A stretch of 63,739 nucleotides of DNA, filler included, from Halocafeteria seosinensis (taxonomy: Eukaryota), in the NCBI GenBank assembly GCA_001687465.1. It is 6 parts of 6 records of this genome, joined end to end, with 100 filler letters (N's around TTAATTAATTAA, not from the genome) between each part and the next. Parts side by side here need not be neighbours in the genome. Positions count along the whole stretch, not along the records: positions 1 to 3,030 come from LVLI01000137.1; positions 3,131 to 31,202 come from LVLI01000139.1; 4 more parts are not named here. One strand, 5' to 3'. A program made the position numbers and the translations under genes. The notes beneath the pieces were generated by a model. The model saw only the letters and a list, made by a program, of their open reading frames with translations. It did no database searches and had not been told where the DNA came from. The number at the start of each line of letters is the position of its first letter. Within the stretch, counting starts at the first letter, position 1. This document shows positions 1-63,739 of the stretch, in pieces.

Positions 1-3000
1 GGAAGGAAGAGATTGATAGAGTCCCTGTAAGTCCTTCGGGTACACCACTAACAAGCTCGGCTCAAAGGAAAAGATCCCGTTCCCCCTCCAAAACTGGAGT
101 AAATGAAGAAAGCAGCCAAGATAGAGCGAAAGTGACGTTTTCAAAGAAATCCTTGAACGATGTGCTACAGAAGAAGCCAACCATACTGAAGGAGTTTTGC
201 ATCGAAAAACTGAAGGGGGATAGATTGTCTACGTTTCTCGGTGATTACGTACGACACGGCTTGGCCAAACCAGGCATGTTGTCAGCGGCCTGCAAAAACA
301 AGCAAGATCGAAAGTACCTTTCGAAAGTGATTAATTTTGCCAGGAAAGACCCTGCTTCTCAAAAGTTTTTTGAATGCAGCAAATTGGACGTTTCAAAACG
401 TGAAGTAAAGGACCAAATTAATCTGCTTGCCGCAGAGACCCAGGAACGAGTCATGGCCAGACTAGCTGACCTAGAAAAGGAGATTCCAACAAACGAGAAG
501 AGCGAAGACGTCCATCGGAAGAAGAGAGAGAAAACAGGTCTCGTTTCAGCTGTAGCGAAAAGAATACCTTCTGACGATAAAGTAGTTCCTCGAAGGCAAG
601 CAAATTCCTTCTTTAACCTCGGTTCTTCACAGTCCGCTAGTGACCCGGAGCTATGCATCAATATTGACGTTGACCAAGGAAAACATACGAAACACCCGAA
701 TCCATACTCGCTCATCTCAGTTTGTCTTACCATCACCTAACAGTTCTTTCAGATTTTCATGGAAATGAGGGCCCTTCACATAATTATGCGTTTCTCGATG
801 CAACCAAAGCCTTTATTGTTTTCAATGTCAAGCATAAATCACATTTCTCCTTACATTGAAATGCAACTTCAACATGTGTTCGACGCAATTAGGATCGTGA
901 ATGATAATGAAGCGCGGAATGAGCGGCAGTTTGACCTGGAATGTATCCCCTTGGAACTGTACAACGGGGTAGGATAAACAAATCGTATCCTCTTCAACAG
1001 GAACTGTTCCGTCGAGACAAACGTCTGAGCACTCAACAACATTGATGGCATGGTAAGCCAGTTTATTGCTCCAGTAGAAACGATAAATGGCTGCGTTTAA
1101 CTGCCAGCGGACCCGATGGCGTTGTCCAATGTGGATGCGGAATTCCACATTGATGCCAGGAATTGAGCAATTGGAGCTTTCTAGTTTGGAGGACGTGAGC
1201 TTCTGTAGCTAAGATACGACTTCTCAGCAAACATATGCTTGTTCGAATGGCCTCAATGACAGATGCCTGCTACTCATCCTCATTCACTCGCTCGTTGATA
1301 CTAATCGTTGGATCATGAAATCTGTTTTCCGTTTGAAATCTGGCCGGACGCAATCACTTTTTCATCCTTGATAAACCGCGAGTGACCAAACATTTGTCGT
1401 CACTATCCAGTCCCCACAGTTGTATATTCATCCAATGATTGAAAAGCGGCGTTACATGCACACCCGTGTTATAGTGGACTCGGCTCCACATCGGCCGGGT
1501 TGCGCACTGTGCATCGAAGTGCATCTGTCCCACAACGTTTATCGTTCTTGGCCGATAGTGTGTACTGCAGTAAGATTCCCTACATGATTCCAACGACGGC
1601 AAGAATGTCAATGCACACTCCTTGCTAGTGTTGAGCAGACTAGACTATACTTTCATCTCCATCCATCCCGGACAGCAGTCCGGGAGCTACAGTTCCTTCG
1701 AAGTGAAGAATGCCAAGGGGGTCGAGAACACGATTTGCCGAGTGAGCAGGCACAGTGTCATCTTCTTCCATGCCAAACGTCGCTAGTAATCCTGAAATGG
1801 CTGTGGCAGGGAGTTGTACATGGGTACAACCAGTGTGGAGTCTCATGCTGCCGCACGCCGGCGCAGCCGAGGGAACGCGGGACTCTCGCTCACCCTGACA
1901 AGGAGTTTCGCTTCTGAGGACAGAACCCCATCGGGTTTGAGCAAACACTTTGAGACTGTCCGAGTATACTCAGATCAGATGAGCGAAGTGCAACCAGTGA
2001 GATTTGCAAGAATGAATACATTCCACCGTACAACCTGAGGACAGACGAATCCTTCTGGACGAAGCTATTGCTGGCAAGCGCAAGTGCCGTTGATCAGACT
2101 CCGATAAGCCAATGGGTGTAGAACTACCACCGAGTTCTGGGCACCTTCGTCGTCAACAAGCGGCGATGTAGGTAGCGTCCTGGAATCATCGAAAGTTAGT
2201 TGTTGTGGCTTGGTTTGGTCAGAAAGATATGACCCATTCCTGCTAAGAGGAACATATGGTGCACGTTCCTCCGAATGAACCTAATGAAGGCCCTATAAGA
2301 AGAGGACAAGGTAACGATGCAATGACATTGGGACTTCTCTCATTGAGCTTGCACCCATATAACAAGTCTGCAGTCTACTCTCCTCCAAATCCCAGGCTCA
2401 ACTAGCTCCCTGGCTTATTCAAGGGTCTTCGACCGAGCGATCTCCACAACCAGCGGTCTCAACTGCACAGTAAAAGCTCACTTGAAAACGAAACAGGCCA
2501 AGTATTACATTGTAAACACCGTACATAGGTAGACTCGTTCTGGTTGCAGTCCAGCCTGTCAAGGCACGGCAAAAATCTGCGCAGAAGTACCCGTAGGTTC
2601 ACAGAAGATAGCGAAAGCGACGCGCCAAAACAATACACGACTACACCGACGGGCGAGACTAGCGCGCCAAAATTATCCTAGAGACTTTTGCTGTTTTACT
2701 TGTAGTTTCTTGAAACGAAAAACAGGACGAAAATCTCCGTTTTCTGTTGTTTCCGCTACTGTTCACCATGGGCGCGTAGCTTCAATGCACAGGCCCAAAA
2801 AATGATTTTGCTTTCGTAGGAGGGTGCGTGCTTCAACCGCAGGAGCGTCGCAAACTTCCCCGTTCCCTGTGTCCCATACACTTTAGAATTCTAGTTAGAA
2901 AGACACACCAGGCAATAAAGTAGCAAGTTTTAAAACGTATGTAACGGGGGATTTTCGCTTCGTCGGGTCAACAATGCATAAGAGGAGATCACAGCGATTG

Positions 3001-3281
3001 GATACGCTGCGACCTCCCGTGCGGTCAACANNNNNNNNNNNNNNNNNNNNNNNNNNNNNNNNNNNNNNNNNNNNTTAATTAATTAANNNNNNNNNNNNNN
3101 NNNNNNNNNNNNNNNNNNNNNNNNNNNNNNGTACCGGCCTTGCCAGTGTGACCACCCTGACAAGACACTCTGATGTGTCCGCCCGAACCTTTGGCCTGTC
3201 TCTCTATCGTACAAAAGTCAGATGTACGATTTTCTTGGGTGGCGACCGGAAGGTATAAAATTTTTTTTGGAATAGAGATAT

Positions 3282-3773
3282 ATGAACGTGGAAGATACAA
3301 ACGTAATACATGTGGATAATTTTGGAACGGTTGGCGACGGACACACCGACGATGCTCCGGCAATTCAAAGGGCATTAAATTCCCTACCGTCTAATAGGGG
3401 TTTTAAACTAATGTTTGGCTCAAAAAAATATTATATATCCCATCCACTTTATATCACGGCAGATGGTGTTGAAATAAATGGTGGTAGAATTCTAAGAAAA
3501 GAGGGGAACAAACCATATCTAACATGCTTGGGAAACAAATGTAAAATTTTGAATTTATTGTTAGAGACATACGAGGAAGAACCGACCCTTCCACGGCGGA
3601 TATGGAATTACGTGAAAGGCAAATACCGTACATTACAAGATAAAATAACGCCAACACAAGACGTTGAATATGAGGATGATGATAGTCAGAGCGAATGTGA
3701 TTGTGGCAGGGATAGTCAGAGCGAATGTGAATGCGATTGTGATTGTGATAGCCAGAGTGAATATGGCGACTAA
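3282..3773 (+). CDS. Short protein with a pectate-lyase-3/beta-helix N-terminal cap and an acidic Cys/Asp repeat tail
   Basis: VDNFGTVGDGHTDDAPAIQRALNSL is the typical FGAxGDGxTDDxxAIQxA start of tailspike beta-helices. The tail has repeated DSQSECDC. Confidence 0.6.
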   Translation: MNVEDTNVIHVDNFGTVGDGHTDDAPAIQRALNSLPSNRGFKLMFGSKKYYISHPLYITADGVEINGGRILRKEGNKPYLTCLGNKCKILNLLLETYEEEPTLPRRIWNYVKGKYRTLQDKITPTQDVEYEDDDSQSECDCGRDSQSECECDCDCDSQSEYGD

Positions 3774-3795
3774 AACGGGATGGGTATATATAGAA

Positions 3796-4191
3796 ATGGA
3801 TCAAGAGTTATGGAAGAAATTAGAACAGGTACAAGACGAGCAGGAATTCTATCAAAAGAGCGGGACTCTTTCGCTATACAAAAACCCATGGGAAGATATC
3901 GCCCCATCTCTTGTAGGGTATTTCCCTTGGCCAAATGGCCGACTCAATTACAATCAGGTAATGGCCAATTATCCCCACTTTCAAGGGACAATTGTGATAC
4001 CACCATCGCCGTTTTTAACAGAAGATATTGTCCGGCAACGCCATCCGGTCAAACAGGTGGAAACCCTTCGTGTTCATTGCCCAACCTGTCAAACAAGGGA
4101 TATCATCCCTCAGCAAGTCTGTGACAATACGGAACACCACGTATGTCGGCAATGTCGTCCTATGTTGGAAACATGCCCTTTATGTTTTTGA
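3796..4191 (+). CDS. C-terminal RING-like zinc-finger protein
   Basis: CPTC..C....HHVCRQC......CPLC spacing. Start moved from 3664 to the ATG at 3796, which follows TATATAGAA. Confidence 0.55.
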   Translation: MDQELWKKLEQVQDEQEFYQKSGTLSLYKNPWEDIAPSLVGYFPWPNGRLNYNQVMANYPHFQGTIVIPPSPFLTEDIVRQRHPVKQVETLRVHCPTCQTRDIIPQQVCDNTEHHVCRQCRPMLETCPLCF

Positions 4192-4217
4192 TTTTTTCGC
4201 CCCACCGAATATAGACC

Positions 4218-4442
4218 ATGGTGATGCGAACGAGTCTTCATGTTGCGTGTTTTAAAGTGACCTTTTTCCAAGGCGGAGGCGAGTCGAACCAGTTGTGCGA
4301 GGATGTCATCAGTTCTCAAAGCGAATTGGAGGAATTTCAGAATTTGTGCGAAGATCTAGCCGAACAGGACGTGGATGACTGTGATTTTAGTTACGAACTC
4401 TACTTTGAGATCATATGCTTTTGTGGATCTTCAACCGCCTAA
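4218..4442 (+). CDS. Small acidic hypothetical protein
   Basis: 74-aa ORF preceded by AATATAGACC, filling the space between neighbouring genes. Confidence 0.45.
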   Translation: MVMRTSLHVACFKVTFFQGGGESNQLCEDVISSQSELEEFQNLCEDLAEQDVDDCDFSYELYFEIICFCGSSTA

Positions 4443-4507
4443 GTTCTGGTGTATGTTCCCTGAGATTATTTCGGATAAAAATGTTTTACCCGAATGGTAT
4501 ATAGGAA

Positions 4508-5206
4508 ATGACAGATACAGAAGAATGTGCCCCACCATCACCTCTAAAGGTTTCCCTTCACGATCCCATAGGCCGTGATTTTATGATTCGGACGATCTAT
4601 AGAAAGCCCGATGATGGGTTGTTTTTCCGTGTCGATTTAAAAGACCCTGATGATAGGGAGTTAAGATTAACCGACGAGATGGAGAATGAGATGTATGAAT
4701 CAATCAGACGAATACAAGTACGGCGTCGGTTTCGGTTTGATGATCTCTGTTGTGTTTTCTATCATCCTACCTACCATGTGTTTGTTGTAATGGAAAATCA
4801 TACCATCTACAACCACCTTACATTCACACTTAAAGATCTTGGCTTCCTTGATGTAACAAAAGAACCAGCCGGTGATTTGAAATATTTTTTGATTATGGCG
4901 ATGATTCTACCACGGAAAGAATATTATTTTGACACTGGAAAAGACCCTTCATTTATGGATCTAATGAATCATTCCAAATACCGTGACAGACTATTTCAGT
5001 CTTTTTTGGAACAAAACAATCAGACAGATGATGAATGCCCTTTTTATTGCTATGATGTCTATTGTTTCACGGATCATTTTCGTTATCAAGAATGTAAGCC
5101 ATCAGATGGTCACGATTCCATTTTGAGACGCACTGTGACAGCAAACCACCATTGTCCCAGATGGTTACGAGGTATGATGATGGCCTTGTGGGAGATTTGT
5201 ATGTAA
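4508..5206 (+). CDS. Hypothetical viral protein
   Basis: 232-aa ORF with TATATAGGAA directly upstream of the ATG. No recognised motif. Confidence 0.65.
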   Translation: MTDTEECAPPSPLKVSLHDPIGRDFMIRTIYRKPDDGLFFRVDLKDPDDRELRLTDEMENEMYESIRRIQVRRRFRFDDLCCVFYHPTYHVFVVMENHTIYNHLTFTLKDLGFLDVTKEPAGDLKYFLIMAMILPRKEYYFDTGKDPSFMDLMNHSKYRDRLFQSFLEQNNQTDDECPFYCYDVYCFTDHFRYQECKPSDGHDSILRRTVTANHHCPRWLRGMMMALWEICM

Positions 5207-5238
5207 TAAAAAATTTATGATTCATCCCAATATATAGG

Positions 5239-5616
5239 ATGAGTCACCAACCCACAATACTAGAGGAAGACCTGACCAAAATCAGCCGAGAGACCCTCTT
5301 AAAAGAGGCGACATATCAGGACAATGACACCCTAGGCAAGATAATCCTTAAATTGCGGGATTCCATCGGCCGAGACACGCCGGAAATCCAAGAGCGAATC
5401 AACAAAGTGTATGATATTTTTATCAAACGCAAACTAGCGTATCTATTGGAACAGATCCAAGAGGACAATCCACAGATGGTAAAGAAAGCCATTGAAAACA
5501 ACAAGATGTCCCTCCCGTCCGAATATATGGATGGGGTCGCCGACGACACCCAAAAGCAGATTGATAAATTGATTTCTTCCTATGGCCAGAAAGAAAAGAA
5601 AGAAAAGAAAAAATGA
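5239..5616 (+). CDS. Hypothetical helical protein with Lys-rich C-terminus
   Basis: 125-aa ORF with TATATAGG directly upstream of the ATG. Confidence 0.65.
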   Translation: MSHQPTILEEDLTKISRETLLKEATYQDNDTLGKIILKLRDSIGRDTPEIQERINKVYDIFIKRKLAYLLEQIQEDNPQMVKKAIENNKMSLPSEYMDGVADDTQKQIDKLISSYGQKEKKEKKK

Positions 5617-5647
5617 TTGAAAATATATGATGGTTTCATATATTTTT

Positions 5648-6265
5648 TTATGATCCCAAATCGGGCAAATAGACTTTGAAATGGTGATCCAAATATTCCA
5701 ACCGTTTCGCTTCAACCATACCACCCCTCCATCCAATCTCGGTATGATTGGGCAAATCCCTATGATGAAGGTTTTCATAATAAAGCGAATAATGATCCGG
5801 ATCAGTACCGGTATCCCCGTGGATATCAGCATCCGTCAAATACTGGTCTGGAATCAAAGAAACGCCATCACACTCCGTATTCACTTTACGCATATCCACC
5901 GCACCATATTCATCGAGCGGATGCCAAGTAACACCACCTTTCACACCAAACGAACAAACCTTGACCTCCACAGGCGATTCATCGTATTTAAAATCTGTGG
6001 ATAGGTCATGTAGTTGCCACATGGGGCAACCATTTCTGCAATAGCCTGTGAATTCCACATCATGTTTCGCCGGTTGAAACAAATACGACAAAGAGACATA
6101 CTGTCCTCTATAGTCCCGCCCATGAAGACAAACATCCCACGCATTGCGGTGGAACGAATAGACGGTGACTTGATCCCCCACATCCATCTGGCGTAGGCGA
6201 CCCATATTCAGACAGATCGGACTGACTTCCTCCGGAACATCATGAGGGTGGTCAATGTATTTCAT
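5648..6265 (-). CDS. Hypothetical viral protein
   Basis: Start reassigned to MKYIDHP (ATG at 6265), preceded on the minus strand by GTATATAGA. Confidence 0.6.
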   Translation of the reverse strand: MKYIDHPHDVPEEVSPICLNMGRLRQMDVGDQVTVYSFHRNAWDVCLHGRDYRGQYVSLSYLFQPAKHDVEFTGYCRNGCPMWQLHDLSTDFKYDESPVEVKVCSFGVKGGVTWHPLDEYGAVDMRKVNTECDGVSLIPDQYLTDADIHGDTGTDPDHYSLYYENLHHRDLPNHTEIGWRGGMVEAKRLEYLDHHFKVYLPDLGS

Positions 6266-6312
6266 TCTATATACTGAATGTATATAAAAAATTTCTAACC
6301 CACTAGTATAAA

Positions 6313-6690
6313 ATGGAATTTTTTTCAAGACATCTTCCGCCTCAGATCAGTTTCGTAGCGAAGCCAAAAAAACCTAAACCTATGGCTTGTATGTGTTGTG
6401 GGACTCTATTTCATCCCGACTGTTTGCGTCGTATTCTTGTCAAACGCCTAGTCAGATATGATGGTACAGATATAGATTCCGAAACGGGTGATGAGATAGA
6501 AGTACATGAAGAATATGAAGAAGAGGATATGAGCCTTCCGTTTTGCCAACACTGCCATCCTTATGTTTTAGACAACGAAGTCGCATTCGTTGAGACAGAT
6601 GAGGATGGCGACCCCGTGTATAAACCAAAAGACAACACCACTATAGCATGGCCTGAATTCTCGCTTGTGAAGGTAGGGTTGATAGACTGA
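6313..6690 (+). CDS. Hypothetical protein with two CxxC pairs flanking an acidic stretch (possible zinc ribbon)
   Basis: CMCC...CQHC. The start may be the internal MAC ATG. Confidence 0.5.
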   Translation: MEFFSRHLPPQISFVAKPKKPKPMACMCCGTLFHPDCLRRILVKRLVRYDGTDIDSETGDEIEVHEEYEEEDMSLPFCQHCHPYVLDNEVAFVETDEDGDPVYKPKDNTTIAWPEFSLVKVGLID

Positions 6691-6766
6691 GTTCTAAGTT
6701 TCCTTATGGTTTTTCGTAAAACCACTTAGAAAAAAAACTGATTGTACGATTATAGGAAGTACGATC

Positions 6767-7768
6767 ATGGAAGAGCAAATCAAAAACAAACTATGCGAAG
6801 GGCGAAAACCGCAATCTGGGAAGCAATATTTCTACAAGGTCAGAAAAGTCGTGTCAGAGGTACTCAACGACCAATGGGGCGACTCCTTTGACGAGTTGGT
6901 GGATCTCTTATACAACAAACGCAACGAGGTATGTGTCTGGATTCAGGTCAATACATCGGATAACACGGTCGCCACCTTCTTCCGCTCCGTTTTGGTGGCG
7001 GTGGAAATCATCAAAGCCAACTGTTCCGACGACAAACAAGAGAAAATTGAAATGGTACTAGATTTGATTCGCAAGTTCTATTTCAAAGCCAAGGGAACGG
7101 AATCCAACGCCAATGAATACCGAGAGCCCACCGACGAAGAGATCCGAAATCGGATTTTGCCCAAGGATCTGATCAACAAATTTGAAGAACTCAAGAAGAA
7201 CCTCAAACAGCGTGAAAGTGACAATAAGCCATTCAAGTTGGTCAAATGGAAACAATACGTGGTCATCGCCATATACCGTTTCTTACCGCCCATCCGTGGG
7301 CAGGAAATCTTTACGCTTCGGATCAGTTCCAATGGCGATTATCCAAGCACCGGCAATTGGCTGGATTTGAAAAATTGGCAAATCGTCTGCCGAGATCATA
7401 AAACGAGCAACAGTTACGGAACACATACCGTGGATATCCACAATCGGGAACTCCAATACATCATCCGAAACTATCTGAAGAAAGCCGGTTTGGGAGATGG
7501 CGATTTGTTCATGCCCAAGTCTCTGAACAAGAAAGAGACACCCCACAACAGCCGGTGGTTTTCGGACACACTCAAAGCGACCATCGGATGTGGCACACAG
7601 ATGTTACGACAGACCTATGTCGCTTTGTTTCTAGAGGATCTGGAACAACGCAAAGTCAATAAAGAGGTCGATCAGAGTTTCGTCAATCAGAAACGAAAGG
7701 AAATCGCCACCATAATGGGTCATTCGGTGGGTACCCAAGAGACTGTATATTCCAAATTCCGTGAATAA
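6767..7768 (+). CDS. Tyrosine recombinase/integrase
   Basis: Catalytic motifs in order: PPIRGQE (R), DHKT (K), MLRQTY (xxR), MGHS (H), ETVYSK (Y). Confidence 0.88.
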   Translation: MEEQIKNKLCEGRKPQSGKQYFYKVRKVVSEVLNDQWGDSFDELVDLLYNKRNEVCVWIQVNTSDNTVATFFRSVLVAVEIIKANCSDDKQEKIEMVLDLIRKFYFKAKGTESNANEYREPTDEEIRNRILPKDLINKFEELKKNLKQRESDNKPFKLVKWKQYVVIAIYRFLPPIRGQEIFTLRISSNGDYPSTGNWLDLKNWQIVCRDHKTSNSYGTHTVDIHNRELQYIIRNYLKKAGLGDGDLFMPKSLNKKETPHNSRWFSDTLKATIGCGTQMLRQTYVALFLEDLEQRKVNKEVDQSFVNQKRKEIATIMGHSVGTQETVYSKFRE

Positions 7769-7798
7769 GCCGAACATAATAATGACTTTGTTTCATTA

Positions 7799-8278
7799 TT
7801 ACAGCGGACTGCCACAGGTTTCACAGGGAAGCAAATCATAATTGATATACCGACCATTGAACAAACGACAATGGCGGTATTTGGCACCACAGTTTTTACA
7901 TGGGTTGGGGTGTGGGGATGTTCCCACATGACATTCCATAGCGAAATGTTGATTAGAACCACAATAGAAGCAACTTTGGGCAATGGATCGTAAGGTATGC
8001 TTGGCTCGTTGCCGATCAAAATCGGACAGAAAAATGGTACAAAATGACCCACCACGGACGTTATCAATTCCATGTTCGGCCATGTAGCGTAAGGTCATGT
8101 TTTCTTCGTCAAAATAATCGCCCTCAAAGGTTTCTTCATGACACACCGGCGTATAATAATGTGTCCAAGCCGACCCCGTGCCTTCAAAGTGCTTATCTAG
8201 TCGTTTTTCCATGGTTTGCCGATCTTTGGAATAGCCGACATAGTATTTGTCTTCCACGAGTCGTAAGACGTAAATCAT
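7799..8278 (-). CDS. GIY-YIG nuclease with C-terminal zinc knuckle
   Basis: MIYVLRLVEDKYYVG...RLDKH...SAWT...DEE..TLRYM...GIDNVRGG, then CFYCGSNQHFAMEC (CCHC). The start at 8278 follows TATAGAAGA. Confidence 0.85.
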   Translation of the reverse strand: MIYVLRLVEDKYYVGYSKDRQTMEKRLDKHFEGTGSAWTHYYTPVCHEETFEGDYFDEENMTLRYMAEHGIDNVRGGSFCTIFLSDFDRQRAKHTLRSIAQSCFYCGSNQHFAMECHVGTSPHPNPCKNCGAKYRHCRLFNGRYINYDLLPCETCGSPL

Positions 8279-8340
8279 TCTTCTATAATCTATACAAACA
8301 TTTTGTGGGAAGAGACCCGAAACAAACAACATAGGACAAC

Positions 8341-8673
8341 TTAGGATTCGCTTTCCTGATACCTCTGACAGATCTTGGTCTTCTGATGATTGGGCAAATA
8401 CCAACCGGACACCGTCCGACCACAATACTGACAGGTTTGACGTCCCTTCTGGTGATAATACGCCCGAATCTTTTCGGCGTTGGAATCGTAAATCCGATCC
8501 CGACGGGGTTTCCGATAGCCAAAGCGACACAAATGCGTTTTCTTATGGTTATAGATTTGCGAACGGGTGATCATCCGGCCACAGTTGGTACATTCCACTT
8601 TCTCTTTCAATTTGTCAAGCACTTTGCTCCGATTGCGTTGATACCATGATGGTTTCGTCTCTTGATCATCCAT
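8341..8673 (-). CDS. Small protein with two C2HC zinc fingers
   Basis: CTNCGRMITRSQIYNHKKTHLC and CQYCGRTVSGWYLPNHQKTKIC. Confidence 0.75.
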   Translation of the reverse strand: MDDQETKPSWYQRNRSKVLDKLKEKVECTNCGRMITRSQIYNHKKTHLCRFGYRKPRRDRIYDSNAEKIRAYYHQKGRQTCQYCGRTVSGWYLPNHQKTKICQRYQESES

Positions 8674-8746
8674 TTCAGCCTATATATCGGGTTAGAACAA
8701 AAAAATATTGAAATGACTTTCCTGTTTTCATTTCAATAGATGGCCT

Positions 8747-10546
8747 TTACTTGAGACCGGTCAGTTTGCTAACGGCTGCATCGGCTCCTTTATCAATGGC
8801 TTTCTTGGCGACTTTGTTTCCGACCTTGGAGACACCATGACCCAGTTGTCCCAAGAGGTTTTTCTTCTTGCCACCCACCTTACGATCCGGTGGGACAGAT
8901 TCGTCCCAGATACGAGCATTATACACGTCGTTCTGTGTTAAGAAGCCCCAGAAGGTCTCGGACACGCCTTGGCTGTTGTACAAGAATTCTGAATCCAAGA
9001 GAATCACCTCTATTTCAATCTCATTGGGGGCTTGTCCCGTCTGATCGAAGATTTCCACAGTAAATTCCAAATTTGTATGGACCGACACACCAGAGGCCAG
9101 ACCGGCTTCCAGCGGAATGTCTTCTCCAAAATCGAACACCAATGGAGCGGACGTCAATGGAATACGGTTGCCTTGATGAGACAGCCCGACGCCACGGAAG
9201 GTGTCCCACGGGACGGGGATGTATTTCCTCACCGTACTAAAGATATCGCCCACATTGAAGGTATTTAGCAGGTTGGTCTGATTGCCCACTCGAATACTGA
9301 CCGATTCGGGGACGAAATGGTAATCAGCATCCTGTGGTTTCAGGTCTTGGCGACGAGGACGGATGGATACGATTCCCTTATCCGGAATACTACCGATCTG
9401 AATCTGATCGGAACGGACTGTACAACGGTTGTTTTGCCAATTGGGGGACACCGTTTTGGGATAGGAATCAAAGCGATACATCGGAAGGGTATTGACTTTA
9501 CTCTTCATGGAATCCGGCAAGAGATATGGCATCTCCATGGATTGATAGTGAAGTTGTGGGTTTACAAAGGGCGTGTTCGATCCACCATAATCTTCCGCCG
9601 TGACTTCAAGCGTAACATCCGAATCGCCAATCTTCCCACCATTCTGAGAATTACAGTTACGGATGAGTTTCGGATCGGTCACGGTATCCAGATTCAAGCG
9701 AAGTTGTTTGATGCCAAAAAGACCGGGCCCGTTATCCATGCCATTTTCTCCGTTGTATAACAGTGGGCTAATCCATGGTGTCGCTTCCAAATAATATTTG
9801 ACATAGATGGTAAAATAGTTATCCGGGTCCAAGCCACCAGCGTTGTCTAATTGAATTTGTGTCGCTTTGCCATTGACACCATTGACACCCTTGATGGTGA
9901 CGTTATTGTTGTTTCCAGTCGAATAACTATCTGGATCACCCAAGTCGGTTCCATCGGGTTTCGTAAAACCGACTGGCAAGAAAGCACCGTCAGGGACTTG
10001 CTGGGACTGTAAGGTCATACCATCATACCCCTGTAGAGGGCTACTGTTGGAATTACCGGCGTCATCGTAGTTCAAGATCCCCAAATCAATATTATTGGGA
10101 CCCGTGTATTTGTTGGCGTTACATTCCTCGTACATGGCAAGGTTCTGGGCTTGGAATTGCTGACTGAGGTCAACGGAAATTTGCTCGTTGTTGATGGTCA
10201 TCCGTGGGCTGTCCCACAGTCGGTTTAAAGCATGGTCTCGGAGAGCGAATGCGTTGGGCACAAAAATATTTCTATTCCTAGGCAAATTGGCATTCCTCAC
10301 ATAAACGGTCATCTTGTGAATATAATAGGTGGACAACCGCATATCACGGCGAATCAGAGTGTCATAACTGGGTGGATCCACTTGAAACTGAAGCCCACGC
10401 TTACTTGAACTCGTGGGATCGACGTCAAAGCCGTTATAATTGCGTACGCTGGAGGTGGTCTTATACTGCGGATCCATCGGCTTCGCTACCTGCGGGAAAT
10501 CTTGAAAAATGGTTGGCCTGAAGTTATCGTTCTGTATGAGTGACAT
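8747..10546 (-). CDS. Virophage major capsid protein (double jelly-roll)
   Basis: 599 aa, beta-rich. N-terminal QFQVDPPSYDTLIRR, FALRDHAL and QIGSIPDK resemble conserved virophage MCP blocks. Has a C-terminal diglycine plus basic tail and lies directly downstream of the penton gene. Confidence 0.88.
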   Translation of the reverse strand: MSLIQNDNFRPTIFQDFPQVAKPMDPQYKTTSSVRNYNGFDVDPTSSSKRGLQFQVDPPSYDTLIRRDMRLSTYYIHKMTVYVRNANLPRNRNIFVPNAFALRDHALNRLWDSPRMTINNEQISVDLSQQFQAQNLAMYEECNANKYTGPNNIDLGILNYDDAGNSNSSPLQGYDGMTLQSQQVPDGAFLPVGFTKPDGTDLGDPDSYSTGNNNNVTIKGVNGVNGKATQIQLDNAGGLDPDNYFTIYVKYYLEATPWISPLLYNGENGMDNGPGLFGIKQLRLNLDTVTDPKLIRNCNSQNGGKIGDSDVTLEVTAEDYGGSNTPFVNPQLHYQSMEMPYLLPDSMKSKVNTLPMYRFDSYPKTVSPNWQNNRCTVRSDQIQIGSIPDKGIVSIRPRRQDLKPQDADYHFVPESVSIRVGNQTNLLNTFNVGDIFSTVRKYIPVPWDTFRGVGLSHQGNRIPLTSAPLVFDFGEDIPLEAGLASGVSVHTNLEFTVEIFDQTGQAPNEIEIEVILLDSEFLYNSQGVSETFWGFLTQNDVYNARIWDESVPPDRKVGGKKKNLLGQLGHGVSKVGNKVAKKAIDKGADAAVSKLTGLK

Positions 10547-10589
10547 CTTTCTCTATATACACAGAGAAAAAAAATCCTATACATTTTCC

Positions 10590-11867
10590 TTAGCGTTCTT
10601 CCACCTCTTTGTTTTGGAAGACCAAACCTAGATGAGCCGTTGATTGGTTAGGTAGATCAAGAGGGAACAACTGAGACGTGAAGCGATCTCGATAGTAAAA
10701 CTGGACTCGGATTTCACGCAACGGTTTGTTATTGGTGCTCTGGATGGACAGAAACGTCCATTCATTGGCAATGAACAGCATATTCTGTTGCCATGCAGCC
10801 GGATTGCTCTTGTCAATGGTAAATTCACTGATGATATCTTGGCTATGATCTTTGGCCACTTGCCCCAAATTGCCATAGCGATTCTTGGAATACTCGATGG
10901 GTGCCGTCTGAAGCGTCGGAATGATATTCATGTTTTGTGATACCACGGCAATGGATTCCACCGGCGACCAATACCGTCCCAAGGCCGGAAACTCTTGGAT
11001 CATTTGGTAATAGGGCGGTGATGTTGTCTGCGGTGTTCCTCTCTTTGGGTTAATAAATTCTACATGGCGTCCAAATTGGGATCTGAATAGAATCTCAAAC
11101 TGGCCTTCGCCGTTTAGAATCGTATCCTTTTCCACATAACGCCATGGCAGATTGGAAAAGACATTGTACGTATTCTGGTCGAAATAGAGATTCCATTGTT
11201 CTGTAACATTGCCGTCAGTATTCTTCCTATTATTGCTATCGCCCCATCCGTTCAACGGAGCATAGCAAGTGATCCGGTTATTGATTGGGTCATAAGACAA
11301 AAACGGATGTTCTTGGGCTTCCAGTTTCGTTGAACCGCCCACCGCACTTCGTACGTTGTCAAACGCTGTTTGGATGGCCGAGTTAAACATTTCAACCACG
11401 TGGTCAATGGAGTAACACCGGTAAAATTCATCGCCGGTCTTGGTGGCGATGGGCTCTGCTACGTCGGTTCGTTGGGGAATAAACGGCACATTCACCGTTC
11501 GGGTGGTGGTTGTGGGAGTCCCTTGAAGATCTTGGGTCGTTTCCACCGTCACACGATAAATTCCCTCGGTGGCCGAATTCTGTGTGGTGTAAAAGTGAAA
11601 AATAGGCATGTTGGCCGTTGCCCCGTCCAATGAAAACTTCTTGACCGCTAATTTATAATCGCTAGGATTTTCCAAAATGGGCGTTTGGCTGGTTTCCAAA
11701 AACTCACAGGGTGGATTCTTACCATCAAACATGGTGCCTTGGGTTTCATGATTGATAATGGCTAGATCCACATAGATATAATTGGCTGGATCGCTTTCCT
11801 CTGTCTTCTCCGTGTTGTAATGATGGGTAAATGAGCCTTCTGAGGTATTGAATTTGACTTTCGGCAT
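10590..11867 (-). CDS. Virophage minor capsid protein (penton)
   Basis: YIYVDLAIIN...F.ETSQTPILENPSDYKLAVKKFSL...MPIF N-terminus and PLREIRVQFYYRDR C-terminus. Canonical penton-then-MCP gene order. Confidence 0.88.
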   Translation of the reverse strand: MPKVKFNTSEGSFTHHYNTEKTEESDPANYIYVDLAIINHETQGTMFDGKNPPCEFLETSQTPILENPSDYKLAVKKFSLDGATANMPIFHFYTTQNSATEGIYRVTVETTQDLQGTPTTTTRTVNVPFIPQRTDVAEPIATKTGDEFYRCYSIDHVVEMFNSAIQTAFDNVRSAVGGSTKLEAQEHPFLSYDPINNRITCYAPLNGWGDSNNRKNTDGNVTEQWNLYFDQNTYNVFSNLPWRYVEKDTILNGEGQFEILFRSQFGRHVEFINPKRGTPQTTSPPYYQMIQEFPALGRYWSPVESIAVVSQNMNIIPTLQTAPIEYSKNRYGNLGQVAKDHSQDIISEFTIDKSNPAAWQQNMLFIANEWTFLSIQSTNNKPLREIRVQFYYRDRFTSQLFPLDLPNQSTAHLGLVFQNKEVEER

Positions 11868-11952
11868 TCTATATACCTGTGATCAAAAAAATAGGAAGCC
11901 GAATACGACAGAGTTTTTTGACGTATTTTCAAAAAACTGACTCTATAGATAT

Positions 11953-12765
11953 ATGCCCAAACTCTATACCAGTTCAGAATTTGACCCCGAAGAGAGCGTT
12001 GCTGTCGTCAAAAAACTGGATAATAAGATGGACGTTCCCGATATGTTCGTCAATCTTCAACAGGAAGATCTAGAGAAGCCACCGGATAGTAAACAAGAAG
12101 CACAAGTTGACTTGAGTGGGGATTATTACTTTTCGGCTCTTCCACGAAAGATCAAAAAGAAATGGCCATTTTGTCTGTATATCGCCGGTAAGAAAGGGGC
12201 GGGGAAGACCACCCATATGGCCAATTGGGCGAATAATTATCACGTCTTGTGTCCCAAGAATTACATCTACATGATTTCAAGTAAAAAAGAAGATCCTACC
12301 ATTGAAAAGGAATTGGGCGAAGACAAACTGATCCGAATCCCCACGGAGAAATTCGGGGACGATAGCGACCATATCCCGACGATTGACGACTTCCAAAACT
12401 GTCTCGTCCTGTTCGATGATTTTGCTAGGGATCCGAATTCTCAAAGAATCATCCATTTTATGGAAGTCCTTGCCGAACGGGGGCGTCAGAAGAACATATC
12501 TCTGGTTACGGTTTGGCACCAAGTGAGCAGTTCCTTCAAGACGAAAATGATTCTTAATGAATGTGATTTTATCCTTATTTTCCCGAAATTGTTAAGTAAT
12601 CACAATCTACACTATTTTGGCAAATCATACTGTAATGTGGATGACAAGCGTCTGTTGAAGAAAATCAAGAACGATACCGGTTCGCATTGCCTTATTTGTA
12701 CGTGTCCCAAATACATCGTCACACCCCAATCGGTCTATTTGCCCGATTATATTTTTGATGACTAA
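11953..12765 (+). CDS. FtsK/HerA-family (A32-like) genome packaging ATPase
   Basis: Walker A YIAGKKGAGKT, Walker B LVLFDD, ERGRQ motif, VWHQ and KMILNE. Confidence 0.92.
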   Translation: MPKLYTSSEFDPEESVAVVKKLDNKMDVPDMFVNLQQEDLEKPPDSKQEAQVDLSGDYYFSALPRKIKKKWPFCLYIAGKKGAGKTTHMANWANNYHVLCPKNYIYMISSKKEDPTIEKELGEDKLIRIPTEKFGDDSDHIPTIDDFQNCLVLFDDFARDPNSQRIIHFMEVLAERGRQKNISLVTVWHQVSSSFKTKMILNECDFILIFPKLLSNHNLHYFGKSYCNVDDKRLLKKIKNDTGSHCLICTCPKYIVTPQSVYLPDYIFDD

Positions 12766-12810
12766 GAAAAAGAAAAAAATGATTGAGGTCTTATAGGGTT
12801 ACTCTTAGTT

Positions 12811-13752
12811 ATGCCAAAGAAAGCGATAGATTACTCCAACGGAATGATCTACAAATTGGTTTGTAAAGATCCAGCCATAGATCGTATTTATGTCGGTTCA
12901 ACCACCAATTTTAAGCATCGGAAATATCAACATAAACATCGTTCGGAAAACTACAACTGTCCGGTGTATGAATATATTGATAACCATGGTGGATGGGAAA
13001 ATTTTGATATGGTTCTTTTGGAAAATTACCCGTGTCAAAATGAACTTGAACTTCATGCCCGAGAGCGTTTGTGGGTGGAACACCTAGGTGCTTCCCTAAA
13101 TATTCAAGTTCCCACACAAGAAAGGAAGGATTATTTGGAACGTCACAAAGAATACTTCAACCAGAAAAAGAAAGAACATTATGAGGATAACAGAGAGTAC
13201 TACCGCCAACGCATGAAGGATAAACGGGAACAATTCCCCGAATACTATAAGCAGATTCAAGCCGAAAGCAGGGAGAGAAACCGAGAACGGTTGCGAGAAA
13301 GGCAAAAAGAATACTACGATACGAATCGTGACAAATTGCTTCAAAAGAGGAGGAAACAGTATCACAATAATTGGGAAGCCATTCGGGAGCAACGCAACCA
13401 AAAAGAATGGTGTGAGCCATGTCAGTGTTATATCAACATCACGTACATGTATGAACATAAGAAAACGGAAAAGCATATATTCAATGAGTATCCCGAGTAT
13501 GGGCGAGAGATAATCAATCAACGCAAAGAAGATCAGCGTCAAGATTATCTTGAAAAGCGACGTCAACATTATGTCGAACATCAGGACGAAATTCTTCGGA
13601 AAAAACGTGAATACCATCAAAAAAACCGAGACAAAATCCTCCAGAAACAATCAAAACGAATATATTGTGAAACTTGCGATTGCTACGTCCGAAGTTCCGA
13701 TTTTGCCAAACACAAACGAACCAAGAAACATATAAATAATGAAAGCAAGTAA
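12811..13752 (+). CDS. GIY-YIG endonuclease with charged repeats and two zinc fingers
   Basis: YSNGMIYKLVC...IYVGSTTN...RK..H...E, followed by KEYY-type repeats and CxxC...H.KT.KH fingers. Confidence 0.88.
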   Translation: MPKKAIDYSNGMIYKLVCKDPAIDRIYVGSTTNFKHRKYQHKHRSENYNCPVYEYIDNHGGWENFDMVLLENYPCQNELELHARERLWVEHLGASLNIQVPTQERKDYLERHKEYFNQKKKEHYEDNREYYRQRMKDKREQFPEYYKQIQAESRERNRERLRERQKEYYDTNRDKLLQKRRKQYHNNWEAIREQRNQKEWCEPCQCYINITYMYEHKKTEKHIFNEYPEYGREIINQRKEDQRQDYLEKRRQHYVEHQDEILRKKREYHQKNRDKILQKQSKRIYCETCDCYVRSSDFAKHKRTKKHINNESK

Positions 13753-13818
13753 CTACAGGAATTGTTAGCCTGTAGTTTAATTGACTTGAATTTAAAAAAG
13801 CGACGATATAGTGGTAAA

Positions 13819-14382
13819 TCAGCCCAAGATACGAATGCCACCAGATTTACCGGATCCCTTCTTGCGTTGGCCTTCGGGCACATACAAATCGTTATCTTTG
13901 ACAAATTTGGACGCCTGAGGCAAGGATAAACCCTTCTCATCCATCACTTGACGAACCAACTGACCACGGCTTTGACGGCCGTCTGAGCCTCCGCCGGATT
14001 GACCGGATCCCCATAAGCCCATCGTTCCTACGTTTGCTAGTTTGTTTCCGACTTTGCCAATGGATTTGGCCGTGCCTCCACCGGATTTACCTCCGCTTTG
14101 TCCTGAGCCCCATAGACCCAACGTGCCGACGTTGGCTAGTTTGTTTCCGACCTTCCCGATTGACTTTGCTGTCCCTGCACCGCTTTGACCTCCGCCATGA
14201 ACCAAGCCGTCTACAAAGCCGTCAAACCCCCCGCCTTTGAGTCCTTTGTCGGCTAACTGGCCGACTGCCTGCATAAAACTATCTTTCATATCATCGCCTT
14301 CCTGAGCGACACGATCAAGTACTTGTCCAAGCAATTTTTTGGCTTCGGCCTTAGACATCTTTCCGTTCTTTTTCTTTGGCAT
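13819..14382 (-). CDS. Gly/Lys-rich putative virion core protein with internal duplication
   Basis: Two copies of GTAKSIGKVGNKLANVGT(L/M)GLWGSGQSGG, many GG motifs, and a C-terminal RGQLVRQVMDEKGLSLPQASKFVK helical domain. Confidence 0.7.
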   Translation of the reverse strand: MPKKKNGKMSKAEAKKLLGQVLDRVAQEGDDMKDSFMQAVGQLADKGLKGGGFDGFVDGLVHGGGQSGAGTAKSIGKVGNKLANVGTLGLWGSGQSGGKSGGGTAKSIGKVGNKLANVGTMGLWGSGQSGGGSDGRQSRGQLVRQVMDEKGLSLPQASKFVKDNDLYVPEGQRKKGSGKSGGIRILG

Positions 14383-14413
14383 GTTCTATATATTGTCATA
14401 TAAAAAAATATGA

Positions 14414-15265
14414 TCATTCTATAAACTTGTTGGTTTGATTCGCCAACGCCTTCTGAATCTGATCACGCATCTGTATCAACGTATTGAGCGATGGCTGATC
14501 CAGCATCTTGATCATTTGATGTACCTTTTGACTGCTTAAACCGGTGGAAATATGCCATAGCATCTCTTTAAATCCAGCCAAGTCCGTCTGAAACCGCATA
14601 TTGCTTGTTGTCAGTTTGTGATTCTCCAACAGGTAAATCAACGACTCCAATCCTTCACGCATCTGATGTAAAATCCCCAGCAACGGTTGATTTAGGGTCG
14701 CTCGGATCTTCTTGTATTTGGATGGGTTGTTCTTGAGACGATAGAACGAATACCATCGCTTCAACGACTTGTATATTTCGCCCTCTCGTTTCAACTCTTC
14801 GGCTTCCTCTTTGATATTGGCCATCATGTCCTTCTTGGGTGTGCTCTGTTTGTAAAACAGCGTGTTGGTGAATTCATGGAACGATCCATTGGATGGCAAG
14901 AAGGCCAAGACATCAATCTTGAAAAAGACATCCTTGTGTTGGAGTTGGGACTTCAGCGTCAAGTCAGAGCCCTGTTTGCCCTTGATGATCTGCTCTTTTG
15001 ACCATCTTATTTTGTGATCCCCGATCTGTGTCTTGACGTCACCCAAATAGACCCCTTCCATCTTAGTGAGTTTTTTCACTTTTTGGGAAAACTCTCGGAC
15101 AATCCGATCCAGATTCAGATTATCCAAGTATTGATTGGCGTCGTAATCCATTGTGAAGTACAAATGAGGGTCGTTTTGCGATCCCGCCAAGTTCCAGTTC
15201 TTGCCAAAGGTGATGGTATCTAACACCAGTTTTTCATCTGTTGTTAGAAATTGCTTTCTCTGCAT
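14414..15265 (-). CDS. Putative Pol-beta-fold nucleotidyltransferase-like protein
   Basis: LAGS-x9-DYD matches the hG[GS]x(9-13)DhD signature, with a candidate third Asp in FFKIDVL. Confidence 0.55.
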   Translation of the reverse strand: MQRKQFLTTDEKLVLDTITFGKNWNLAGSQNDPHLYFTMDYDANQYLDNLNLDRIVREFSQKVKKLTKMEGVYLGDVKTQIGDHKIRWSKEQIIKGKQGSDLTLKSQLQHKDVFFKIDVLAFLPSNGSFHEFTNTLFYKQSTPKKDMMANIKEEAEELKREGEIYKSLKRWYSFYRLKNNPSKYKKIRATLNQPLLGILHQMREGLESLIYLLENHKLTTSNMRFQTDLAGFKEMLWHISTGLSSQKVHQMIKMLDQPSLNTLIQMRDQIQKALANQTNKFIE

Positions 15266-15275
15266 ACTACTATAT

Positions 15276-15434
15276 ATGACAAATCAATACTTTGTAATAA
15301 TGAAGCGGAATCGTCAAGGACATGACCCATTGTACAAGAAACTGATCACCCAAGCCGAATCCAAAGCACAGGCACGGCGATTTGCCACGCACCGGTTGCG
15401 TGGCTTCTCGGTCGTTCGTGTCGAAGAGGACTGA
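15276..15434 (+). CDS. 52-aa basic protein, paralog of 30560-30718
   Basis: MTNQYFVIMKRN...QARRFATHRLRGFSVVRVEED. Supported by similarity to the second copy. Confidence 0.7.
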   Translation: MTNQYFVIMKRNRQGHDPLYKKLITQAESKAQARRFATHRLRGFSVVRVEED

Positions 15435-15435
15435 A

Positions 15436-16602
15436 TCATTTTTTCTTCTTCTGTCGTTGAAGAAAATTATCCAACAAGACATTGAATTGTTTCCGTCCCA
15501 TGTCATTTCGTATTTGCGATTCGGGTTCTATGGTGGCTTCTTTTGGACTGAAATTCCGCCACTTGACTTTCAGGTATTTCTTGCCGTTCTTGGTGAATCT
15601 GTCCAGTATCCGTTCCACATCAAATTGGACGGTCACCCTGTCCTTGTTTTCCACTTTGTCTATCTTCTGAAGATTCCGGCGACCCCATAACCCACGGACT
15701 CTCTTGCCGGAGTCCTTCTCTTTCAGCCGATAGGCGATCGGCTTGGATTTCTCTTTTGGACGCTGGACGGCTGTGATTTCATACAACTCAAGCGAAAAGG
15801 TGATCGGTGTCTTCTGAAAGGTCTTGGGTGGCACCGCCGTTCTGACCGTATCCCCTTTCTCTAGGTTGTCATGATCGCCCTGAAGGTTCAGAATTCGCCG
15901 ACTAGCGTTGTTTTGTTTGACTTGCTCGGTATTTTTTTCTTTCAAAGCATCCTTGGGTGATACGCCCGTCGTATCGTGTTTCATCTCGTTATAGTTTTGA
16001 ACCAAATCATCCACCAACTTCTGGGTGATATTCTTGGACAGCATATCGGCCTTTCGTAACATTCGCTTGAATGTCCCGTTGAACCGTTCTACAATGGAAT
16101 TGGACTGGGGATTGCTTGGAATACTGAAGATCTGTTTGATGTCAAGTTTCTGGAGTTTCTGACGTAANGANCGGTTGGTAAATTCACCGCCATTATCGCT
16201 AAGGATGGTCTTGGGTTTCATTGGCATCTGTTTTAAGAGGCGATCAATCCCGTTGATCACTGTCCGTTGGTTCTTGTTTTTGATAATTCTTACGAAAGCC
16301 ATCCGGCTAAACACATCAATCATTACCAAGAACGTAAAGTCACCCATGGAGGCTAGATCCATAGCCACGACGTTGAAGGCGTCGTTGGATACCATGCTTC
16401 TTGTTCCTTTGCTACTGGGTGGGAGTCGCTTGGTGATCTGGTGGAGGTATTGGTTGGAAAGCCATTGCTCTAATTCATCCCGTCCCACCGGTATGTCTTT
16501 CTCTTGAACGATTTCAAAGAGTTTGTCCCTGCTGAAGAGATTGCCTTCGTCGTAAAACACCTTTTCCAATCGTTTCTTCAGGGATGGATTCGGTTCGTTC
16601 AT
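15436..16602 (-). CDS. Retroviral-type (rve, DDE) integrase with C-terminal chromodomain, Polinton/Mavirus-like
   Basis: AMDL (D), IDVFSR, SDNGGEF (D), SIVERFN (E); chromodomain FDVERILD...YLKVKWRNF....TIEP. Likely start MNEPN at 16602. Two N bases lie near 16168-16171. Confidence 0.92.
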   Translation of the reverse strand: MNEPNPSLKKRLEKVFYDEGNLFSRDKLFEIVQEKDIPVGRDELEQWLSNQYLHQITKRLPPSSKGTRSMVSNDAFNVVAMDLASMGDFTFLVMIDVFSRMAFVRIIKNKNQRTVINGIDRLLKQMPMKPKTILSDNGGEFTNXXLRQKLQKLDIKQIFSIPSNPQSNSIVERFNGTFKRMLRKADMLSKNITQKLVDDLVQNYNEMKHDTTGVSPKDALKEKNTEQVKQNNASRRILNLQGDHDNLEKGDTVRTAVPPKTFQKTPITFSLELYEITAVQRPKEKSKPIAYRLKEKDSGKRVRGLWGRRNLQKIDKVENKDRVTVQFDVERILDRFTKNGKKYLKVKWRNFSPKEATIEPESQIRNDMGRKQFNVLLDNFLQRQKKKK

Positions 16603-16669
16603 ATATATGTGGTTCAGACATTTTTCATATCCCCCCACCATAATAAATCGTACCTTTGAAGGAAGTTCG

Positions 16670-17034
16670 TATGACACTCTCTGTCATATCTGTGACGGTT
16701 TTGAAAATCGTACATTCATTTCTGTCATACCCCCTTATACCTCTATACAACCGTCAATCCTTGTGTTATAGTGCTTTGTTAAAAATCGTATGACACTTAT
16801 GACAGAAATGACAGAAATTTTCAGGGGTCGGTTGGTATTACTTATTAATAAAATTAATTTTTTAATTTTCTTAAAACCCAACCGGCTGAATCTGGGGTGT
16901 CATCTGTCATAAGTGTCATAAGTGTCATACGATTTTTAACAAAGTACAAATTTACTGGAATTGACGGTTGTATAGTGCTATGACACTTATGACAGAATTG
17001 AAAGTACGATTTTTGGAGGTAAAAAAGTGTCATA
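16670..17034. repeat. Large imperfect palindrome with 9-mer repeats and AT-rich core (putative replication origin)
   Basis: Inverted pairs 16774-16804/16914-16944 (31 bp perfect), 16743-16758/16960-16975 (16 bp perfect) and 16704-16729/16988-17013 (2 mismatches). Repeated TATGACACT/TATGACAGA in both orientations. Confidence 0.85.
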
Positions 17035-17092
17035 AGTTTTTCTTCATAAAGAAATTGACTTAAAAATAATTTGTGTCTATAGAATATAACCC

Positions 17093-17317
17093 ATGGGACG
17101 TCCAGTTAAAAATGAATACCAGTCGGTTCAGGAACAGCGTCGGGAATATTATCTAAAATGGAAAGAGAAAAACAACTACAAAGTGGATTGCCAATACTGT
17201 GGCCATCCAATCACCAAAGCCTTTCTTACGTCGCATCAGAAGAGATCCAAGAAATGCTTGTTGAAGCAAGAAATTTATCAACTGAAAGAACAACAAGAAG
17301 GGAACTTAGACGACTAA
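17093..17317 (+). CDS. Small C2HC zinc-finger protein
   Basis: CQYCGHPITKAFLTSHQKRSKKC, similar to the fingers of 8341-8673. Preceded by GAAATTGA and TCTATAG. Confidence 0.75.
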   Translation: MGRPVKNEYQSVQEQRREYYLKWKEKNNYKVDCQYCGHPITKAFLTSHQKRSKKCLLKQEIYQLKEQQEGNLDD

Positions 17318-17383
17318 GTTTAGAACATAACTGTATGTTGATTTTCGCCTAAAGATAAAACTGATAACCCTAGTATAGAAGAG

Positions 17384-20300
17384 ATGACCACCCAGACCCA
17401 CCAAGAACTAAAGGACTTTCTAGGCCAGTTTTACGTCAAAAAAGACCCAAAATCAAACCAAAAGTTTGAATGGACGCATACATCCCTCTGTAACCCGACA
17501 GGGAGTTATCTCATTCCGGAAGAAAAGTACCCCGAATTACATCGCTTGGTGGATCAACGAGCCTTTGGAGACCGGCAACCAACCTATTTGACCGAAAGAA
17601 ATAGGGAAACCAAAATTATTGTGGTGGATATTGATTTCAAATTCAATAGCGAGTATCAGGATCGCATGTATAACCAGCAACATGTGGAAAATATTGTCCA
17701 ACTGTACAACTGTGCCATCCGTCATGTGTTGGACATGGATTTTGACAAGCCTTTGAGTGCCTTTGTCATGGAAAAGCCGGATCCGACACCATCCTCAGGC
17801 AATATCAAAGACGGCTTCCATATCATCTATCCCTATGTCATCTGTGGCCGTCAAGCACAGCATAGGATCCGAGACTATGTCGTTGAACATTTCTTTGATA
17901 TTTTTTACCACGATCAGCAACACTTGCCGTTCAAAAACACGGTTCATGACGTGGTGGATAAAAAAGTTATATCTAGTAATCCTTGGACGATGTATGGCTG
18001 TTATTCCAAAGCGTCGGGCAGTAAATTTTACCAACTGACCCACATCTACCAACAGACATATGATACCGAAGAGGAAGAGTACCAATTAAGTCGCTTGAAT
18101 CCCGACAAATATACCTCCTTGGAACTGATCCAACTTTTCAGTATTCATCGCTACGACAAACAATATCATTATGAATGGCGAACCAGACCAGAAGAGGAAT
18201 CCGAAGAAGAGGAATCCGAAGACGAAGAGGAGGAGTTGTCGGAAGACCCAAGCGTTCAGAATAATGCGTTCTTGGACGAGAACGGCAAGATATCAGGGAT
18301 GGAATGTGGGCGAACGGATATCAAAGAGATGATGGAGAGGATTGAACAGGAAGATTTTTACGAACATTTGGATTTCAATGAATTCTATCAGGCGTTAGGC
18401 GAACCCCGTAATGAGGACAAGATCGTCAAGATGATGATCGCCACATCCAAAGACCCGAATTCAAATAATTTACAAGCCCTGATGAAAGTCATGGAGAGGA
18501 TTCAACGGAACTACAAAGAAATTCAGTATTATCAGCCGACGCCCCCAATCGGCCGGTTTTATTCACAGGGCAACCAATCCGTCGGGCTCTTACACCGAGG
18601 ATTCCGCCATGCCATTTGCCGAGAATCTAAGTACGATTTTGATATCATCAATTCCATGCCCACGATGTTTTATGAGTGGGCGAAGCGAGTCAATGTGACC
18701 ATTTGCCCCATCCTAGAACGGTATGTCCAAGAACCCAAAAATCTTCGCCGAGAGTATCAAGATCGGTTGGATTTCACCAAGGATCAGGTCAAAGAGTTGT
18801 TCATCATTCCGTTGTTTGGTGGCAATTTGGAGAATCATTTTACATCGGGGGATATTCCACGGGAATTCAAAGAGTATCAGAAGAACGTGGGGGAGATTGT
18901 CCGAGCCATCAAGAAACAGAATCCAAAAGATTGGGACAAGTACCGAAATATAATCCGTCAGAAACGGGAAAAGGAAGGAGTGAAGAAAAAAGTCACGGAC
19001 TATTCAGTGTTGAGTTACTTCTTACAAGAATTGGAAATCCGAGTGGTCGCTTTAACCCTGCTCTATTTTGAGAGGTGTGGTTTGCCGATGCGAAATGCGT
19101 CCATTAGTCACGATGGCTTTCTGTATCCCAAAGACAAACTGGATCAATATTTAATAAATCGTTGCTTAACCATTGATGAGTTTGCCCATGATGTCAGTGA
19201 ATATATCCGTTCGGAAACCCAAATGGAACTGGTAGAATTCATCAACAAGCCCATGGATGAAGGGATTCCGAGATACCAATCGTCCATTGATCCCCGCCGT
19301 AAGAAAACGTATGACGAGCGGAAGATTATTGAGCAAATTGAACGGATCATTGGCCGTTGCTGGAAAACCCACAGAGATCAGGCGATCACCGAACAGAAAG
19401 AGGAAATTAACAATGAATTGAAAAGCCAACAAGAAGAAAGAGACAGTCTAGATCAGGAATGTAAGAAGAAGATCAAGAAATGTAATGATAAAATCAAACA
19501 GTTGGAAAAAAGCATGGAAAACATTGAAAAATCCGAGAAAATCAAAGAGGTGGATAAGGAATTTGAACAGTATCAACAGATCTTGACGCTTCGCTTAATG
19601 GATACATTCTTCCGGCTTATTTCGGTCACGGGAGAGGTTCAACAATATTTTCCGGATCGTGGATATTACGGGGCAACCATTCAGCCCAATGATTTGCTCA
19701 AAAGTTATACCTATTTAGGCAAGAAGAACATTGAATACTGGAAAGCCCATGTCGGGTCACAGTATCGGGATGTTGATTTCTGGCCGTATCCGGACGACAA
19801 TGTCCAAGAAAACGACATCAATACCTTTGAAGGCTTCCGAGCGGAATGGACAACGCCGTTTTACTTGGTGGATATGAGTGACGACAAGCGAAAGAAATAC
19901 TATCAAGGATTACAACGCTTCCGAGATATTCTAGCCAATTTGGTGGGGTTTGATGAAGAGACCGACGACCCCAAATTGGACGAATGTCGGGGGTATGTTG
20001 AAAAATGGCTGAGCCATTGCCTACAACGCCCTTCTAAGAAGGAAGAATGTCTGAAGGCTCTTATTTTTCATGGTGGGCAAGGCACGGGTAAGAACTTGGT
20101 GTTTGAAGAGATTATGCGACGGATCATAGGGGACAAATATGCCACAACGCAATCCAAAATTGAAAATATCGTGGGGGAGTTTAACGAAGCATTGGAAAAC
20201 AAATTGCTTATCGTGGCAGATGAAATCACCGACAAGAAAGGACATGAAGCGTCGGGGCAACTGAAATCGTTGATTACAACATACAACAAGATCTGGATTA

Positions 20301-20905
20301 ATCGGAAATGTGGGGTACGGAAGCCGATGAATTTCTTTGGACGGTTTGTGTTTTGTTCCAATAGCGACAATCCGGTCAAGATTGAAGAAGGCGATCGCCG
20401 ATATGTGGATTTTGAAACCTCAAGGAAACATGCCGATGATACCGCCTTCTTTGCTCCGGTCACCGATTTGCTGGATGATCCGCTTTTTATTCGCCTGATT
20501 TATGATCACCTGACGTCCATTGACTTACGTGACTGTGATTTTAAGAAGGAAGCCCCCATTACAAATTCGTACAAGGCCAACAAACTGGCCAACGCATCCA
20601 TTATTGATAAATTCTTATTGGATCACTTTTTACCGAACTATGAGGGACAGGAAGAGGTTTTTATTAGTAATGACGGGCTGTTTGATGATCTTTCCGAATG
20701 GTATAAAAACCAATACCGGCGAGGGGAAAATCTTCCCCTGAGCAAAAGCAAAGTGACACGAGATCTGAAAAAAGTGGATGGCATTGAGATATATCGTTCT
20801 TCCAAAGAACGTGGGTTTAAATTTACTTATCAGCGAATTGAAAACACGCTAAGTCAGCGAGGATTCCTTGAAACGGATGTTCCCTTCCTTCTTGACGACG
20901 ATTGA
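17384..20905 (+). CDS. Replication protein: AEP primase + TVpol (PolA-like) domain + SF3 helicase
   Basis: AEP motifs VVDIDF, KDGFHIIYP, VVDKKV..NPWTMYG. TVpol-like GRFY, YDFDIINSMP, KELF..PLFGG, SYFLQELE, HDG. SF3 motifs GGQGTGKN, VADE, FCSN, GDRRY. Confidence 0.85.
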   Translation: MTTQTHQELKDFLGQFYVKKDPKSNQKFEWTHTSLCNPTGSYLIPEEKYPELHRLVDQRAFGDRQPTYLTERNRETKIIVVDIDFKFNSEYQDRMYNQQHVENIVQLYNCAIRHVLDMDFDKPLSAFVMEKPDPTPSSGNIKDGFHIIYPYVICGRQAQHRIRDYVVEHFFDIFYHDQQHLPFKNTVHDVVDKKVISSNPWTMYGCYSKASGSKFYQLTHIYQQTYDTEEEEYQLSRLNPDKYTSLELIQLFSIHRYDKQYHYEWRTRPEEESEEEESEDEEEELSEDPSVQNNAFLDENGKISGMECGRTDIKEMMERIEQEDFYEHLDFNEFYQALGEPRNEDKIVKMMIATSKDPNSNNLQALMKVMERIQRNYKEIQYYQPTPPIGRFYSQGNQSVGLLHRGFRHAICRESKYDFDIINSMPTMFYEWAKRVNVTICPILERYVQEPKNLRREYQDRLDFTKDQVKELFIIPLFGGNLENHFTSGDIPREFKEYQKNVGEIVRAIKKQNPKDWDKYRNIIRQKREKEGVKKKVTDYSVLSYFLQELEIRVVALTLLYFERCGLPMRNASISHDGFLYPKDKLDQYLINRCLTIDEFAHDVSEYIRSETQMELVEFINKPMDEGIPRYQSSIDPRRKKTYDERKIIEQIERIIGRCWKTHRDQAITEQKEEINNELKSQQEERDSLDQECKKKIKKCNDKIKQLEKSMENIEKSEKIKEVDKEFEQYQQILTLRLMDTFFRLISVTGEVQQYFPDRGYYGATIQPNDLLKSYTYLGKKNIEYWKAHVGSQYRDVDFWPYPDDNVQENDINTFEGFRAEWTTPFYLVDMSDDKRKKYYQGLQRFRDILANLVGFDEETDDPKLDECRGYVEKWLSHCLQRPSKKEECLKALIFHGGQGTGKNLVFEEIMRRIIGDKYATTQSKIENIVGEFNEALENKLLIVADEITDKKGHEASGQLKSLITTYNKIWINRKCGVRKPMNFFGRFVFCSNSDNPVKIEEGDRRYVDFETSRKHADDTAFFAPVTDLLDDPLFIRLIYDHLTSIDLRDCDFKKEAPITNSYKANKLANASIIDKFLLDHFLPNYEGQEEVFISNDGLFDDLSEWYKNQYRRGENLPLSKSKVTRDLKKVDGIEIYRSSKERGFKFTYQRIENTLSQRGFLETDVPFLLDDD

Positions 20906-20937
20906 TAATAATGATTTCATTTTCATTATTATTTCTT

Positions 20938-21597
20938 TTATCGTACCAACGAGATCCGTTCCCGTTCTTCACGAGGATACAGGTTCATCAGCCGGTTGAT
21001 ACAAGCGAACCTCCGGAATTCCCGTTCCTCTTTCGCCCCGAGTCGTTCGGTTTGGTAGTAATATTGCTTTTCGTATTGTTTGCTTCGGCTGATTCGCAAT
21101 GGGTGGGGACACACCCAAACCGGATAATAGCGGAAACAGGGCAATGGACACCGGCGAACCCGTTTTTCGTTCTCCTCAAAGATCCAATGGCCGAACAGGG
21201 GGCGTGTGTCCTTAAACGAGATGCTCTCCACTTCGTCACAGACTTTGTTTTGAAGGCAGAATTCAAGAGACAACGCTAATTTCTCTGTGTCTTCGTAATT
21301 CAAGTGGATATGGGGGAACATAAACCATAATCGGCTCTTATACCGGCTCATGTACAGCAATTGCTTGGTCTCCAAGAGGTCACACCGGATTTCCACGTGG
21401 TTATATATGCGTAAGAGCAAGTTATGGACGTCTTGCTTCTTGGGAATCTTGGTACAATGGACGACCAACCACAGAGGCATGATGTCGGTTGTCTCTGGGT
21501 CGTATTGCTCATAGATACACTGTTTGCCGTTCCATGCTTGTTCACAGGCGTCTTGGCTCATGGTTACCGCTATTTCATTATCTAACAGATGGGACAT
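20938..21597 (-). CDS. Hypothetical protein, possibly an inactivated AEP-fold paralog
   Basis: 219 aa with a GATATAGAAGA leader. LWFMFPHI and RPLFGH resemble AEP FHIIYPY and WTMYG. Confidence 0.55.
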   Translation of the reverse strand: MSHLLDNEIAVTMSQDACEQAWNGKQCIYEQYDPETTDIMPLWLVVHCTKIPKKQDVHNLLLRIYNHVEIRCDLLETKQLLYMSRYKSRLWFMFPHIHLNYEDTEKLALSLEFCLQNKVCDEVESISFKDTRPLFGHWIFEENEKRVRRCPLPCFRYYPVWVCPHPLRISRSKQYEKQYYYQTERLGAKEEREFRRFACINRLMNLYPREERERISLVR

Positions 21598-21649
21598 TCT
21601 TCTATATCCCCTGACGGAAAAAATTTCTGAATGTCATTGATATAGAATC

Positions 21650-22528
21650 ATGGACGAAGCGTTGCGTGGAGTGTTTGATCAAATCAGCGAATCGGCCAAA
21701 GCCAAGAAAGAGCGGAAGCAAGAGAGAAACCAGACAGCAGATATCTCAGACACCGGTTTTGATACGACGCAAGAAAGCAAACCACGAGTCTGTAAGAGTC
21801 CGAATGCCTCCACCTTTTTCCAAGTCGCCCAAGCATCGTATCAAAAACCGAAGGAACGCCCTCAGATTATCAACCAATGGTGGGCGAAGGTACAAGGGTT
21901 TCAGACGCCAACCTTTACCGCCTATGAAGACCGGCAAAATGATGTCTATTTGATCGGGTATCGGGGCACCGTGGTTCAATCGGTCACCGACTTGACGGCG
22001 GATCGTCGGATCATGTTCAATCGGTTAAACGAATCCGACCGGTACCAGAAAGATCTACGAACCACGTCTAAATTCTTGGAACGGTTTGGCCGAGGCGAAT
22101 GTATTTTCACGGTCGGCCATTCACTAGGTGGAGCGGTACAACTTCAGATCCAACGGGATTTAGACCACTTTGCCAAAGGCGGTCGTGGATTCAATTCTGC
22201 GTTACAACCAAAAGATCTGGTACGCCGTCCCAAAAACTACGAGTTTTGGTTTATAGCAGGGGATCCTTTATATTCCCTCTCTGGACGCTTTTTGAAGAAA
22301 AATTTGTTCGTCTTCCCTCAGGTATCGAAAAAAGCATTACAAAATCACAGCCTTGAGAATTTCAAGGGACTGAAGAAGACCGACGCCACCAACAAGAAAC
22401 GGGGTGGTGGCCGACGGAAACCCAATTTGGATGATTTGGTCAAGTTGGGACTCATTACCAAGAGTGATAAGCAACAGATTAACAATGATCCGTGGAAATT
22501 GGTGGAGATATTCAAGCAGGGACAGTGA
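21650..22528 (+). CDS. Class 3 lipase-like alpha/beta hydrolase
   Basis: IGYRGT...DLTAD, nucleophile elbow VGHSLGG, GDP (Asp) and NHSL (His). Confidence 0.9.
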   Translation: MDEALRGVFDQISESAKAKKERKQERNQTADISDTGFDTTQESKPRVCKSPNASTFFQVAQASYQKPKERPQIINQWWAKVQGFQTPTFTAYEDRQNDVYLIGYRGTVVQSVTDLTADRRIMFNRLNESDRYQKDLRTTSKFLERFGRGECIFTVGHSLGGAVQLQIQRDLDHFAKGGRGFNSALQPKDLVRRPKNYEFWFIAGDPLYSLSGRFLKKNLFVFPQVSKKALQNHSLENFKGLKKTDATNKKRGGGRRKPNLDDLVKLGLITKSDKQQINNDPWKLVEIFKQGQ

Positions 22529-22558
22529 ATTATTTTTGCCGTTGGGATATAGAAGAAT

Positions 22559-25003
22559 ATGGCAGTTAGTTCAATCATCAATCGGAACACGGCGAAAATT
22601 TATGAACATCTCATTCCCGACATATCAGCGGGGGCGTCGTTGTCGTCCGTCACGGTGGCGTCGTCCAGTATGTCGCAAGATATCAAAGACAACGCCGACT
22701 ATACCTGTGATGGAACGGATGATCAAGAGGAAATTCAACAAGCCATCAATCAGGTCAATAATGAAGGTGGTGGCCAAGTCCAACTAAGCGGAGGGACATT
22801 TTCGGTTAATACACAGGAGGGGCAATCCTACGCCATTCAGATGCTCCATGGTGTCCGTTTGCGTGGTGAAGGACGAGGAACGACTACCATTCAGAAAGAC
22901 CAACAGGATGATGGCAGTCCTCAAGATATTTTCCTCATGGGCAATGACAGCAGTATGTCTATTACCGGATTGACGGTGGATGGTGTGGGATTAAACTATA
23001 CCAATTCTTGTATCGAAGTGTCGCAATCGCATAAGAGTTCGGTCATTGATGTGGAATGTACCAATGGGATTACCGGTTTGCTTGTCCAAGGAACATATGA
23101 GTTTGCCTTTAGTCACTTGTTTTTTTCGAAGCACGACCAACAATCCATGTTCGTTGGCAATCAAGTGGGAAGTGGAAACAATATTGATGGATCCGACCAA
23201 TACTCCCCCATTATTCGGGACGTCCATATAAATGAGAATGAAGACGTGGATATGGGCAATGGCAATTTCCCCAACCCCAATCAGGGGATACGAATCAAAG
23301 GGCGGAATATCCAAGTATCCGATGTATTTATCGCAGGGTGTCAAAAATTTGGAATTTGGATTCAGGGCAAACGCAACTTGGTGAGCAATATCCGAGGCCG
23401 TAAGATCGGGGACAAAACCATTTACGTCGATGGATCGCAATCCGGAGATGATATTTGTGAATTTCATCGAGTGGAAAATATCAACGCCACCGAATGCCAA
23501 GGGGATGTTCTTATCCTGAATGAATGCCGACACTGTTCGATCGAAAATGGCTATCTTATGGACTGTGGCTATACCAATCAACAGACGACCCCCCGAAAAT
23601 TTCCGATGAAAATTACTGGGTCAAGTGGCAACATGGCGAATAATAATACACTTCGAAATATCGGAGTCTATCAAGATACCAAGACATATGACTATGGTTC
23701 GACAATATCGTATTTTATATCATTAAATCAATACTCTCAGGATTCGACGGTGGATGGGATTTACATGGATGCCAACGTACGTGGCAACGTATCCGCATCG
23801 CCAATTGATGTGGGGATTCGATTGGACAAAACACGAAATAATTCAATTGGAAACATTGAAGTCAAAAACGTCTCTAAAAGGGGCATAGTATCAATTAACG
23901 GAAAACAAAATAAATTTAATAATCTTACCTTTGAAAATATCGGGGATGGATCATCTGGTCAGAATGCCATGGAATTGGATGGGGAACAAAACGTGACTGT
24001 GGATGGTTTTGCCTTGAATTCCACCTGCTACCGTGCCATATTTGTCCGTAAAGCAACGGGCAGTTCCAATGTTCCCCATGGAGTGAATATCTCGAACGTC
24101 AATATTACTAATTCGGACAGTTTGGGGCTAGACATCCAAAAATGTACCGGCATGATCTTATCGGGAATCCATTATCGTGGAAACGGCAACAGCAGTTCAA
24201 AGGTTATTTCCATTGATAACAGTACGAAAATTAATTTGACCAATCTCATCTTCAACAATATTCAATCGGGGATTTCCATCAGCAATACGGCACAAGATAT
24301 TTTGGTCTCGGGGCTTCAGATCAATCTTTGTCAAGGCGATGCGTTTGAAATCAATGGAGGGCAAAAGGTTTCACTGAGTCATTATTATTTCGACACGGTA
24401 CAATCAAGGGATATCTATGTCCATGGCGATAGCGACATGCTACAGATCACCAATGGGATCAGTTGGCAGAATGGCTTGGATAACCCGACCGAGGGAATTG
24501 TCCAAATCGCCCCATCACAGGTACAAAATGATTTAACTATGGATAATATCCAAATCCTCCGACCTCAGGGAACGGCTCAGCCGACATGTGCCTGTTTTCA
24601 AATCGGAACGAGTGCTTCATCGGATACCTTTGTACGAACGCAAATGAGCAATCTGAAATGTGCCCGTTTGCAAGATGGCCACCGTGCTATGGAGATTTTA
24701 GGCGTCCCCAATTTCCGATTGGTCAACTGTTTCTGGAACTTCCTGACCCAAGACAATGCCGTTGATGGCAAAGTCCGAATTATAGGCTGTCATGATTTCC
24801 TCATGAGCGGATGTATCATGGATATTGATGGATCAGGAACTCATTTCAATAATGGGAATGCTTTATTCATTGAAAACGATAGTGGTGGTCAAGCCCAAAG
24901 AGTCACTTTGACGCAAAACAATATCACGCAAAATAGTGGGGATAATAGCGTCAAAGTGAATACGAGTAACTCTAAACTGGCCAACAATATTGCCAATTTC
25001 TAA
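22559..25003 (+). CDS. Right-handed beta-helix (pectate-lyase-like) fibre/spike protein
   Basis: ADYTCDGTDDQEEIQQAIN...GGQVQLSGGTF...GEGRGTT cap followed by ~700 aa of Asn/Ile-rich parallel beta-helix repeats. Confidence 0.85.
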   Translation: MAVSSIINRNTAKIYEHLIPDISAGASLSSVTVASSSMSQDIKDNADYTCDGTDDQEEIQQAINQVNNEGGGQVQLSGGTFSVNTQEGQSYAIQMLHGVRLRGEGRGTTTIQKDQQDDGSPQDIFLMGNDSSMSITGLTVDGVGLNYTNSCIEVSQSHKSSVIDVECTNGITGLLVQGTYEFAFSHLFFSKHDQQSMFVGNQVGSGNNIDGSDQYSPIIRDVHINENEDVDMGNGNFPNPNQGIRIKGRNIQVSDVFIAGCQKFGIWIQGKRNLVSNIRGRKIGDKTIYVDGSQSGDDICEFHRVENINATECQGDVLILNECRHCSIENGYLMDCGYTNQQTTPRKFPMKITGSSGNMANNNTLRNIGVYQDTKTYDYGSTISYFISLNQYSQDSTVDGIYMDANVRGNVSASPIDVGIRLDKTRNNSIGNIEVKNVSKRGIVSINGKQNKFNNLTFENIGDGSSGQNAMELDGEQNVTVDGFALNSTCYRAIFVRKATGSSNVPHGVNISNVNITNSDSLGLDIQKCTGMILSGIHYRGNGNSSSKVISIDNSTKINLTNLIFNNIQSGISISNTAQDILVSGLQINLCQGDAFEINGGQKVSLSHYYFDTVQSRDIYVHGDSDMLQITNGISWQNGLDNPTEGIVQIAPSQVQNDLTMDNIQILRPQGTAQPTCACFQIGTSASSDTFVRTQMSNLKCARLQDGHRAMEILGVPNFRLVNCFWNFLTQDNAVDGKVRIIGCHDFLMSGCIMDIDGSGTHFNNGNALFIENDSGGQAQRVTLTQNNITQNSGDNSVKVNTSNSKLANNIANF

Positions 25004-25046
25004 TGGATACTCAGAATAATAATCTTTCGGAGATTATTATATAGAG

Positions 25047-28000
25047 ATGTCATCACTTCTGACAACGGAAGCCAAAGATTGGGCAAGATATCAGGCCAAC
25101 GCTCATGTGAATATGGGCACCTATCGCCTAGAGAACGTCGGCAATCCAACCAGTTTGGGTCACGTGGCCAGTAAGAGTTATGTGGATACCCGTGCCAGTA
25201 TTCCCCAAATGCTTCAGGGGGCTCGTGCCTATTATTCCTTTGATGACCCGTCGGATTCCTACAATGATTCCATCGGAACGTACGATGGGACGCCGTCCGG
25301 TATCGTGACCATTACCAGCGATGGCAAGATTGCCAACGCCTTTGAAATGGCCGGAACGGAACACTTGAAAGTCGGCGACGCCTTCCATTTCGGTTCCAAT
25401 GATTTTACGATTTCCTTTTGGTATTATCCGACGCAATTGAACAGCAACCAGACGTTGATCCATCAAGGCGATTCGTCCAACCAGTTTTCCATTTACCATA
25501 ATGCCAGTAATTCCCAAATCACATTATTCACGGACGATGGATCCACGGCCAATCTGTCGACCAATTCGTCCTTCGGGACGTTGAACCAATGGTATCATAT
25601 TGTGGTGGTACGAAGCGGGGGTGGAACAGGCCAAATTTATGTCAATGGGACGTTAGAGATTGGGGGATCAGCGGTACGCCCCGGTTCCATTAGTACATCG
25701 GACAGTGGAACCATTGGATTTGATGGGGGAGAAACCTACGCCCGTGTGGATGAAGTCGGGGCTTGGGATCGTATGTTGGGCTCGGATGAAGTGGAGTATT
25801 TGTACAATAATGGCAATGGTACCAATGATTTCCACAAATTTGGCTGGTATTCCTTTCCGGCTCAGCAAGATATCAATTTGAATCAGAATCGGATTACCAA
25901 TCTGGCCGAACCGTCGGCGTCGGGGGATGCCTCGACCAAAGGATACGTCGATACACGGGCTTCTATACCCCAGTTACGGCAAGGAGCACGGGCTTATTAC
26001 TCATTTGAAGGTACCTATGAAGATTCCATTGGGACGCATGATGGATCGGCGAATGGTTCTTTGTCATTTACGCCGGGTAAATTAGGACAGGCCGTTCAAT
26101 TTACCGGAACCAATAACGAATATGTGGATTTGGGAGCGTCCGCCTTGGATCATGGGACAGGTGATTTTACATGGTCATTCTGGTTCAACACCAATGACAA
26201 TACCAAATCCCAAATGTTTATCACGGCTCAAAGGAACAGCAATGATCTTATTTATATTTATTTGACAGCCGGAAATATTAGATTTAAAGCAAAAGATGGT
26301 GGGAGTCCTTCGGATCTAAATACAAGTTTTAGTCCAGCGAATAATACATGGTATTTTGTGACAGCCACCCGAACAGGGTCGTCGGCTGAGGTATTTATTG
26401 ATGGAGTAAGTGATGTCTCAGGCACGTTACCCGCTTCCGACCTGACCGGAAATAAATCTTGGATCGGTGAATTCACCGAATCCAACCTGCCAATGGATGG
26501 TGAAATTGACGAAGTTGGCATCTGGAATCGTGTTTTATCCCCTGAGGAAATTCGTTATCTGTACAACGGAGGCAACGGGACGCAAGATTTTGCCACCTTT
26601 GATTGGTATAGTCGACCGGCTCAATCCACCGTCCATATGAATGGCCATCGGTTGGCGAATGTTGGGACACCAACAGAGAGTACCGATGCCGTGACCAAGA
26701 ATTATACCGACTCATTGGCCGGAATTTCCCAACTTCGGCGTGGGGCTCGTGCCTATTATTCATTTGATGGAACGGATTCCTATGCCGATTCCATCGGGAC
26801 ACATGATGGGACAAATAATGGAACCTCTGTTGTGTCCGGAAAGATTGGAAATGGGATTGAATTTTCTGTCAGTGGAAGTGATACCGTGAATCTGGGAAAA
26901 TCCCTAGATACAGGAACGGGTGATTTTTCCGCTTCAGTATGGATTAAATCGGATTCTGGGGCATCCGAAGGTGATGGTAATGCTGTGATTGNTCAAAATG
27001 TAAGCGGAACTAAGCGATGGATTTTAGAACACTGGCAGAATGGTACATTTCAACTTTACACAGAAGATAGTAACAATAACAAAAGAATCATATCTTCGGC
27101 AAATTACTCTTTTGGCAATTGGTATTTTGTCACTATTACCCGTTCGGGATCGCAAGGAAAAATTTACGTTAATGGTCAATTGGATATTTCAGACACAATA
27201 CAATCAGGTGATATTTCAGGCGGTGGTGATACCAAACTTGGAAGACCTAGTTCTGGTAAAGAAATGGAAGGAATATTAGATGAAATCGGTTGTTGGAATC
27301 GTGTCCTGTCCCTTGAAGAAATCAAATATCTTTACAATAATGGAGCTGGAACTAACGATTTCCAATCTTTTGATTGGTATAGTCGTCCCGCACAAAGTGC
27401 TGTGGATATGAACAGTAACCAAATTAATAATCTTTCTGACCCTACTTCAACCCAAGATGCTGTTTCTCGTAACTACCTAGAAGCTGGTAATATGGCTAAT
27501 GCCATTGATATGAATTCTAAACAAATCAATAATCTTAGTGATCCTACTAGTGCTCAAGATGCTGTTTCCAGAAATTATTTAGAAGTTGGTAATATGGCTA
27601 ATGCTCTGGATATGAATTCCAAACAAATTAATAACTTATCCTCAGCCACTTCTGGAACAGATGCTATTAACCGAAATGATGGTGATGGTAGATTTCTCCG
27701 AAGGGATGGTAACAACACTATGGACGGCACTTTATCTTTCTCAACTGGAAATTCTATTACACTGAATGATACAGCTATGAATGCTGGTTCTAATCAAATC
27801 AACAGTCTCAGTGATCCAACTAGTGCTCAAGATGCTGTCACCCGAAACTATCTAGAAGCTGGAAATATGGCTAATCCTCTAGCTATGAATGATAATGAAG
27901 TTGTAGGAGTAGCAGGGATAACTACTAATACATTAAGTATCAGTGACGATAGTGTTAAATCTCATTCACCGGTTAACAATCAAGGTGTCTTTCTTGCTCG

Positions 28001-28223
28001 GTCTAGTACTGATGTTATTATGATTTTCTATGATGTAGTCAATGGATCTATTCAAAGTATTTCCCAATTTGGTTCACTTTTCAATACTACAACAGGAAGT
28101 CTAAGTGGAACTACAGGGACTGATGGTAACATAACCATTTCAGCGGATGGTACAAACAATGAAATTGATATCGAAAACCGGTCGGGATCATTAGCTTCGG
28201 TTCGCATATTAAACTTATTCTAA
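25047..28223 (+). CDS. Fibre protein with three LamG/concanavalin-like domains and trimeric stalk repeats
   Basis: Three AYYSF...FT.SFW...WY.....R...Y.NG...DEVG.W.R.L..EI.YLYN domains, separated and followed by MN..I.NL.DP....DA....Y stalk repeats. Confidence 0.88.
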   Translation: MSSLLTTEAKDWARYQANAHVNMGTYRLENVGNPTSLGHVASKSYVDTRASIPQMLQGARAYYSFDDPSDSYNDSIGTYDGTPSGIVTITSDGKIANAFEMAGTEHLKVGDAFHFGSNDFTISFWYYPTQLNSNQTLIHQGDSSNQFSIYHNASNSQITLFTDDGSTANLSTNSSFGTLNQWYHIVVVRSGGGTGQIYVNGTLEIGGSAVRPGSISTSDSGTIGFDGGETYARVDEVGAWDRMLGSDEVEYLYNNGNGTNDFHKFGWYSFPAQQDINLNQNRITNLAEPSASGDASTKGYVDTRASIPQLRQGARAYYSFEGTYEDSIGTHDGSANGSLSFTPGKLGQAVQFTGTNNEYVDLGASALDHGTGDFTWSFWFNTNDNTKSQMFITAQRNSNDLIYIYLTAGNIRFKAKDGGSPSDLNTSFSPANNTWYFVTATRTGSSAEVFIDGVSDVSGTLPASDLTGNKSWIGEFTESNLPMDGEIDEVGIWNRVLSPEEIRYLYNGGNGTQDFATFDWYSRPAQSTVHMNGHRLANVGTPTESTDAVTKNYTDSLAGISQLRRGARAYYSFDGTDSYADSIGTHDGTNNGTSVVSGKIGNGIEFSVSGSDTVNLGKSLDTGTGDFSASVWIKSDSGASEGDGNAVIXQNVSGTKRWILEHWQNGTFQLYTEDSNNNKRIISSANYSFGNWYFVTITRSGSQGKIYVNGQLDISDTIQSGDISGGGDTKLGRPSSGKEMEGILDEIGCWNRVLSLEEIKYLYNNGAGTNDFQSFDWYSRPAQSAVDMNSNQINNLSDPTSTQDAVSRNYLEAGNMANAIDMNSKQINNLSDPTSAQDAVSRNYLEVGNMANALDMNSKQINNLSSATSGTDAINRNDGDGRFLRRDGNNTMDGTLSFSTGNSITLNDTAMNAGSNQINSLSDPTSAQDAVTRNYLEAGNMANPLAMNDNEVVGVAGITTNTLSISDDSVKSHSPVNNQGVFLARSSTDVIMIFYDVVNGSIQSISQFGSLFNTTTGSLSGTTGTDGNITISADGTNNEIDIENRSGSLASVRILNLF

Positions 28224-28287
28224 TTTTAAAACTTAGAAAATGATTAAATAAATTTTAGGTAAAAATTATTTAGTATTTATATAGGAA

Positions 28288-29799
28288 ATGACTGTAGCAA
28301 GGTTGAATCAAATGGATAGAGATTTGATGATTCAACCTCATCCTCCAAGATTAGACTATGGAAAAAATACTAGAGGTTGGGCTGAATATAAGTTTCTGGG
28401 TAGAAATGATAATTTTGCTCAAAAACCTAAAGGATATCATGCTAATCTTTCTAATCCCCTTAATCAACAAGCTTATGATTTAGCTAGAAACAGAATTGAT
28501 ACCAAAAGACGTTTAGATAATGCCCCACATAATAATGTTATTGCTAGTAGTATTGAAGGTCGCTTCTATAACAATCATTCAAATGGTCTTTCTCTGGATA
28601 AAAAAGGAGGGGGTAATAGCCAAAACCCAAATCTTCAGCAAGAACTTTTAAGGTTAAAAAAAAGAAATGCTCAAAACTTTGAACAAGGTGAAGAAAGTGG
28701 TGAAAAAGCCCTCCCCAATCCTAAAAGTATGCCCTTAACTGAAGCTAGAGGTGAAATTCTCCAAATTCAAAATCTTCTTTCAGAATGGGTTTTAGCTGTT
28801 CAAGGTACTAAACCCAAAGTGGATGAAATTAAAACCGAATCTATTCAAAAGGTTTTAACTATGCTCCAAGAAAACGGTCAAAAACTTAAATCAGACCAAC
28901 TCAAGAATTTAATCTCTAAAATTGAAACTATTTTAAGCCAAGCTGATGCTCAAACTTTAAAATCTCATAGGGGTAAATTTCGTTTACTTATAATCATTTA
29001 TCTTTACCTTTTCAAGCTCAAGGAAACTATTAACGTCGAAAATCGTGCTCCCGCTTTGGAAGTTTTCTACGATCAAATAATTAAAGCCAATGGTAACCAA
29101 TTAGGTTCCATGCTCGGTACCAGAGCCAATAAATCTAAACTTCCAGAAAGCAAGTTAAATAGTATTGAAAATGCTATTACCGGAGGTGAAACCGAAGAAG
29201 AAACAAAAGCAAAACAGGAACAAAAGGGCAAACGAAAAGAAAAACTTAACGAAAAATATCTAAATCCCGACGATTTAAGCTCTTATCTCAATCAAACAGT
29301 AGATGAAATTAATAAAGATATGGGAAATACAATCTCGCTAGACATCCTTAGAAATTTTGGTAAAAATGAATTAGGACTAGATCTTAAAACAAACATGACT
29401 AAACCAACAGTAATTGAAAAAATTAAAGAAAAAGCTCAGTCTGATCAAGGAGCATCTGCTGAATCTGGTCAAGCTATGCCTCCAGAAGGAAGTGGTAAAA
29501 AAGGAGGAGGTGCTGTAAAAAATATTAAAGATACTATTAACTTTTTCAAAAAGCTGAACAAGAAAGGTGCTAAACCTAAACACGGGACAAAAACTTTCCA
29601 AGGTGATCCTGACGATTTAATGTTAGCCACCGAAGAAGAAAAGAAACAAATTCGTAAACAACGTGAAAAAGAACGAAAACAAAGTAAAAAGGGTAAGAAA
29701 GGTAAGAAGAAAGGAGGGGGATGTGGAAGATTAGGTACTAAAAAATCTACATATGGTCCTCCACTTCAACACAAAAAAGTTATTCAAAAGCTAAAATAA
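28288..29799 (+). CDS. Lys-rich helical hypothetical protein with three KKGGG motifs
   Basis: 503-aa ORF with a TATATAGGAA leader and AT-rich codon use. Confidence 0.75.
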   Translation: MTVARLNQMDRDLMIQPHPPRLDYGKNTRGWAEYKFLGRNDNFAQKPKGYHANLSNPLNQQAYDLARNRIDTKRRLDNAPHNNVIASSIEGRFYNNHSNGLSLDKKGGGNSQNPNLQQELLRLKKRNAQNFEQGEESGEKALPNPKSMPLTEARGEILQIQNLLSEWVLAVQGTKPKVDEIKTESIQKVLTMLQENGQKLKSDQLKNLISKIETILSQADAQTLKSHRGKFRLLIIIYLYLFKLKETINVENRAPALEVFYDQIIKANGNQLGSMLGTRANKSKLPESKLNSIENAITGGETEEETKAKQEQKGKRKEKLNEKYLNPDDLSSYLNQTVDEINKDMGNTISLDILRNFGKNELGLDLKTNMTKPTVIEKIKEKAQSDQGASAESGQAMPPEGSGKKGGGAVKNIKDTINFFKKLNKKGAKPKHGTKTFQGDPDDLMLATEEEKKQIRKQREKERKQSKKGKKGKKKGGGCGRLGTKKSTYGPPLQHKKVIQKLK

Positions 29800-29821
29800 A
29801 ATCTGAGCTTAATATTATAGA

Positions 29822-29983
29822 ATGGATTTGTTAGCTATCATTCTTACAACAGTAATTGGGGGTAGTGCTGGAATTTCACCCATTATCTATAAGCTCATTC
29901 GTAAAAGATACTCTTGTCAAAGTAAATGTGGTGAAAATTCACAATGTAGGACTAGTGTTGAAACAGAAAACAATAATAATTAA
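29822..29983 (+). CDS. 53-aa putative single-pass membrane protein (not in the ORF track)
   Basis: MDLLAIILTTVIGGSAGISPIIYKLIRKRYSCQSKCG..., preceded by ATTATAGA and filling the gap before the protease. Confidence 0.65.
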   Translation: MDLLAIILTTVIGGSAGISPIIYKLIRKRYSCQSKCGENSQCRTSVETENNNN

Positions 29984-30011
29984 TTTAAATCTCTAAATAT
30001 AAGAGATTTAA

Positions 30012-30563
30012 ATGGTTAATCGTCAATTGATCAAAAAGTTAAAGCATCAAGCTCTGAGCTCTAAACAATTACAAGAAGCTACTAAACAGCAGATTCCTAT
30101 TATCACATATGATGAAGTACCTAACAATAAAACTATATACAATATTTTAAATAACCCTTCTAAAGCGGTTATTATCCTCTATCTCTTTGAAAAGTCTTAC
30201 GGGCATTGGTGTTTGCTGTTAGACCACGGAAAATATATATCTTACTTTGACAGTTACGGTGACTATCCTGACCAAAGTTTAAGTGAAAATACCGTAGCTA
30301 AGAACAAGAAGTTGGGACAATCCCGACCGCGAATTTTAGAGAGTGTTGTCAAAGGAACAAATCCAAAGCCAATTTATTATAATGACCAACAACTTCAGTT
30401 GTTCAAAAATGATAGTCAGACTTGTGGTAGATACGTCTTACTGAGGTACCGTAAAAAACACCTAACGATAAAAGGTTTTATTAACTTTTTAGAAAAAAAG
30501 CGTAATAAATTCGGTCTAAAAACCTTTGATCAAACCGTGAGCTGGCTAACAAAAGATATCTAA
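30012..30563 (+). CDS. Virion maturation cysteine protease (adenain/Ulp1-like)
   Basis: GHWCLL (His), YFDSYG (Asp), QLQ (oxyanion Gln), SQTCGRY (Cys). Confidence 0.93.
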   Translation: MVNRQLIKKLKHQALSSKQLQEATKQQIPIITYDEVPNNKTIYNILNNPSKAVIILYLFEKSYGHWCLLLDHGKYISYFDSYGDYPDQSLSENTVAKNKKLGQSRPRILESVVKGTNPKPIYYNDQQLQLFKNDSQTCGRYVLLRYRKKHLTIKGFINFLEKKRNKFGLKTFDQTVSWLTKDI

Positions 30564-30718
30564 TCACGTTTAACAGATTGAACGCTAAAACCCCTTAATC
30601 TACGTTTAGCAAAGTGCTTAGCTTGTTCAGGGCTAAAAGCATGAGTTATTACTTTTCTTCTTGATATTCCTGTAGGAGCGTTTCGTTTCATCCAAACCAA
30701 ATATCGTTGTTGTTTCAT
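30560..30718 (-). CDS. 52-aa basic protein, paralog of 15276-15434 (not in the ORF track)
   Basis: MKQQRYLVWMKRNAPTGISRRKVITHAFSPEQAKHFAKRRLRGFSVQSVKRD, with leader AATATAGG. Confidence 0.7.
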   Translation of the reverse strand: MKQQRYLVWMKRNAPTGISRRKVITHAFSPEQAKHFAKRRLRGFSVQSVKRD

Positions 30719-30724
30719 CCTATA

Positions 30725-31006
30725 TTATTCTAGGTCGGAAAATATATAATCTAGACAATGTAAAAATCCATTTGGATTTTCAAATGCCAAGTATTCCCAT
30801 ACTGGATAATCATACAATTCCAAATCTTCAAAAAAGTTTTCCCTTTCATCATGTGTATAACTAGTATCTATCTCAAAATATTTTTTAGGTTCCCCTTCAT
30901 CATATATTTTTCTAGCTTCTAAATAAGTGTGACCCCAAGTGTTGACCATATATTCGTAATTCTCGTTCTCTTCTTGTTCTATCAAGTGGTCTTTCATTCG
31001 TCCCAT
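30725..31006 (-). CDS. Acidic/aromatic hypothetical protein
   Basis: 93-aa ORF with AAAATTGA upstream on the same strand. Confidence 0.65.
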   Translation of the reverse strand: MGRMKDHLIEQEENENYEYMVNTWGHTYLEARKIYDEGEPKKYFEIDTSYTHDERENFFEDLELYDYPVWEYLAFENPNGFLHCLDYIFSDLE

Positions 31007-31043
31007 TGTTTTATATTACTTATTATTTTTAAAAATATAAAAA

Positions 31044-31051
31044 TCAATTTT
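31044..31051 (-). promoter_or_regulatory. AAAATTGA motif (mimivirus-type early promoter consensus)
   Basis: Exact octamer ~38 bp upstream of the ATG at 31006. The context is AT-rich, so a chance match is possible. Confidence 0.45.
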
Positions 31052-31162
31052 TTCTTTAATTTTATTTAAATATTAAAAATAGAAGAAATTAATTTTCTTT
31101 TTAACGATTTAAACTAATTATAAAAATTTCTATTTAGAGAAAATATAATAATAAGAATAGGA

Positions 31163-31202
31163 CGCTCAATGACGCCTCGCTCAATGACGCCTCGGTCATT
31201 GT
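31163..31202. repeat. 15-bp tandem repeat at contig end
   Basis: CGCTCAATGACGCCT twice, plus a degenerate third unit running into the gap. Confidence 0.8.
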
Positions 31203-31302
31203 NNNNNNNNNNNNNNNNNNNNNNNNNNNNNNNNNNNNNNNNNNNNTTAATTAATTAANNNNNNNNNNNNNNNNNNNNNNNNNNNNNNNNNNNNNNNNNN
31301 NN

Positions 31303-31597
31303 GTAGGGTACCAGGCGAAAAAGCTGCATCAAGAGATAGTGCTCGGTTGTAACCAGGACAGCTATGATAGGGCCGTCGGAACTTACTGAAGGCGGGTGAA
31401 CCTAGCCGGAGTCTTAACGGTCACGCTTTCAGCGGTCGTTTGACAATTTTGCGAGCAACTTTGGTAGAGTAGGGTACCAGGCGAAAAAGCTGCATCAAGA
31501 GATAGTGCTCGGTTGTAACCAGGACAGCTATGATAGGGCCGTCGGAACTTACTGAAGGCCGCCGGAGTCTTAACGGTCATTCTTTCAGCGGTCGTTT
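31303..31597. repeat. ~166-bp tandem duplication
   Basis: GTAGGGTACCAGGCGAAAAAGCTGC... starts at both 31303 and 31469. Confidence 0.85.
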
Positions 31598-31669
31598 TGA
31601 TCATGACATTGCGTCATAACGATTTTTATCGCGATTTCTACGTTCCATAACTGTTTTCAGTCATCAGGT

Positions 31670-33205
31670 GTGAAGTATGATCAAAACATATGTTTTTTAT
31701 CGTTCAACGATTTCATCATGTCTCGCAGCCCCGCGACTCCCGGAGTCCCGCCCAAACCCCCAACTCCGCCGTTCCGGCCCGTTCGCAAACTTCAACCCGG
31801 GAAGGGTTCACCCCCCCTTCGACAAATCCGCTACGCGCGCGCGCCTCACAAAGTTTCGGGAGAAGCAATTGCAAACTGCTATAGGTGCACGACGGGAGAA
31901 GTTCCAAACGACCTTCAGAATGATTGTGTACCCTGTCCAGCGGGCGAAGTAGCTAGCGAGACTGAAAGCCAGTGCCGAGGTTGCCAGAACGGATCCGTTC
32001 CCAATAATGAGGGGCGTGCGTGCACCACGTGTATGCCACATGAAGTAGTTGCTCCTAGTGAGCCAAAGTGCGCGTCTTGTGGACCTGATAGAATTCCAAA
32101 TTTTCAACAGAATGAATGCGTACGTTGCGACGTGGACGAATTCTCTCCTCCTAACGGTTCAGAGTGTTTGACCAATATAAGCAATTCAGCCGAAACAAGA
32201 CGCACCGTCCCATCTGAGCCTGGCAGCGAAGACATCGTTACTGTTTCCAGTGTGGCCGCTCTTCTTGGGATGGTTGTCGTTTGCCTTGCATTAGTTGCCT
32301 ATAAGCGGCAAAGGAACGTTTCCTCCTCCAAGTATTATTCGGATCCCATCTCCTACTACGTGGACAACTTCGGAATCCCCAAAGAAAATTTAACGGGTAA
32401 AAAACCTGACTGTACAGGTAGAGCCATTGCAATTCATATCGCCTCATCATCTTCGCCATCGAGTATCAAAAACAAAAGGAAACGGCACAGCCTAGATCAG
32501 GTCAACCCCCTCGCTCGTTTAGTTTCTCAACGCAGCAGTCCTAGACAAAGTTCTGATGGCAACGCAGTGGCCCCAAGTCGTGCAAACCGGCACCACTATC
32601 GTGAAGCTGTCGCTGCAACCACAGGGACTTCCGAGGAAACCACGCTTTCAAGAAGCTCAACTTCGTGGAACAGTGCAGTAGTTATGATCGATTTCAGCCC
32701 TCAGGAATGTGCAACCCCAGTACGTCCGGTATCAGGTGGCTCTCCTGAACTCAGTGTTTACAAAAACAGATCTGGCAAAACGACGAAAGTGGCGTTGGCA
32801 AACAGAGTCAACCCATCAGAAATGAGAACTATTGAGCGGTCCAAATTGAAACTGCGGCAGTGGAAGGCCAAGCTCCTAGCCGAACCTCCTCCCCTTGTCG
32901 AAGTGGAAGTGGAGGACGAGCACTATGGATCAGATAACCAAGACGACGACCCCAAAAAAGCCATTGCCGACTGGGACTCTCCGACGAAGAAAACCACCCC
33001 GCAAGCAGATACAAAGAATGACCTCAATCATAACCACCACCGCAAGAAGCCTATATGGACATCTAAAAAGAAAGAATTTGAGCAAACCCTTCCGAGCCTC
33101 CGCACTGTGCCAGCGTCAGTGGGGGGACGGACACACTCCAGCAAGGAGAGCCGCAGAAAGGATAAAACCCGAGTGAGGCGGCGAGAGCGGACACAACCCA
33201 AGTAG
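31670..33205 (+). CDS. Host membrane protein with Cys-rich (CxxC...G) repeats, one TM helix and a disordered tail; 5' part probably spliced or partial
   Basis: CYRCTTG, CVPCPAG, CRGCQNG, CTTC, CASCGPD repeats; TM VAALLGMVVVCLALVAY. Confidence 0.65.
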   Translation: MKYDQNICFLSFNDFIMSRSPATPGVPPKPPTPPFRPVRKLQPGKGSPPLRQIRYARAPHKVSGEAIANCYRCTTGEVPNDLQNDCVPCPAGEVASETESQCRGCQNGSVPNNEGRACTTCMPHEVVAPSEPKCASCGPDRIPNFQQNECVRCDVDEFSPPNGSECLTNISNSAETRRTVPSEPGSEDIVTVSSVAALLGMVVVCLALVAYKRQRNVSSSKYYSDPISYYVDNFGIPKENLTGKKPDCTGRAIAIHIASSSSPSSIKNKRKRHSLDQVNPLARLVSQRSSPRQSSDGNAVAPSRANRHHYREAVAATTGTSEETTLSRSSTSWNSAVVMIDFSPQECATPVRPVSGGSPELSVYKNRSGKTTKVALANRVNPSEMRTIERSKLKLRQWKAKLLAEPPPLVEVEVEDEHYGSDNQDDDPKKAIADWDSPTKKTTPQADTKNDLNHNHHRKKPIWTSKKKEFEQTLPSLRTVPASVGGRTHSSKESRRKDKTRVRRRERTQPK

Positions 33206-33445
33206 AGCGAAGATCATTTCGGAGCAACATTCACCAAGGCACTTTACTGCAGTGTGTATCTTCTCACTCAAGACGTTCCGTTCGTTCAATGACCCCTTCT
33301 CTGCAAGGTCCCTAGCTCAGTGATCAAGACCCTCAAGATAATCGACGACCTCTTTGTGGTTGAGATACTGTGCCAGTTCCAAGGGAGTCTCCCCATCCTG
33401 CATAGATCGCTTTATATTAGGCATCTTTTCCCAGGACGTGCAACT

Positions 33446-33829
33446 TCAAAACGAACGACATACAGCTGTTTTCACATCTTGTCTCCCATTGAATTCTCGT
33501 AGAAGTACCTGCACCAGATCCACTCGCCCTGAACACGCCGCCCAATGTAAAGGTGTCCATTGCAGCTGCATAGCATAGGCAAACATGTATACATTGCCAT
33601 CGTGCAGGGGCGTTAGTCCACCTACTCCATTGAGGTCAATCCCGTTAATATCTTTGCTTCCCAGTCTCTGTACAGTCTTTCGTATTTCCTCAACGCTTCC
33701 GGAAGCGCTGCAGACGCGCCGTAGAGCTCTCAAGTCCTCCAAGGGGACATCCTGTTTCCGTGGGGGTGGGTAGTCGTAGGGGGGCTTCCGTCTCGGCTCC
33801 GAGGAGACCTGTGTATCCGTTGAACTCGC
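33446..33829 (-). CDS. Host ankyrin-repeat protein, partial/spliced
   Basis: GLTPLH and WTPLHWAACSGRVDLVQVLL. Confidence 0.6.
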   Translation of the reverse strand, partial: ASSTDTQVSSEPRRKPPYDYPPPRKQDVPLEDLRALRRVCSASGSVEEIRKTVQRLGSKDINGIDLNGVGGLTPLHDGNVYMFAYAMQLQWTPLHWAACSGRVDLVQVLLREFNGRQDVKTAVCRSF

Positions 33830-33960
33830 CATCTCTCTCTCGGAGTGTCTTTTGTGAATGTCGTAGTAAACTAACAATCCCACTGTAAATCATCTAAGTT
33901 CCGGGTTGGGAGTCTTTCGCTCTCTCTTTTTTGTCTTTGTCTTTATCGAGGGAGACGACC

Positions 33961-35763
33961 ATGGAGACTCCATTATCGCGTACCCTCTATTACATGAGGC
34001 GCTATGCCAAAGAAGGCCGCCGTCCATTAGATAACATGCAGCGGCCGAAACCCCCTCCATGGGTCAGGAAAAAGCCTCCTGCAGACTATAATACAGTCCC
34101 TCCAGCGTCGTATGAGGCTCCGGTAGAGGGTGAATGGCATACACATACACAACAGCACGCAGCTGCTTCTTCCAACGGAGAGGAGTCTCAGGAACATGCA
34201 GGACCGACATACCATGACCCGGAGGAATTCGCTCGATTATGCTCTGAATTACCCTTCCGGGAAGCCGTGGAAACATGCACAGCTGCGCTGGAGAGTTCGT
34301 GGCTGGATTGGGAGCATATTCCTGAAATTCTTGTCCGAGCGTCACGGCCGAAGTTATACACACGGGGCTATTTGCAGCCAGAGTCCGATGAGGAAGAGGA
34401 GGAGGAAGAAGAAATTGATACGAATAAATTATTCCCCGGTATGCTGCATCCAGCCGTGGCCAAGCAAGCCCGAAAAGTAAGCAAGAAGTCCACCCTCCGG
34501 GTGCGAGTTACGTGTACGCTTCATCCGAATGTCCTCCCCTCCCTACCTGCAGCTTCTCGTCTCGTCAATCCAATATACGCCGTCCTTGGACCTGAAGACG
34601 ACATTGGGGATGATACAACTCTTGGTCAGGCTGAGATGGAACGATGACGCGGTGGCCGTGGCCCTTCATGTAGTCAAACATACCAAACTTCATTTTGACC
34701 AAGTACGATACGATATGGCTGACCGCCCCCTTGCAAACACCATTTGTCACGTGTTGTTGCTGATTTGCAGATTATGTCGATCGTCAAGCTTCCACTGAAG
34801 CGCTGCAACGTGGCCGAGGCAACCAGAACCGTTCGAATGATTTTGTTTCTGAAACATGCACGAGAGGAACCGTTACGACGCGAAGATTTACAAGCACTTG
34901 TCGCCCTGTTGGTGGCCCGAGGTTCTACCCGGCATCGGCAGCGAATACAGCAACAGCGTGGAAAAGTACCGCTTGCTAGGGTCAACGAAAAGGGGGACGA
35001 GGAATATAAATACGGATATCATGACACATTGACGCGCATTCATGCTGCTCGCGATTTGATTGAAAACTACATAAAATACTACTGCCCCGAAAAGCCTGAC
35101 ATCAACGCTTTGGCACCTGCGTTTGTCACACTCGTGGAAGGTATAATTGCTTTTGAGTGGCTGGAAGAATTAGACCCCACCTTCAGACGTATGAAAGAGC
35201 TAGGCGTTCCGTTGAACAGGACGATCTTCAATAGAGTGAGTATATTGACTATGCAGCCGCGATTGCCGTCTTATACGTCACATGTGAGGATGTCCTATAC
35301 TTTGGTGGTGTTGCAGCTCATAGAAACTGAAGGGAAGATGGGCCGAAAAGATAAAGTTGTCAAGCATTTGGAGAAAATGTTCAAATTAAATATAGAACCA
35401 GGTAGGGACTTATACTTGCGCTGTTTCTTACTAAGGCGCCAAGGAATATGGGCAATCTAAATGCATGCAGATTCGGAAACATTGCACAGTTTGTGCAAAG
35501 CCTACATTTTCAAAGATGCCAGGTCCGACTGTACAGGTCTAGCGAGTTATATTCAAGAAACATCCGAGTCGCTTGGTGTGGATGTAACAGCGAAAGTCTT
35601 AGGGTATTGCGCATTCGAGGCGGCCAAACGAAAAAATTGGTCAGAGACACAGCAGATTAAGATATTAGCTGATCGCCTGAATGGAAGCGAGCATACTAAG
35701 CAACAGTGGTGGTATCAGAAATTGGTCTTGATGAGAGCGTTTGAGGCAGTCGAATCGGAATGA
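33961..35763 (+). CDS. Host multi-exon gene of unknown function, alpha-helical (possibly PPR-like)
   Basis: Collinear + strand ORF segments with GT..AG intron candidates. Exon structure not resolved. Confidence 0.4.
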
Positions 35764-36439
35764 TACCATAGTGACAATTATAAACTTGTTGCTGCCGGAT
35801 TTCTTCCGGTTGACATCTTGATTTTGGCATCCAAATCATTGTTCGAATAATTAGTCTATCGATATTCGGCGAGCACCGCCAAAGTTAACAGCGTGCCCTC
35901 AGCTGAAGGGCGTAGAATGACGTTTGCGTTCTGTTTGAACAGGTAGTAATAATTTGTTAGTCCGGTAATCTATCGCACATCCACGACTTGTTCGGAGAAG
36001 TGACCGGGGAAAGAGTGCTAGGCCACACAACATACGCGGTACAATGAGCATTTAATGGACTACTTCGGCCCCATTTATTTTTTTGTCGATATCAACTATC
36101 TCATCTAACACCCCTTTATCTACAACAAGGATTTAACGGGATCGATGAGTCTGCGTATCAGAAGTTATCGAAGTTGCAATCAAAATCTATAGAGCCCCAG
36201 ATCAATTGTACCATTCCATAGTGTGCATTTCAATACATGTCGAGCCTAAAATCTTTGTGGTTCGGATCCCCGATGGAAATGACTGGAATATCCGATGGAG
36301 ATTTGGAAAACTTTCTGATGCACCTGTCCAACTTAATTTCTTTGGACAGTCGGAATCAACGAACAGAGTCCGTCGGACCACAGTTTTCGTCACTTGCCTA
36401 ATTTATAATGTCACTTGAGCGGAACATTTGCTACAATGG

Positions 36440-37143
36440 TAGTCCGACTACAACAGACTGAGGGAGTTGAGGATTTTCCGTCTAACGCGCCTTACCGGTT
36501 CTGCTTTCCAGCATGTGTCCCATCTCACTCAATTGAAACTGTTGCAATGTAAGCAGGAGACAATCACGAGTGCTGCGTTTCAACGTTCGTCCAACTTAAA
36601 GTCAATGTGCTTAATTGAGTACCGTCAGACGGCAATCACGGATTCGATCTTTCAGAATTTGTCGCTCTTGACGTCATTGCACACGGATTTGGGTCAGCGA
36701 AAGAATTAGTTCACGATTACGGATGCCGCCTTTGAGCATCTATCCAACTTGAACGCCTTAACCGTAGTCTCCTGTCAAACCAATAACAAGTATACACATT
36801 TGCCCAACACGCGCAGTAGTAGTTCGCCTCTTAAGTGTTCCAATACTCATCCGCCACCGTGGCTACTCCAGACTCTATTAAGGACATATGATGTTACAGA
36901 TACTCCCACTTAGTCGGTCTTTGAAAAGGACGTCGTCTGCTCAGATTTGGTAAATGTTGGAAAGTGTGGTAAATGTAACAACCGTCTTGTAGCATTCTCC
37001 AAGGGCCAAAGACCGCAATGCAGATAAATGTAAGAAGGCATTATCCGTAATGTTCGCGCCGCACTGATGCTGCAGTCCGGTTCCAGACCCAACGATTTCA
37101 GAGTTGACAAATGCTGAAACGCGCTAGACAGTTTGACCATCAT
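36440..37143. pseudogene. Degenerate leucine-rich-repeat remnants
   Basis: ITSAAFQ, ITDSIFQNLSLLTSL and ITDAAFEHLSNL units broken by stops. One similar unit (SAFQHLSTLKSL) is on the opposite strand. Confidence 0.5.
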
Positions 37144-37448
37144 CAGTTCTCGAAGTGTTCCGCATCGCGCTTGTTCCCTTGCAACTCAGCAGGTGGAAGA
37201 GAGACGAAATGGGACAGTATACCACATTTCTCATTTCGGCCAACCCGGGATCCTTCCTGCCGAGTCTCCTAGACTTCCTCAGAGCTGGCCGAGGACGTTG
37301 CCCATGAATTATGTGAAGCCGTTCCGGAAAACGTGTTTCACAACTAGCATTCAGGGCTTTTGGACCAAGGGGAAGTTCTGATAGATGGCGCTTGTCGATA
37401 CCGATTGTCTGTGCCATTGCCCCAATAGCACGCGCAGTCTCACACGAA

Positions 37449-38868
37449 ATGGAGAACCCTCAGAATGCGACCTGGAGCTGCGGAGACGTCTTCGAGAGCG
37501 CATGCTCCCTCTTCCACGACTATCAAAGCACCCGGAACAACAGAAAACATGCTGATGCCGACGCAGAGCTGGAGGACAGATTGAGAGGCCAATTACGCAC
37601 GTTTGTCAAAGAGGTGCAGCGAAATGAAGCATACCTTGGATTCAGCAGCCCCACTGTACGACCACTGTACCCTTTGACGTGCTGGAATTTGAGCCAATCC
37701 GTTATGGTGATGTATACATGTGCCATTGCAGACTCTTCAGAAGCTTTTGGATATGTGTTTGGAGCGAGACGCTCGGACGACCTTCGCGATAAGTGCCTTG
37801 AAAGCACTCAATAACTGCATCATCGCGAACCCGGAAGCCCAAACAATTGCACTCGATGAACTCCATATGGTGGAAACTTTGCTATCGTTGACGCCTTTGG
37901 GACCCAACTCCGTTTGGCAGGAAGCCTCCGGTGATACCAAGATCGCTACCGGTAGCTCTGATGGTGCACTTTCAGTGGAGGGGTTTCGGGAGAAAGCCCA
38001 ATTCCTCAAGGTTCTCCTCTCGTTTCTCGCCCGGCTTACTGGAACGAATCGGCGCTACGCAGAAACGCTCCTGGGCGACTTGTATTGCGTAGAAGCTATT
38101 CGCTCGCTCGTGGAATTGTACCTAGAAGATCTCCCGGGGCACAACAGTGCACATGAAGATGTTTTCGTGCAAGAAAAAGAGTGTATTGTGAATGGATTTA
38201 CGCTTCTTTATAACAGCCTGGCTCGACTCGGTGGATGCTGTCAAACATCTTCCGGCAGCAGTGAATCTCAGACGAATATGAAGGAATTCGAAGGCGTGTG
38301 TCGAAGATCCCTCGAATTAGTATCCAAGAGCAGCGAATATGCTCGAATTTCTTCATCTGCCTACAAACTGCTGCTTCATTATGACTGGCTGGAGTCATCT
38401 TCTAGTGAACACTTGTTGCTCGACGCTGCTGATTCGATGATCAAGCTTTGGGACGTTCTCGACCATCAAGAGTTGGAAGAGGAGATTGGCCATATGTTCC
38501 TAGTAATGCACTCGTTGGTGTCAAAGTATCCGGCGATCAAACAGCATCTCCAGGAAAAGCTAGCCATTGAAGAGGTGATACGCACTAATAAACGGTATGA
38601 AGCTATGACACTGGCGCTCCAGCTAGTTTTCAAGCGATTGCAGACGATAGACAGTACTGCCAAACGATTTGCCGGCGAACTTCTCTATTCCTTATGTGGC
38701 AATTCTTGTAAGTCAGGCTTCGAGCGAGAACCACTTAAACTAACATTTTAACCAAATATTGTCTGCAATATCTTTGCTTTCCAGCTAAGAAATATGTTGC
38801 ACTCACAGGAATGGAGCGGGCCCTTCCCATCCTCCAGGCTAAAGGGGAAGTTAGCGTACCGCAACTAA
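37449..38868 (+). CDS. Host ARM-repeat protein, Ric8/synembryn-like (multi-exon)
   Basis: ALKALNNCI..NPEAQ and AGELLYSLC, followed after a GT-AG intron by KKYVALTG, resembling Ric8 blocks. Confidence 0.4.
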
Positions 38869-39142
38869 GGGAATGAAGCTGGCGCTGGGAATAGAGATGT
38901 ACCACTGCGCCCATAGTGATGGCTTACGAAGAATCCGGACAGCACATCGGAATTTTGCGAACCGTTTCTCCGGTGTTGCTATAACTATCATATGTAAACG
39001 TTGCGTTTCTGACTTCGTACGCAAGTCCTCGACGCGGGAATACATGGCACTGGCGCTAGGAAAACCCCCCGAAAACGTCTTTGTGATGCCCATATTCCCT
39101 AGATGTATGTCAAACGGGTGGCGCTCTCGAATTCATCTGTAT

Positions 39143-40594
39143 TCATCCAACCTCCTCTCTCACTACCATAAAATTGGCTGAATGACAAGAATGACTGCCA
39201 GATAGTTCCGTGCGAGGGCAGCCCAAACTTTCTATTCTTCCGAGCTGTGCAACGTCTGATACGTGCAAGGAACGTAGGTTGTTTAGTTGGGTCAAATACA
39301 CAGTTTGCAGAGAAGGAAGCCCCGAAAGCTCAATCCGACTTATACTGCGATCGCACTCTATTGAAAGAGACTCGAGCTCTGGTAGCTGGCGCAATGACAA
39401 CCTCTGAATGAAACAGCTATTTCTGATACTAAAATGTTTCAACTTTTTCATCCCACTTATCGAGGCCTGTGGAGGTCCACGGAAGCAGCAAATCAAATGC
39501 AGATCGACGATGTCAGGGCAGTTGACCTGTAGTGTTGAGAATAGATTTTCCGGAATATCTCGGAAAGATTGTAATTCCAAATACTGCAGAGCTGGTAGCT
39601 TCATCGCAAACTGTCTTAAGACAAGTGACGAGTGAAGAACCAAGTGGTTTACTCCTGTATGTTCGAAACGTCCCTCAGTCACATGAGACAGGTCAAGGTT
39701 TACACTGTGCAGATTTTGCATGAACAAATTCCCGTTCCACACAGTGCCCTCAGAACTACTTACAGCCATTTCAGATTCGGAGCTGCTGTCTGAGTCGTCT
39801 GGTTCAGTTTCCTCTGCTCGTGTCTCCTGGTCTTCTTTGCGATGGATAGAATAATGTAACAGACAGTGTTTCAAAAACATGTCCGAAACATGCACTCCAT
39901 CGTACCATAAGTATTTTACGCTATTAGAGATTTTCTCTACAAGTTCTGGAAATAAAGGGCGGGTCCCCCCGATTCTTGCCTGTTCAAATGTAAGTATGAG
40001 GGTACTCACCCGCTGCGTCTGGAGAGCGCGGACACAGAGATCGTGTAAGTTGCGTTCTTGCCATTCTTTCTGGGGCATATTCATCAGACACAAATGCTTG
40101 ATGGAGCCGGAACTGTTTATCGTCACTGAATCATTTTCCATCGGCGAATCAGTGGCGCTGGAGGCACTTCGTAGTTGAGGACTCGAGGCATACATTCCAG
40201 TGCTGTGAGTATGGTTCAATCGAAGAAGTTCCTGGATGACATCGACGATTCCCGTACAATCTTCAATGTGAACCGTGTGAACCTTGGTGCCTAATTTGGA
40301 GAGGGTCTTGCGCAAAACTCGCTTGGACCATTCCAGCCTTGGATTCCTGGTTGAACTTGAGGATTTCACCGCGTGGCGCTGTTTTTCCATGTACCCCGAT
40401 ACTCGACTGAAGTCCTTCCACCACCCATGCTCTTCGGATGAGGACACCGGGATGAAGATAGAATCACATAGCGGCAGTACTTGATAGTAAAACAACCTAC
40501 AGGTACAGGATAAGGCAATAACTTCATAAAACTCGAGGTTGGGAAGCACTTGGCGCCAGATTCCCAAGGGGATTTCTCTCCATGAAGTACCCAT
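39143..40594 (-). CDS. Host F-box/LRR protein
   Basis: N-terminal F-box EIPLGIWRQVLPNL...IALSCTCRLFY and C-terminal LPxLxxLxL repeats. Confidence 0.8.
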   Translation of the reverse strand: MGTSWREIPLGIWRQVLPNLEFYEVIALSCTCRLFYYQVLPLCDSIFIPVSSSEEHGWWKDFSRVSGYMEKQRHAVKSSSSTRNPRLEWSKRVLRKTLSKLGTKVHTVHIEDCTGIVDVIQELLRLNHTHSTGMYASSPQLRSASSATDSPMENDSVTINSSGSIKHLCLMNMPQKEWQERNLHDLCVRALQTQRVSTLILTFEQARIGGTRPLFPELVEKISNSVKYLWYDGVHVSDMFLKHCLLHYSIHRKEDQETRAEETEPDDSDSSSESEMAVSSSEGTVWNGNLFMQNLHSVNLDLSHVTEGRFEHTGVNHLVLHSSLVLRQFAMKLPALQYLELQSFRDIPENLFSTLQVNCPDIVDLHLICCFRGPPQASISGMKKLKHFSIRNSCFIQRLSLRQLPELESLSIECDRSISRIELSGLPSLQTVYLTQLNNLRSLHVSDVAQLGRIESLGCPRTELSGSHSCHSANFMVVREEVG

Positions 40595-42093
40595 ACCTCG
40601 GTTTACACGAACAAACTAAACCCTACATACCATGGGGAACAGTCGAGGGGACAATCTAAACGCACTTGGCTGGAGACTACAATTCACGGTGTCCGGATGC
40701 GTTTGTGAAGACGACGACGAGGAGGCCCGATTCGTGGACCACGAATCGTGGACATACTTCAAACGTTCGTGAAATTCAGCACCGTGGATTGTACGTACCG
40801 TATGTCTGATAGCGCCTTGACGCGATCTCAAGGTTACTCCTTCCCCGAATATGGTCAAGTCCAAATATTGAACGACCTGGTAGCTCCTCCATACTGCGGA
40901 CGTGCCTCTCCTCGACTGGAGGATACTGTGCTCTTCGGTACTTAGGATGGTGCGTGTGGCTGTGAGAACAAGCATTGCACAGGATACATTACATTCAGCC
41001 GCGCGGCAGTACTGCAATGGTATTACGTACCTGTTTCCGGATCGACGGCACTCCAACTTGCGGAATGCCCTCACATTGCCCGGTCGCTAGTCCGCATTGC
41101 CTGATCCGACGTCCATAGTTGAACACACGATCTTCTCACGTCCAAATGGTTAATGTTCCGCACGTGCCGGTTGAACACTTCTTTTTCCAAACGTTTCCCG
41201 GCATTGAGGGAATCTGCATTTCATCGCGGTATAATTTTGGGAGTTATGTTCCGAGAGGAGATGACTGTACAGCTCGTCAGTCTGTACCTTTATATCCAGG
41301 AAGAAACGGAGAACGCATAACGCGAACAACGCCACTCTCATACTTCTCTCAACACAAATGTCCATAATTCAACTACCTTATTCTTTTACATTCATTCACC
41401 CGTGAATTCACAAAAACCTACTCGCAGTACGGGTGAGTCTACTTCCGGTGTTTGTGGGTGGTGGGGACATACCGGGAGAAACACAAAACTGTACAAGCAA
41501 CATGGTGCTCTCAGAATTTTCCCTTAATCCCTATCTACCTTAGCATACAGTATGGGCTAGAAACTACAACCTTATCTTGAAATACTTGCTTCCAAACACT
41601 TCGGCTCGCCAGAGCTAAGGAACTCTGCGCGATCGGAACCGTGCCACCGTACTTATCCCTCGCAGTATAACACTGATCGAAGATTCATCCAGGCTCCTCA
41701 TGGATGCTAAACATCGTACACTGCGCCGTCATGTTGGTTGACGACGCAACAGTGGCTCCTTGTTGTCACTGGCTCGTTCCTACTTACCTCTCTCTTCCAC
41801 TCAGTTTCTTCCAATTTTTAATTTACGATACTATCCTGAATTGAATTGCTTCCCATCGGTTTTGCTATCCGTGAATACATTTCCTTCCTCAATGAATCCC
41901 CCACGGACTAGGTTTACCGTCTGTTGTTTAGAACGGGGAGCTAGTTGTTGCTGTGCTATGGGTACCGACAACCTACCTCATTTTCCTTACACCAATACCA
42001 CTGGCAACCACAAATCGTACACATCACTGATTCCGTCCAACATCTTTTAAGCATAATATACCGTTAGATGACATCTAAGCGAAGTAACGCGCC

Positions 42094-45000
42094 TTATCGA
42101 CGACGTATCTTACTGTTCTCATCCAGACTCCCAAGCTTCGAGGCAAAGCGGTATCGGATTGGATCGGGGTAAGCCCGTGTAGCTGCTGACAGGAAAATAT
42201 CTTCGGTTTGCTTTATCCACTCTTCGTCTAAGAATCGTCTTGTCCTTGTTTCACGTTGTCTAGTATTTCTTTCACCTGATCGCGTTTTTTCCAACTGTTC
42301 TTTTTCGATAATGGGTCGTTTACATATAACAATGTCTGAGAAAATGGAAGTCGTTGTCGGTCGCCACTGTTGGCTCTTTGATCTTAAATTGCATGCGATG
42401 TAAAACGTAACCACGTTAAATCACGTATACATATAGCCAATATTTTGCTCGGGATTGCTTGACCGGTTTCCGAGGCCTCGAACTCACCAGCTGCAGCGGC
42501 CGCGCCTACACGATCACCTTTGCTCACTCAGTTTTTGTACGTACGCTACCCAGTGAATGGGATGAACATAAATGTGACGTGGCATGGGAAAACTCTCAGG
42601 CACCGATGAGCTATCGTTATCACCTTCACTCCTGCCTTGGCGTTGCAGCCAAGCTTGCTTCGCAGCCTCAACACCACAATCGGAGCCACAACGATGAAGC
42701 CGCTGAATGCGTGAAAGAGCCAGAAATAGGAAAGCTAAGTCGTTTTTGATCCTCCTCCTGATCGAGTCACCCACATTATACCGAGCTATTATATCTTGTA
42801 GTGCCTTTATAACGTTTCGCAGGAAACTGCAGACTTCAGTGGCAGGTTTCAGATGGAGCAGCAACGAAATTATAGACTGGAATTTTTGATTTTTATCACG
42901 CTTGCAAACTAAGGACGAGATTGCCAAACCATACATACTGACATAAGCTCGTCCTATACAGTGTTCTAGCTCCCCTCTTAAGCCTCGGTACGCACTACAT
43001 TCGACCAATACAAGGAGAGCAAGGGTGTCACAAAATAGTTCTATTCTGTCTGCTCGAATAACGAAGAGAGTCTTCACTGATGCAAGATTGTCCTCCATCA
43101 ACGACGTCTCTGTATCGGCACATATTTTTTTGTCATTTTCTCTCGCGACAAAAACTTGTCTTATCGCAACCAACACGACAGTCTCTCTTAATTCGTCCTA
43201 GAAACACCTTTATTGGATCATATTCTTCGCTGTGCTCGACGGCTCCAATACCCAGGAAACTCTTATAGACTCGTATGGCCATGCTGTCTGTTACGTTCGG
43301 TACTGCCAGCTGTTTCTGTATCATCTCACGCAACCATGCCAGACGAGAACACTGCCCTTCATCCTGAGAGTAAAACATCCGAACGTCATCTCAGAAATCC
43401 GATCAAGTAATTTGCTGATATCTGGAAACTGTTCCAGTGACATCCAGTGGGCTCGAGAATATTTACCCGCGTTCGATTTATATCCCAATTGGGAAGTGCA
43501 AGGGCAAGGAAATGCGTTAGAAGTAAGGGCGTCACCTCAACCACGTCAACCACTTTTCTTGCTCTTTATCGTCCGTGATGAGTTAGAAGATGTGTGGGAG
43601 CGTGTGAAGAAGATTCTCAAGCTCGCTAAGAATAACAACTTATGCATGGGAAAGCGCATCGATGTGATTTTTCTGGCTAGCTCCTTTGACTTCCTCGGTC
43701 ATTTTAGACAGCACGGCATAAGTCGCAAAATGGCAGGCATTCGTCTTCATTGCAGTCTGCTTCAACATGTGCAGCGGACAGACCACGAAGAGCAAATTCC
43801 CTCGTTGCAAGAAGCTGAAATCAATAATTTCCAGAAGAAGTTTCTTCGAGGTGTTTCCCCAGAGCTCTCATGGACCTTAACGAAACTTTTCCCAAGGCCC
43901 GACGCTATGCGGAAGCAAGTCGTTGATCTAGTTAAGCGCATTAAGGATGCTTCATCGGCGCATAGCCCCAGAGATAAGATTTGCCATGTGTGTGCGACGA
44001 GAGAGCACATAGGTCGTCGTACTTTGGTCTTACAAACCATGGAACATTTACAAAAGGAGGGGTACCCCGTTGTTGTTGAGAGTACTGACAATATTGAGTG
44101 TGACACTGTTTGTGTGACCCGCTCGCGGGAAAGGTGTGGTCATTTAAGTCGACTCAATCGGAACGTAATTATTATCTACCTCCCCCCCGTAGGAACTCGT
44201 CCAAGAGACAAGCAGTGGCAAGATATACTCGTCGATGAATGTTTAAATACAGATGAAATGGATGAATGCATTTTTCCAAGTTTCAGCTCCTGTCATGTAG
44301 GCCCATAAATCAAAGACTGTTGCATCCTTTTTGCTGGGCATAGAACCAATCAAGTCTTTACCATTGAAAAACGCGTCGCCAGGTTGACATTGGAACGTTA
44401 TATCTACCACAAATAAAGCCTCAGGCGGATAGGCAAAATCATCAGCGGGTTCAAGAAATTGATCTTTTCCAATCAGATACTCCAGATCAGGTGGGACATA
44501 AACAAATTTCTGGGCTTCCGTAGGAACTAACCATTTACCACGCATATGTTGGTGACAACCAGCTGCTTCCAAGATCTTTTTTTGTTTTTTGTTTTTGCTG
44601 TCACCTTCCTTTTTCCTTACTTCACATAGCTTATCACCTTCCGGATTTTGGGGTAGTTTGTACAATCTCACGGTAACTGAGTCTCTCCCAAGAAAAGGGA
44701 ATAGATTATCCACATGACCACGGACACAGTCTTTGATACGATCTTTGATTTGTTGTTCAGGTAGTCTAGGTAATGGCATCCCAACAGGATATGCTTGAGA
44801 ACATTCCTGAGACCTAGGATCCGTGTACCCGATACCCAAGTATTTTGGACCAGCTACATTGGTAGACGACATGCTGGCAAGGTAATCCTTCACATGGTCA
44901 CCTATAGCTTCAAACACTTGATCTCTTTGCTCATGATTCCACCATTCTACTACTTTAAATTCCCCTCGGCAAGGCTCAGGTTGGAAAGGACGGTCATCCG

Positions 45001-45691
45001 GCCAATCCTTTATATCGTCAACCTTAATATCCTGGACGGGTGGGATGACCAAATACTTAGTCTTCTTGATAATTCTTTTGAAGAATAACTCGTTTGATGG
45101 AATTCGTTCGTCTCCCGATGGCGTGTATCTTGGTACCTTAGTGCACAGGATACCTTCATATAGGGGTAAATCCAACAGAACCAGACTCTTGTCCGAGTTC
45201 GCGAGATGAATTTCAGTCAACCTTCCTTTGATGATATCAGAATCCTGCGGAATATCTGGCGCGCAACTGCCCAATTCGAGCTGAGGAGAGCTCCAGTGTT
45301 GCACTAGAGTTGACCTCGTCCATTCCGCGAGAGAAGCAGCACCAGGTGGACTTACCCCGACTGCTCTAATCATGCCGGTGTCTTCATTACTTTCCGCTCC
45401 TACCACCAAGCCAGTTAAACGATTTGAGTCGCGAAACAGTACATGTTGGATCGTTTTCCTTAGGCTATCTCTATGCTTTTTCCAGTGACTAGCTGCCACT
45501 CGTTTGTCGGAACTTGGTGGTTCCTGCATTGGGAATGGCACAAGATCAGAGTGCGACGAAGAGAGTAGACTACCCACAGGAACCTCTCTGCTAGCTATAT
45601 CATACGTTTCCATTTTCCTCCGTAAGTTGAAAGCACCAGTAGCTGAATGCTTGGGTTTAGGTTCGTTTCGCTTTTGGAAAGTGGCTGTCAC
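42094..45691 (-). pseudogene. SAMD9-like (AlbA_2/Schlafen + STAND-like P-loop + helical) gene disrupted by an internal inversion and frameshift
   Basis: AlbA_2-like E...GEFK...YLASMSSTN..GPKYLGIGYTD on the minus strand. P-loop-like block FLRG....SW...HIGRRTL on the plus strand (43232-44308). Minus-strand continuation from 43381. Confidence 0.5.
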
Positions 45692-48600
45692 TACTTGTTA
45701 AATCCGCCAAATTCGTTAAGATGGCGCGAGAATTTGCAATCAGCGAAGTACTCTGTTGGCAAATTTACCCACAGTTATCACTACCAAGAAAATGTGCCCC
45801 GATAGCCGGAGCATTGCTATTCAGCGGAATGCAATGGAGGAGAATTCTCTCCTATGTCGTAATTCTTCTTCTAGTTTTACCCACAGCGGGGTAAATTGTT
45901 CTTCCCTGGCCCGAGAATTCCTTGGCGGCGGAATGCAATCGGTTCCCGTTATCCCCTACCCTTTTTGCAATTTTACCTGCTAAGTACGCTTCGGTGTTAA
46001 AAGTTTAACTTAAAACACGATCGAAGGAGCATCGACAAGGCCCAAAAAAGCCGAAGTTTCAAAGTTGTCTAGGTGGATATCCTTAAACAACTGGTTAGCT
46101 TCAAGTTCTACAACTCTTCTTAAGCTAACCTCTTCTTCTTCACGATGAAGTGACCACGAGGGCCCCTTAAAACCTTTTTTGGTTGGCTGTGGTCAGGGCT
46201 GTGGCGCAGCTCGGCCCGCGGGGTGGCTTTTCGCTCGGCCCGAAAGGTCCCGGGCGCCGGGCGACGGAACGGGCGCCGAACTTCACAAACAGTTTCTTCC
46301 AACTTCACAAAGGTACTTCTAACATGATTTGACGCATTTCATTCCCCATTCTATTGTTAGTAACTTACTCTATTTCTATCGCTGAAGGATATTGATCCTT
46401 CTCTCCGGGTTGTTGTCTATATCATCTTCACTGAGGCAAGTAGGGGCGTTTGCAGAGGGCCCATCGGCGTTCACGAAGTGGAGTCAAGGCGGCCTAGCTA
46501 AGCATGGTCGCTTAAATTAAGCCAATTGCAGCTAGCACTACCCAGTCTCCCGTGTTCCTGGTGTGAATGGGTTCCAACGAAGCCAATGTTTCTGGGAATA
46601 CAGTTGTGGAATCACATATAGACCCAATACAACTGTAATAGATGGATCATATCTGGGTTGACTCCGCCCGAAGCAGCCCGCAGCCCGAAGACCCTCGAGC
46701 CTCGGGCGGACCGGAGCCCGGCCCGAGAGACCTCGGGCGGACGACATAGTCATTGCGCCACAGGCCTGCTATGCACTCTCCAAAGTTCAACCACCGCAGG
46801 ACGTCCAGCGACAACACGTGTTCATGCATACACAGAAGAATTACATTTGTATGGACAGAAGGTATCTGCTTCCGTTGAGTAAGTGAGGCACTGCCAAGCA
46901 CCTCATCCTGTCCATGCCGCAAGTAACTCGATCGGGCGAGCTATCGGCTATGTTGTGACTTGCACGACTGTACATTCATTACGGAAGTGCTATCGACGCA
47001 AAACGATACAGCGGTGGTGGTGTAGTTTGTTCTAATTGACCTGCCCTTCCACAATTTTCTGGTTACCCAACGAATCACGTATCCGTCTTTATCGAGAGGA
47101 CATTCGAGACTCTGCCGCTCGGGGCAAGTCGGTCCTGGCGTCGCCGCAGCATTCTACAGTTGCTCCGTTGCACCAAACAGCTTAGGCGCAGTCGAAGATC
47201 CATGACAAACAGCACCGGATCCGTTACCCTGAGATCGCATATCATACGGAACTGCTGTGTACAACCCATTAGGTCTATCTCTCCAATGTCTCCTTTTTCT
47301 AAGAGGCGGCAGTACCCGCAGGTCAACAAGCATTACTCGAATGGTTGGACAAAGCGAGGGAGGAGTTGGAAGAGAAGCACGAGCTGTGCGTCAGGATGGT
47401 CAAGAAGTATGGTAGAGCATTTGGAAAAGCTCCGTTCGACACGAAAACGGATGCTATAGCCTTCTTCCGGGAGAAAAACGTTGCAGAGGCCACCACTTTA
47501 GGTACCGCTGCTTTCGAAGAGAGCCAGAAATATATCGGTATGTAGGGCATTCATGTTTGTGTCTATCCTATTCTAGATCATTCTTCTTCGTGGTTGGTGG
47601 AAACGGCAGATGCTGCCATAAGAAACATACCTCGTTGTAAGTGAACTCTGTCTGCCGGTTGCCTTTGGTGCCTTCATTCACTCAGAGTATCCCAAACTGA
47701 TTCATGCAGTGGACGAGATCCGTTCCCAGGAACTGTTTGTTAAGCAGCCATTTTACATCGATAGACTGGTCGACTTGGGTACCATGGTGGAGTCCATTGC
47801 AAAGCATTCGCAGGCGAGGGGTATTGAGTATGCTGCGCTGCGGACGCTGTTTACTGCCTTGGCATGGGGCTCAGGTAAAACGCAACTCGGCGTACAGTCC
47901 CTGCAACAATTTCACGCTAGCAGTGACATGTACAGCGGAGAAACTGAGTACGTGTATTTCAATGGGCGACTTCACCATATACAGGGCAAGAGTGAAAAAC
48001 AGGATTCCCCTAGCAGCCCTGATGAAAACGAAGGAGACGATGAGGAATTTTATTCTCCTTTATCTTCCTCTCGCAGGACCTCTGCAGATCAAGACGACGT
48101 TCGTCAAGACTCACAAAATATAAGTATGCGGATATCACGAATGGCGTATGAAACAGCTATGAAATGGGGTCAAGCGCTTGGGTTATAAGATTGTTAAGGT
48201 GGCGTGGTATTCCTTATGACTTAAAGAATCCTACGATGGGGCCAACAAATAATCCGATAACAAAGTTTTCAAACCCGTCTGCTCCAATCGAATTTGCTAT
48301 GGCCACGGGTAAAGCATTATGCACTGCCTGGTATGAGGGGCGCCAGGCTATTCCTTGATGTAGGATCCACAATAGCATGCGTTAATGAAAAGAATAGTAT
48401 CCCGAATGACAATGAACAGGCAAGTATTAATCCCTACGAATTTACATTACTTCCCTTATCCTCTATTCCTTTTGTTGGTGTATCTTGTTTCCTCTTTTGT
48501 TGTCCGCGCGCAGTTGTCTGACCATGGCAAGGAGAAAACGTTCCTGAGTATGGTCTTTGATTAACACGTACACACGCGCGCAGTGCCGCGCACTCCTTAG

Positions 48601-49249
48601 TAACCTTGGTGGGAATCAGACAAGCAACTACTTGCTTGTGATTCAAGTTGTGAAAGACTGCGTTGTTCGTATTGATCTTGGATTGGAGTATTACAAAAGA
48701 CTTGTATTAGTAGGCAATGATGCTACAGACGGCACTGTGATTTTGGTGCTCCGCATGGTACCCATACAAAGACTCAGTGGTCAACAACGTTCGCACCCCT
48801 GCGGCAGGCTGCGGGAAACAACATACATATACACTGCTGCCCTGGCCAGCTATCGATCGCCAACAGGCCGTTGCAGCTATAGTGTATTATGTACATACAC
48901 ATCTCATAAGAAGAGAGTATAGACTGAGTCTGTGCAGACCATGGAGGGTCGAAACAATCGATCGGCGCAGCATCCGCCTAACGGCAAGTCTTCACACGGT
49001 ACAACGATGCAGCACGACACAATAACAAAGCCTACAAAGCAGGTCGATTCCATGTCATCCAGTGGTAGTGAATGCAACAGACGCTCAACAGACCGTTCAC
49101 AAATTTCTGCATCACGAGTTACCATGAACCTCTCCAAAGAGGAACGAGANNNNNNNNNNNNNNNNNNNNNNNNNNNNNNNNNNNNNNNNNNNNTTAATTA
49201 ATTAANNNNNNNNNNNNNNNNNNNNNNNNNNNNNNNNNNNNNNNNNNNN

Positions 49250-49431
49250 CGTTAAGAGGATGTGGTCAACTTCCCGGCCNGTGGGCTATCTGTCACATTT
49301 GTGTGTGTGCTGGAGTGAGTGACCTCAACGCAGTGTGAATTTATTTGTGTGTGTGTATTTAAAGAGGATGTGGTCAACTTCCCGGCCGGTGGGCTATCTG
49401 TCACATTTGTGTGTGTGTATTTAAAGAAGTA
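49250..49431. repeat. Repeat family R with internal ~60-bp duplication; copy of 53916-54098
   Basis: AAGAGGATGTGGTCAACTTCCCGGCCGGTGGGCTATCTGTCACATTTGTGTGTGTG occurs twice here and again near 53.8-54.1 kb. Confidence 0.9.
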
Positions 49432-49820
49432 CTGTAGAACGCCCAGTATGAGGTCATAAAAAGTGTGTATATGATTACAGATGAATATGAGAAGTTTGCA
49501 ATCCGGCAACACAGAGCCTTAAATTCAGTTGGATTAAAGATTTTGGATTGAGCTGGCCGGGTAGACTAAGCAAGACTTGTCGAAGACTTGACCAAGTTGA
49601 CTTGGTTGACCATTTGTAGATACCATGATATATTGTTATCATACGGGAATCTAAATGGCATTATTGCACCGAACCGACTTCCACTAGCATAGACACACTG
49701 TTCTCATCTTTCGCTTTCTAAACTAGGAATCCTAGTGTATACTGTATACGCACTTTCCCCCCCGTCCCTACACTCGCTCTTCCTCGAACCTATTGCTGCT
49801 TTGTCGAGGAAAACAGGGCA

Positions 49821-51818
49821 ATGAGTCGATCGGCAATTGAGCGTTCCCAAAAGCGCAAGGCCAAGCTGGGTATTGTGGAGCCTGATGACCCCTTCGACCC
49901 CGTTGATGAAGAACAAGAAGAGAATGAAGGCCCTCAGTCCCTTCCCATGTACGTTCCCACCTTTTCTCCCTCTGAGCGCACGTGTAATATATGTACATTG
50001 CATTGCCCTTGCTGAGAGGATGGGATCAAGAGAAAGGGAAAAGGGCGTCGCCGCGTGTTTGTATGTATGTGTGAGTGAATGAGTAGCGTGGAATGCAGAT
50101 GGGGAAGCAAACGCACACTCAACATGGAGAAGCTATTGGCCAATAATATAGTGACATCAGACTATTTTCGAAGTCTCAAGTAAGTGCTGCAGGAGCACTG
50201 TATTGTGTAGTAATGAGGCAGCTGAATATTCGTGTGTGGGTGTGGGTGTGGGTGTGCTATCTCCTCTTCCTCGCGCAGGGCACTGGGTACCTTCAACGAG
50301 GTTGTGGATGAAATCTATACGCGGGTTGAATACGTGGAGCCATGGGCTGCAGGTACGGCCCGTGCACCATCGTCGGCATTTTGTTTGCTTTTCAAAATAG
50401 GATGCTTGAGAATAACAAAGAAACAGCTGATGACACTGTTGAATCACAAGGACTCACCCTACATCCGAGCGATCGGGTTCTTATATGTTCGTTACACCAT
50501 GGATCCGAAAGAACTGTGGGCTTATTTCAAGGATTACACGGAAGACCCTCAAGAATTCGCTCCCTCGACCAATTACAAGGCAACGCAAACGATGGGCGAA
50601 TTTGTGATGAAACTGATTGGAGAGCGTCAATACTACAACACACTTTTGCCGAGAATACCAGTGCCTGTGCAAAGGGATCTAGAGGTGCGACTGGCCATCG
50701 TTGCCGAAGATAAACTTCGGGCTGATTTCCATTGCAAACACATGGATCAGTTCGTTCCGAAAGCAAGAGTCAAATCAAGGTATTCCGAGGATGACGAGTG
50801 GTATGATGCAACTTTGGTTGAAGCGATAAGTGATTTGCAGGATAGATGGCTAGTAAAATACGATGAGTATGAAGAAACAGAGGAGAGGTCCATTGGACAG
50901 CTCGACTTGCTCGATCCTCAATATTCGTTCAAGTACAACCACGAAGGTAGAGGACTTAGTGCATCTGAAATGGCTCAGAAACTGCGTGAACTAGAACGAC
51001 AAAAGGCAACTACGAGTGGCAAAGCTTACGCTCACAGACCTGCGAGTTTGAAAGGTGCGTTGTCAATGAAGCTGGATTCGTACTCATACAGAAAAGATAG
51101 CGAACGTTCCTTCACGGAAGAATTGACGCAAATTACCACGGCGAACAATCCTCCATCGTCTATGGGTCCAGTGGCGGGTCGAAAGAAAAAGCGCAGGTTA
51201 CGGTTGGATGATGATGGTCCTTTCGAGTATGCGCAACCTGCTAAACAAAGTTTTAACAACAAGAACGCCAGCAAAGAAAAGCTAGGTCGAGATACTAGTA
51301 GAAGTCATTCAGGAAGGTCTAGAAAAAACCATGCGGAGGAGAGACGGGAGCCACGAAATGAACGGCACCCGAGAAGGGATCGAAGTGAATCACCACAAAG
51401 AAAACGATCAAGTAGGCGTAGTCGTTCTCGGGAAGGGTCTCTCCACCGTGGGCATGGACGGCGCGACTCCTCACAGCCTCGCTCAAGGTCAAGAAGCCCA
51501 CGTCGAACATCGCGGAGACCCCCCTCGCGGTCGCGCCGGCGTAGAAGTCGCAGTAAAAGCCGTTTTTCCTGTCGGTCCCGTTCGCGTTCGAAATCTCCAT
51601 CCCGTAGACGCTCGGTCGACACAAAGAGGTCGAAAGACAAGTCTCCGAAGAAACCAAGCCCCTCGAGTGATGACCTATCCCTTAGCAGTAGAGAGTCTAG
51701 AGAATCATGGAAAGACAGGTACCAGTCTTCGAATACTGCAGACACGTCCGGAAAAGAAAAAATCGCCGACCACTCTCTGGTTGATGAAGATATAGTGAAC
51801 ATTGGTTCGTTGCGGTAA
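49821..51818 (+). CDS. PRPF38B: Pre-mRNA splicing factor 38B-like, with Tudor-like domain and RS tail; introns 49949-50098 and 50180-50278
   Basis: Spliced LPIWGS...YF, then YVEPW...SSAFCLLFK...LLNHKDSPYIRAIGFLYVRY. Tudor-like SRYSEDDEWYDA. Both GT-AG introns preserve the frame. Confidence 0.9.
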
Positions 51819-52869
51819 TATGAATCAATGTCCTTCGGCTAACTTTTTCAAGCCCAGGCAGACGTGACGCATTCGGGCTACGCTTCTTTATATGCTGGTT
51901 GTGAAATGGTGGGAGCGTGGTGCCGAGATGTGATGCGGCGCATTGAAGTTCCGCAACTTGATGTCGCAGACAACCAACTGAGTCCAACTCCCTCTGACAT
52001 ACAAGGTGAATCACTGTTGTATATCGGTCCTTGCAGTTCTACTCCTGTGGTAGCATTTAGGTTGATTCTCCCGATACGGTACTCTTGCAACGAAATGGAC
52101 AAGGATTACGTAAGTGACTTTCAAAGGCAACCACCGACACTTGACATGTGTTACATGCTGTGTACAGAGTGGCCGTTAGGCAGTGGTCGTCATACCTGCA
52201 AAGTTTTTGTGTGAACGTCTTTTGGGACTATAGTCTATATAGCGTGCATTGTTTGTCGATTAGTTAAGCACACTATAGCGCAACACAGTCTCTGTCACAC
52301 TGTCGGTACACTTAGTAGGATCCTGGACAACTACCACCAGCACGCCTTGACGCTAATGCGGCGGAATTATCGTGGAGATGCTTTGCCGGAGACTCTTCCT
52401 CCTTGAACGTCAACCAGCACAATGCTGGTCAAGTGCCAGTGCAAAATGGTGGACTCCTTTTGCGGATCATTTCACGACTTCACTACCCAGATAGAGGGTA
52501 TCAACAATCCTTCGATGACGGGGGACATTAACGCCAACGTGGCGCAAGCAGCGGTTTAACCGCCTCAGGCAGACTGTCGCAGACATGGATAGTGACTCCT
52601 CATCGTAGCTGGTTTTGTAGCTGCTTTTTTTTCCTTTCGTTGCCCTCTTTGCCCGTAGGCCTATAATATACACGTCGTCGTCAGCCAGACTGGCAGTCAG
52701 CTGAGCCACGCTGCTGCCTTGCCAATTCCGCTGTGGAATTTCCGCAGCCGGCGGCTGCCAGCCGCCCTCGGAATCACAAATTGATTCACAATCCTAGTGG
52801 TGGAACCTGTACCCTCGGAGCTGGGACTGATGTGTGCAGCTGACCTTCCACCAGTCATAAACGAAACGG

Positions 52870-53580
52870 ATGTCTTCGAAGGCCTACTTTGCCAGACCGA
52901 CGTCGCTTCCAAGGGCAACCCGGCACGCGGGAACTGGGGCTGTATGTCACAGGGTTGGGCCAGCTGGTACTAAACTCCAGTTAGGCCTCTCAAGCCAGTA
53001 CGTTGGGCCACACAAGACTAACAACGAAGACGAATACGAAGGCCTGCTGCTGGGATTGAAACTGGTCTTTGATGAGCTTGACGCATCCCCAAGTGAGCTA
53101 CCAGCCCCGGTGGACGTCCGCTTGGAATGCGACTCACAAACGATGGTGGATCACATGAATGGCGAAGCCAAGTGCCGCAAGGACAAGCTCATCCCGCTCT
53201 TCGAGACGGCACGGACTGAATGGTTCCACCTTAAGAACCTCCTAATGGTGAGGAGCGCAGAGATTAGGTTCATACGCAGGGCTTCAAACTCGGCTGCCGA
53301 CCGCTTGGCTATGACCGCGTCAAACAACCCAATGGGCAATGGCTCCTCTTGCTTAGACTGGCTACGCATACGGTAGATGATGTCGAGAGGTTTATCGACT
53401 TCCGGCTCCACGACAAGCGGATCCTCGTCCACTGGAAGAGCTCCCCAGAGGCAGCACGGACGTGGGAACCGGCTTCGTGGCTTCAGAAAGACCTGGGTAG
53501 CTGCACCTTCTTCGATCTCGAGCAGGAGATGTACTTTAATCTGGGCTATGATGACGAAAATGAGGTGGACGGAATTTCTG
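52870..53580 (+). pseudogene. Retroelement remnant: RNase HI domain followed by chromodomain, frameshifted
   Basis: TDVASKGNP (shifted frame), TNNEDEYEGLLLGL, CDSQ, NSAADRLA, then VERFID...ILVHWK......TWEP. Confidence 0.7.
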
Positions 53581-53787
53581 GGGAGCCCCCTCCCGCGTCA
53601 GGTGGAGGCTTGTCATTGGTCACAACTGTTGCGTCGGGATCAACACTTCATCCTGCCTGCGCTGCTGCAACCGGTCTTGGCGTTGGCAGGCTCAGGGTCT
53701 TCTCCTGCCAGACTGAGCCTTGTCGGTACCTCTGACATTGTGGGCGCAGGCATGGCTCCTCCCCCGATGCCTCCTGACGGCGCATGT

Positions 53788-54097
53788 CAGCACACACACA
53801 CAAATGTGACAGATAGCCCACCGGCCGGGAAGTTGACCACATCCTCTTAACGAGGTCGGCAAGGCTGCAGGAACAGCGGACCCGTCGCTGCTTAACACGG
53901 GCGCATACCGCTCCTCGTTAAGAGGATGTGGTCAACTTCCCGGCCGGTGGGCTATCTGTCACATTTGTGTGTGTGCTGGAGTGAGTGACCTCAACGCAGT
54001 GTGAATTTATTTGTGTGTGTGTATTTAAAGAGGATGTGGTCAACTTCCCGGCCGGTGGGCTATCTGTCACATTTGTGTGTGTGTATTTAAAGAAGTA
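53788..54097. repeat. Repeat family R: ~66-bp inverted pair (53788-53855 / 53913-53978) plus tandem copy
   Basis: The arms are reverse complements differing only in CA-repeat length. Confidence 0.9.
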
Positions 54098-55097
54098 CCG
54101 TCTGTTTCACGAAGTTCGTGTCTTTCTTGGCAAGTTGAACTTTTGCGGAGCCATGTTTCACAAAGAACGTGTAATTCCGTTGAAATGGTTCTTTTTACAG
54201 CTATTGGTGTACAAATAAGCGTATTGGCCCTAATTCTCATTTGATGCCGTCAAAAGTAGCCTTGGTATGAGGTACAGAGTGTATTGCATGTAACTCTGCG
54301 GCTTGATAACCGGCGGCCAGAGGCCCACGAGGATTCTTCGGGCTGTCCTTCTATTGAGCTGCAGATCCTCCTTGATGACGGCGTTGAAATCTCTGATAAA
54401 AGATAGGGAACTCTACATCTAGGTCGTTTCGCAACTCATCGTCTCTAGCACTTCTGCAGCTTGGAACGGCCGTGGGAAAGAATAAGGCTCTAGTCACTTC
54501 TCGTACTTTATCCTGAGTTCTCGTTTGGTGCGCTTTCCGAGGCAGATACTTTTGAATATCCATTACTTCAGTGTAAAAGGGAAGTTCTGCATACCTTCCG
54601 GGTTTTTTGGATGGATACGATGCGCTGCGCTAGCACTCTGGCAGTTCGTGACGTCCGCTAGTAGCACGTTTCTGCGTGGCATTTTGTTTGTTAACTTTCG
54701 CGGAACGGAGTCTAGTTAAGGTAATTGTTCTAATGTGTACGCGTTAGCTCTATAGATGAATGTATATGACAAGACTCGTGAGCGCCACCACAGCCACCAT
54801 GTGAAGTTCAGATTTGCGAACTTCACAAGAGGGCAAGTCACACGTGCGGAAAGCACAGGGGAAGCAAAGGGGACACAAAAATGACCACTGGTGGTTTGAG
54901 GAGGCCACAATTTGCCAACATATCCGCCAGTATCTCGACGATGAGACAACGTAATTAACTGAGCTTCAGGAATTCCGCTATTTCGACTACGCTCTATTTG
55001 ATGGTATGAACAGAAATCGTCTATCTTCGTTGTGTGAATGTTTCATATTGTTCGTGTACCGGTAATTAGAATAACACGAACTTCGTGAAACAGACTG
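54098..55097. mobile_element. 1.0-kb non-autonomous TIR element flanked by TA (Tc1/mariner-like)
   Basis: TA|CCGTCTGTTTCACGAAGTTCGTGT ... ACACGAACTTCGTGAAACAGACTG|TA: 24-bp TIRs with one mismatch. No intact transposase. Confidence 0.8.
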
Positions 55098-55562
55098 TAA
55101 ATCCGAGAAAACCACCTGTGACATCACCAACACCCTTTAAAAACTTATCGGATTGTCCTTGGGCATCCATTTCATCGTGCAACTGACCTAATAGTTTCTT
55201 GGCTTGTGCTTTACTAACTTTCTTTCCTCTGTTTGTTTTGCCTGCCATTCCTTTATTCTATAATAGATGCTTTTAAAAAACCATCTAAAAAACTTCAAAA
55301 CTCTTTCCTAAAGCAATGCTTGTGAATTCTTTTTGACGCTACTTTTTCTTTTTAAGAAAAAGAGCAGCACTGGAGTTTAGAATATGACTTTCCAATTCTT
55401 GATAGTTCTTCAATTCTTTGAGATTTGGATTCGCAATAATTTGATTTAATTCAGTAACTAATTGACCTATTTTATTTGACCAGAAACCGTACGATGTCCA
55501 GAGCCATTTCTTAAATCCTTCCAAATTTGTCAAGAACTTCTTATTTGTTTTCTTAATCTTAG
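55098..55562 (-). pseudogene. Endogenous fragment of a second virophage (3' end of NTase-like gene + 5' end of Gly-rich core gene)
   Basis: KKVSKAQAKKLLGQL matches KMSKAEAKKLLGQV (14382 gene). NKKFLTNLEGFKKWLW matches NMRFQTDLAGFKEMLW (14414 gene). Same order and strand, TATAG leader, AT-rich island. Confidence 0.85.
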
Positions 55563-57472
55563 GCCGATGCTTACGGTTCAACAAAAACGAAAACGAAACT
55601 GGATTTTTTTTTTTGTTTTTTGTTGAAACAGGCTTCACTACGTCTTACGGTTCAGCAACTTTTCAAATTAGTTGAAGTAGTTCCGTTTGGAATTCCAATT
55701 GGAGTATACGGTATCTTTGTCGACATAGAGCACTGTACAACCATACAGTCAAAGGAGCGCTGCTCAACAACATAATATCACGAAGGTATAATGCACTGAG
55801 AGAATATGGGAAACACTAGTAGCCGTTTGCCTTCGAGCAGAAGTGACGAGAGGCCGACTTCCATCTGTCAGTGTGACAACAAACGTATAAATGGGGAAAA
55901 AAGCTTGTTCAGCATTCGATATTTGTTTCCAAAAGAAGCAGGTCGCCATCTCGATAACTACCCGCAGATTGCAGTAGTTGATTTGCGACGACAGCGCCAT
56001 CAATTTTGCCCTTAACATTCCTCACAATCATGGCAGCCAAAACCACCTCACTCATTACCAAACCATACTACTTTGTTTGGCCATTCGTCAATTTATCTAC
56101 ATTACACTCGTTAATTGTGAGAGCCGACAGTGTCCTGCTTGTTTTCAACAGCGTGTGACACGAGGTCCTCCGTTGGGTAGCACCGTATATATAGTGTCCC
56201 CTGACTTTCGCTGTTTTTGAAGGTAGCTGCAGCACGACGCACACATTCACGAGATCTGAGAGCTTATCTTGAGTCTTTACTGACGCAATTCAATACACTT
56301 GGCTTTCAACCTGATGCTGTTGGAGACGACGATGTGGAGCACGGAGACTTCTTCTCACGGTCCAGATCCTCTCCTGCACGAAACTCATCGCCAGCAACTT
56401 TCGATTCAGAAATCTCTGGGTAGGCTGATGAGAGAGATGATCCAAGAAACTGGGAACAGTCGTAGTATCCTGAGGATTCCTGACCCTCCTTTTGGCGTTC
56501 AGAGTTTGACGAAGCTGATCGAGCGTTTCTTCAGCATCGGAAACAGCCTTTCATGTACGATGATTTTCATCTTTTGCACCGAATTGCTCCGCCATCTTGA
56601 AGAGATGGTCGACTTGACTCTGCTGCGCGTCGATCTGAGTTTGCAGAATGAGCATATCTTGCTGTTCCTGACGGGCTCGACTTCGGCTCTTCGCTGTGCC
56701 AGGTCGGCTGCGCAAAAGCGAGCCTGAACGGAGCCTCCAAGTTGGAACTCTTGTGCTTCGTGCCCATGGTTTTCCTTTTTACGCAAAGCTGCGTCGCTTG
56801 TTCGGGATTGCGTCTTCCGGTAGGAGCAACACTAATACCCACTCCCTGTGAGGACTGTAGCGACCGAGCGAGAATAATCGGCAGGACACTGGACCCCACA
56901 ATTTAAAAGATAAGCAACCATTGAAACTCCAATTGCCTGGACATGATTCCTGAGTACTAGTATTGCCCACATCAGCACGCATTTTCTTCAAAATGTAGTC
57001 ATCGAAGTCCTCTATTGGGCAAGGTCCTGTCCGCGTTTAAGAAAGCTGATGCATGCGCAAGTGCTTTCTTGCAACCGAGGGCATCCGTTGCCTTTGTATG
57101 TAGATTTCGTCCATCAATTCTCGCTGTACCATTGACAGTAGATCGGAGCAAAGTACAAGTCTGGTGATGACACTCTTCCTACGATGACCAGAACGTGGGC
57201 ATGTTAGGCTTGTCTTTTAGGACGGCAGTTCGTCCATTGTTACCACCTTCGTTCCCAGATTGGTTGTTAGTGATGCTCTCAAAATCGCACAATCCTTTCG
57301 ATACACATGCACGGACACAGATGTGACGGATATGTCCCAACAGACAAAGTGCTAGCCGCTGTTCGCTGCAGCNNNNNNNNNNNNNNNNNNNNNNNNNNNN
57401 NNNNNNNNNNNNNNNNTTAATTAATTAANNNNNNNNNNNNNNNNNNNNNNNNNNNNNNNNNNNNNNNNNNNN

Positions 57473-58154
57473 GCAGCTGAAGGATTCAATCTCGTTAGGT
57501 ATGTAGACCCGTCTATATTGTAGAGGACGATATTCGGTCCGGTCTCGATCCCATCGTTACTGTTTGCCCTCCAGTAAAGAACACCACTTATTGTATAGGA
57601 GATTTGTGTGCTTCTCTTCGAGTGCGCACGAACTCTTCCTCCGCAAAGCCGGATCCTCAATAAATACTGTCCAAATTGACGGCACCAAGATGGGGCCATA
57701 TTCGCATTTTCCCATCCTCGGAGTACCGAAGGAGCACAACAGAGGTGAGTGCTTCCTTCGACTGTTACTTTGCGATGTGCGGCAGCTTTCAGGACTCCAT
57801 ATGTTTACTTGCCCAGGAATCGTCATTTCACACCTACTTGTCCAAGGCGAAGGACGGAGGAAAGAAGCGCTGAATGAGTACNGGAAAATATTCTACGAAA
57901 ACTTCCTTCCGGAAAAAAGAATGGAGCGCCATATCAAGGTATGTGCGGTTTCTAAGAGAGCTCATTATCTAGACTGCCCACCCTCGACAGCTGCACTGAC
58001 TGCAGAAACTCGTCAGTGACTTTGATAAGGCCCAGATATACTCATTTCTGAAAGTCACGATAGGGAAAAAAGTAGATTTCTTAAAACGGCAAATTCGGGA
58101 CGGATTCATTCAAGACACGGATATCAGAGCGAGCATAGAGCACGTAAGTACTGA
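57473..58154. repeat. ~680-bp inverted duplicate of 59757-60438
   Basis: Near-identical translations (MPSSKEHHLLYRRFVCFSS...) on opposite strands, with scattered substitutions. Confidence 0.92.
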
Positions 58155-60600
58155 GGAACATCGTGGATCGCTGTTTCGGACTCACTTGATCCCAAGCTCA
58201 GGAGCGTGGGATCGAACTCCCTTACCAGTTTTTGATGCTTGCAGTCATTCCCCTTATAGCTATCGGGGCAGTTGCATTTGAGTGTGTCCACAGGAGTCAC
58301 TATCACTGTGTAAAAGCAGTCTTCTTCAATCCACCGAATGTCTTGCCACCATCGTGGCTCAGGCAGCACCTGTTGGAATCGAAGATTGTGGTTTTGCGAA
58401 GTCGCAGAGTAGACATGAGCTGACTAACCTTATATGTGCGGTGAGCCATTTGCTGGATTGCTGGGGTACAGAAACATCCATTATGGAAAGCTGGTTTTCG
58501 CAACGCCCAGTCATGAAGAAGTGGGCTTTTTCTTCCCTATTGATTACTGTTGGTTCACGACGACGCAAACCTCCTGTTTGGACATCAAGTTAGCGTTGAA
58601 TATGAAGAGTGAATTAGCCATAGCAATCCTACCTTCCCAGAACCTGTTGATTGGTTCGTAACCAAGCACTTAGTGGGTATGACGGATGTCCATTCAGATA
58701 AAAGACCAGTTCTGTCGTGCTCTTGGTGTTTTCCCAGTGCGATTTAGTGGTCCGGTTCATTCTGGAGCAAACAAGGGGAATGATAAAAGTTGGGAAGAAA
58801 TGTATCGATATTGCCAGTTTCATACCGCTCAATCTGAGTCGTTGTCTTCAGATGGGTGTCAATCACTGAAGATGAAAGCACCCAGAGCGCTGCATCCAAC
58901 TCGAATATGAGATGTTTGGGAAGCGATTAGGTACGTACGTCGCATATCTTCCCCGAAATAGTTGTTTTGCAAATACTGTATCATTTCATGTCCGGTGGGA
59001 AATACCCTCAGGCCATCGCAGATATGCTGCTCCTTCTCTGCCGCAACAGTCGTGGAGCGACTACTGCTCATGCACAATAGAGCTCTCTCTCTCCAGTGCT
59101 CTGCCTCATTGGTTCAGGGACTGTAAGTTGATTAGCCCAAATCATCGTGTGACCACGCTTACTTGTAATCCGGGAACTGCAGATCAGAATCGTCTCCATT
59201 TTCCTGCTCATCTGGCTGATTTCCGTGTCCACCTTCTGGCTGGTGAACTGCCTCCTCTTTTCAATCTGTTTCGACGTGGTTGCTTTCGTCCGAGGCATCG
59301 CCATCGTTCGCATTCACCTCTTCGCTGTCGGATATTTCCGAGCAATCGGAATCCCTATCATCCTCCTCGTTCTCGGCGTGCTCTCCTGCCTGCTCAGCGC
59401 CATCGTCTTGGGGTTGGCCCTGTTCCCGCAAGAGCTGCTTCATTCCCCTATTGAACAGTGGACGCATATAGGAGTTCCATCTGCAATGCGCAACTCAAAA
59501 TAGTGTTCACGGCTTGGATGAGTGTATTGCGCCGTTGCATACGCCTTCTTTGACAGAGCTGAACATCGATCTGTAAAACATCTTTCAGTAGTTTTGTCTC
59601 GTCACGTCGCGCATGGCGAAATGTGAGCGTTTGAATTTCGTCCATTTCGTCTTTCACGGTGATCCAGGTCGTTGAATCGGACTCATAAGGGGCATGCATT
59701 TGTGACAGCTGCTGTGGTCGTACATTGGCAGACGGAGGAGGGAAACACCACTGAATTCAGTACTTACGTCCTCTATGCTCGCTCGGATATCCGTGTCTCG
59801 AATGAATCCGTCCCGAATTTGCCGTTTTAAGAAATCTACTTTTTTCCCTATCGTGACTTTCAGAAATGAGTATATCTGGGCCTTATCAAAGTCACTGACG
59901 AGTTTCTGCAGTGAGTGCAACTGTCGAGCGTGGGCAGTCTAGATAATGAGCTCGCTTAGAAATCGCACATACTTTGATATGGCGCTCCATTCTGTTGTCC
60001 GGAAAGAAGTTTTGGTAGAATATTTTTCAGTACTCATTCAGCGCTTCTTTCCTCCGTCCTTCGTCTTGGACAAGTAGGTGTGAAATGACAATTCCTGGGC
60101 AAGTAAACATATGGAGTCCTGAAAGCGGCCGCACCCCGCAAAGTAACAGTCGAAGGAAGCACTCACCTCTGTTGTGCTCCTTCGGTACTCCGAGGATGGG
60201 AAAATACGAATATGGACCCATCTTGGTGCCGTCAATTTGGACAGTATTTATTGAGGATCCGGGTCTGCGGAGGAAGAGTTCGTGCGCACGCGAAGAGAAG
60301 CACACAAATCTCCTATACAATAAGTGGTGTTCTTTACTGGAGGGCAAACCATAACGATGGGATCGGGACCGGACCGAATATCGTGCTCTACAATATAGAC
60401 CGGTCTACATACCTAACGAGGTTGAATCCTTCAGCTGCCTCATAGGCGACTTGCAGCTCGTCCAATGTGCTCGCCACCACAGAGGGCGCAAATCGCGTGC
60501 GCTTCTTTCCCGTGATGTAGAAAGACGAGCGCCTGTTGCAAAGATGAAGAAACGCACGTGCATGTAGACCGGTTGACTCTGCTTGTAACATACCGAATGT
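58124..60600 (-). mobile_element. Degenerate MULE/Mutator-like transposase gene with SWIM finger
   Basis: SWIM motif YTV.......CNCPDSYKGNDCKH; upstream IDGSTY, LVSDFDKAQ and TGRCENQ are compatible with a DDE core. Interrupted by introns and stops. Confidence 0.55.
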
Positions 60601-60947
60601 TGGCTACTTCGTCGCTCGTGGGAACTTCCCTGGATTCTCCATTGACTTGGGGAAGTAACGCCCCTGGTTAAGTACCGGAGGTACGTAATACTAGCTAAGT
60701 ACTGAGAATCTTAGCATTTGCGTCGGTTTCAGTACCGTGTAGTTTCATTGAGTGCGGATCCGCCGCTACGGCTTGATTAGACGGACACCAGTTCGGAAGG
60801 AGATATAAGGTGCGCATCCGTTCCATGTTCGCTATCGTATTCAATACAATCGCTGTACTTGAAAGCTATGTGATCGCCCTGCAAAAGCATGACCACAATT
60901 CCAATATACAGTTTCTTTCATCGGAGGAAACAGAATCGCGAAAGATA

Positions 60948-61316
60948 TCGATTACTACTACCACACCATGTCCCCGTACAAGCATTTTATGTTGCTCAGT
61001 TAAGATCAGTGAGTGTGTATTAACCCTAATATGAGATGTTTTGATGTAGGAAAGTATTTCGAGTTCCCCAGGGATTCCACCGATGCCGCTACAGTCCGCT
61101 TGAGCGACAGAAGCGCCAAACGTTTCGATTACTTCTACCACATCATGTCCCCGTACAAGCATTTTATGTTGCTCAGTTAAGATCAGTGAGTGTGTATTAA
61201 CCCTAATATGAGATGTTTTGATGTAGGAAAGTATTTCGAGTTCCCCAGGGATTCCACCGATGCCGCTACAGTCCGCTTGAGCGACAGAAGCGCCAAACGT
61301 TTCGATTACTTCCACC
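60948..61316. repeat. 177-bp tandem repeat (at least 2 units, runs into gap), weakly ankyrin-like on the minus strand
   Basis: TCGATTACT... recurs at 60948, 61125 and 61302; translation GHDVVEVIETFGASV. Confidence 0.85.
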
Positions 61317-61416
61317 NNNNNNNNNNNNNNNNNNNNNNNNNNNNNNNNNNNNNNNNNNNNTTAATTAATTAANNNNNNNNNNNNNNNNNNNNNNNNNNNN
61401 NNNNNNNNNNNNNNNN

Positions 61417-62830
61417 CCGTGTGATCGGCATGTCCAGGGTCGAGAGTTCATCTGGAACGTAACATCCCGTTCTGATGACTCTTTCACAGTACTGGTGTGC
61501 GTTCGACAGTGCAGGCACATTCTGCTGTAACCGTGTCACATGGCACTTGCACTCCGCAAAAGTCATCGTTTCGAACTGATGCTCCGACACATCGACAAGT
61601 GCTTCTTTTGGACCAGGACGGCGTCGGTATAACTGCTTTAGGTGCGCCAGGAGGAAGGTATTATCCGCCCTTTGCCGCCATCCTTGAGTTGTAGTACAGA
61701 TAGTCTCGTCGGTGCAACGATACATATAGTGGTACCAGACAGTGTCGTAGGTCGGGTTGTGTAGTGTCTCTCGACAGGCTACACATGATGGGCTTTGTCC
61801 GTACACATCAGGTCGATCAATCATCTCCTGAACCGCAAGAGGAAGCAGGCCAGCTCGGATACGGACGCCGAGAGTATTGAGCTCCAGCTGGTCCGACGTA
61901 TCCAATGGCAGAGTGGGGGAGCTGCAGTTTTGCCCAAATGTGACAGCTGCTATCCGCTGTTGCCAACGCTTCCCGTCAAACCGCATCAAGCAGCACGATG
62001 GGTCTGGGAGGGGTAAGTGCAGGAGTGCCCTGCGTCCTTGGGAATGCGCTAGAGGAGGAAGCCGGTATGATGGCGCGTAAGGCACGACATTGAAACGTTG
62101 TTCTCCAGGGGGGGAGCGGAAGATCTAAATAGCGCCCCTCAATGGGTGCCCGGCGACGTGCCGCGTCAGCTAAGGCATCGGCGGCAATGTTGCCGAGAGT
62201 ATGTGGGTCCGTGGTGTCTTCATCTTGATGAGCACGGATCCACTTGACTGAATGAACTCGTCCAAGCTTCAGCAACTTCTGCAGCAGTGTGCCAAGATGT
62301 CCATCATATTCTGGAAGTCGTTTCCATTTCGCCGAGTCTTGTAGTACTTCACAGAGTGCCCGGTTGTCGATATACAGTTGGCACCGAGTTCCTTGAGGGT
62401 AGAAGCGGCAGAACGCCAAAAGCCCGAGGCTAGCTGCTGCAACCTCGGATCGAATACTTCCCAGAGTCTTGCCGATCATATTGATATCTAAAGGCGGGAG
62501 TGTATACCCAAAACATTGAGTATCGGGATGGGCCTTCCAATTCACTCCAAGAGCCTGCTGTGACATGATCACAGCACCTGCTCCCTCGATTGTATAATGG
62601 GACCACCTACTGAAAGAGCCGTCACAAAATATCAGGGTTTCGGCCACTGTTTCCAGGTCTTCCTGATTTACTAGGGGCATCGACGTCAGCGTATGAAAGG
62701 CTTGTAGGCATGGCCACGAGTACGCCCGCAATCGTCGGATACACTCCGTCAGTAGTAAACAGCAGTCTCGTTTGAACCTGTGCTGTGGCAGGTGTAGACG
62801 TAGCTCCCCTGTAAGACCGTTGTAGGACAC
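61417..62830 (-). mobile_element. 3' part of a non-LTR retrotransposon ORF (RNase H + CCHC finger), frameshifted
   Basis: IFCDGS, RSEVAA, YIDN, KWIRAH, GNIAADALA, then CVAC...YHYMYRC in the next frame. Confidence 0.75.
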
Positions 62831-62869
62831 CTAAGCCCGTTACTAAACCGGTCTTCACAGAGGGGAGTT

Positions 62870-62967
62870 TGGTAGTCCATGCCGGATTTTGGTAGTCCAT
62901 GCCGTTCCCGCGCCCCCTTTGGCTCCCCCCAGTGGTAGTCCATGCCGGATTTTGGTAGTCCATGCCG
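62870..62967. repeat. Four copies of TGGTAGTCCATGCCG arranged as two pairs
   Basis: Copies at 62870, 62890, 62933 and 62953. Confidence 0.85.
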
Positions 62968-63739
62968 CGCATTTTCGAATTAGCTACACAGACAAAATAC
63001 AGGCCTTTCCAGCATATATACGTGTAGAGCGAACAACCAGCTGTCTGTAGATATGCTAAGATCTCGAAGACGTTGTTTGTGTGCTGAGAAAGGAGGCCAG
63101 ACATTTCGAGCTTCGGTGAGCCTGGCTGGGTCNTCGCAACCCTGTAGTACAGACGCTCTGTGTGTATGTATACAGTATTATAGAGCTACAAAAAAGATGT
63201 ATATAGGATAANNATNATACTGGCTACGTATATGGAGCTNATGTGTGTTCAATAGCTATATGTACGAGCAAATAGACGCCCTTCGCAGAGGACGTGTTCC
63301 GACTTCGGCATTGGCGAGGTTCGTGTGTATTGTATCCGGCATTTGCACGATGCGGGATGCATGCAGGTTTCTGGACTAACAGCACTACGTGTTGTTAGCA
63401 GGGCGTACCGCCTATGATGGGCCGCGGTACGCTGAAAGAGAAAGCAGACTGACTTGCCTTCAACTATCCATGAAGGGGACAGTGCTGCTGAAGATCTAAG
63501 TAGGCTATGAATCTGGCGCATAGAGAGCAACTACACGCCTTCAAGGCTAAAACGACGCAAAAAGAAATGCGCTTTTGTTGCGAAGTGAAAAGGCAAACTA
63601 CTCATCTGGTAAGCTGTCGGTTATCGAAACGGTTTTCCGTTGATTGGCGGCGATAGCCCGTCGATTTTGGGCTAAGACGTGCTTGTATACTTTCTTCTGG
63701 GCAGGAGTGAGTTCGATGAAGGCTTTGACAGTTTGTGGC

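Follow-up and report, generated by a model that had tools for sequence, protein, structure and literature searches.

On a 28-kb contig of its assembly, Halocafeteria seosinensis carries what is probably a virophage (Maveriviricetes, with a Sputnik-type capsid) that is integrated on one homologue of a diploid protist, belongs to a family of many diverged members and would be woken by a co-infecting giant virus. The contig takes up positions 3131-31202 of the window, the stretch of 63,739 nucleotides that we analysed, and measures 28,072 bp, with 42.2% GC and ~92% coding sequence.

Results

The contig is bordered by N44-TTAATTAATTAA-N44 linkers, of which the window holds five. Since these linkers join contigs, the neighbours are separate contigs and their adjacency is without meaning; an earlier, sequence-only reading had called the contig gap-bounded, and bounded it is, but by joining linkers rather than gaps. 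We found no terminal inverted or direct repeats in 3131-31202 and saw neither a host-virus junction nor a target-site duplication, the contig ending directly at the linkers. All the genes named below are open frames at the coordinates given, and the 24 main ORFs contain no internal stop.

The major capsid protein (MCP; 599 aa, 8747..10546, minus strand) matches the Pfam profiles Sputnik_MCP_1st (E 4.6e-16, 59.1 bits, cut-off 27) and MCP_V20_C (E 3.1e-13, 49.9 bits, cut-off 27). The similarity to Sputnik is remote: phmmer with the MCP alone returned no match, and a profile of five MCP sequences had a single match in PDB, Sputnik V20 (3J26), at E 1.6e-10. The closest relative, 62% identical, is found in the EukProt records GECG0100920x, a protist transcriptome whose prefix probably denotes H. 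seosinensis. Under the cleavage rule taken from mavirus (PMC6048507), a protease site KVGG|K is predicted at residues 556-560, with a basic tail (pI 10.4) behind it; the diglycine motif ahead of the tail is present in all five homologues, as in mavirus. The adjacent penton (minor capsid protein; 10590..11867, minus) matches Pfam V18-19 (E 2.5e-8, 33.5 bits, cut-off 27). Beside this pair lies a packaging ATPase (11953..12765, plus) that is FtsK/HerA-type by its motifs (Walker A GKKGAGKT, Walker B LFDD, RGRQ), its profile matches being weak, generic AAA/terminase ones. The maturation cysteine protease (30012..30563, plus), located in a low-GC segment, is recognised by the motifs GHW, FDSYG, QLQ and TCG, with predicted catalytic residues H65, D80, Q129 and C138, and had no match in any profile search run. 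The earlier reading had reported these four genes without obvious decay. They are present, MCP and penton by Pfam and the other two by motifs only, in unbroken frames with intact catalytic motifs. Two further basic proteins are candidate core proteins: a Gly-rich 187-aa protein (13819..14382, minus) in which GG sites are numerous and a KVGNKLA repeat resembling the MCP tail occurs twice, and a 503-aa protein with three KK-GGG sites in the low-GC segment (28288..29799, plus).

Maveriviricetes are delimited by an HMM-detected virophage-like MCP, a packaging ATPase and a cysteine protease, with a penton and a dsDNA genome of 15-45 kb expected (Roux et al., PMC9952930). The contig has the penton, a length within this range and an MCP detected with Pfam Sputnik-family HMMs, which are not the ICTV study group's own. 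The match of MCP and penton to Sputnik-family profiles supports the assignment to virophages rather than to Polinton-like viruses. Of the pair pPolB plus rve that marks Polintons/Mavericks, the contig has rve; the scanned ORFs include no pPolB frame, in agreement with the earlier reading.

Replication appears to be served by a 1173-aa protein with three domains in one frame (17384..20905, plus): an AEP primase (~aa 31-222; AEP_C962R, E 9.7e-45), a PolA-like/TVpol-like domain (~aa 385-585) and an SF3 helicase (~aa 800-1130). The middle domain had no match in PDB. Across 21 aligned sequences it keeps (nearly) invariant GR, DxDxxNxxP, Y..R..K, QxxE and (H)DG, which we take to be PolA palm motifs; its nearest named Atlas cluster, DNA_pol_A at 0.81, is a lead only. 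D5_N or DUF5906 occurs in 29 of 40 scanned relatives, and AEP is absent from the 150 closest relatives of this domain. The TVpol-helicase named earlier thus stands as a PolA-like domain, identified by motifs, with an SF3 helicase, but it is fused behind an additional AEP primase. Adjoining the replicase gene region is a non-coding inverted repeat (16650..17040) with 13 ATGACA/TGTCAT iterons (z -15.8), a candidate replication origin.

Two putative integration enzymes are encoded. The rve integrase (15436..16641, minus) has DDE motifs, a match to rve at E 1.1e-13 that confirms the earlier call, and in addition a C-terminal chromodomain; its gene includes two ambiguous bases, 16168 and 16171. The predicted tyrosine recombinase (6767..7768, plus) is identified by motif residues (R177, K212, R281, H319, Y328), with Gln in place of the usual His of HxxR, and the profile searches run gave no match of its family. 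A lipase-like alpha/beta hydrolase (21650..22528, plus) has a GHSLG motif and matches Hydrolase_4 at E 0.004. For the recombinase and the lipase, both proposed earlier, frames and motifs are in place, while family profile support is weak or absent.

The remaining genes encode nucleases, zinc-binding proteins and putative surface proteins. At the left end, profile matches identify an N-terminal piece of a tailspike/pectate-lyase beta-helix (3282..3773, plus), followed by a RING-finger protein (3796..4191, plus; weak Sina_RING match, start at an ATG preceded by TATAG); a related copy lacks 3247-4193 (joint 3246>4194, depth 52). A GIY-YIG nuclease with a Zn knuckle (7799..8278, minus; Pfam GIY-YIG, E 2.9e-5) is joined by a second GIY-YIG endonuclease with Zn fingers (12811..13752, plus; TIGR01453, E 4.2e-6), whose gene is missing from a related copy (joint 12761>13795 in runs X2 and X3). 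Profile searches also recovered a C2H2/Zn-ribbon protein (8341..8673, minus), a 74-aa Zn-ribbon protein (17093..17317, plus), a tail-fibre-like beta-helix of 814 aa (22559..25003, plus) and a fibre-like protein of 1058 aa with three LamG domains (25047..28223, plus).

A 283-aa protein (14414..15265, minus) found no match in sequence-only searches and is assigned by predicted fold and motif to the nucleotidyltransferase-fold family V21/L544/Mg662. This fold is marked by the signature hG[GS]-x(9-13)-DhD plus a third Asp. In the model and the alignment the protein shows both the fold and the signature: the motif GS-x10-DYD and KID/KLD are kept in all eight aligned sequences, so that the catalytic triad is retained. 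The structure model (pLDDT 82.7) has Megavirus chilensis Mg662 as its top three PDB matches, followed by OAS1 and TUT7 at E 0.02-0.1. Over the full length the match to Mg662 reaches Foldseek E 4e-7 and TM 0.64 (VIA Z 15.7 over 265 residues, rmsd 4.4), although Mg662 is longer (365 aa) and only 12-13% identical. Structural matches further include the Sputnik V21 family, YSLV5, Qinghai Lake virophage, mavirus, Zamilon ORF7 and several giant viruses, and the best named ones are virophage proteins. The closest relative, 94% identical, again lies in GECG0100920x. We predict that the protein is enzymatically active. A link between V21 and a mimivirus transferase is already in print (PMC5786535), and Bellas et al. 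(PMC10120064) show a gene labelled "nucleotidyl transferase" in one of their figures.

For 17 of the 24 ORFs (mean 1.4 and maximum 7 in 10,000 shuffles), TATAG stands no more than 25 nt upstream; it is lacking ahead of the integrase and protease genes. The Megamimivirinae late consensus occurs with up to three mismatches in 12 of 27 upstream regions (mean 5.6, maximum 10 in 500 shuffles) and with up to one mismatch in three of 27, some of the starts having been chosen by the motif. Judged by sequence, the motif may be one resembling a giant-virus late promoter.

We compared depths in a DNA-like run, X1, which was matched to the leftmost 13 kb of the element and may be the source data of the window. 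Element pieces with zero differences have depths of 48.4, 54.8 and 56.3, and such pieces of a host contig 106.1, 111.2 and 100.5, where contig depth is not to be read as copy number. X1 contributed 832 pieces matching these 13 kb (253, 226, 202 and 151 by identity band), many of them diverged copies near depth 50, against one 9-kb piece on a unique host stretch. Among 15 listed variant-copy joints on the element, ten are at depth 48-60, three at 36-39 and one at 145. Exact-match pieces at half the host depth, among many related copies, point to a likely integration of the element into a single chromosome copy. This suggests that half-depth copies are hemizygous insertions, not fixed on both homologues, and H. 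seosinensis appears to be diploid. Integration, which the earlier reading had left open, thereby gains indirect support, with no junction seen. Runs X2-X4 skip GT..AG introns on a host contig and therefore behave as RNA; short zero-difference element pieces occur in these runs at 13668-14033 (X2) and 13919-14214 (X4).

The composition of the contig is uneven. A change point at 27,043 (log-likelihood gain ~80), inside the repeat-rich LamG gene, separates 43.8% GC from 33.4%, with GC3 falling from ~0.5 to ~0.2 and an ambiguous base nearby at 26,992. The break marks the contig as a mosaic, possibly an assembly chimera of at least two endogenous copies, its mid-GC main part and its low-GC right end having been joined via the LamG repeats. 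In that case this gene set would not occur together in any one element. Such a chimera would be compatible with integration while qualifying it, and we regard it as possible but doubtful. It would account for a shift in GC and GC3 within a repeat-rich gene beside an ambiguous base; X1 contains many copies 80-99% identical, and Bellas et al. caution against false consensus in such regions. However, the LamG frame stays open through the break, GC3 declines gradually from ~26,000, and real recombination is reported among H. seosinensis virophages, where the ATPase and protease of one subtype cluster with another subtype (Haro et al., 10.64898/2026.07.28.741278). The protease end may derive from another copy and terminal repeats are missing, which leaves the earlier description of the genome as near-complete and probably functional unproven.

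Discussion

An endogenous virophage with such a mix of traits is of an already known kind, dozens having been described in bicosoecids. The mix of Sputnik-like and Mavirus-like traits that the sequence-only reading had pointed out is present, but it is in print for other elements (Hackl et al., PMC8547959; Haro et al.). For H. seosinensis, Haro et al. describe 36 complete integrated virophages, some carrying both RVE and Yrec, with LamG, RING, GIY and PolA-S3H among their genes, MCPs forming a clade of their own and no known helper virus; Bellas et al. had earlier counted 74 virophage MCPs. Subtypes 5 and 7 have 44% GC against 47-48% in the host. The contig is like them in size (near 25-28 kb), GC, the four core genes, membership of a diverged multi-copy family, RVE plus Yrec, non-pPolB replication genes, LamG, RING and GIY. 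It differs from the published H. seosinensis virophages in lacking terminal repeats and in having AEP, PolA-like domain and S3H in one frame, where a D5 primase-helicase and PolA-S3H are described as separate. The main text of Haro et al. makes no mention of a nucleotidyltransferase, V21, MV14, lipase or hemizygosity.

Types 5-8 of the mid-GC EMALEs of Cafeteria burkhardae are likewise endogenous bicosoecid virophages with rve-INT and YR, no pPolB, type-specific promoter motifs and a long primase/helicase, possibly with a polymerase domain in it (PMC8547959). In contrast to these, the contig has an MCP nearer to Sputnik V20 than to mavirus, a gene order other than MV14-ATPase-PRO-PEN-MCP, a length of 28 kb against a median of 19.8 kb, and TATAG instead of TCTA. 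With Sputnik and Zamilon (Sputniviroviridae) it shares MCP and penton profiles, a V21 homologue, PolA-like/TVpol-S3H, a tyrosine recombinase and a Zn-ribbon. Both its length and its GC exceed the medians of this family (18.9 kb, 31.3%); it adds rve integrase, lipase and AEP domain, and resembles the family only remotely in its MCP.

The element could be integrated but dead, or behave merely like a transposon, having been inserted long ago, drifted towards the GC of its host and lost its helper virus. Its GC before ~27,043 comes near the 47.2-48.0% of four of the five flanking contigs, Haro et al. read the 44%-GC subtypes as ancient, saw very little expression and detected no giant virus, one fibre gene at the left end is truncated, and terminal repeats are missing. 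We hold this to be unlikely, given the uninterrupted ORFs and high coding density, the intact catalytic and promoter motifs, the half depth suggesting an unfixed insertion, and mid-GC EMALEs that are reported to be similarly intact (PMC8547959). It is very improbable that the DNA comes from virophages present in the culture as episomes or in virions, or from a provirophage in a giant virus, and was merely co-assembled. The contig has linkers and no physical link to host DNA, and it encodes a tyrosine recombinase of the type thought to insert virophages into giant-virus genomes (PMC8547959), yet for free genomes it would be a coincidence that many distinct copies all lie near half the host depth; moreover, the 12 flanking ORFs scanned show no giant-virus hallmark, and long-read work demonstrates integration for the matching family (Haro et al.). 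A Polinton-like virus (e.g. Gossevirus-like) can practically be dismissed: a protease and a Sputnik-like MCP model are also known from Gosseviruses, and Polinton-like viruses of H. seosinensis share replication genes with its virophages (Haro et al.), but MCP and penton exceed the Pfam Sputnik-family cut-offs, the MCP profile matches only Sputnik V20 in PDB and the V21-family protein has virophage proteins as its best named structural matches.

For a virophage integrated on one homologue, the gene set suggests the following life cycle. The integrase with its chromodomain would insert the element into host chromatin; excision, or insertion into the genome of a giant virus, may be the task of the tyrosine recombinase. 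During infection, the AT-tract...TATAG promoters would be read by a late transcription machinery like that of Mimiviridae, and the three-domain replicase would copy the genome, starting at the iteron repeat beside its gene. The ATPase would pack the genome into capsids, the protease would cleave the MCP tail and the basic core proteins at GG sites, and the beta-helix and LamG fibre-like proteins may attach to the surface of host or helper. If equal to mavirus MV14, the V21-family protein would be a virion protein.

New here are the nucleotidyltransferase fold with its intact triad, the AEP-PolA-like-SF3 fusion by an iteron repeat, the TATAG motif and the GC mosaic. Tentatively, and only as a joint proposal, the lineage might run a one-protein replisome (AEP, PolA-like, SF3) on an iteron origin, and Sputnik V21, OLV5 and MV14 might form one active, packaged nucleotidyltransferase family shared with helpers (Mg662/L544), an overlooked fifth conserved virophage gene. 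If true, the packaged enzyme would add tails to the ends of RNA or DNA, either as infection begins or within the helper's factory. The replicase and the adjacent candidate origin could be rebuilt in vitro, and the TATAG motif could guide the search for the helper giant virus in what is likely a hypersaline host. Compact at 283 aa and with its active-site motif intact, the V21-family protein is a handy target for an enzyme widespread in virophages and giant viruses.

Virophage identity of the contig

The contig at 3131-31202 (LVLI01000139.1; 28,072 bp, GC 42.2%, ~92% coding) is a virophage, which confirms what the sequence-only reading had observed. In Pfam, both Sputnik MCP domains score above cut-off in its MCP (8747-10546), as does the Sputnik penton in the gene upstream of it. 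A profile built from the MCP and four relatives matched one sequence in PDB, Sputnik V20. Roux et al. (PMC9952930, accessible text) base membership of Maveriviricetes chiefly on the MCP, so placement of the element in this class is well supported. The ATPase and protease carry the expected motifs and have no family-level match in the profile libraries searched. None of the 24 main ORFs contains an internal stop.

All five MCPs compared have a basic tail preceded by a diglycine motif, a cleavage pattern demonstrated in mavirus according to the available part of PMC6048507. Several GG sites also occur in each of two basic proteins, of 187 and 503 aa, and the shorter one contains repeats of a motif from the MCP tail. 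From these sequence features we infer that both may be core proteins.

Searches for related loci confirmed none in viral contigs (queries: MCP, ATPase, protease, and the NTase and MCP alignments) or in metagenome contigs (query: MCP alignment). Using tblastn, none of five proteins matched phage records, and an exact-sequence look-up in a protein collection found none of seven window proteins.

Surroundings of the element

Five N44-TTAATTAATTAA-N44 linkers join separate contigs in the window, so the order of the flanking contigs is uninformative on integration. These contigs are eukaryotic, with PRP38 and Ric8 matches (12 ORFs scanned), a GC content of 47-51%, and GT..AG introns that are skipped in X2-X4, three sequencing runs that behave as RNA. 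Self-BLAST found no terminal direct or inverted repeats in the element contig 3131-31202; thus, the genome ends are not captured. Near its end, an AT-rich hairpin-like stretch (31029-31113) is followed by 2.4 copies of a 15-bp unit (31163-31198), which could form the inner border of a terminal repeat.

The right-hand host contig starts with a repeat of 166-bp period (31303-31600), also present in X2-X4, that reaches a summed depth of ~11,700 in the DNA-like run X1 and is a very high-copy host repeat. A 682-bp inverted repeat (95%; 57473-58154 and 59757-60438) begins at a contig end, encloses 1.6 kb, and resembles either a TIR transposon or a fold-back produced by assembly. A 186-bp element at a contig start (49250-49435) has a second copy 4.7 kb on, within 53793-54101; this MITE-like copy includes CA runs along with an inverted repeat of 63 bp that is perfect. 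Stand-alone RNase H-like ORFs lie at 52861-53376 (RVT_3, E 5e-7) and at 61976-62830 (weak RNase_H match), the latter probably a retroelement fragment. A 177-bp tandem repeat (60930-61316, 96% matches) has an open minus-strand frame. Two convergent host ORFs of 368 and 484 aa without a Pfam match (42000-45600), flanked by multi-copy segments, show single-copy depth in X1 and near-nil cover in the spliced runs X2-X4. No Rfam family matched anywhere in the window.

Integration and copy number

The element is present in four runs, X1-X4, all from one organism and one study. The run comparison covered its left part (3131-16100), to which 832 pieces from X1 aligned, with every identity band represented. 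Three zero-difference pieces among those listed had depths of 48.4, 54.8 and 56.3, and most of the listed joints of variant copies lay near depth 50, against 106.1, 111.2 and 100.5 for zero-difference pieces of the host contig 31303-49149; such contig depths are not copy numbers, and X1 is possibly the window's own source data. Because many different copies sit at half the host depth, the pattern fits hemizygous insertions in a diploid. The comparison of 3131-16100 with X1-X4 contained no host-virus junction. Variant copies lacking 3247-4193, 6308-6693 or the second GIY-YIG gene imply that accessory genes are gained and lost.

X2-X4 contain a few short stretches that match the element exactly; no run with the element was recorded as RNA among those listed, and we did not take this patchy cover as a measure of expression. 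The deepest X2-X4 contigs on the element by far (up to 319) come from a paralogue that shares 95-97% identity with the GIY-YIG/Zn-finger genes at 7776-8716. These contigs have loose ends at 7776 and 8736, and the paralogue likely belongs to another element.

Composition changes along the contig: GC drops at ~27,043, within the LamG gene and beside an ambiguous base. GC3 is 0.20-0.34 in the 503-aa, 53-aa, protease and 93-aa genes, compared with ~0.5 in the core genes. The break may mark a real recombinant or an assembly chimera.

A predicted three-domain replicase and a candidate origin

The 1173-aa replicase (17384-20905, plus strand) combines an AEP domain (E 9.7e-45) with an SF3 helicase region. 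A word-indexed search with the region between them found zero relatives, and an unindexed search recovered 672 at E<=0.001. An alignment of 21 middle-region sequences shows little or no variation in the PolA-type motifs; the PolA assignment is based on these motifs and a lead from the Atlas. A PDB profile search with this domain gave no match. D5/SF3 helicase domains occur in 29 of 40 selected relatives, and three others (P0051, P0126 and P0148) have a Herpes_ori_bp (superfamily 2) helicase instead. An AEP domain is present in none of the 40, the AEP part of the element is matched by none of the 150 top relatives, and two of these 150 have more than 150 residues ahead of the PolA-like domain. 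Judged by its domains, the protein is a predicted TVpol-helicase, a layout described in the available text of PMC3671162, with an added primase.

The replicase gene and the integrase gene (rve and chromodomain, 15436-16641, minus strand) are separated by a non-coding inverted repeat of 400 bp, with a predicted folding score of z -15.8. It holds 13 copies of ATGACA/TGTCAT, of 32 across the whole contig, and is a candidate replication origin.

A predicted nucleotidyltransferase resembling giant-virus proteins

The 283-aa ORF at 14414-15265 (minus strand; NTase) has no notable match in Pfam, PHROG or NCBIfam. A GS-x10-DYD motif and a later Asp are conserved in all eight aligned sequences. An alignment-based model (pLDDT 82.7) gave three PDB matches at E<=0.001, all to Megavirus Mg662, which also ranks first of 48,161 chains (Z 15.7, 265 aligned); the rows that follow are helical bundles aligned to the C-terminal part only. 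A single-sequence model (pLDDT 52) had no match at E<=0.001, with Mg662 placed 18th and 28th, and an Atlas search returned no usable match.

Among predicted viral structures, the alignment-based model had 18 matches at E<=0.001. These include proteins of YSLV5 and Qinghai Lake virophage, a 442-aa Zamilon protein and a 271-aa mavirus protein, which from its length may be MV14; giant-virus proteins labelled nucleotidyl transferase, L544-like or V21-like are also among them. By its length and further comparison, the Zamilon protein is ORF7, a homologue of Sputnik V21. A link between V21 and transferases is already in print in the accessible part of PMC5786535. MV14 is described as a virion protein of unknown function (PMC8547959 and PMC6048507, available portions). 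We found no printed link of MV14 to V21 or Mg662 in the literature searched, mostly outside subscription papers, and none in the accessible parts of PMC9952930 and its supplement, PMC6905037, PMC11161782, PMC11464507 and the preprint of Haro et al. (bioRxiv 10.64898/2026.07.28.741278).

An upstream motif

For 17 of the 24 first-ATG starts, TATAG lies no more than 25 nt upstream (shuffle mean 1.4, maximum 7), with an A/T tract 12-19 nt farther upstream; TATAG is absent at the integrase and protease genes. The motif resembles the Megamimivirinae late consensus in the accessible text of PMC11464507 in layout and 3' end. Strict agreement with that consensus is modest, with 3 of 27 upstream regions within one mismatch. 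The TCTA promoter motif of CroV and mavirus was rejected, as it occurs in 5 of 27 upstream regions and its genome-wide density is host-like. None of the 20 papers listed by a literature search mentions TATAG.

Relatives and prior work

The database contains three relatives of the MCP (62, 54 and 49% identity), the closest being the EukProt transcript GECG01009207, and the NTase is 94% identical to GECG01009205. The GECG prefix presumably denotes Halocafeteria seosinensis; a literature search on the accession brought no confirmation.

Bellas et al. (PMC10120064, available part) counted 74 virophage MCPs in this species. The accessible text of Haro et al. describes 36 complete integrated virophages in seven subtypes, two of them at 44% GC, with LamG, RING, GIY and PolA-S3H genes, some with RVE and Yrec together; it reports that they are expressed at very low levels and that no giant virus was found. 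The host genome has a GC content of 46.8% and is apparently diploid (companion genome preprint, available part). Our element agrees with these virophages on every point comparable in that text, and it could not be assigned to a particular listed copy. It is likely a hemizygous endogenous copy of this published family.

The mix of Sputnik-like and Mavirus-like traits, pointed out for this element in the sequence-only reading, is already known, because Hackl et al. (PMC8547959, available part) described mid-GC EMALEs, endogenous virophages of Cafeteria burkhardae, with rve, YR and a long primase/helicase and without pPolB; it also appears in the accessible text of Haro et al. The remaining value of the element lies in its nucleotidyltransferase, its three-domain replicase and its promoter motif.

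Follow-up and report, generated by a model that had tools for sequence, protein, structure and literature searches.

A single reading frame joining AEP, TVpol and SF3 helicase domains in a virophage contig of Halocafeteria seosinensis

The virophage contig and its origin-like element

The window, that is the whole stretch of DNA analysed (63,739 nucleotides of joined Halocafeteria seosinensis records, GCA_001687465.1), includes a virophage contig of 28,072 bases (3131..31202; LVLI01000139.1) lying between two 100-base assembly spacers. The contig ends at these spacers, and no terminal repeats, and no match of more than 16 bases between its two ends, were found in 3131..31202. Compared with the six genes shared by virophages (PMC3671162), it encodes on the minus strand a Sputnik-type major capsid protein (8747..10546; PF21915, E 4.6e-16; PF22031, E 3.1e-13) and a Sputnik-type minor capsid protein (10590..11867; PF21507, E 2.5e-8), all three families scoring above cut-off, while the SF3 helicase is provided by the replicase gene described below. 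A P-loop ATPase gene on the plus strand (11953..12765; AAA_14, E 1e-3) matches ORFs in six viral loci (best E 1e-16), and its context suggests a role in packaging. Another plus-strand ORF (30012..30563) has no Pfam or PDB match and resembles ORFs in four viral loci (best E 5e-22); it probably encodes a maturation cysteine protease, judging from a His-Asp-Cys pattern found by eye, which we take to be the protease motif. For these two and for three zinc ribbon candidates, at 8341, 12811 and 17093, family matches were weak or absent, with matches to unannotated ORFs of viral loci; the last of the three is a zinc-finger-like ORF of 74 aa with CxxC and weak matches only, directly upstream of the replicase gene (17093..17317, plus strand).

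An rve integrase gene with a chromodomain (15436..16641, minus strand; PF00665, E 1.1e-13; PF00385, E 3.2e-9) and the replicase gene diverge from an origin-like element between them (16667..17037), about 350 bases ahead of the latter. The element is a nested palindrome with arms at 16737-16815 and 16903-16981, an AT core of 89% (16841-16878) and a fold z of -15.5, and it holds ATGACA in both orientations, with 13 copies over its 371 bases where the rest of the contig would lead one to expect 0.25. Such a palindromic repeat may serve as a replication origin. No pPolB was found in the contig, in agreement with the original prediction. The joint occurrence of an rve integrase with a tyrosine recombinase is shared by this element and the endogenous virophages described from H. 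seosinensis (bioRxiv 10.64898/2026.07.28.741278).

Domains of the replicase

The replicase gene (17384..20905, plus strand) is a single frame of 1173 aa with no internal stop and no N, as originally read. The D5-type AEP predicted at its N-terminus from DxD, H and D motifs is borne out: the catalytic domain (17384..18169, plus strand; residues 1-262) matches PF23162 (AEP_C962R) over residues 31-222 with E 9.7e-45 (153 bits against a cut-off of 23), and it scores 218 bits with a profile built from 22 relatives with the query left out. The active-site residues D82 and D84 (17627-17635), H146, D192 and Y204, conserved in the 22 relatives, are all kept and correspond, in a weak alignment, to the active site of C962R, and the Lys that follows the YG motif in 21/21 relatives is shifted one residue later. 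The closest relatives are metagenomic D5 proteins of up to about 40-41% identity. All six of the nearest full-length relatives are D5-type proteins, and in one relative (L081) the AEP gene adjoins an NCLDV capsid gene. PriCT_2 and D5_N are present in each of these six and have no Pfam match in the replicase at E<=1, nothing but the linker lying between residue 262 and the start of TVpol (about residue 311); "primase" is therefore used here as a family label, and priming as a presumed activity. By its sequence the AEP domain is of D5 type, whereas the whole protein is not a D5. A search of genome contigs gave no AEP relative. The ORFs 20938-21597 and 4508-5206, taken by eye for decayed AEPs, received no support from the profiles, and a seeming fusion relative (L086, matching up to residue 332) was set aside, as its tail appears by eye to be the start of PriCT-2 and has no TVpol-profile match.

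The acidic linker that had been noted is indeed present (18185..18253, plus strand; about residues 268-290, read from sequence). It occurs as two alleles in a public run (X1), which differ by substitutions and an in-frame deletion of 3 bases, and the frame is kept in both. Gly-Gly, presumably the cleavage rule of the viral protease, is absent from residues 260-345 around the linker, where it was looked for as a cleavage site.

The second polymerase block is an exonuclease-less family A polymerase domain, TVpol (18314..19258, plus strand; about residues 311-625). Every motif named for it lies where it had been placed (GRFY 18551, YDFDIINSMP 18632, KELF 18791, PLFGG 18809, SYFLQELE 19013, SHDG 19106), but the domain is larger than the 18550-19240 first proposed because the thumb is N-terminal to GRFY. 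Sequence searches of Pfam, PHROGs, NCBIfam and the PDB did not detect this domain, and tblastn of phages and plasmids gave no match. A profile from 150 relatives (here and below the best 150 of 725), with the query left out, scored 212 bits over residues 346-643. A model built from a 96-sequence alignment reached pLDDT 92.1 and pTM 0.89, whereas one from the single sequence was of no use (pLDDT 42.7). Among the Foldseek matches listed against the PDB, 46/46 are family A polymerases; the Zamilon replication protein (E 5.6e-14, TM 0.67) and that of the Qinghai Lake virophage (E 1.5e-11) were also matched, and a VIA-align comparison with Klenow covers model residues 1-313 (Z 14.1, rmsd 4.2, 282 aligned). 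As modelled, the middle domain has a PolA fold, and the model, Foldseek and the Klenow match agree on the palm on which the original prediction had been made to depend.

Most of the features that define TV-Pol (Iyer 2008) are recognizable. Predicted helices at 344-354 and 361-372 represent the two antiparallel N-terminal helices of the thumb, R391 the invariant Arg of the beta-hairpin (Arg in 147/147 aligned relatives), and D420 (150/150) and D577 (99% of 145), plus D418, the metal-binding Asp residues of the palm. The RxxxK of the fingers appears as K466-x3-K470, in which K470 is found in 150/150 relatives and K466 is a common substitution (R in 85, K in 45); there is no exonuclease, and a D5-like helicase follows C-terminally. 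Further key residues are R408, E551, G578 and K622, and every column conserved in at least 93% of the 150 relatives is kept. Departures from the consensus are P451, in the neighbourhood where the family has a conserved Asp of the fingers (R in 136 relatives, P in 7), and M425 (4/150).

The stretch proposed as a coiled coil (19304..19588, plus strand; about residues 641-735) is there as a spacer with weak coiled-coil-type Pfam matches only, and the distance from polymerase motif C to Walker A is 321 aa, where 16 relatives have a median of 246.5 (maximum 403). The SF3 helicase module (19724..20902, plus strand; residues 781-1173), likewise foreseen with a Walker A from 20072, is defined by DUF5906 (residues 895-1006, E 2.8e-21), by PDB entries 6k9e/6k9c (E 4e-10) and by collinearity with relatives. 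Its motifs, whose names are in part standard usage, comprise Walker A (GGQGTGKN, 20072-20095, residues 897-904), Walker B (944-947), a motif C Asn (990-993) and an Arg finger (1005-1006). The SF3 motif names otherwise follow usage in PMC10516667. Toward the C-terminus a winged helix is probable, as Pox_D5/RFX matches occur in the relatives P0015 and P0140, though none in the replicase itself. Residues 311-1173 are collinear with five TVpol-S3H proteins, and for residues 781-1173 there is no match to any of the six D5-type relatives, so that the replicase is best described as a complete TVpol-S3H to which an AEP has been added.

Relatives and other one-chain replicases

The order of residues 311-1173 is the same as in the TVpol-S3H proteins reported from Sputnik (V13), Zamilon, the Organic Lake and Qinghai Lake virophages and PLVs (PMC2579912, PMC3671162, PMC11071308), with which the replicase shares the fold, the lack of an exonuclease and all near-invariant residues; the replicase has in addition a 260-aa AEP and an acidic linker in front. 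Toward the NCLDV D5 proteins and ASFV C962R, described as AEP-PriCT2-D5_N-SF3 (PMC10516667), the likeness is confined to an AEP that shares their Pfam family and catalytic residues, whereas PriCT-2 and D5_N are missing and the helicase is of another SF3 lineage. The AEP treated in PMC6648351 appears from that account to be of a different family.

No D5/C962R-type AEP was found in any of the 150 TVpol proteins or in 121 TVpol loci. In 148/150 relatives the sequence ahead of the TVpol profile is shorter than 200 residues, and the two with longer extensions have no AEP-profile match. A word-based search of proteins of 645-2053 aa returned two matches for the whole protein, none for the middle and five for the AEP, with no triple fusion; single-protein pattern scans gave no close relative of the replicase or the capsid, and an exact-sequence protein collection matched 0/7 window proteins. 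The literature on these viruses, as far as it is represented here, reports helicase fusions with PolA or AEP, the two replacing each other on the helicase. The combination of AEP, TVpol and SF3 was thus not found in the relatives or literature examined, Figure 5D and the supplements of one preprint apart.

The original suggestion that the architecture is undescribed holds for this set of parts but not for the one-chain idea, which is in print with other parts (PMC4889955, PMC12205980, PMC10201439). In Lactococcus phage 1706, GP55 joins a helicase, an AEP and a PolB, and is reported to prime at one active site and extend at another, so dividing the labour within one chain (PMC12205980), while Pas55 of Actinoplanes phage phiAsp2 joins SF3, DnaG and PolA (PMC4889955). 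Both are bacteriophage proteins and, unlike the replicase, have a PolB with exonuclease (GP55) or DnaG (Pas55); in GP55, moreover, the helicase comes first and a helical accessory domain is present. PolA and primase are also combined in the apicoplast polyprotein, which includes a helicase and whose primase is TOPRIM rather than AEP, and in AEP-PolA fusions of bacteria in the Hot Spring 1 cluster, for which the sections used here mention no helicase; as described there, these have a full PolA, mostly with exonuclease, and are not from eukaryotic viruses (PMC10201439). Some endogenous virophages of H. seosinensis are reported to carry a D5 primase-helicase and a PolA-S3H, and so have, as here, both polymerase types and no need of pPolB, but in the form of two distinct genes that each include a helicase (bioRxiv 10.64898/2026.07.28.741278).

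A possible one-chain replisome and its alternatives

We see about an even chance that the replicase, to judge from its domains, acts as a replisome in one chain, the AEP priming, TVpol extending and the helicase unwinding. Loading of the helicase would take place at the palindromic repeat upstream of its gene, with ring assembly and 3'-5' unwinding as suggested by analogy with C962R (PMC10516667), and the AEP would make primers for TVpol to extend. SCCmec CCPol, the sole TV-Pol tested by 2020, is reported to extend DNA and RNA primers and to prime only with MP, a small non-catalytic partner, its helicase being a separate protein (PMC7581432); the AEP may therefore supply what a lone TVpol lacks. 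In poxvirus E5 the AEP on its own is a good extender of RNA primers and works without the adjoining zinc domain, and its de novo synthesis has been deduced from bound pyrophosphate (PMC11196578). GP55 is a precedent for such a division of labour in a single chain (PMC12205980). Against this, helical accessory domains are reported to be needed for priming in GP55 (PMC12205980) and other AEPs, and the replicase is without PriCT-2; virophages with an ordinary TVpol-S3H need no AEP to replicate; and both the AEP and TVpol depart from their consensus. As to history, a TVpol-S3H gene may have captured no more than the catalytic domain of a giant-virus D5 gene, and the virophage would then no longer depend on a helper virus or the host for priming. 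The fuller claim, that a virophage lineage has stably captured a giant-virus primase domain and that its AEP-PolA-SF3 chain is the first one-chain replisome of this make-up in a eukaryotic virus, with an iteron origin beside it and an AEP that primes without PriCT-2 and passes primers to TVpol, is put forward tentatively, as less likely than not.

It is highly improbable that the frame arose when assembly joined an AEP gene to a TVpol-helicase gene of another copy or element. All 42 of the X1 records on 17950-19700 fit over their whole length, without joints or loose ends, and records among them cross the end of the AEP (18054-18207), the linker (18181-18289) and the junction from linker to TVpol (18260-18840), so that the contiguity across the linker called for by the original prediction is upheld, by assembled contigs of one public run rather than raw reads. 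The element is polymorphic (414 short X1 contigs on 6.3 kb), no single X1 contig reaches from AEP to TVpol, adjacent pieces overlapping by just 27-30 bases, and X1 may come from the source sample; yet the many differences between X1 and the window mean that it is not the same consensus, and the frame holds over 3.5 kb. Runs X2 and X3 gave little or no coverage of the replicase gene at 90% identity. Quite unlikely, in our view, is a passing stage of domain swapping, in which an AEP landed in frame before a TVpol-S3H and one of two redundant polymerases is to be lost. The fusion is a single occurrence among the 150 TVpol proteins and 121 loci, replicase domain swapping is described as common in these viruses (Barth 2026), and the separate D5 and PolA-S3H genes of some endogenous virophages have been read as transient. 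Counting for the one-chain replisome, silent variants in X1 make up 12/16 in TVpol (expected share 0.20, p 4e-6), 7/8 on the helicase side and, among the variants listed, 6/11 in the AEP (p 0.01); constraint appears weaker in AEP residues 189-260 (1/5, fully listed), which favours a passing stage, but residues 1-188 have 5/6 among the variants listed. Also against a passing stage, the AEP keeps all catalytic residues though its identity to the nearest relatives does not exceed about 40%, GC (0.43/0.44/0.43) and GC3 (0.50/0.53/0.48) are alike across the AEP, TVpol and helicase domains, and both linker alleles are in frame.

Somewhat unlikely is that the AEP, without PriCT-2, serves as an additional polymerase that fills gaps, bypasses lesions or repairs integration/excision ends, TVpol both priming and extending. 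The isolated AEP of C962R is reported to extend primers with dNTPs and is assigned to repair, no de novo assay appearing in the portions of that report cited here (PMC10516667), and the rve integrase of the contig would leave gaps to be filled. TVpol itself has been predicted to be a prim-pol (PMC2579912), a claim made because it takes the place of AEPs on SF3 helicases. The failure of CCPol to prime by itself and the activity of the poxvirus AEP without its neighbouring zinc domain argue otherwise, and a repair polymerase has no need of a tie to a helicase.

Of the original proposal of two polymerases on one helicase, then, the three domains are real, while the helicase goes with TVpol and priming is presumed. 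The weight of the case is limited by its being the single one known, no second fusion having been found, and by three-enzyme replicases already known in phages. The replicase nevertheless keeps both active sites on one helicase, an exception to the rule that TVpol and AEP replace each other, and would record gene flow at the level of one domain from a giant-virus D5 gene to a virophage; it is also a compact candidate for primer-free strand-displacement synthesis. If stable capture and AEP priming are true, TVpol would be an extender that needs priming from outside, contrary to the 2008 prediction that it replaces primases. The replicase lends itself readily to a test of which of its two sites does the priming and which the extending, and with that of how Sputnik-type virophages start replication.

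Domain architecture of the replicase

The frame at 17384-20905 (+) is stop-free and encodes a protein of 1173 aa, the replicase. The original prediction placed an AEP, a PolA-like TVpol and an SF3 helicase in this one ORF; each of its motifs was found at the predicted position, and the observation is confirmed and its reading borne out as anatomy. Pfam matched residues 31-222 to AEP_C962R (E 9.7e-45) and residues 895-1006 to DUF5906 (E 2.8e-21), with no specific match between these regions.

The middle domain is a TVpol. A phmmer search with residues 351-639 against 1.84 billion representatives returned 725 proteins at E<=0.001, of which 35 reached E<=1e-10. Identity to the domain is 23-32% for the best 150 of the 725. 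Most of these 150 are 700-950 aa long and match close to their N-terminus; of the 121 with at least 650 aa, 54 also match the replicase helicase at E<1e-5, and D5_N or SF2 helicases were found in others (30 scanned). In the alignment of these best 150, the replicase retains all columns at least 93% conserved (G390, R391, R408, D418, D420, N423, P426, Y447, K470, E551, D577, G578 and K622) and departs from the consensus at P451 (R in 136/150, P in 7/150), M425 (same residue in 4/150) and K466 (R in 85/150, K in 45/150). An AlphaFold2 model from an alignment with 95 relatives reached pLDDT 92.1 and pTM 0.89. Foldseek gave 107 PDB matches to it at E<=0.001, all 46 listed being family A polymerases, and among the named top matches in BFVD are the replication protein of Zamilon (E 5.6e-14, TM 0.67) and, from the Qinghai Lake virophage, a helicase/primase/polymerase (E 1.5e-11). 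The features seen here are those by which Iyer 2008 defines TV-Pol, in the available portion of that text (PMC2579912).

Six full-length relatives of the AEP were found, the best three at 31-41% identity. One AEP relative, at locus L081, adjoins an NCLDV major capsid gene. The replicase AEP retains D82, D84, H146, D192 and Y204, with the Lys following the YG motif shifted by one residue. All six full-length relatives carry PriCT_2 and D5_N, both absent from the replicase according to Pfam, and none is matched by its helicase, while residues 311-1173 are collinear over their whole length with five ordinary TVpol-S3H proteins (family A polymerase-SF3 helicase replicases); the AEP domain therefore appears to have been added to a whole TVpol-helicase. 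Judged by sequence, the replicase is a D5-type AEP catalytic domain, an acidic linker and a whole TVpol-helicase, and we infer the donor direction of the AEP transfer from the same similarities. On a 624-kb contig (L096), a 303-aa frame at 3974-4882 holds a D5-type AEP alone, just upstream of a 927-aa frame (5377-8157) with a second AEP; a stand-alone gene of this type may resemble the source from which the fusion drew its AEP.

The virophage contig and a candidate origin

The virophage contig carrying the replicase gene (LVLI01000139.1, 3131-31202) encodes Sputnik-type major and minor capsid proteins, a P-loop ATPase, GIY-YIG proteins and a hydrolase. Candidate virion fibres are a large beta-helix protein (22559-25003, +, 814 aa) and a second protein (25047-28223, +, 1058 aa) that combines three LamG domains with tail-fibre-like repeats. 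One ORF, identified by eye from its motifs, we take to be a probable protease; it lies in the last 3 kb (28288-31202), where the GC content drops from about 44% to 34%, which may mark a mosaic element or a join of two element types. ORF 14414-15265 (-), of 283 aa, has a GS...DxD pattern that we presume to resemble a nucleotidyltransferase, with weak matches in four viral loci and no family match. Likewise, 6767-7768 (+) is presumably tyrosine-recombinase-like, on motifs read by eye, with no family match. The same element encodes an rve-chromodomain integrase (15436-16641, -). Both enzymes together are described for some endogenous virophages in the available text of bioRxiv 10.64898/2026.07.28.741278. 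None of the nine frames of at least 300 aa on this possibly incomplete contig has a PolB match or DTD motif, and no terminal repeats were found on the contig.

The divergent genes for integrase and replicase are separated by a palindromic iteron-like array of 371 bases (16667-17037). It holds 13 ATGACA copies where 0.25 would be expected, a nested palindrome (z -15.5) and an AT-rich core (89% AT). Its layout would fit an iteron origin, and it is a candidate origin. On either side of the origin-replicase block, contigs of three public runs that share the flanks turn into dissimilar sequence (X1 at 16644-16735; X2 at 16830 and 16928; X2 and X3 at 20937-20942), and related elements may carry a different replication module there.

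Spacers of 100 N with a central TTAATTAATTAA (3031-3130, 31203-31302, 49150-49249, 57373-57472, 61317-61416) separate distinct contigs, and adjacency across a spacer carries no information. The eukaryotic genes of the other contigs (Ric8, F-box/LRR, PRP38) make it likely that the virophage contig is an endogenous element; RNase H-like ORFs also occur on those contigs. On another contig, inverted repeat arms at 57473-58154 and 59757-60438 (682 bases, 95% complementary, 1.6 kb apart) are possibly a non-autonomous DNA transposon.

Rarity of the fusion

Among the best 150 of 725 TVpol proteins, none matches the D5-type AEP profile and just two have at least 200 residues ahead of TVpol. The 176 loci examined (at least four of them duplicates, and including the best 80 of 489 and the best 80 of 145 confirmed candidates) contain TVpol in 121 and a D5-type AEP in 16, never both, and none of 125 TVpol frames has room for 200 residues in front. 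In the closest Atlas clusters, the proteins are 730-780 aa long and have no AEP families. The fusion is rare; rarity rather than uniqueness is supported, since the AEP profile is confined to the D5 type, the scans rely on short patterns and the relatives examined were the best 150 of 725.

No AEP-PolA-SF3 chain appears in the literature searched, as far as the available texts go (for Barth 2026, running text). That work describes helicases fused to PolA or AEP with frequent domain swaps, some genomes with two replicase genes, and D5 homologues occasionally captured from giant viruses (bioRxiv 10.64898/2026.10.13.758929); the same PolA-or-AEP alternative recurs in the available parts of PMC11071308, PMC3671162 and bioRxiv 10.64898/2026.06.19.733378. 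In Halocafeteria virophages, D5 and PolA-S3H may occur as two genes (bioRxiv 10.64898/2026.07.28.741278), whereas the replicase is one chain. GP55 (PMC12205980), Pas55 (PMC4889955) and the apicoplast polyprotein (PMC10201439) are three-enzyme chains of other parts, and bacterial AEP-PolA fusions are known (PMC10201439). The AEP-PolA-SF3 set is absent from the literature and relatives searched, a single case so far, with functional precedents in phages.

Integrity and possible mode of action

That the frame is a chimera is very improbable. Run X1, available as contigs and possibly from the source sample, contains 67% of sampled words; all 42 of its records on 17950-19700 match along their full length, free of joints and of loose ends, and those listed bridge the AEP end, the linker and the linker-TVpol junction. 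The linker has two alleles in X1, one with an in-frame 3-base deletion. None of the listed records spans AEP to TVpol, neighbouring ones overlapping by 27-30 bases. GC and GC3 are similar across the three domains. The 41 variants classed comprise all 29 on 17950-19700 and 12 further in-gene ones among 40 listed differences out of 223. Among the X1 differences listed, silent variants make up 12/16 in TVpol (expected share 0.20, p 4e-6), 7/8 on the helicase side, 6/11 in the AEP (p 0.01) and 3/6 in the linker. The expectation takes all base changes as equally likely and tilts slightly toward significance. Within the AEP, silent changes are 5/6 at residues 1-188 (among differences listed) and just 1/5 at residues 189-260 (complete list). 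That the fusion is a passing stage of domain replacement we consider improbable, though well ahead of a chimera.

The mechanism we find most likely, at about an even chance, is that the SF3 ring would load at the repeat 16667-17037 and unwind, the AEP would make primers and TVpol would extend them, all activities being ones that we infer. In the available texts, CCPol extends RNA and DNA primers with no priming alone (PMC7581432), an isolated poxvirus AEP is active (PMC11196578) and GP55 is a working model of a one-chain replicase (PMC12205980). Against this mechanism count the absence of PriCT-2 from the replicase, the need of several AEPs for accessory helical domains to prime (PMC12205980) and the C962R AEP, for which primer extension alone is demonstrated in the text available (PMC10516667). 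An AEP acting as a repair or gap-filling polymerase is unlikely, if slightly less so than a passing stage. The replicase lends itself to testing directly which role TVpol plays.
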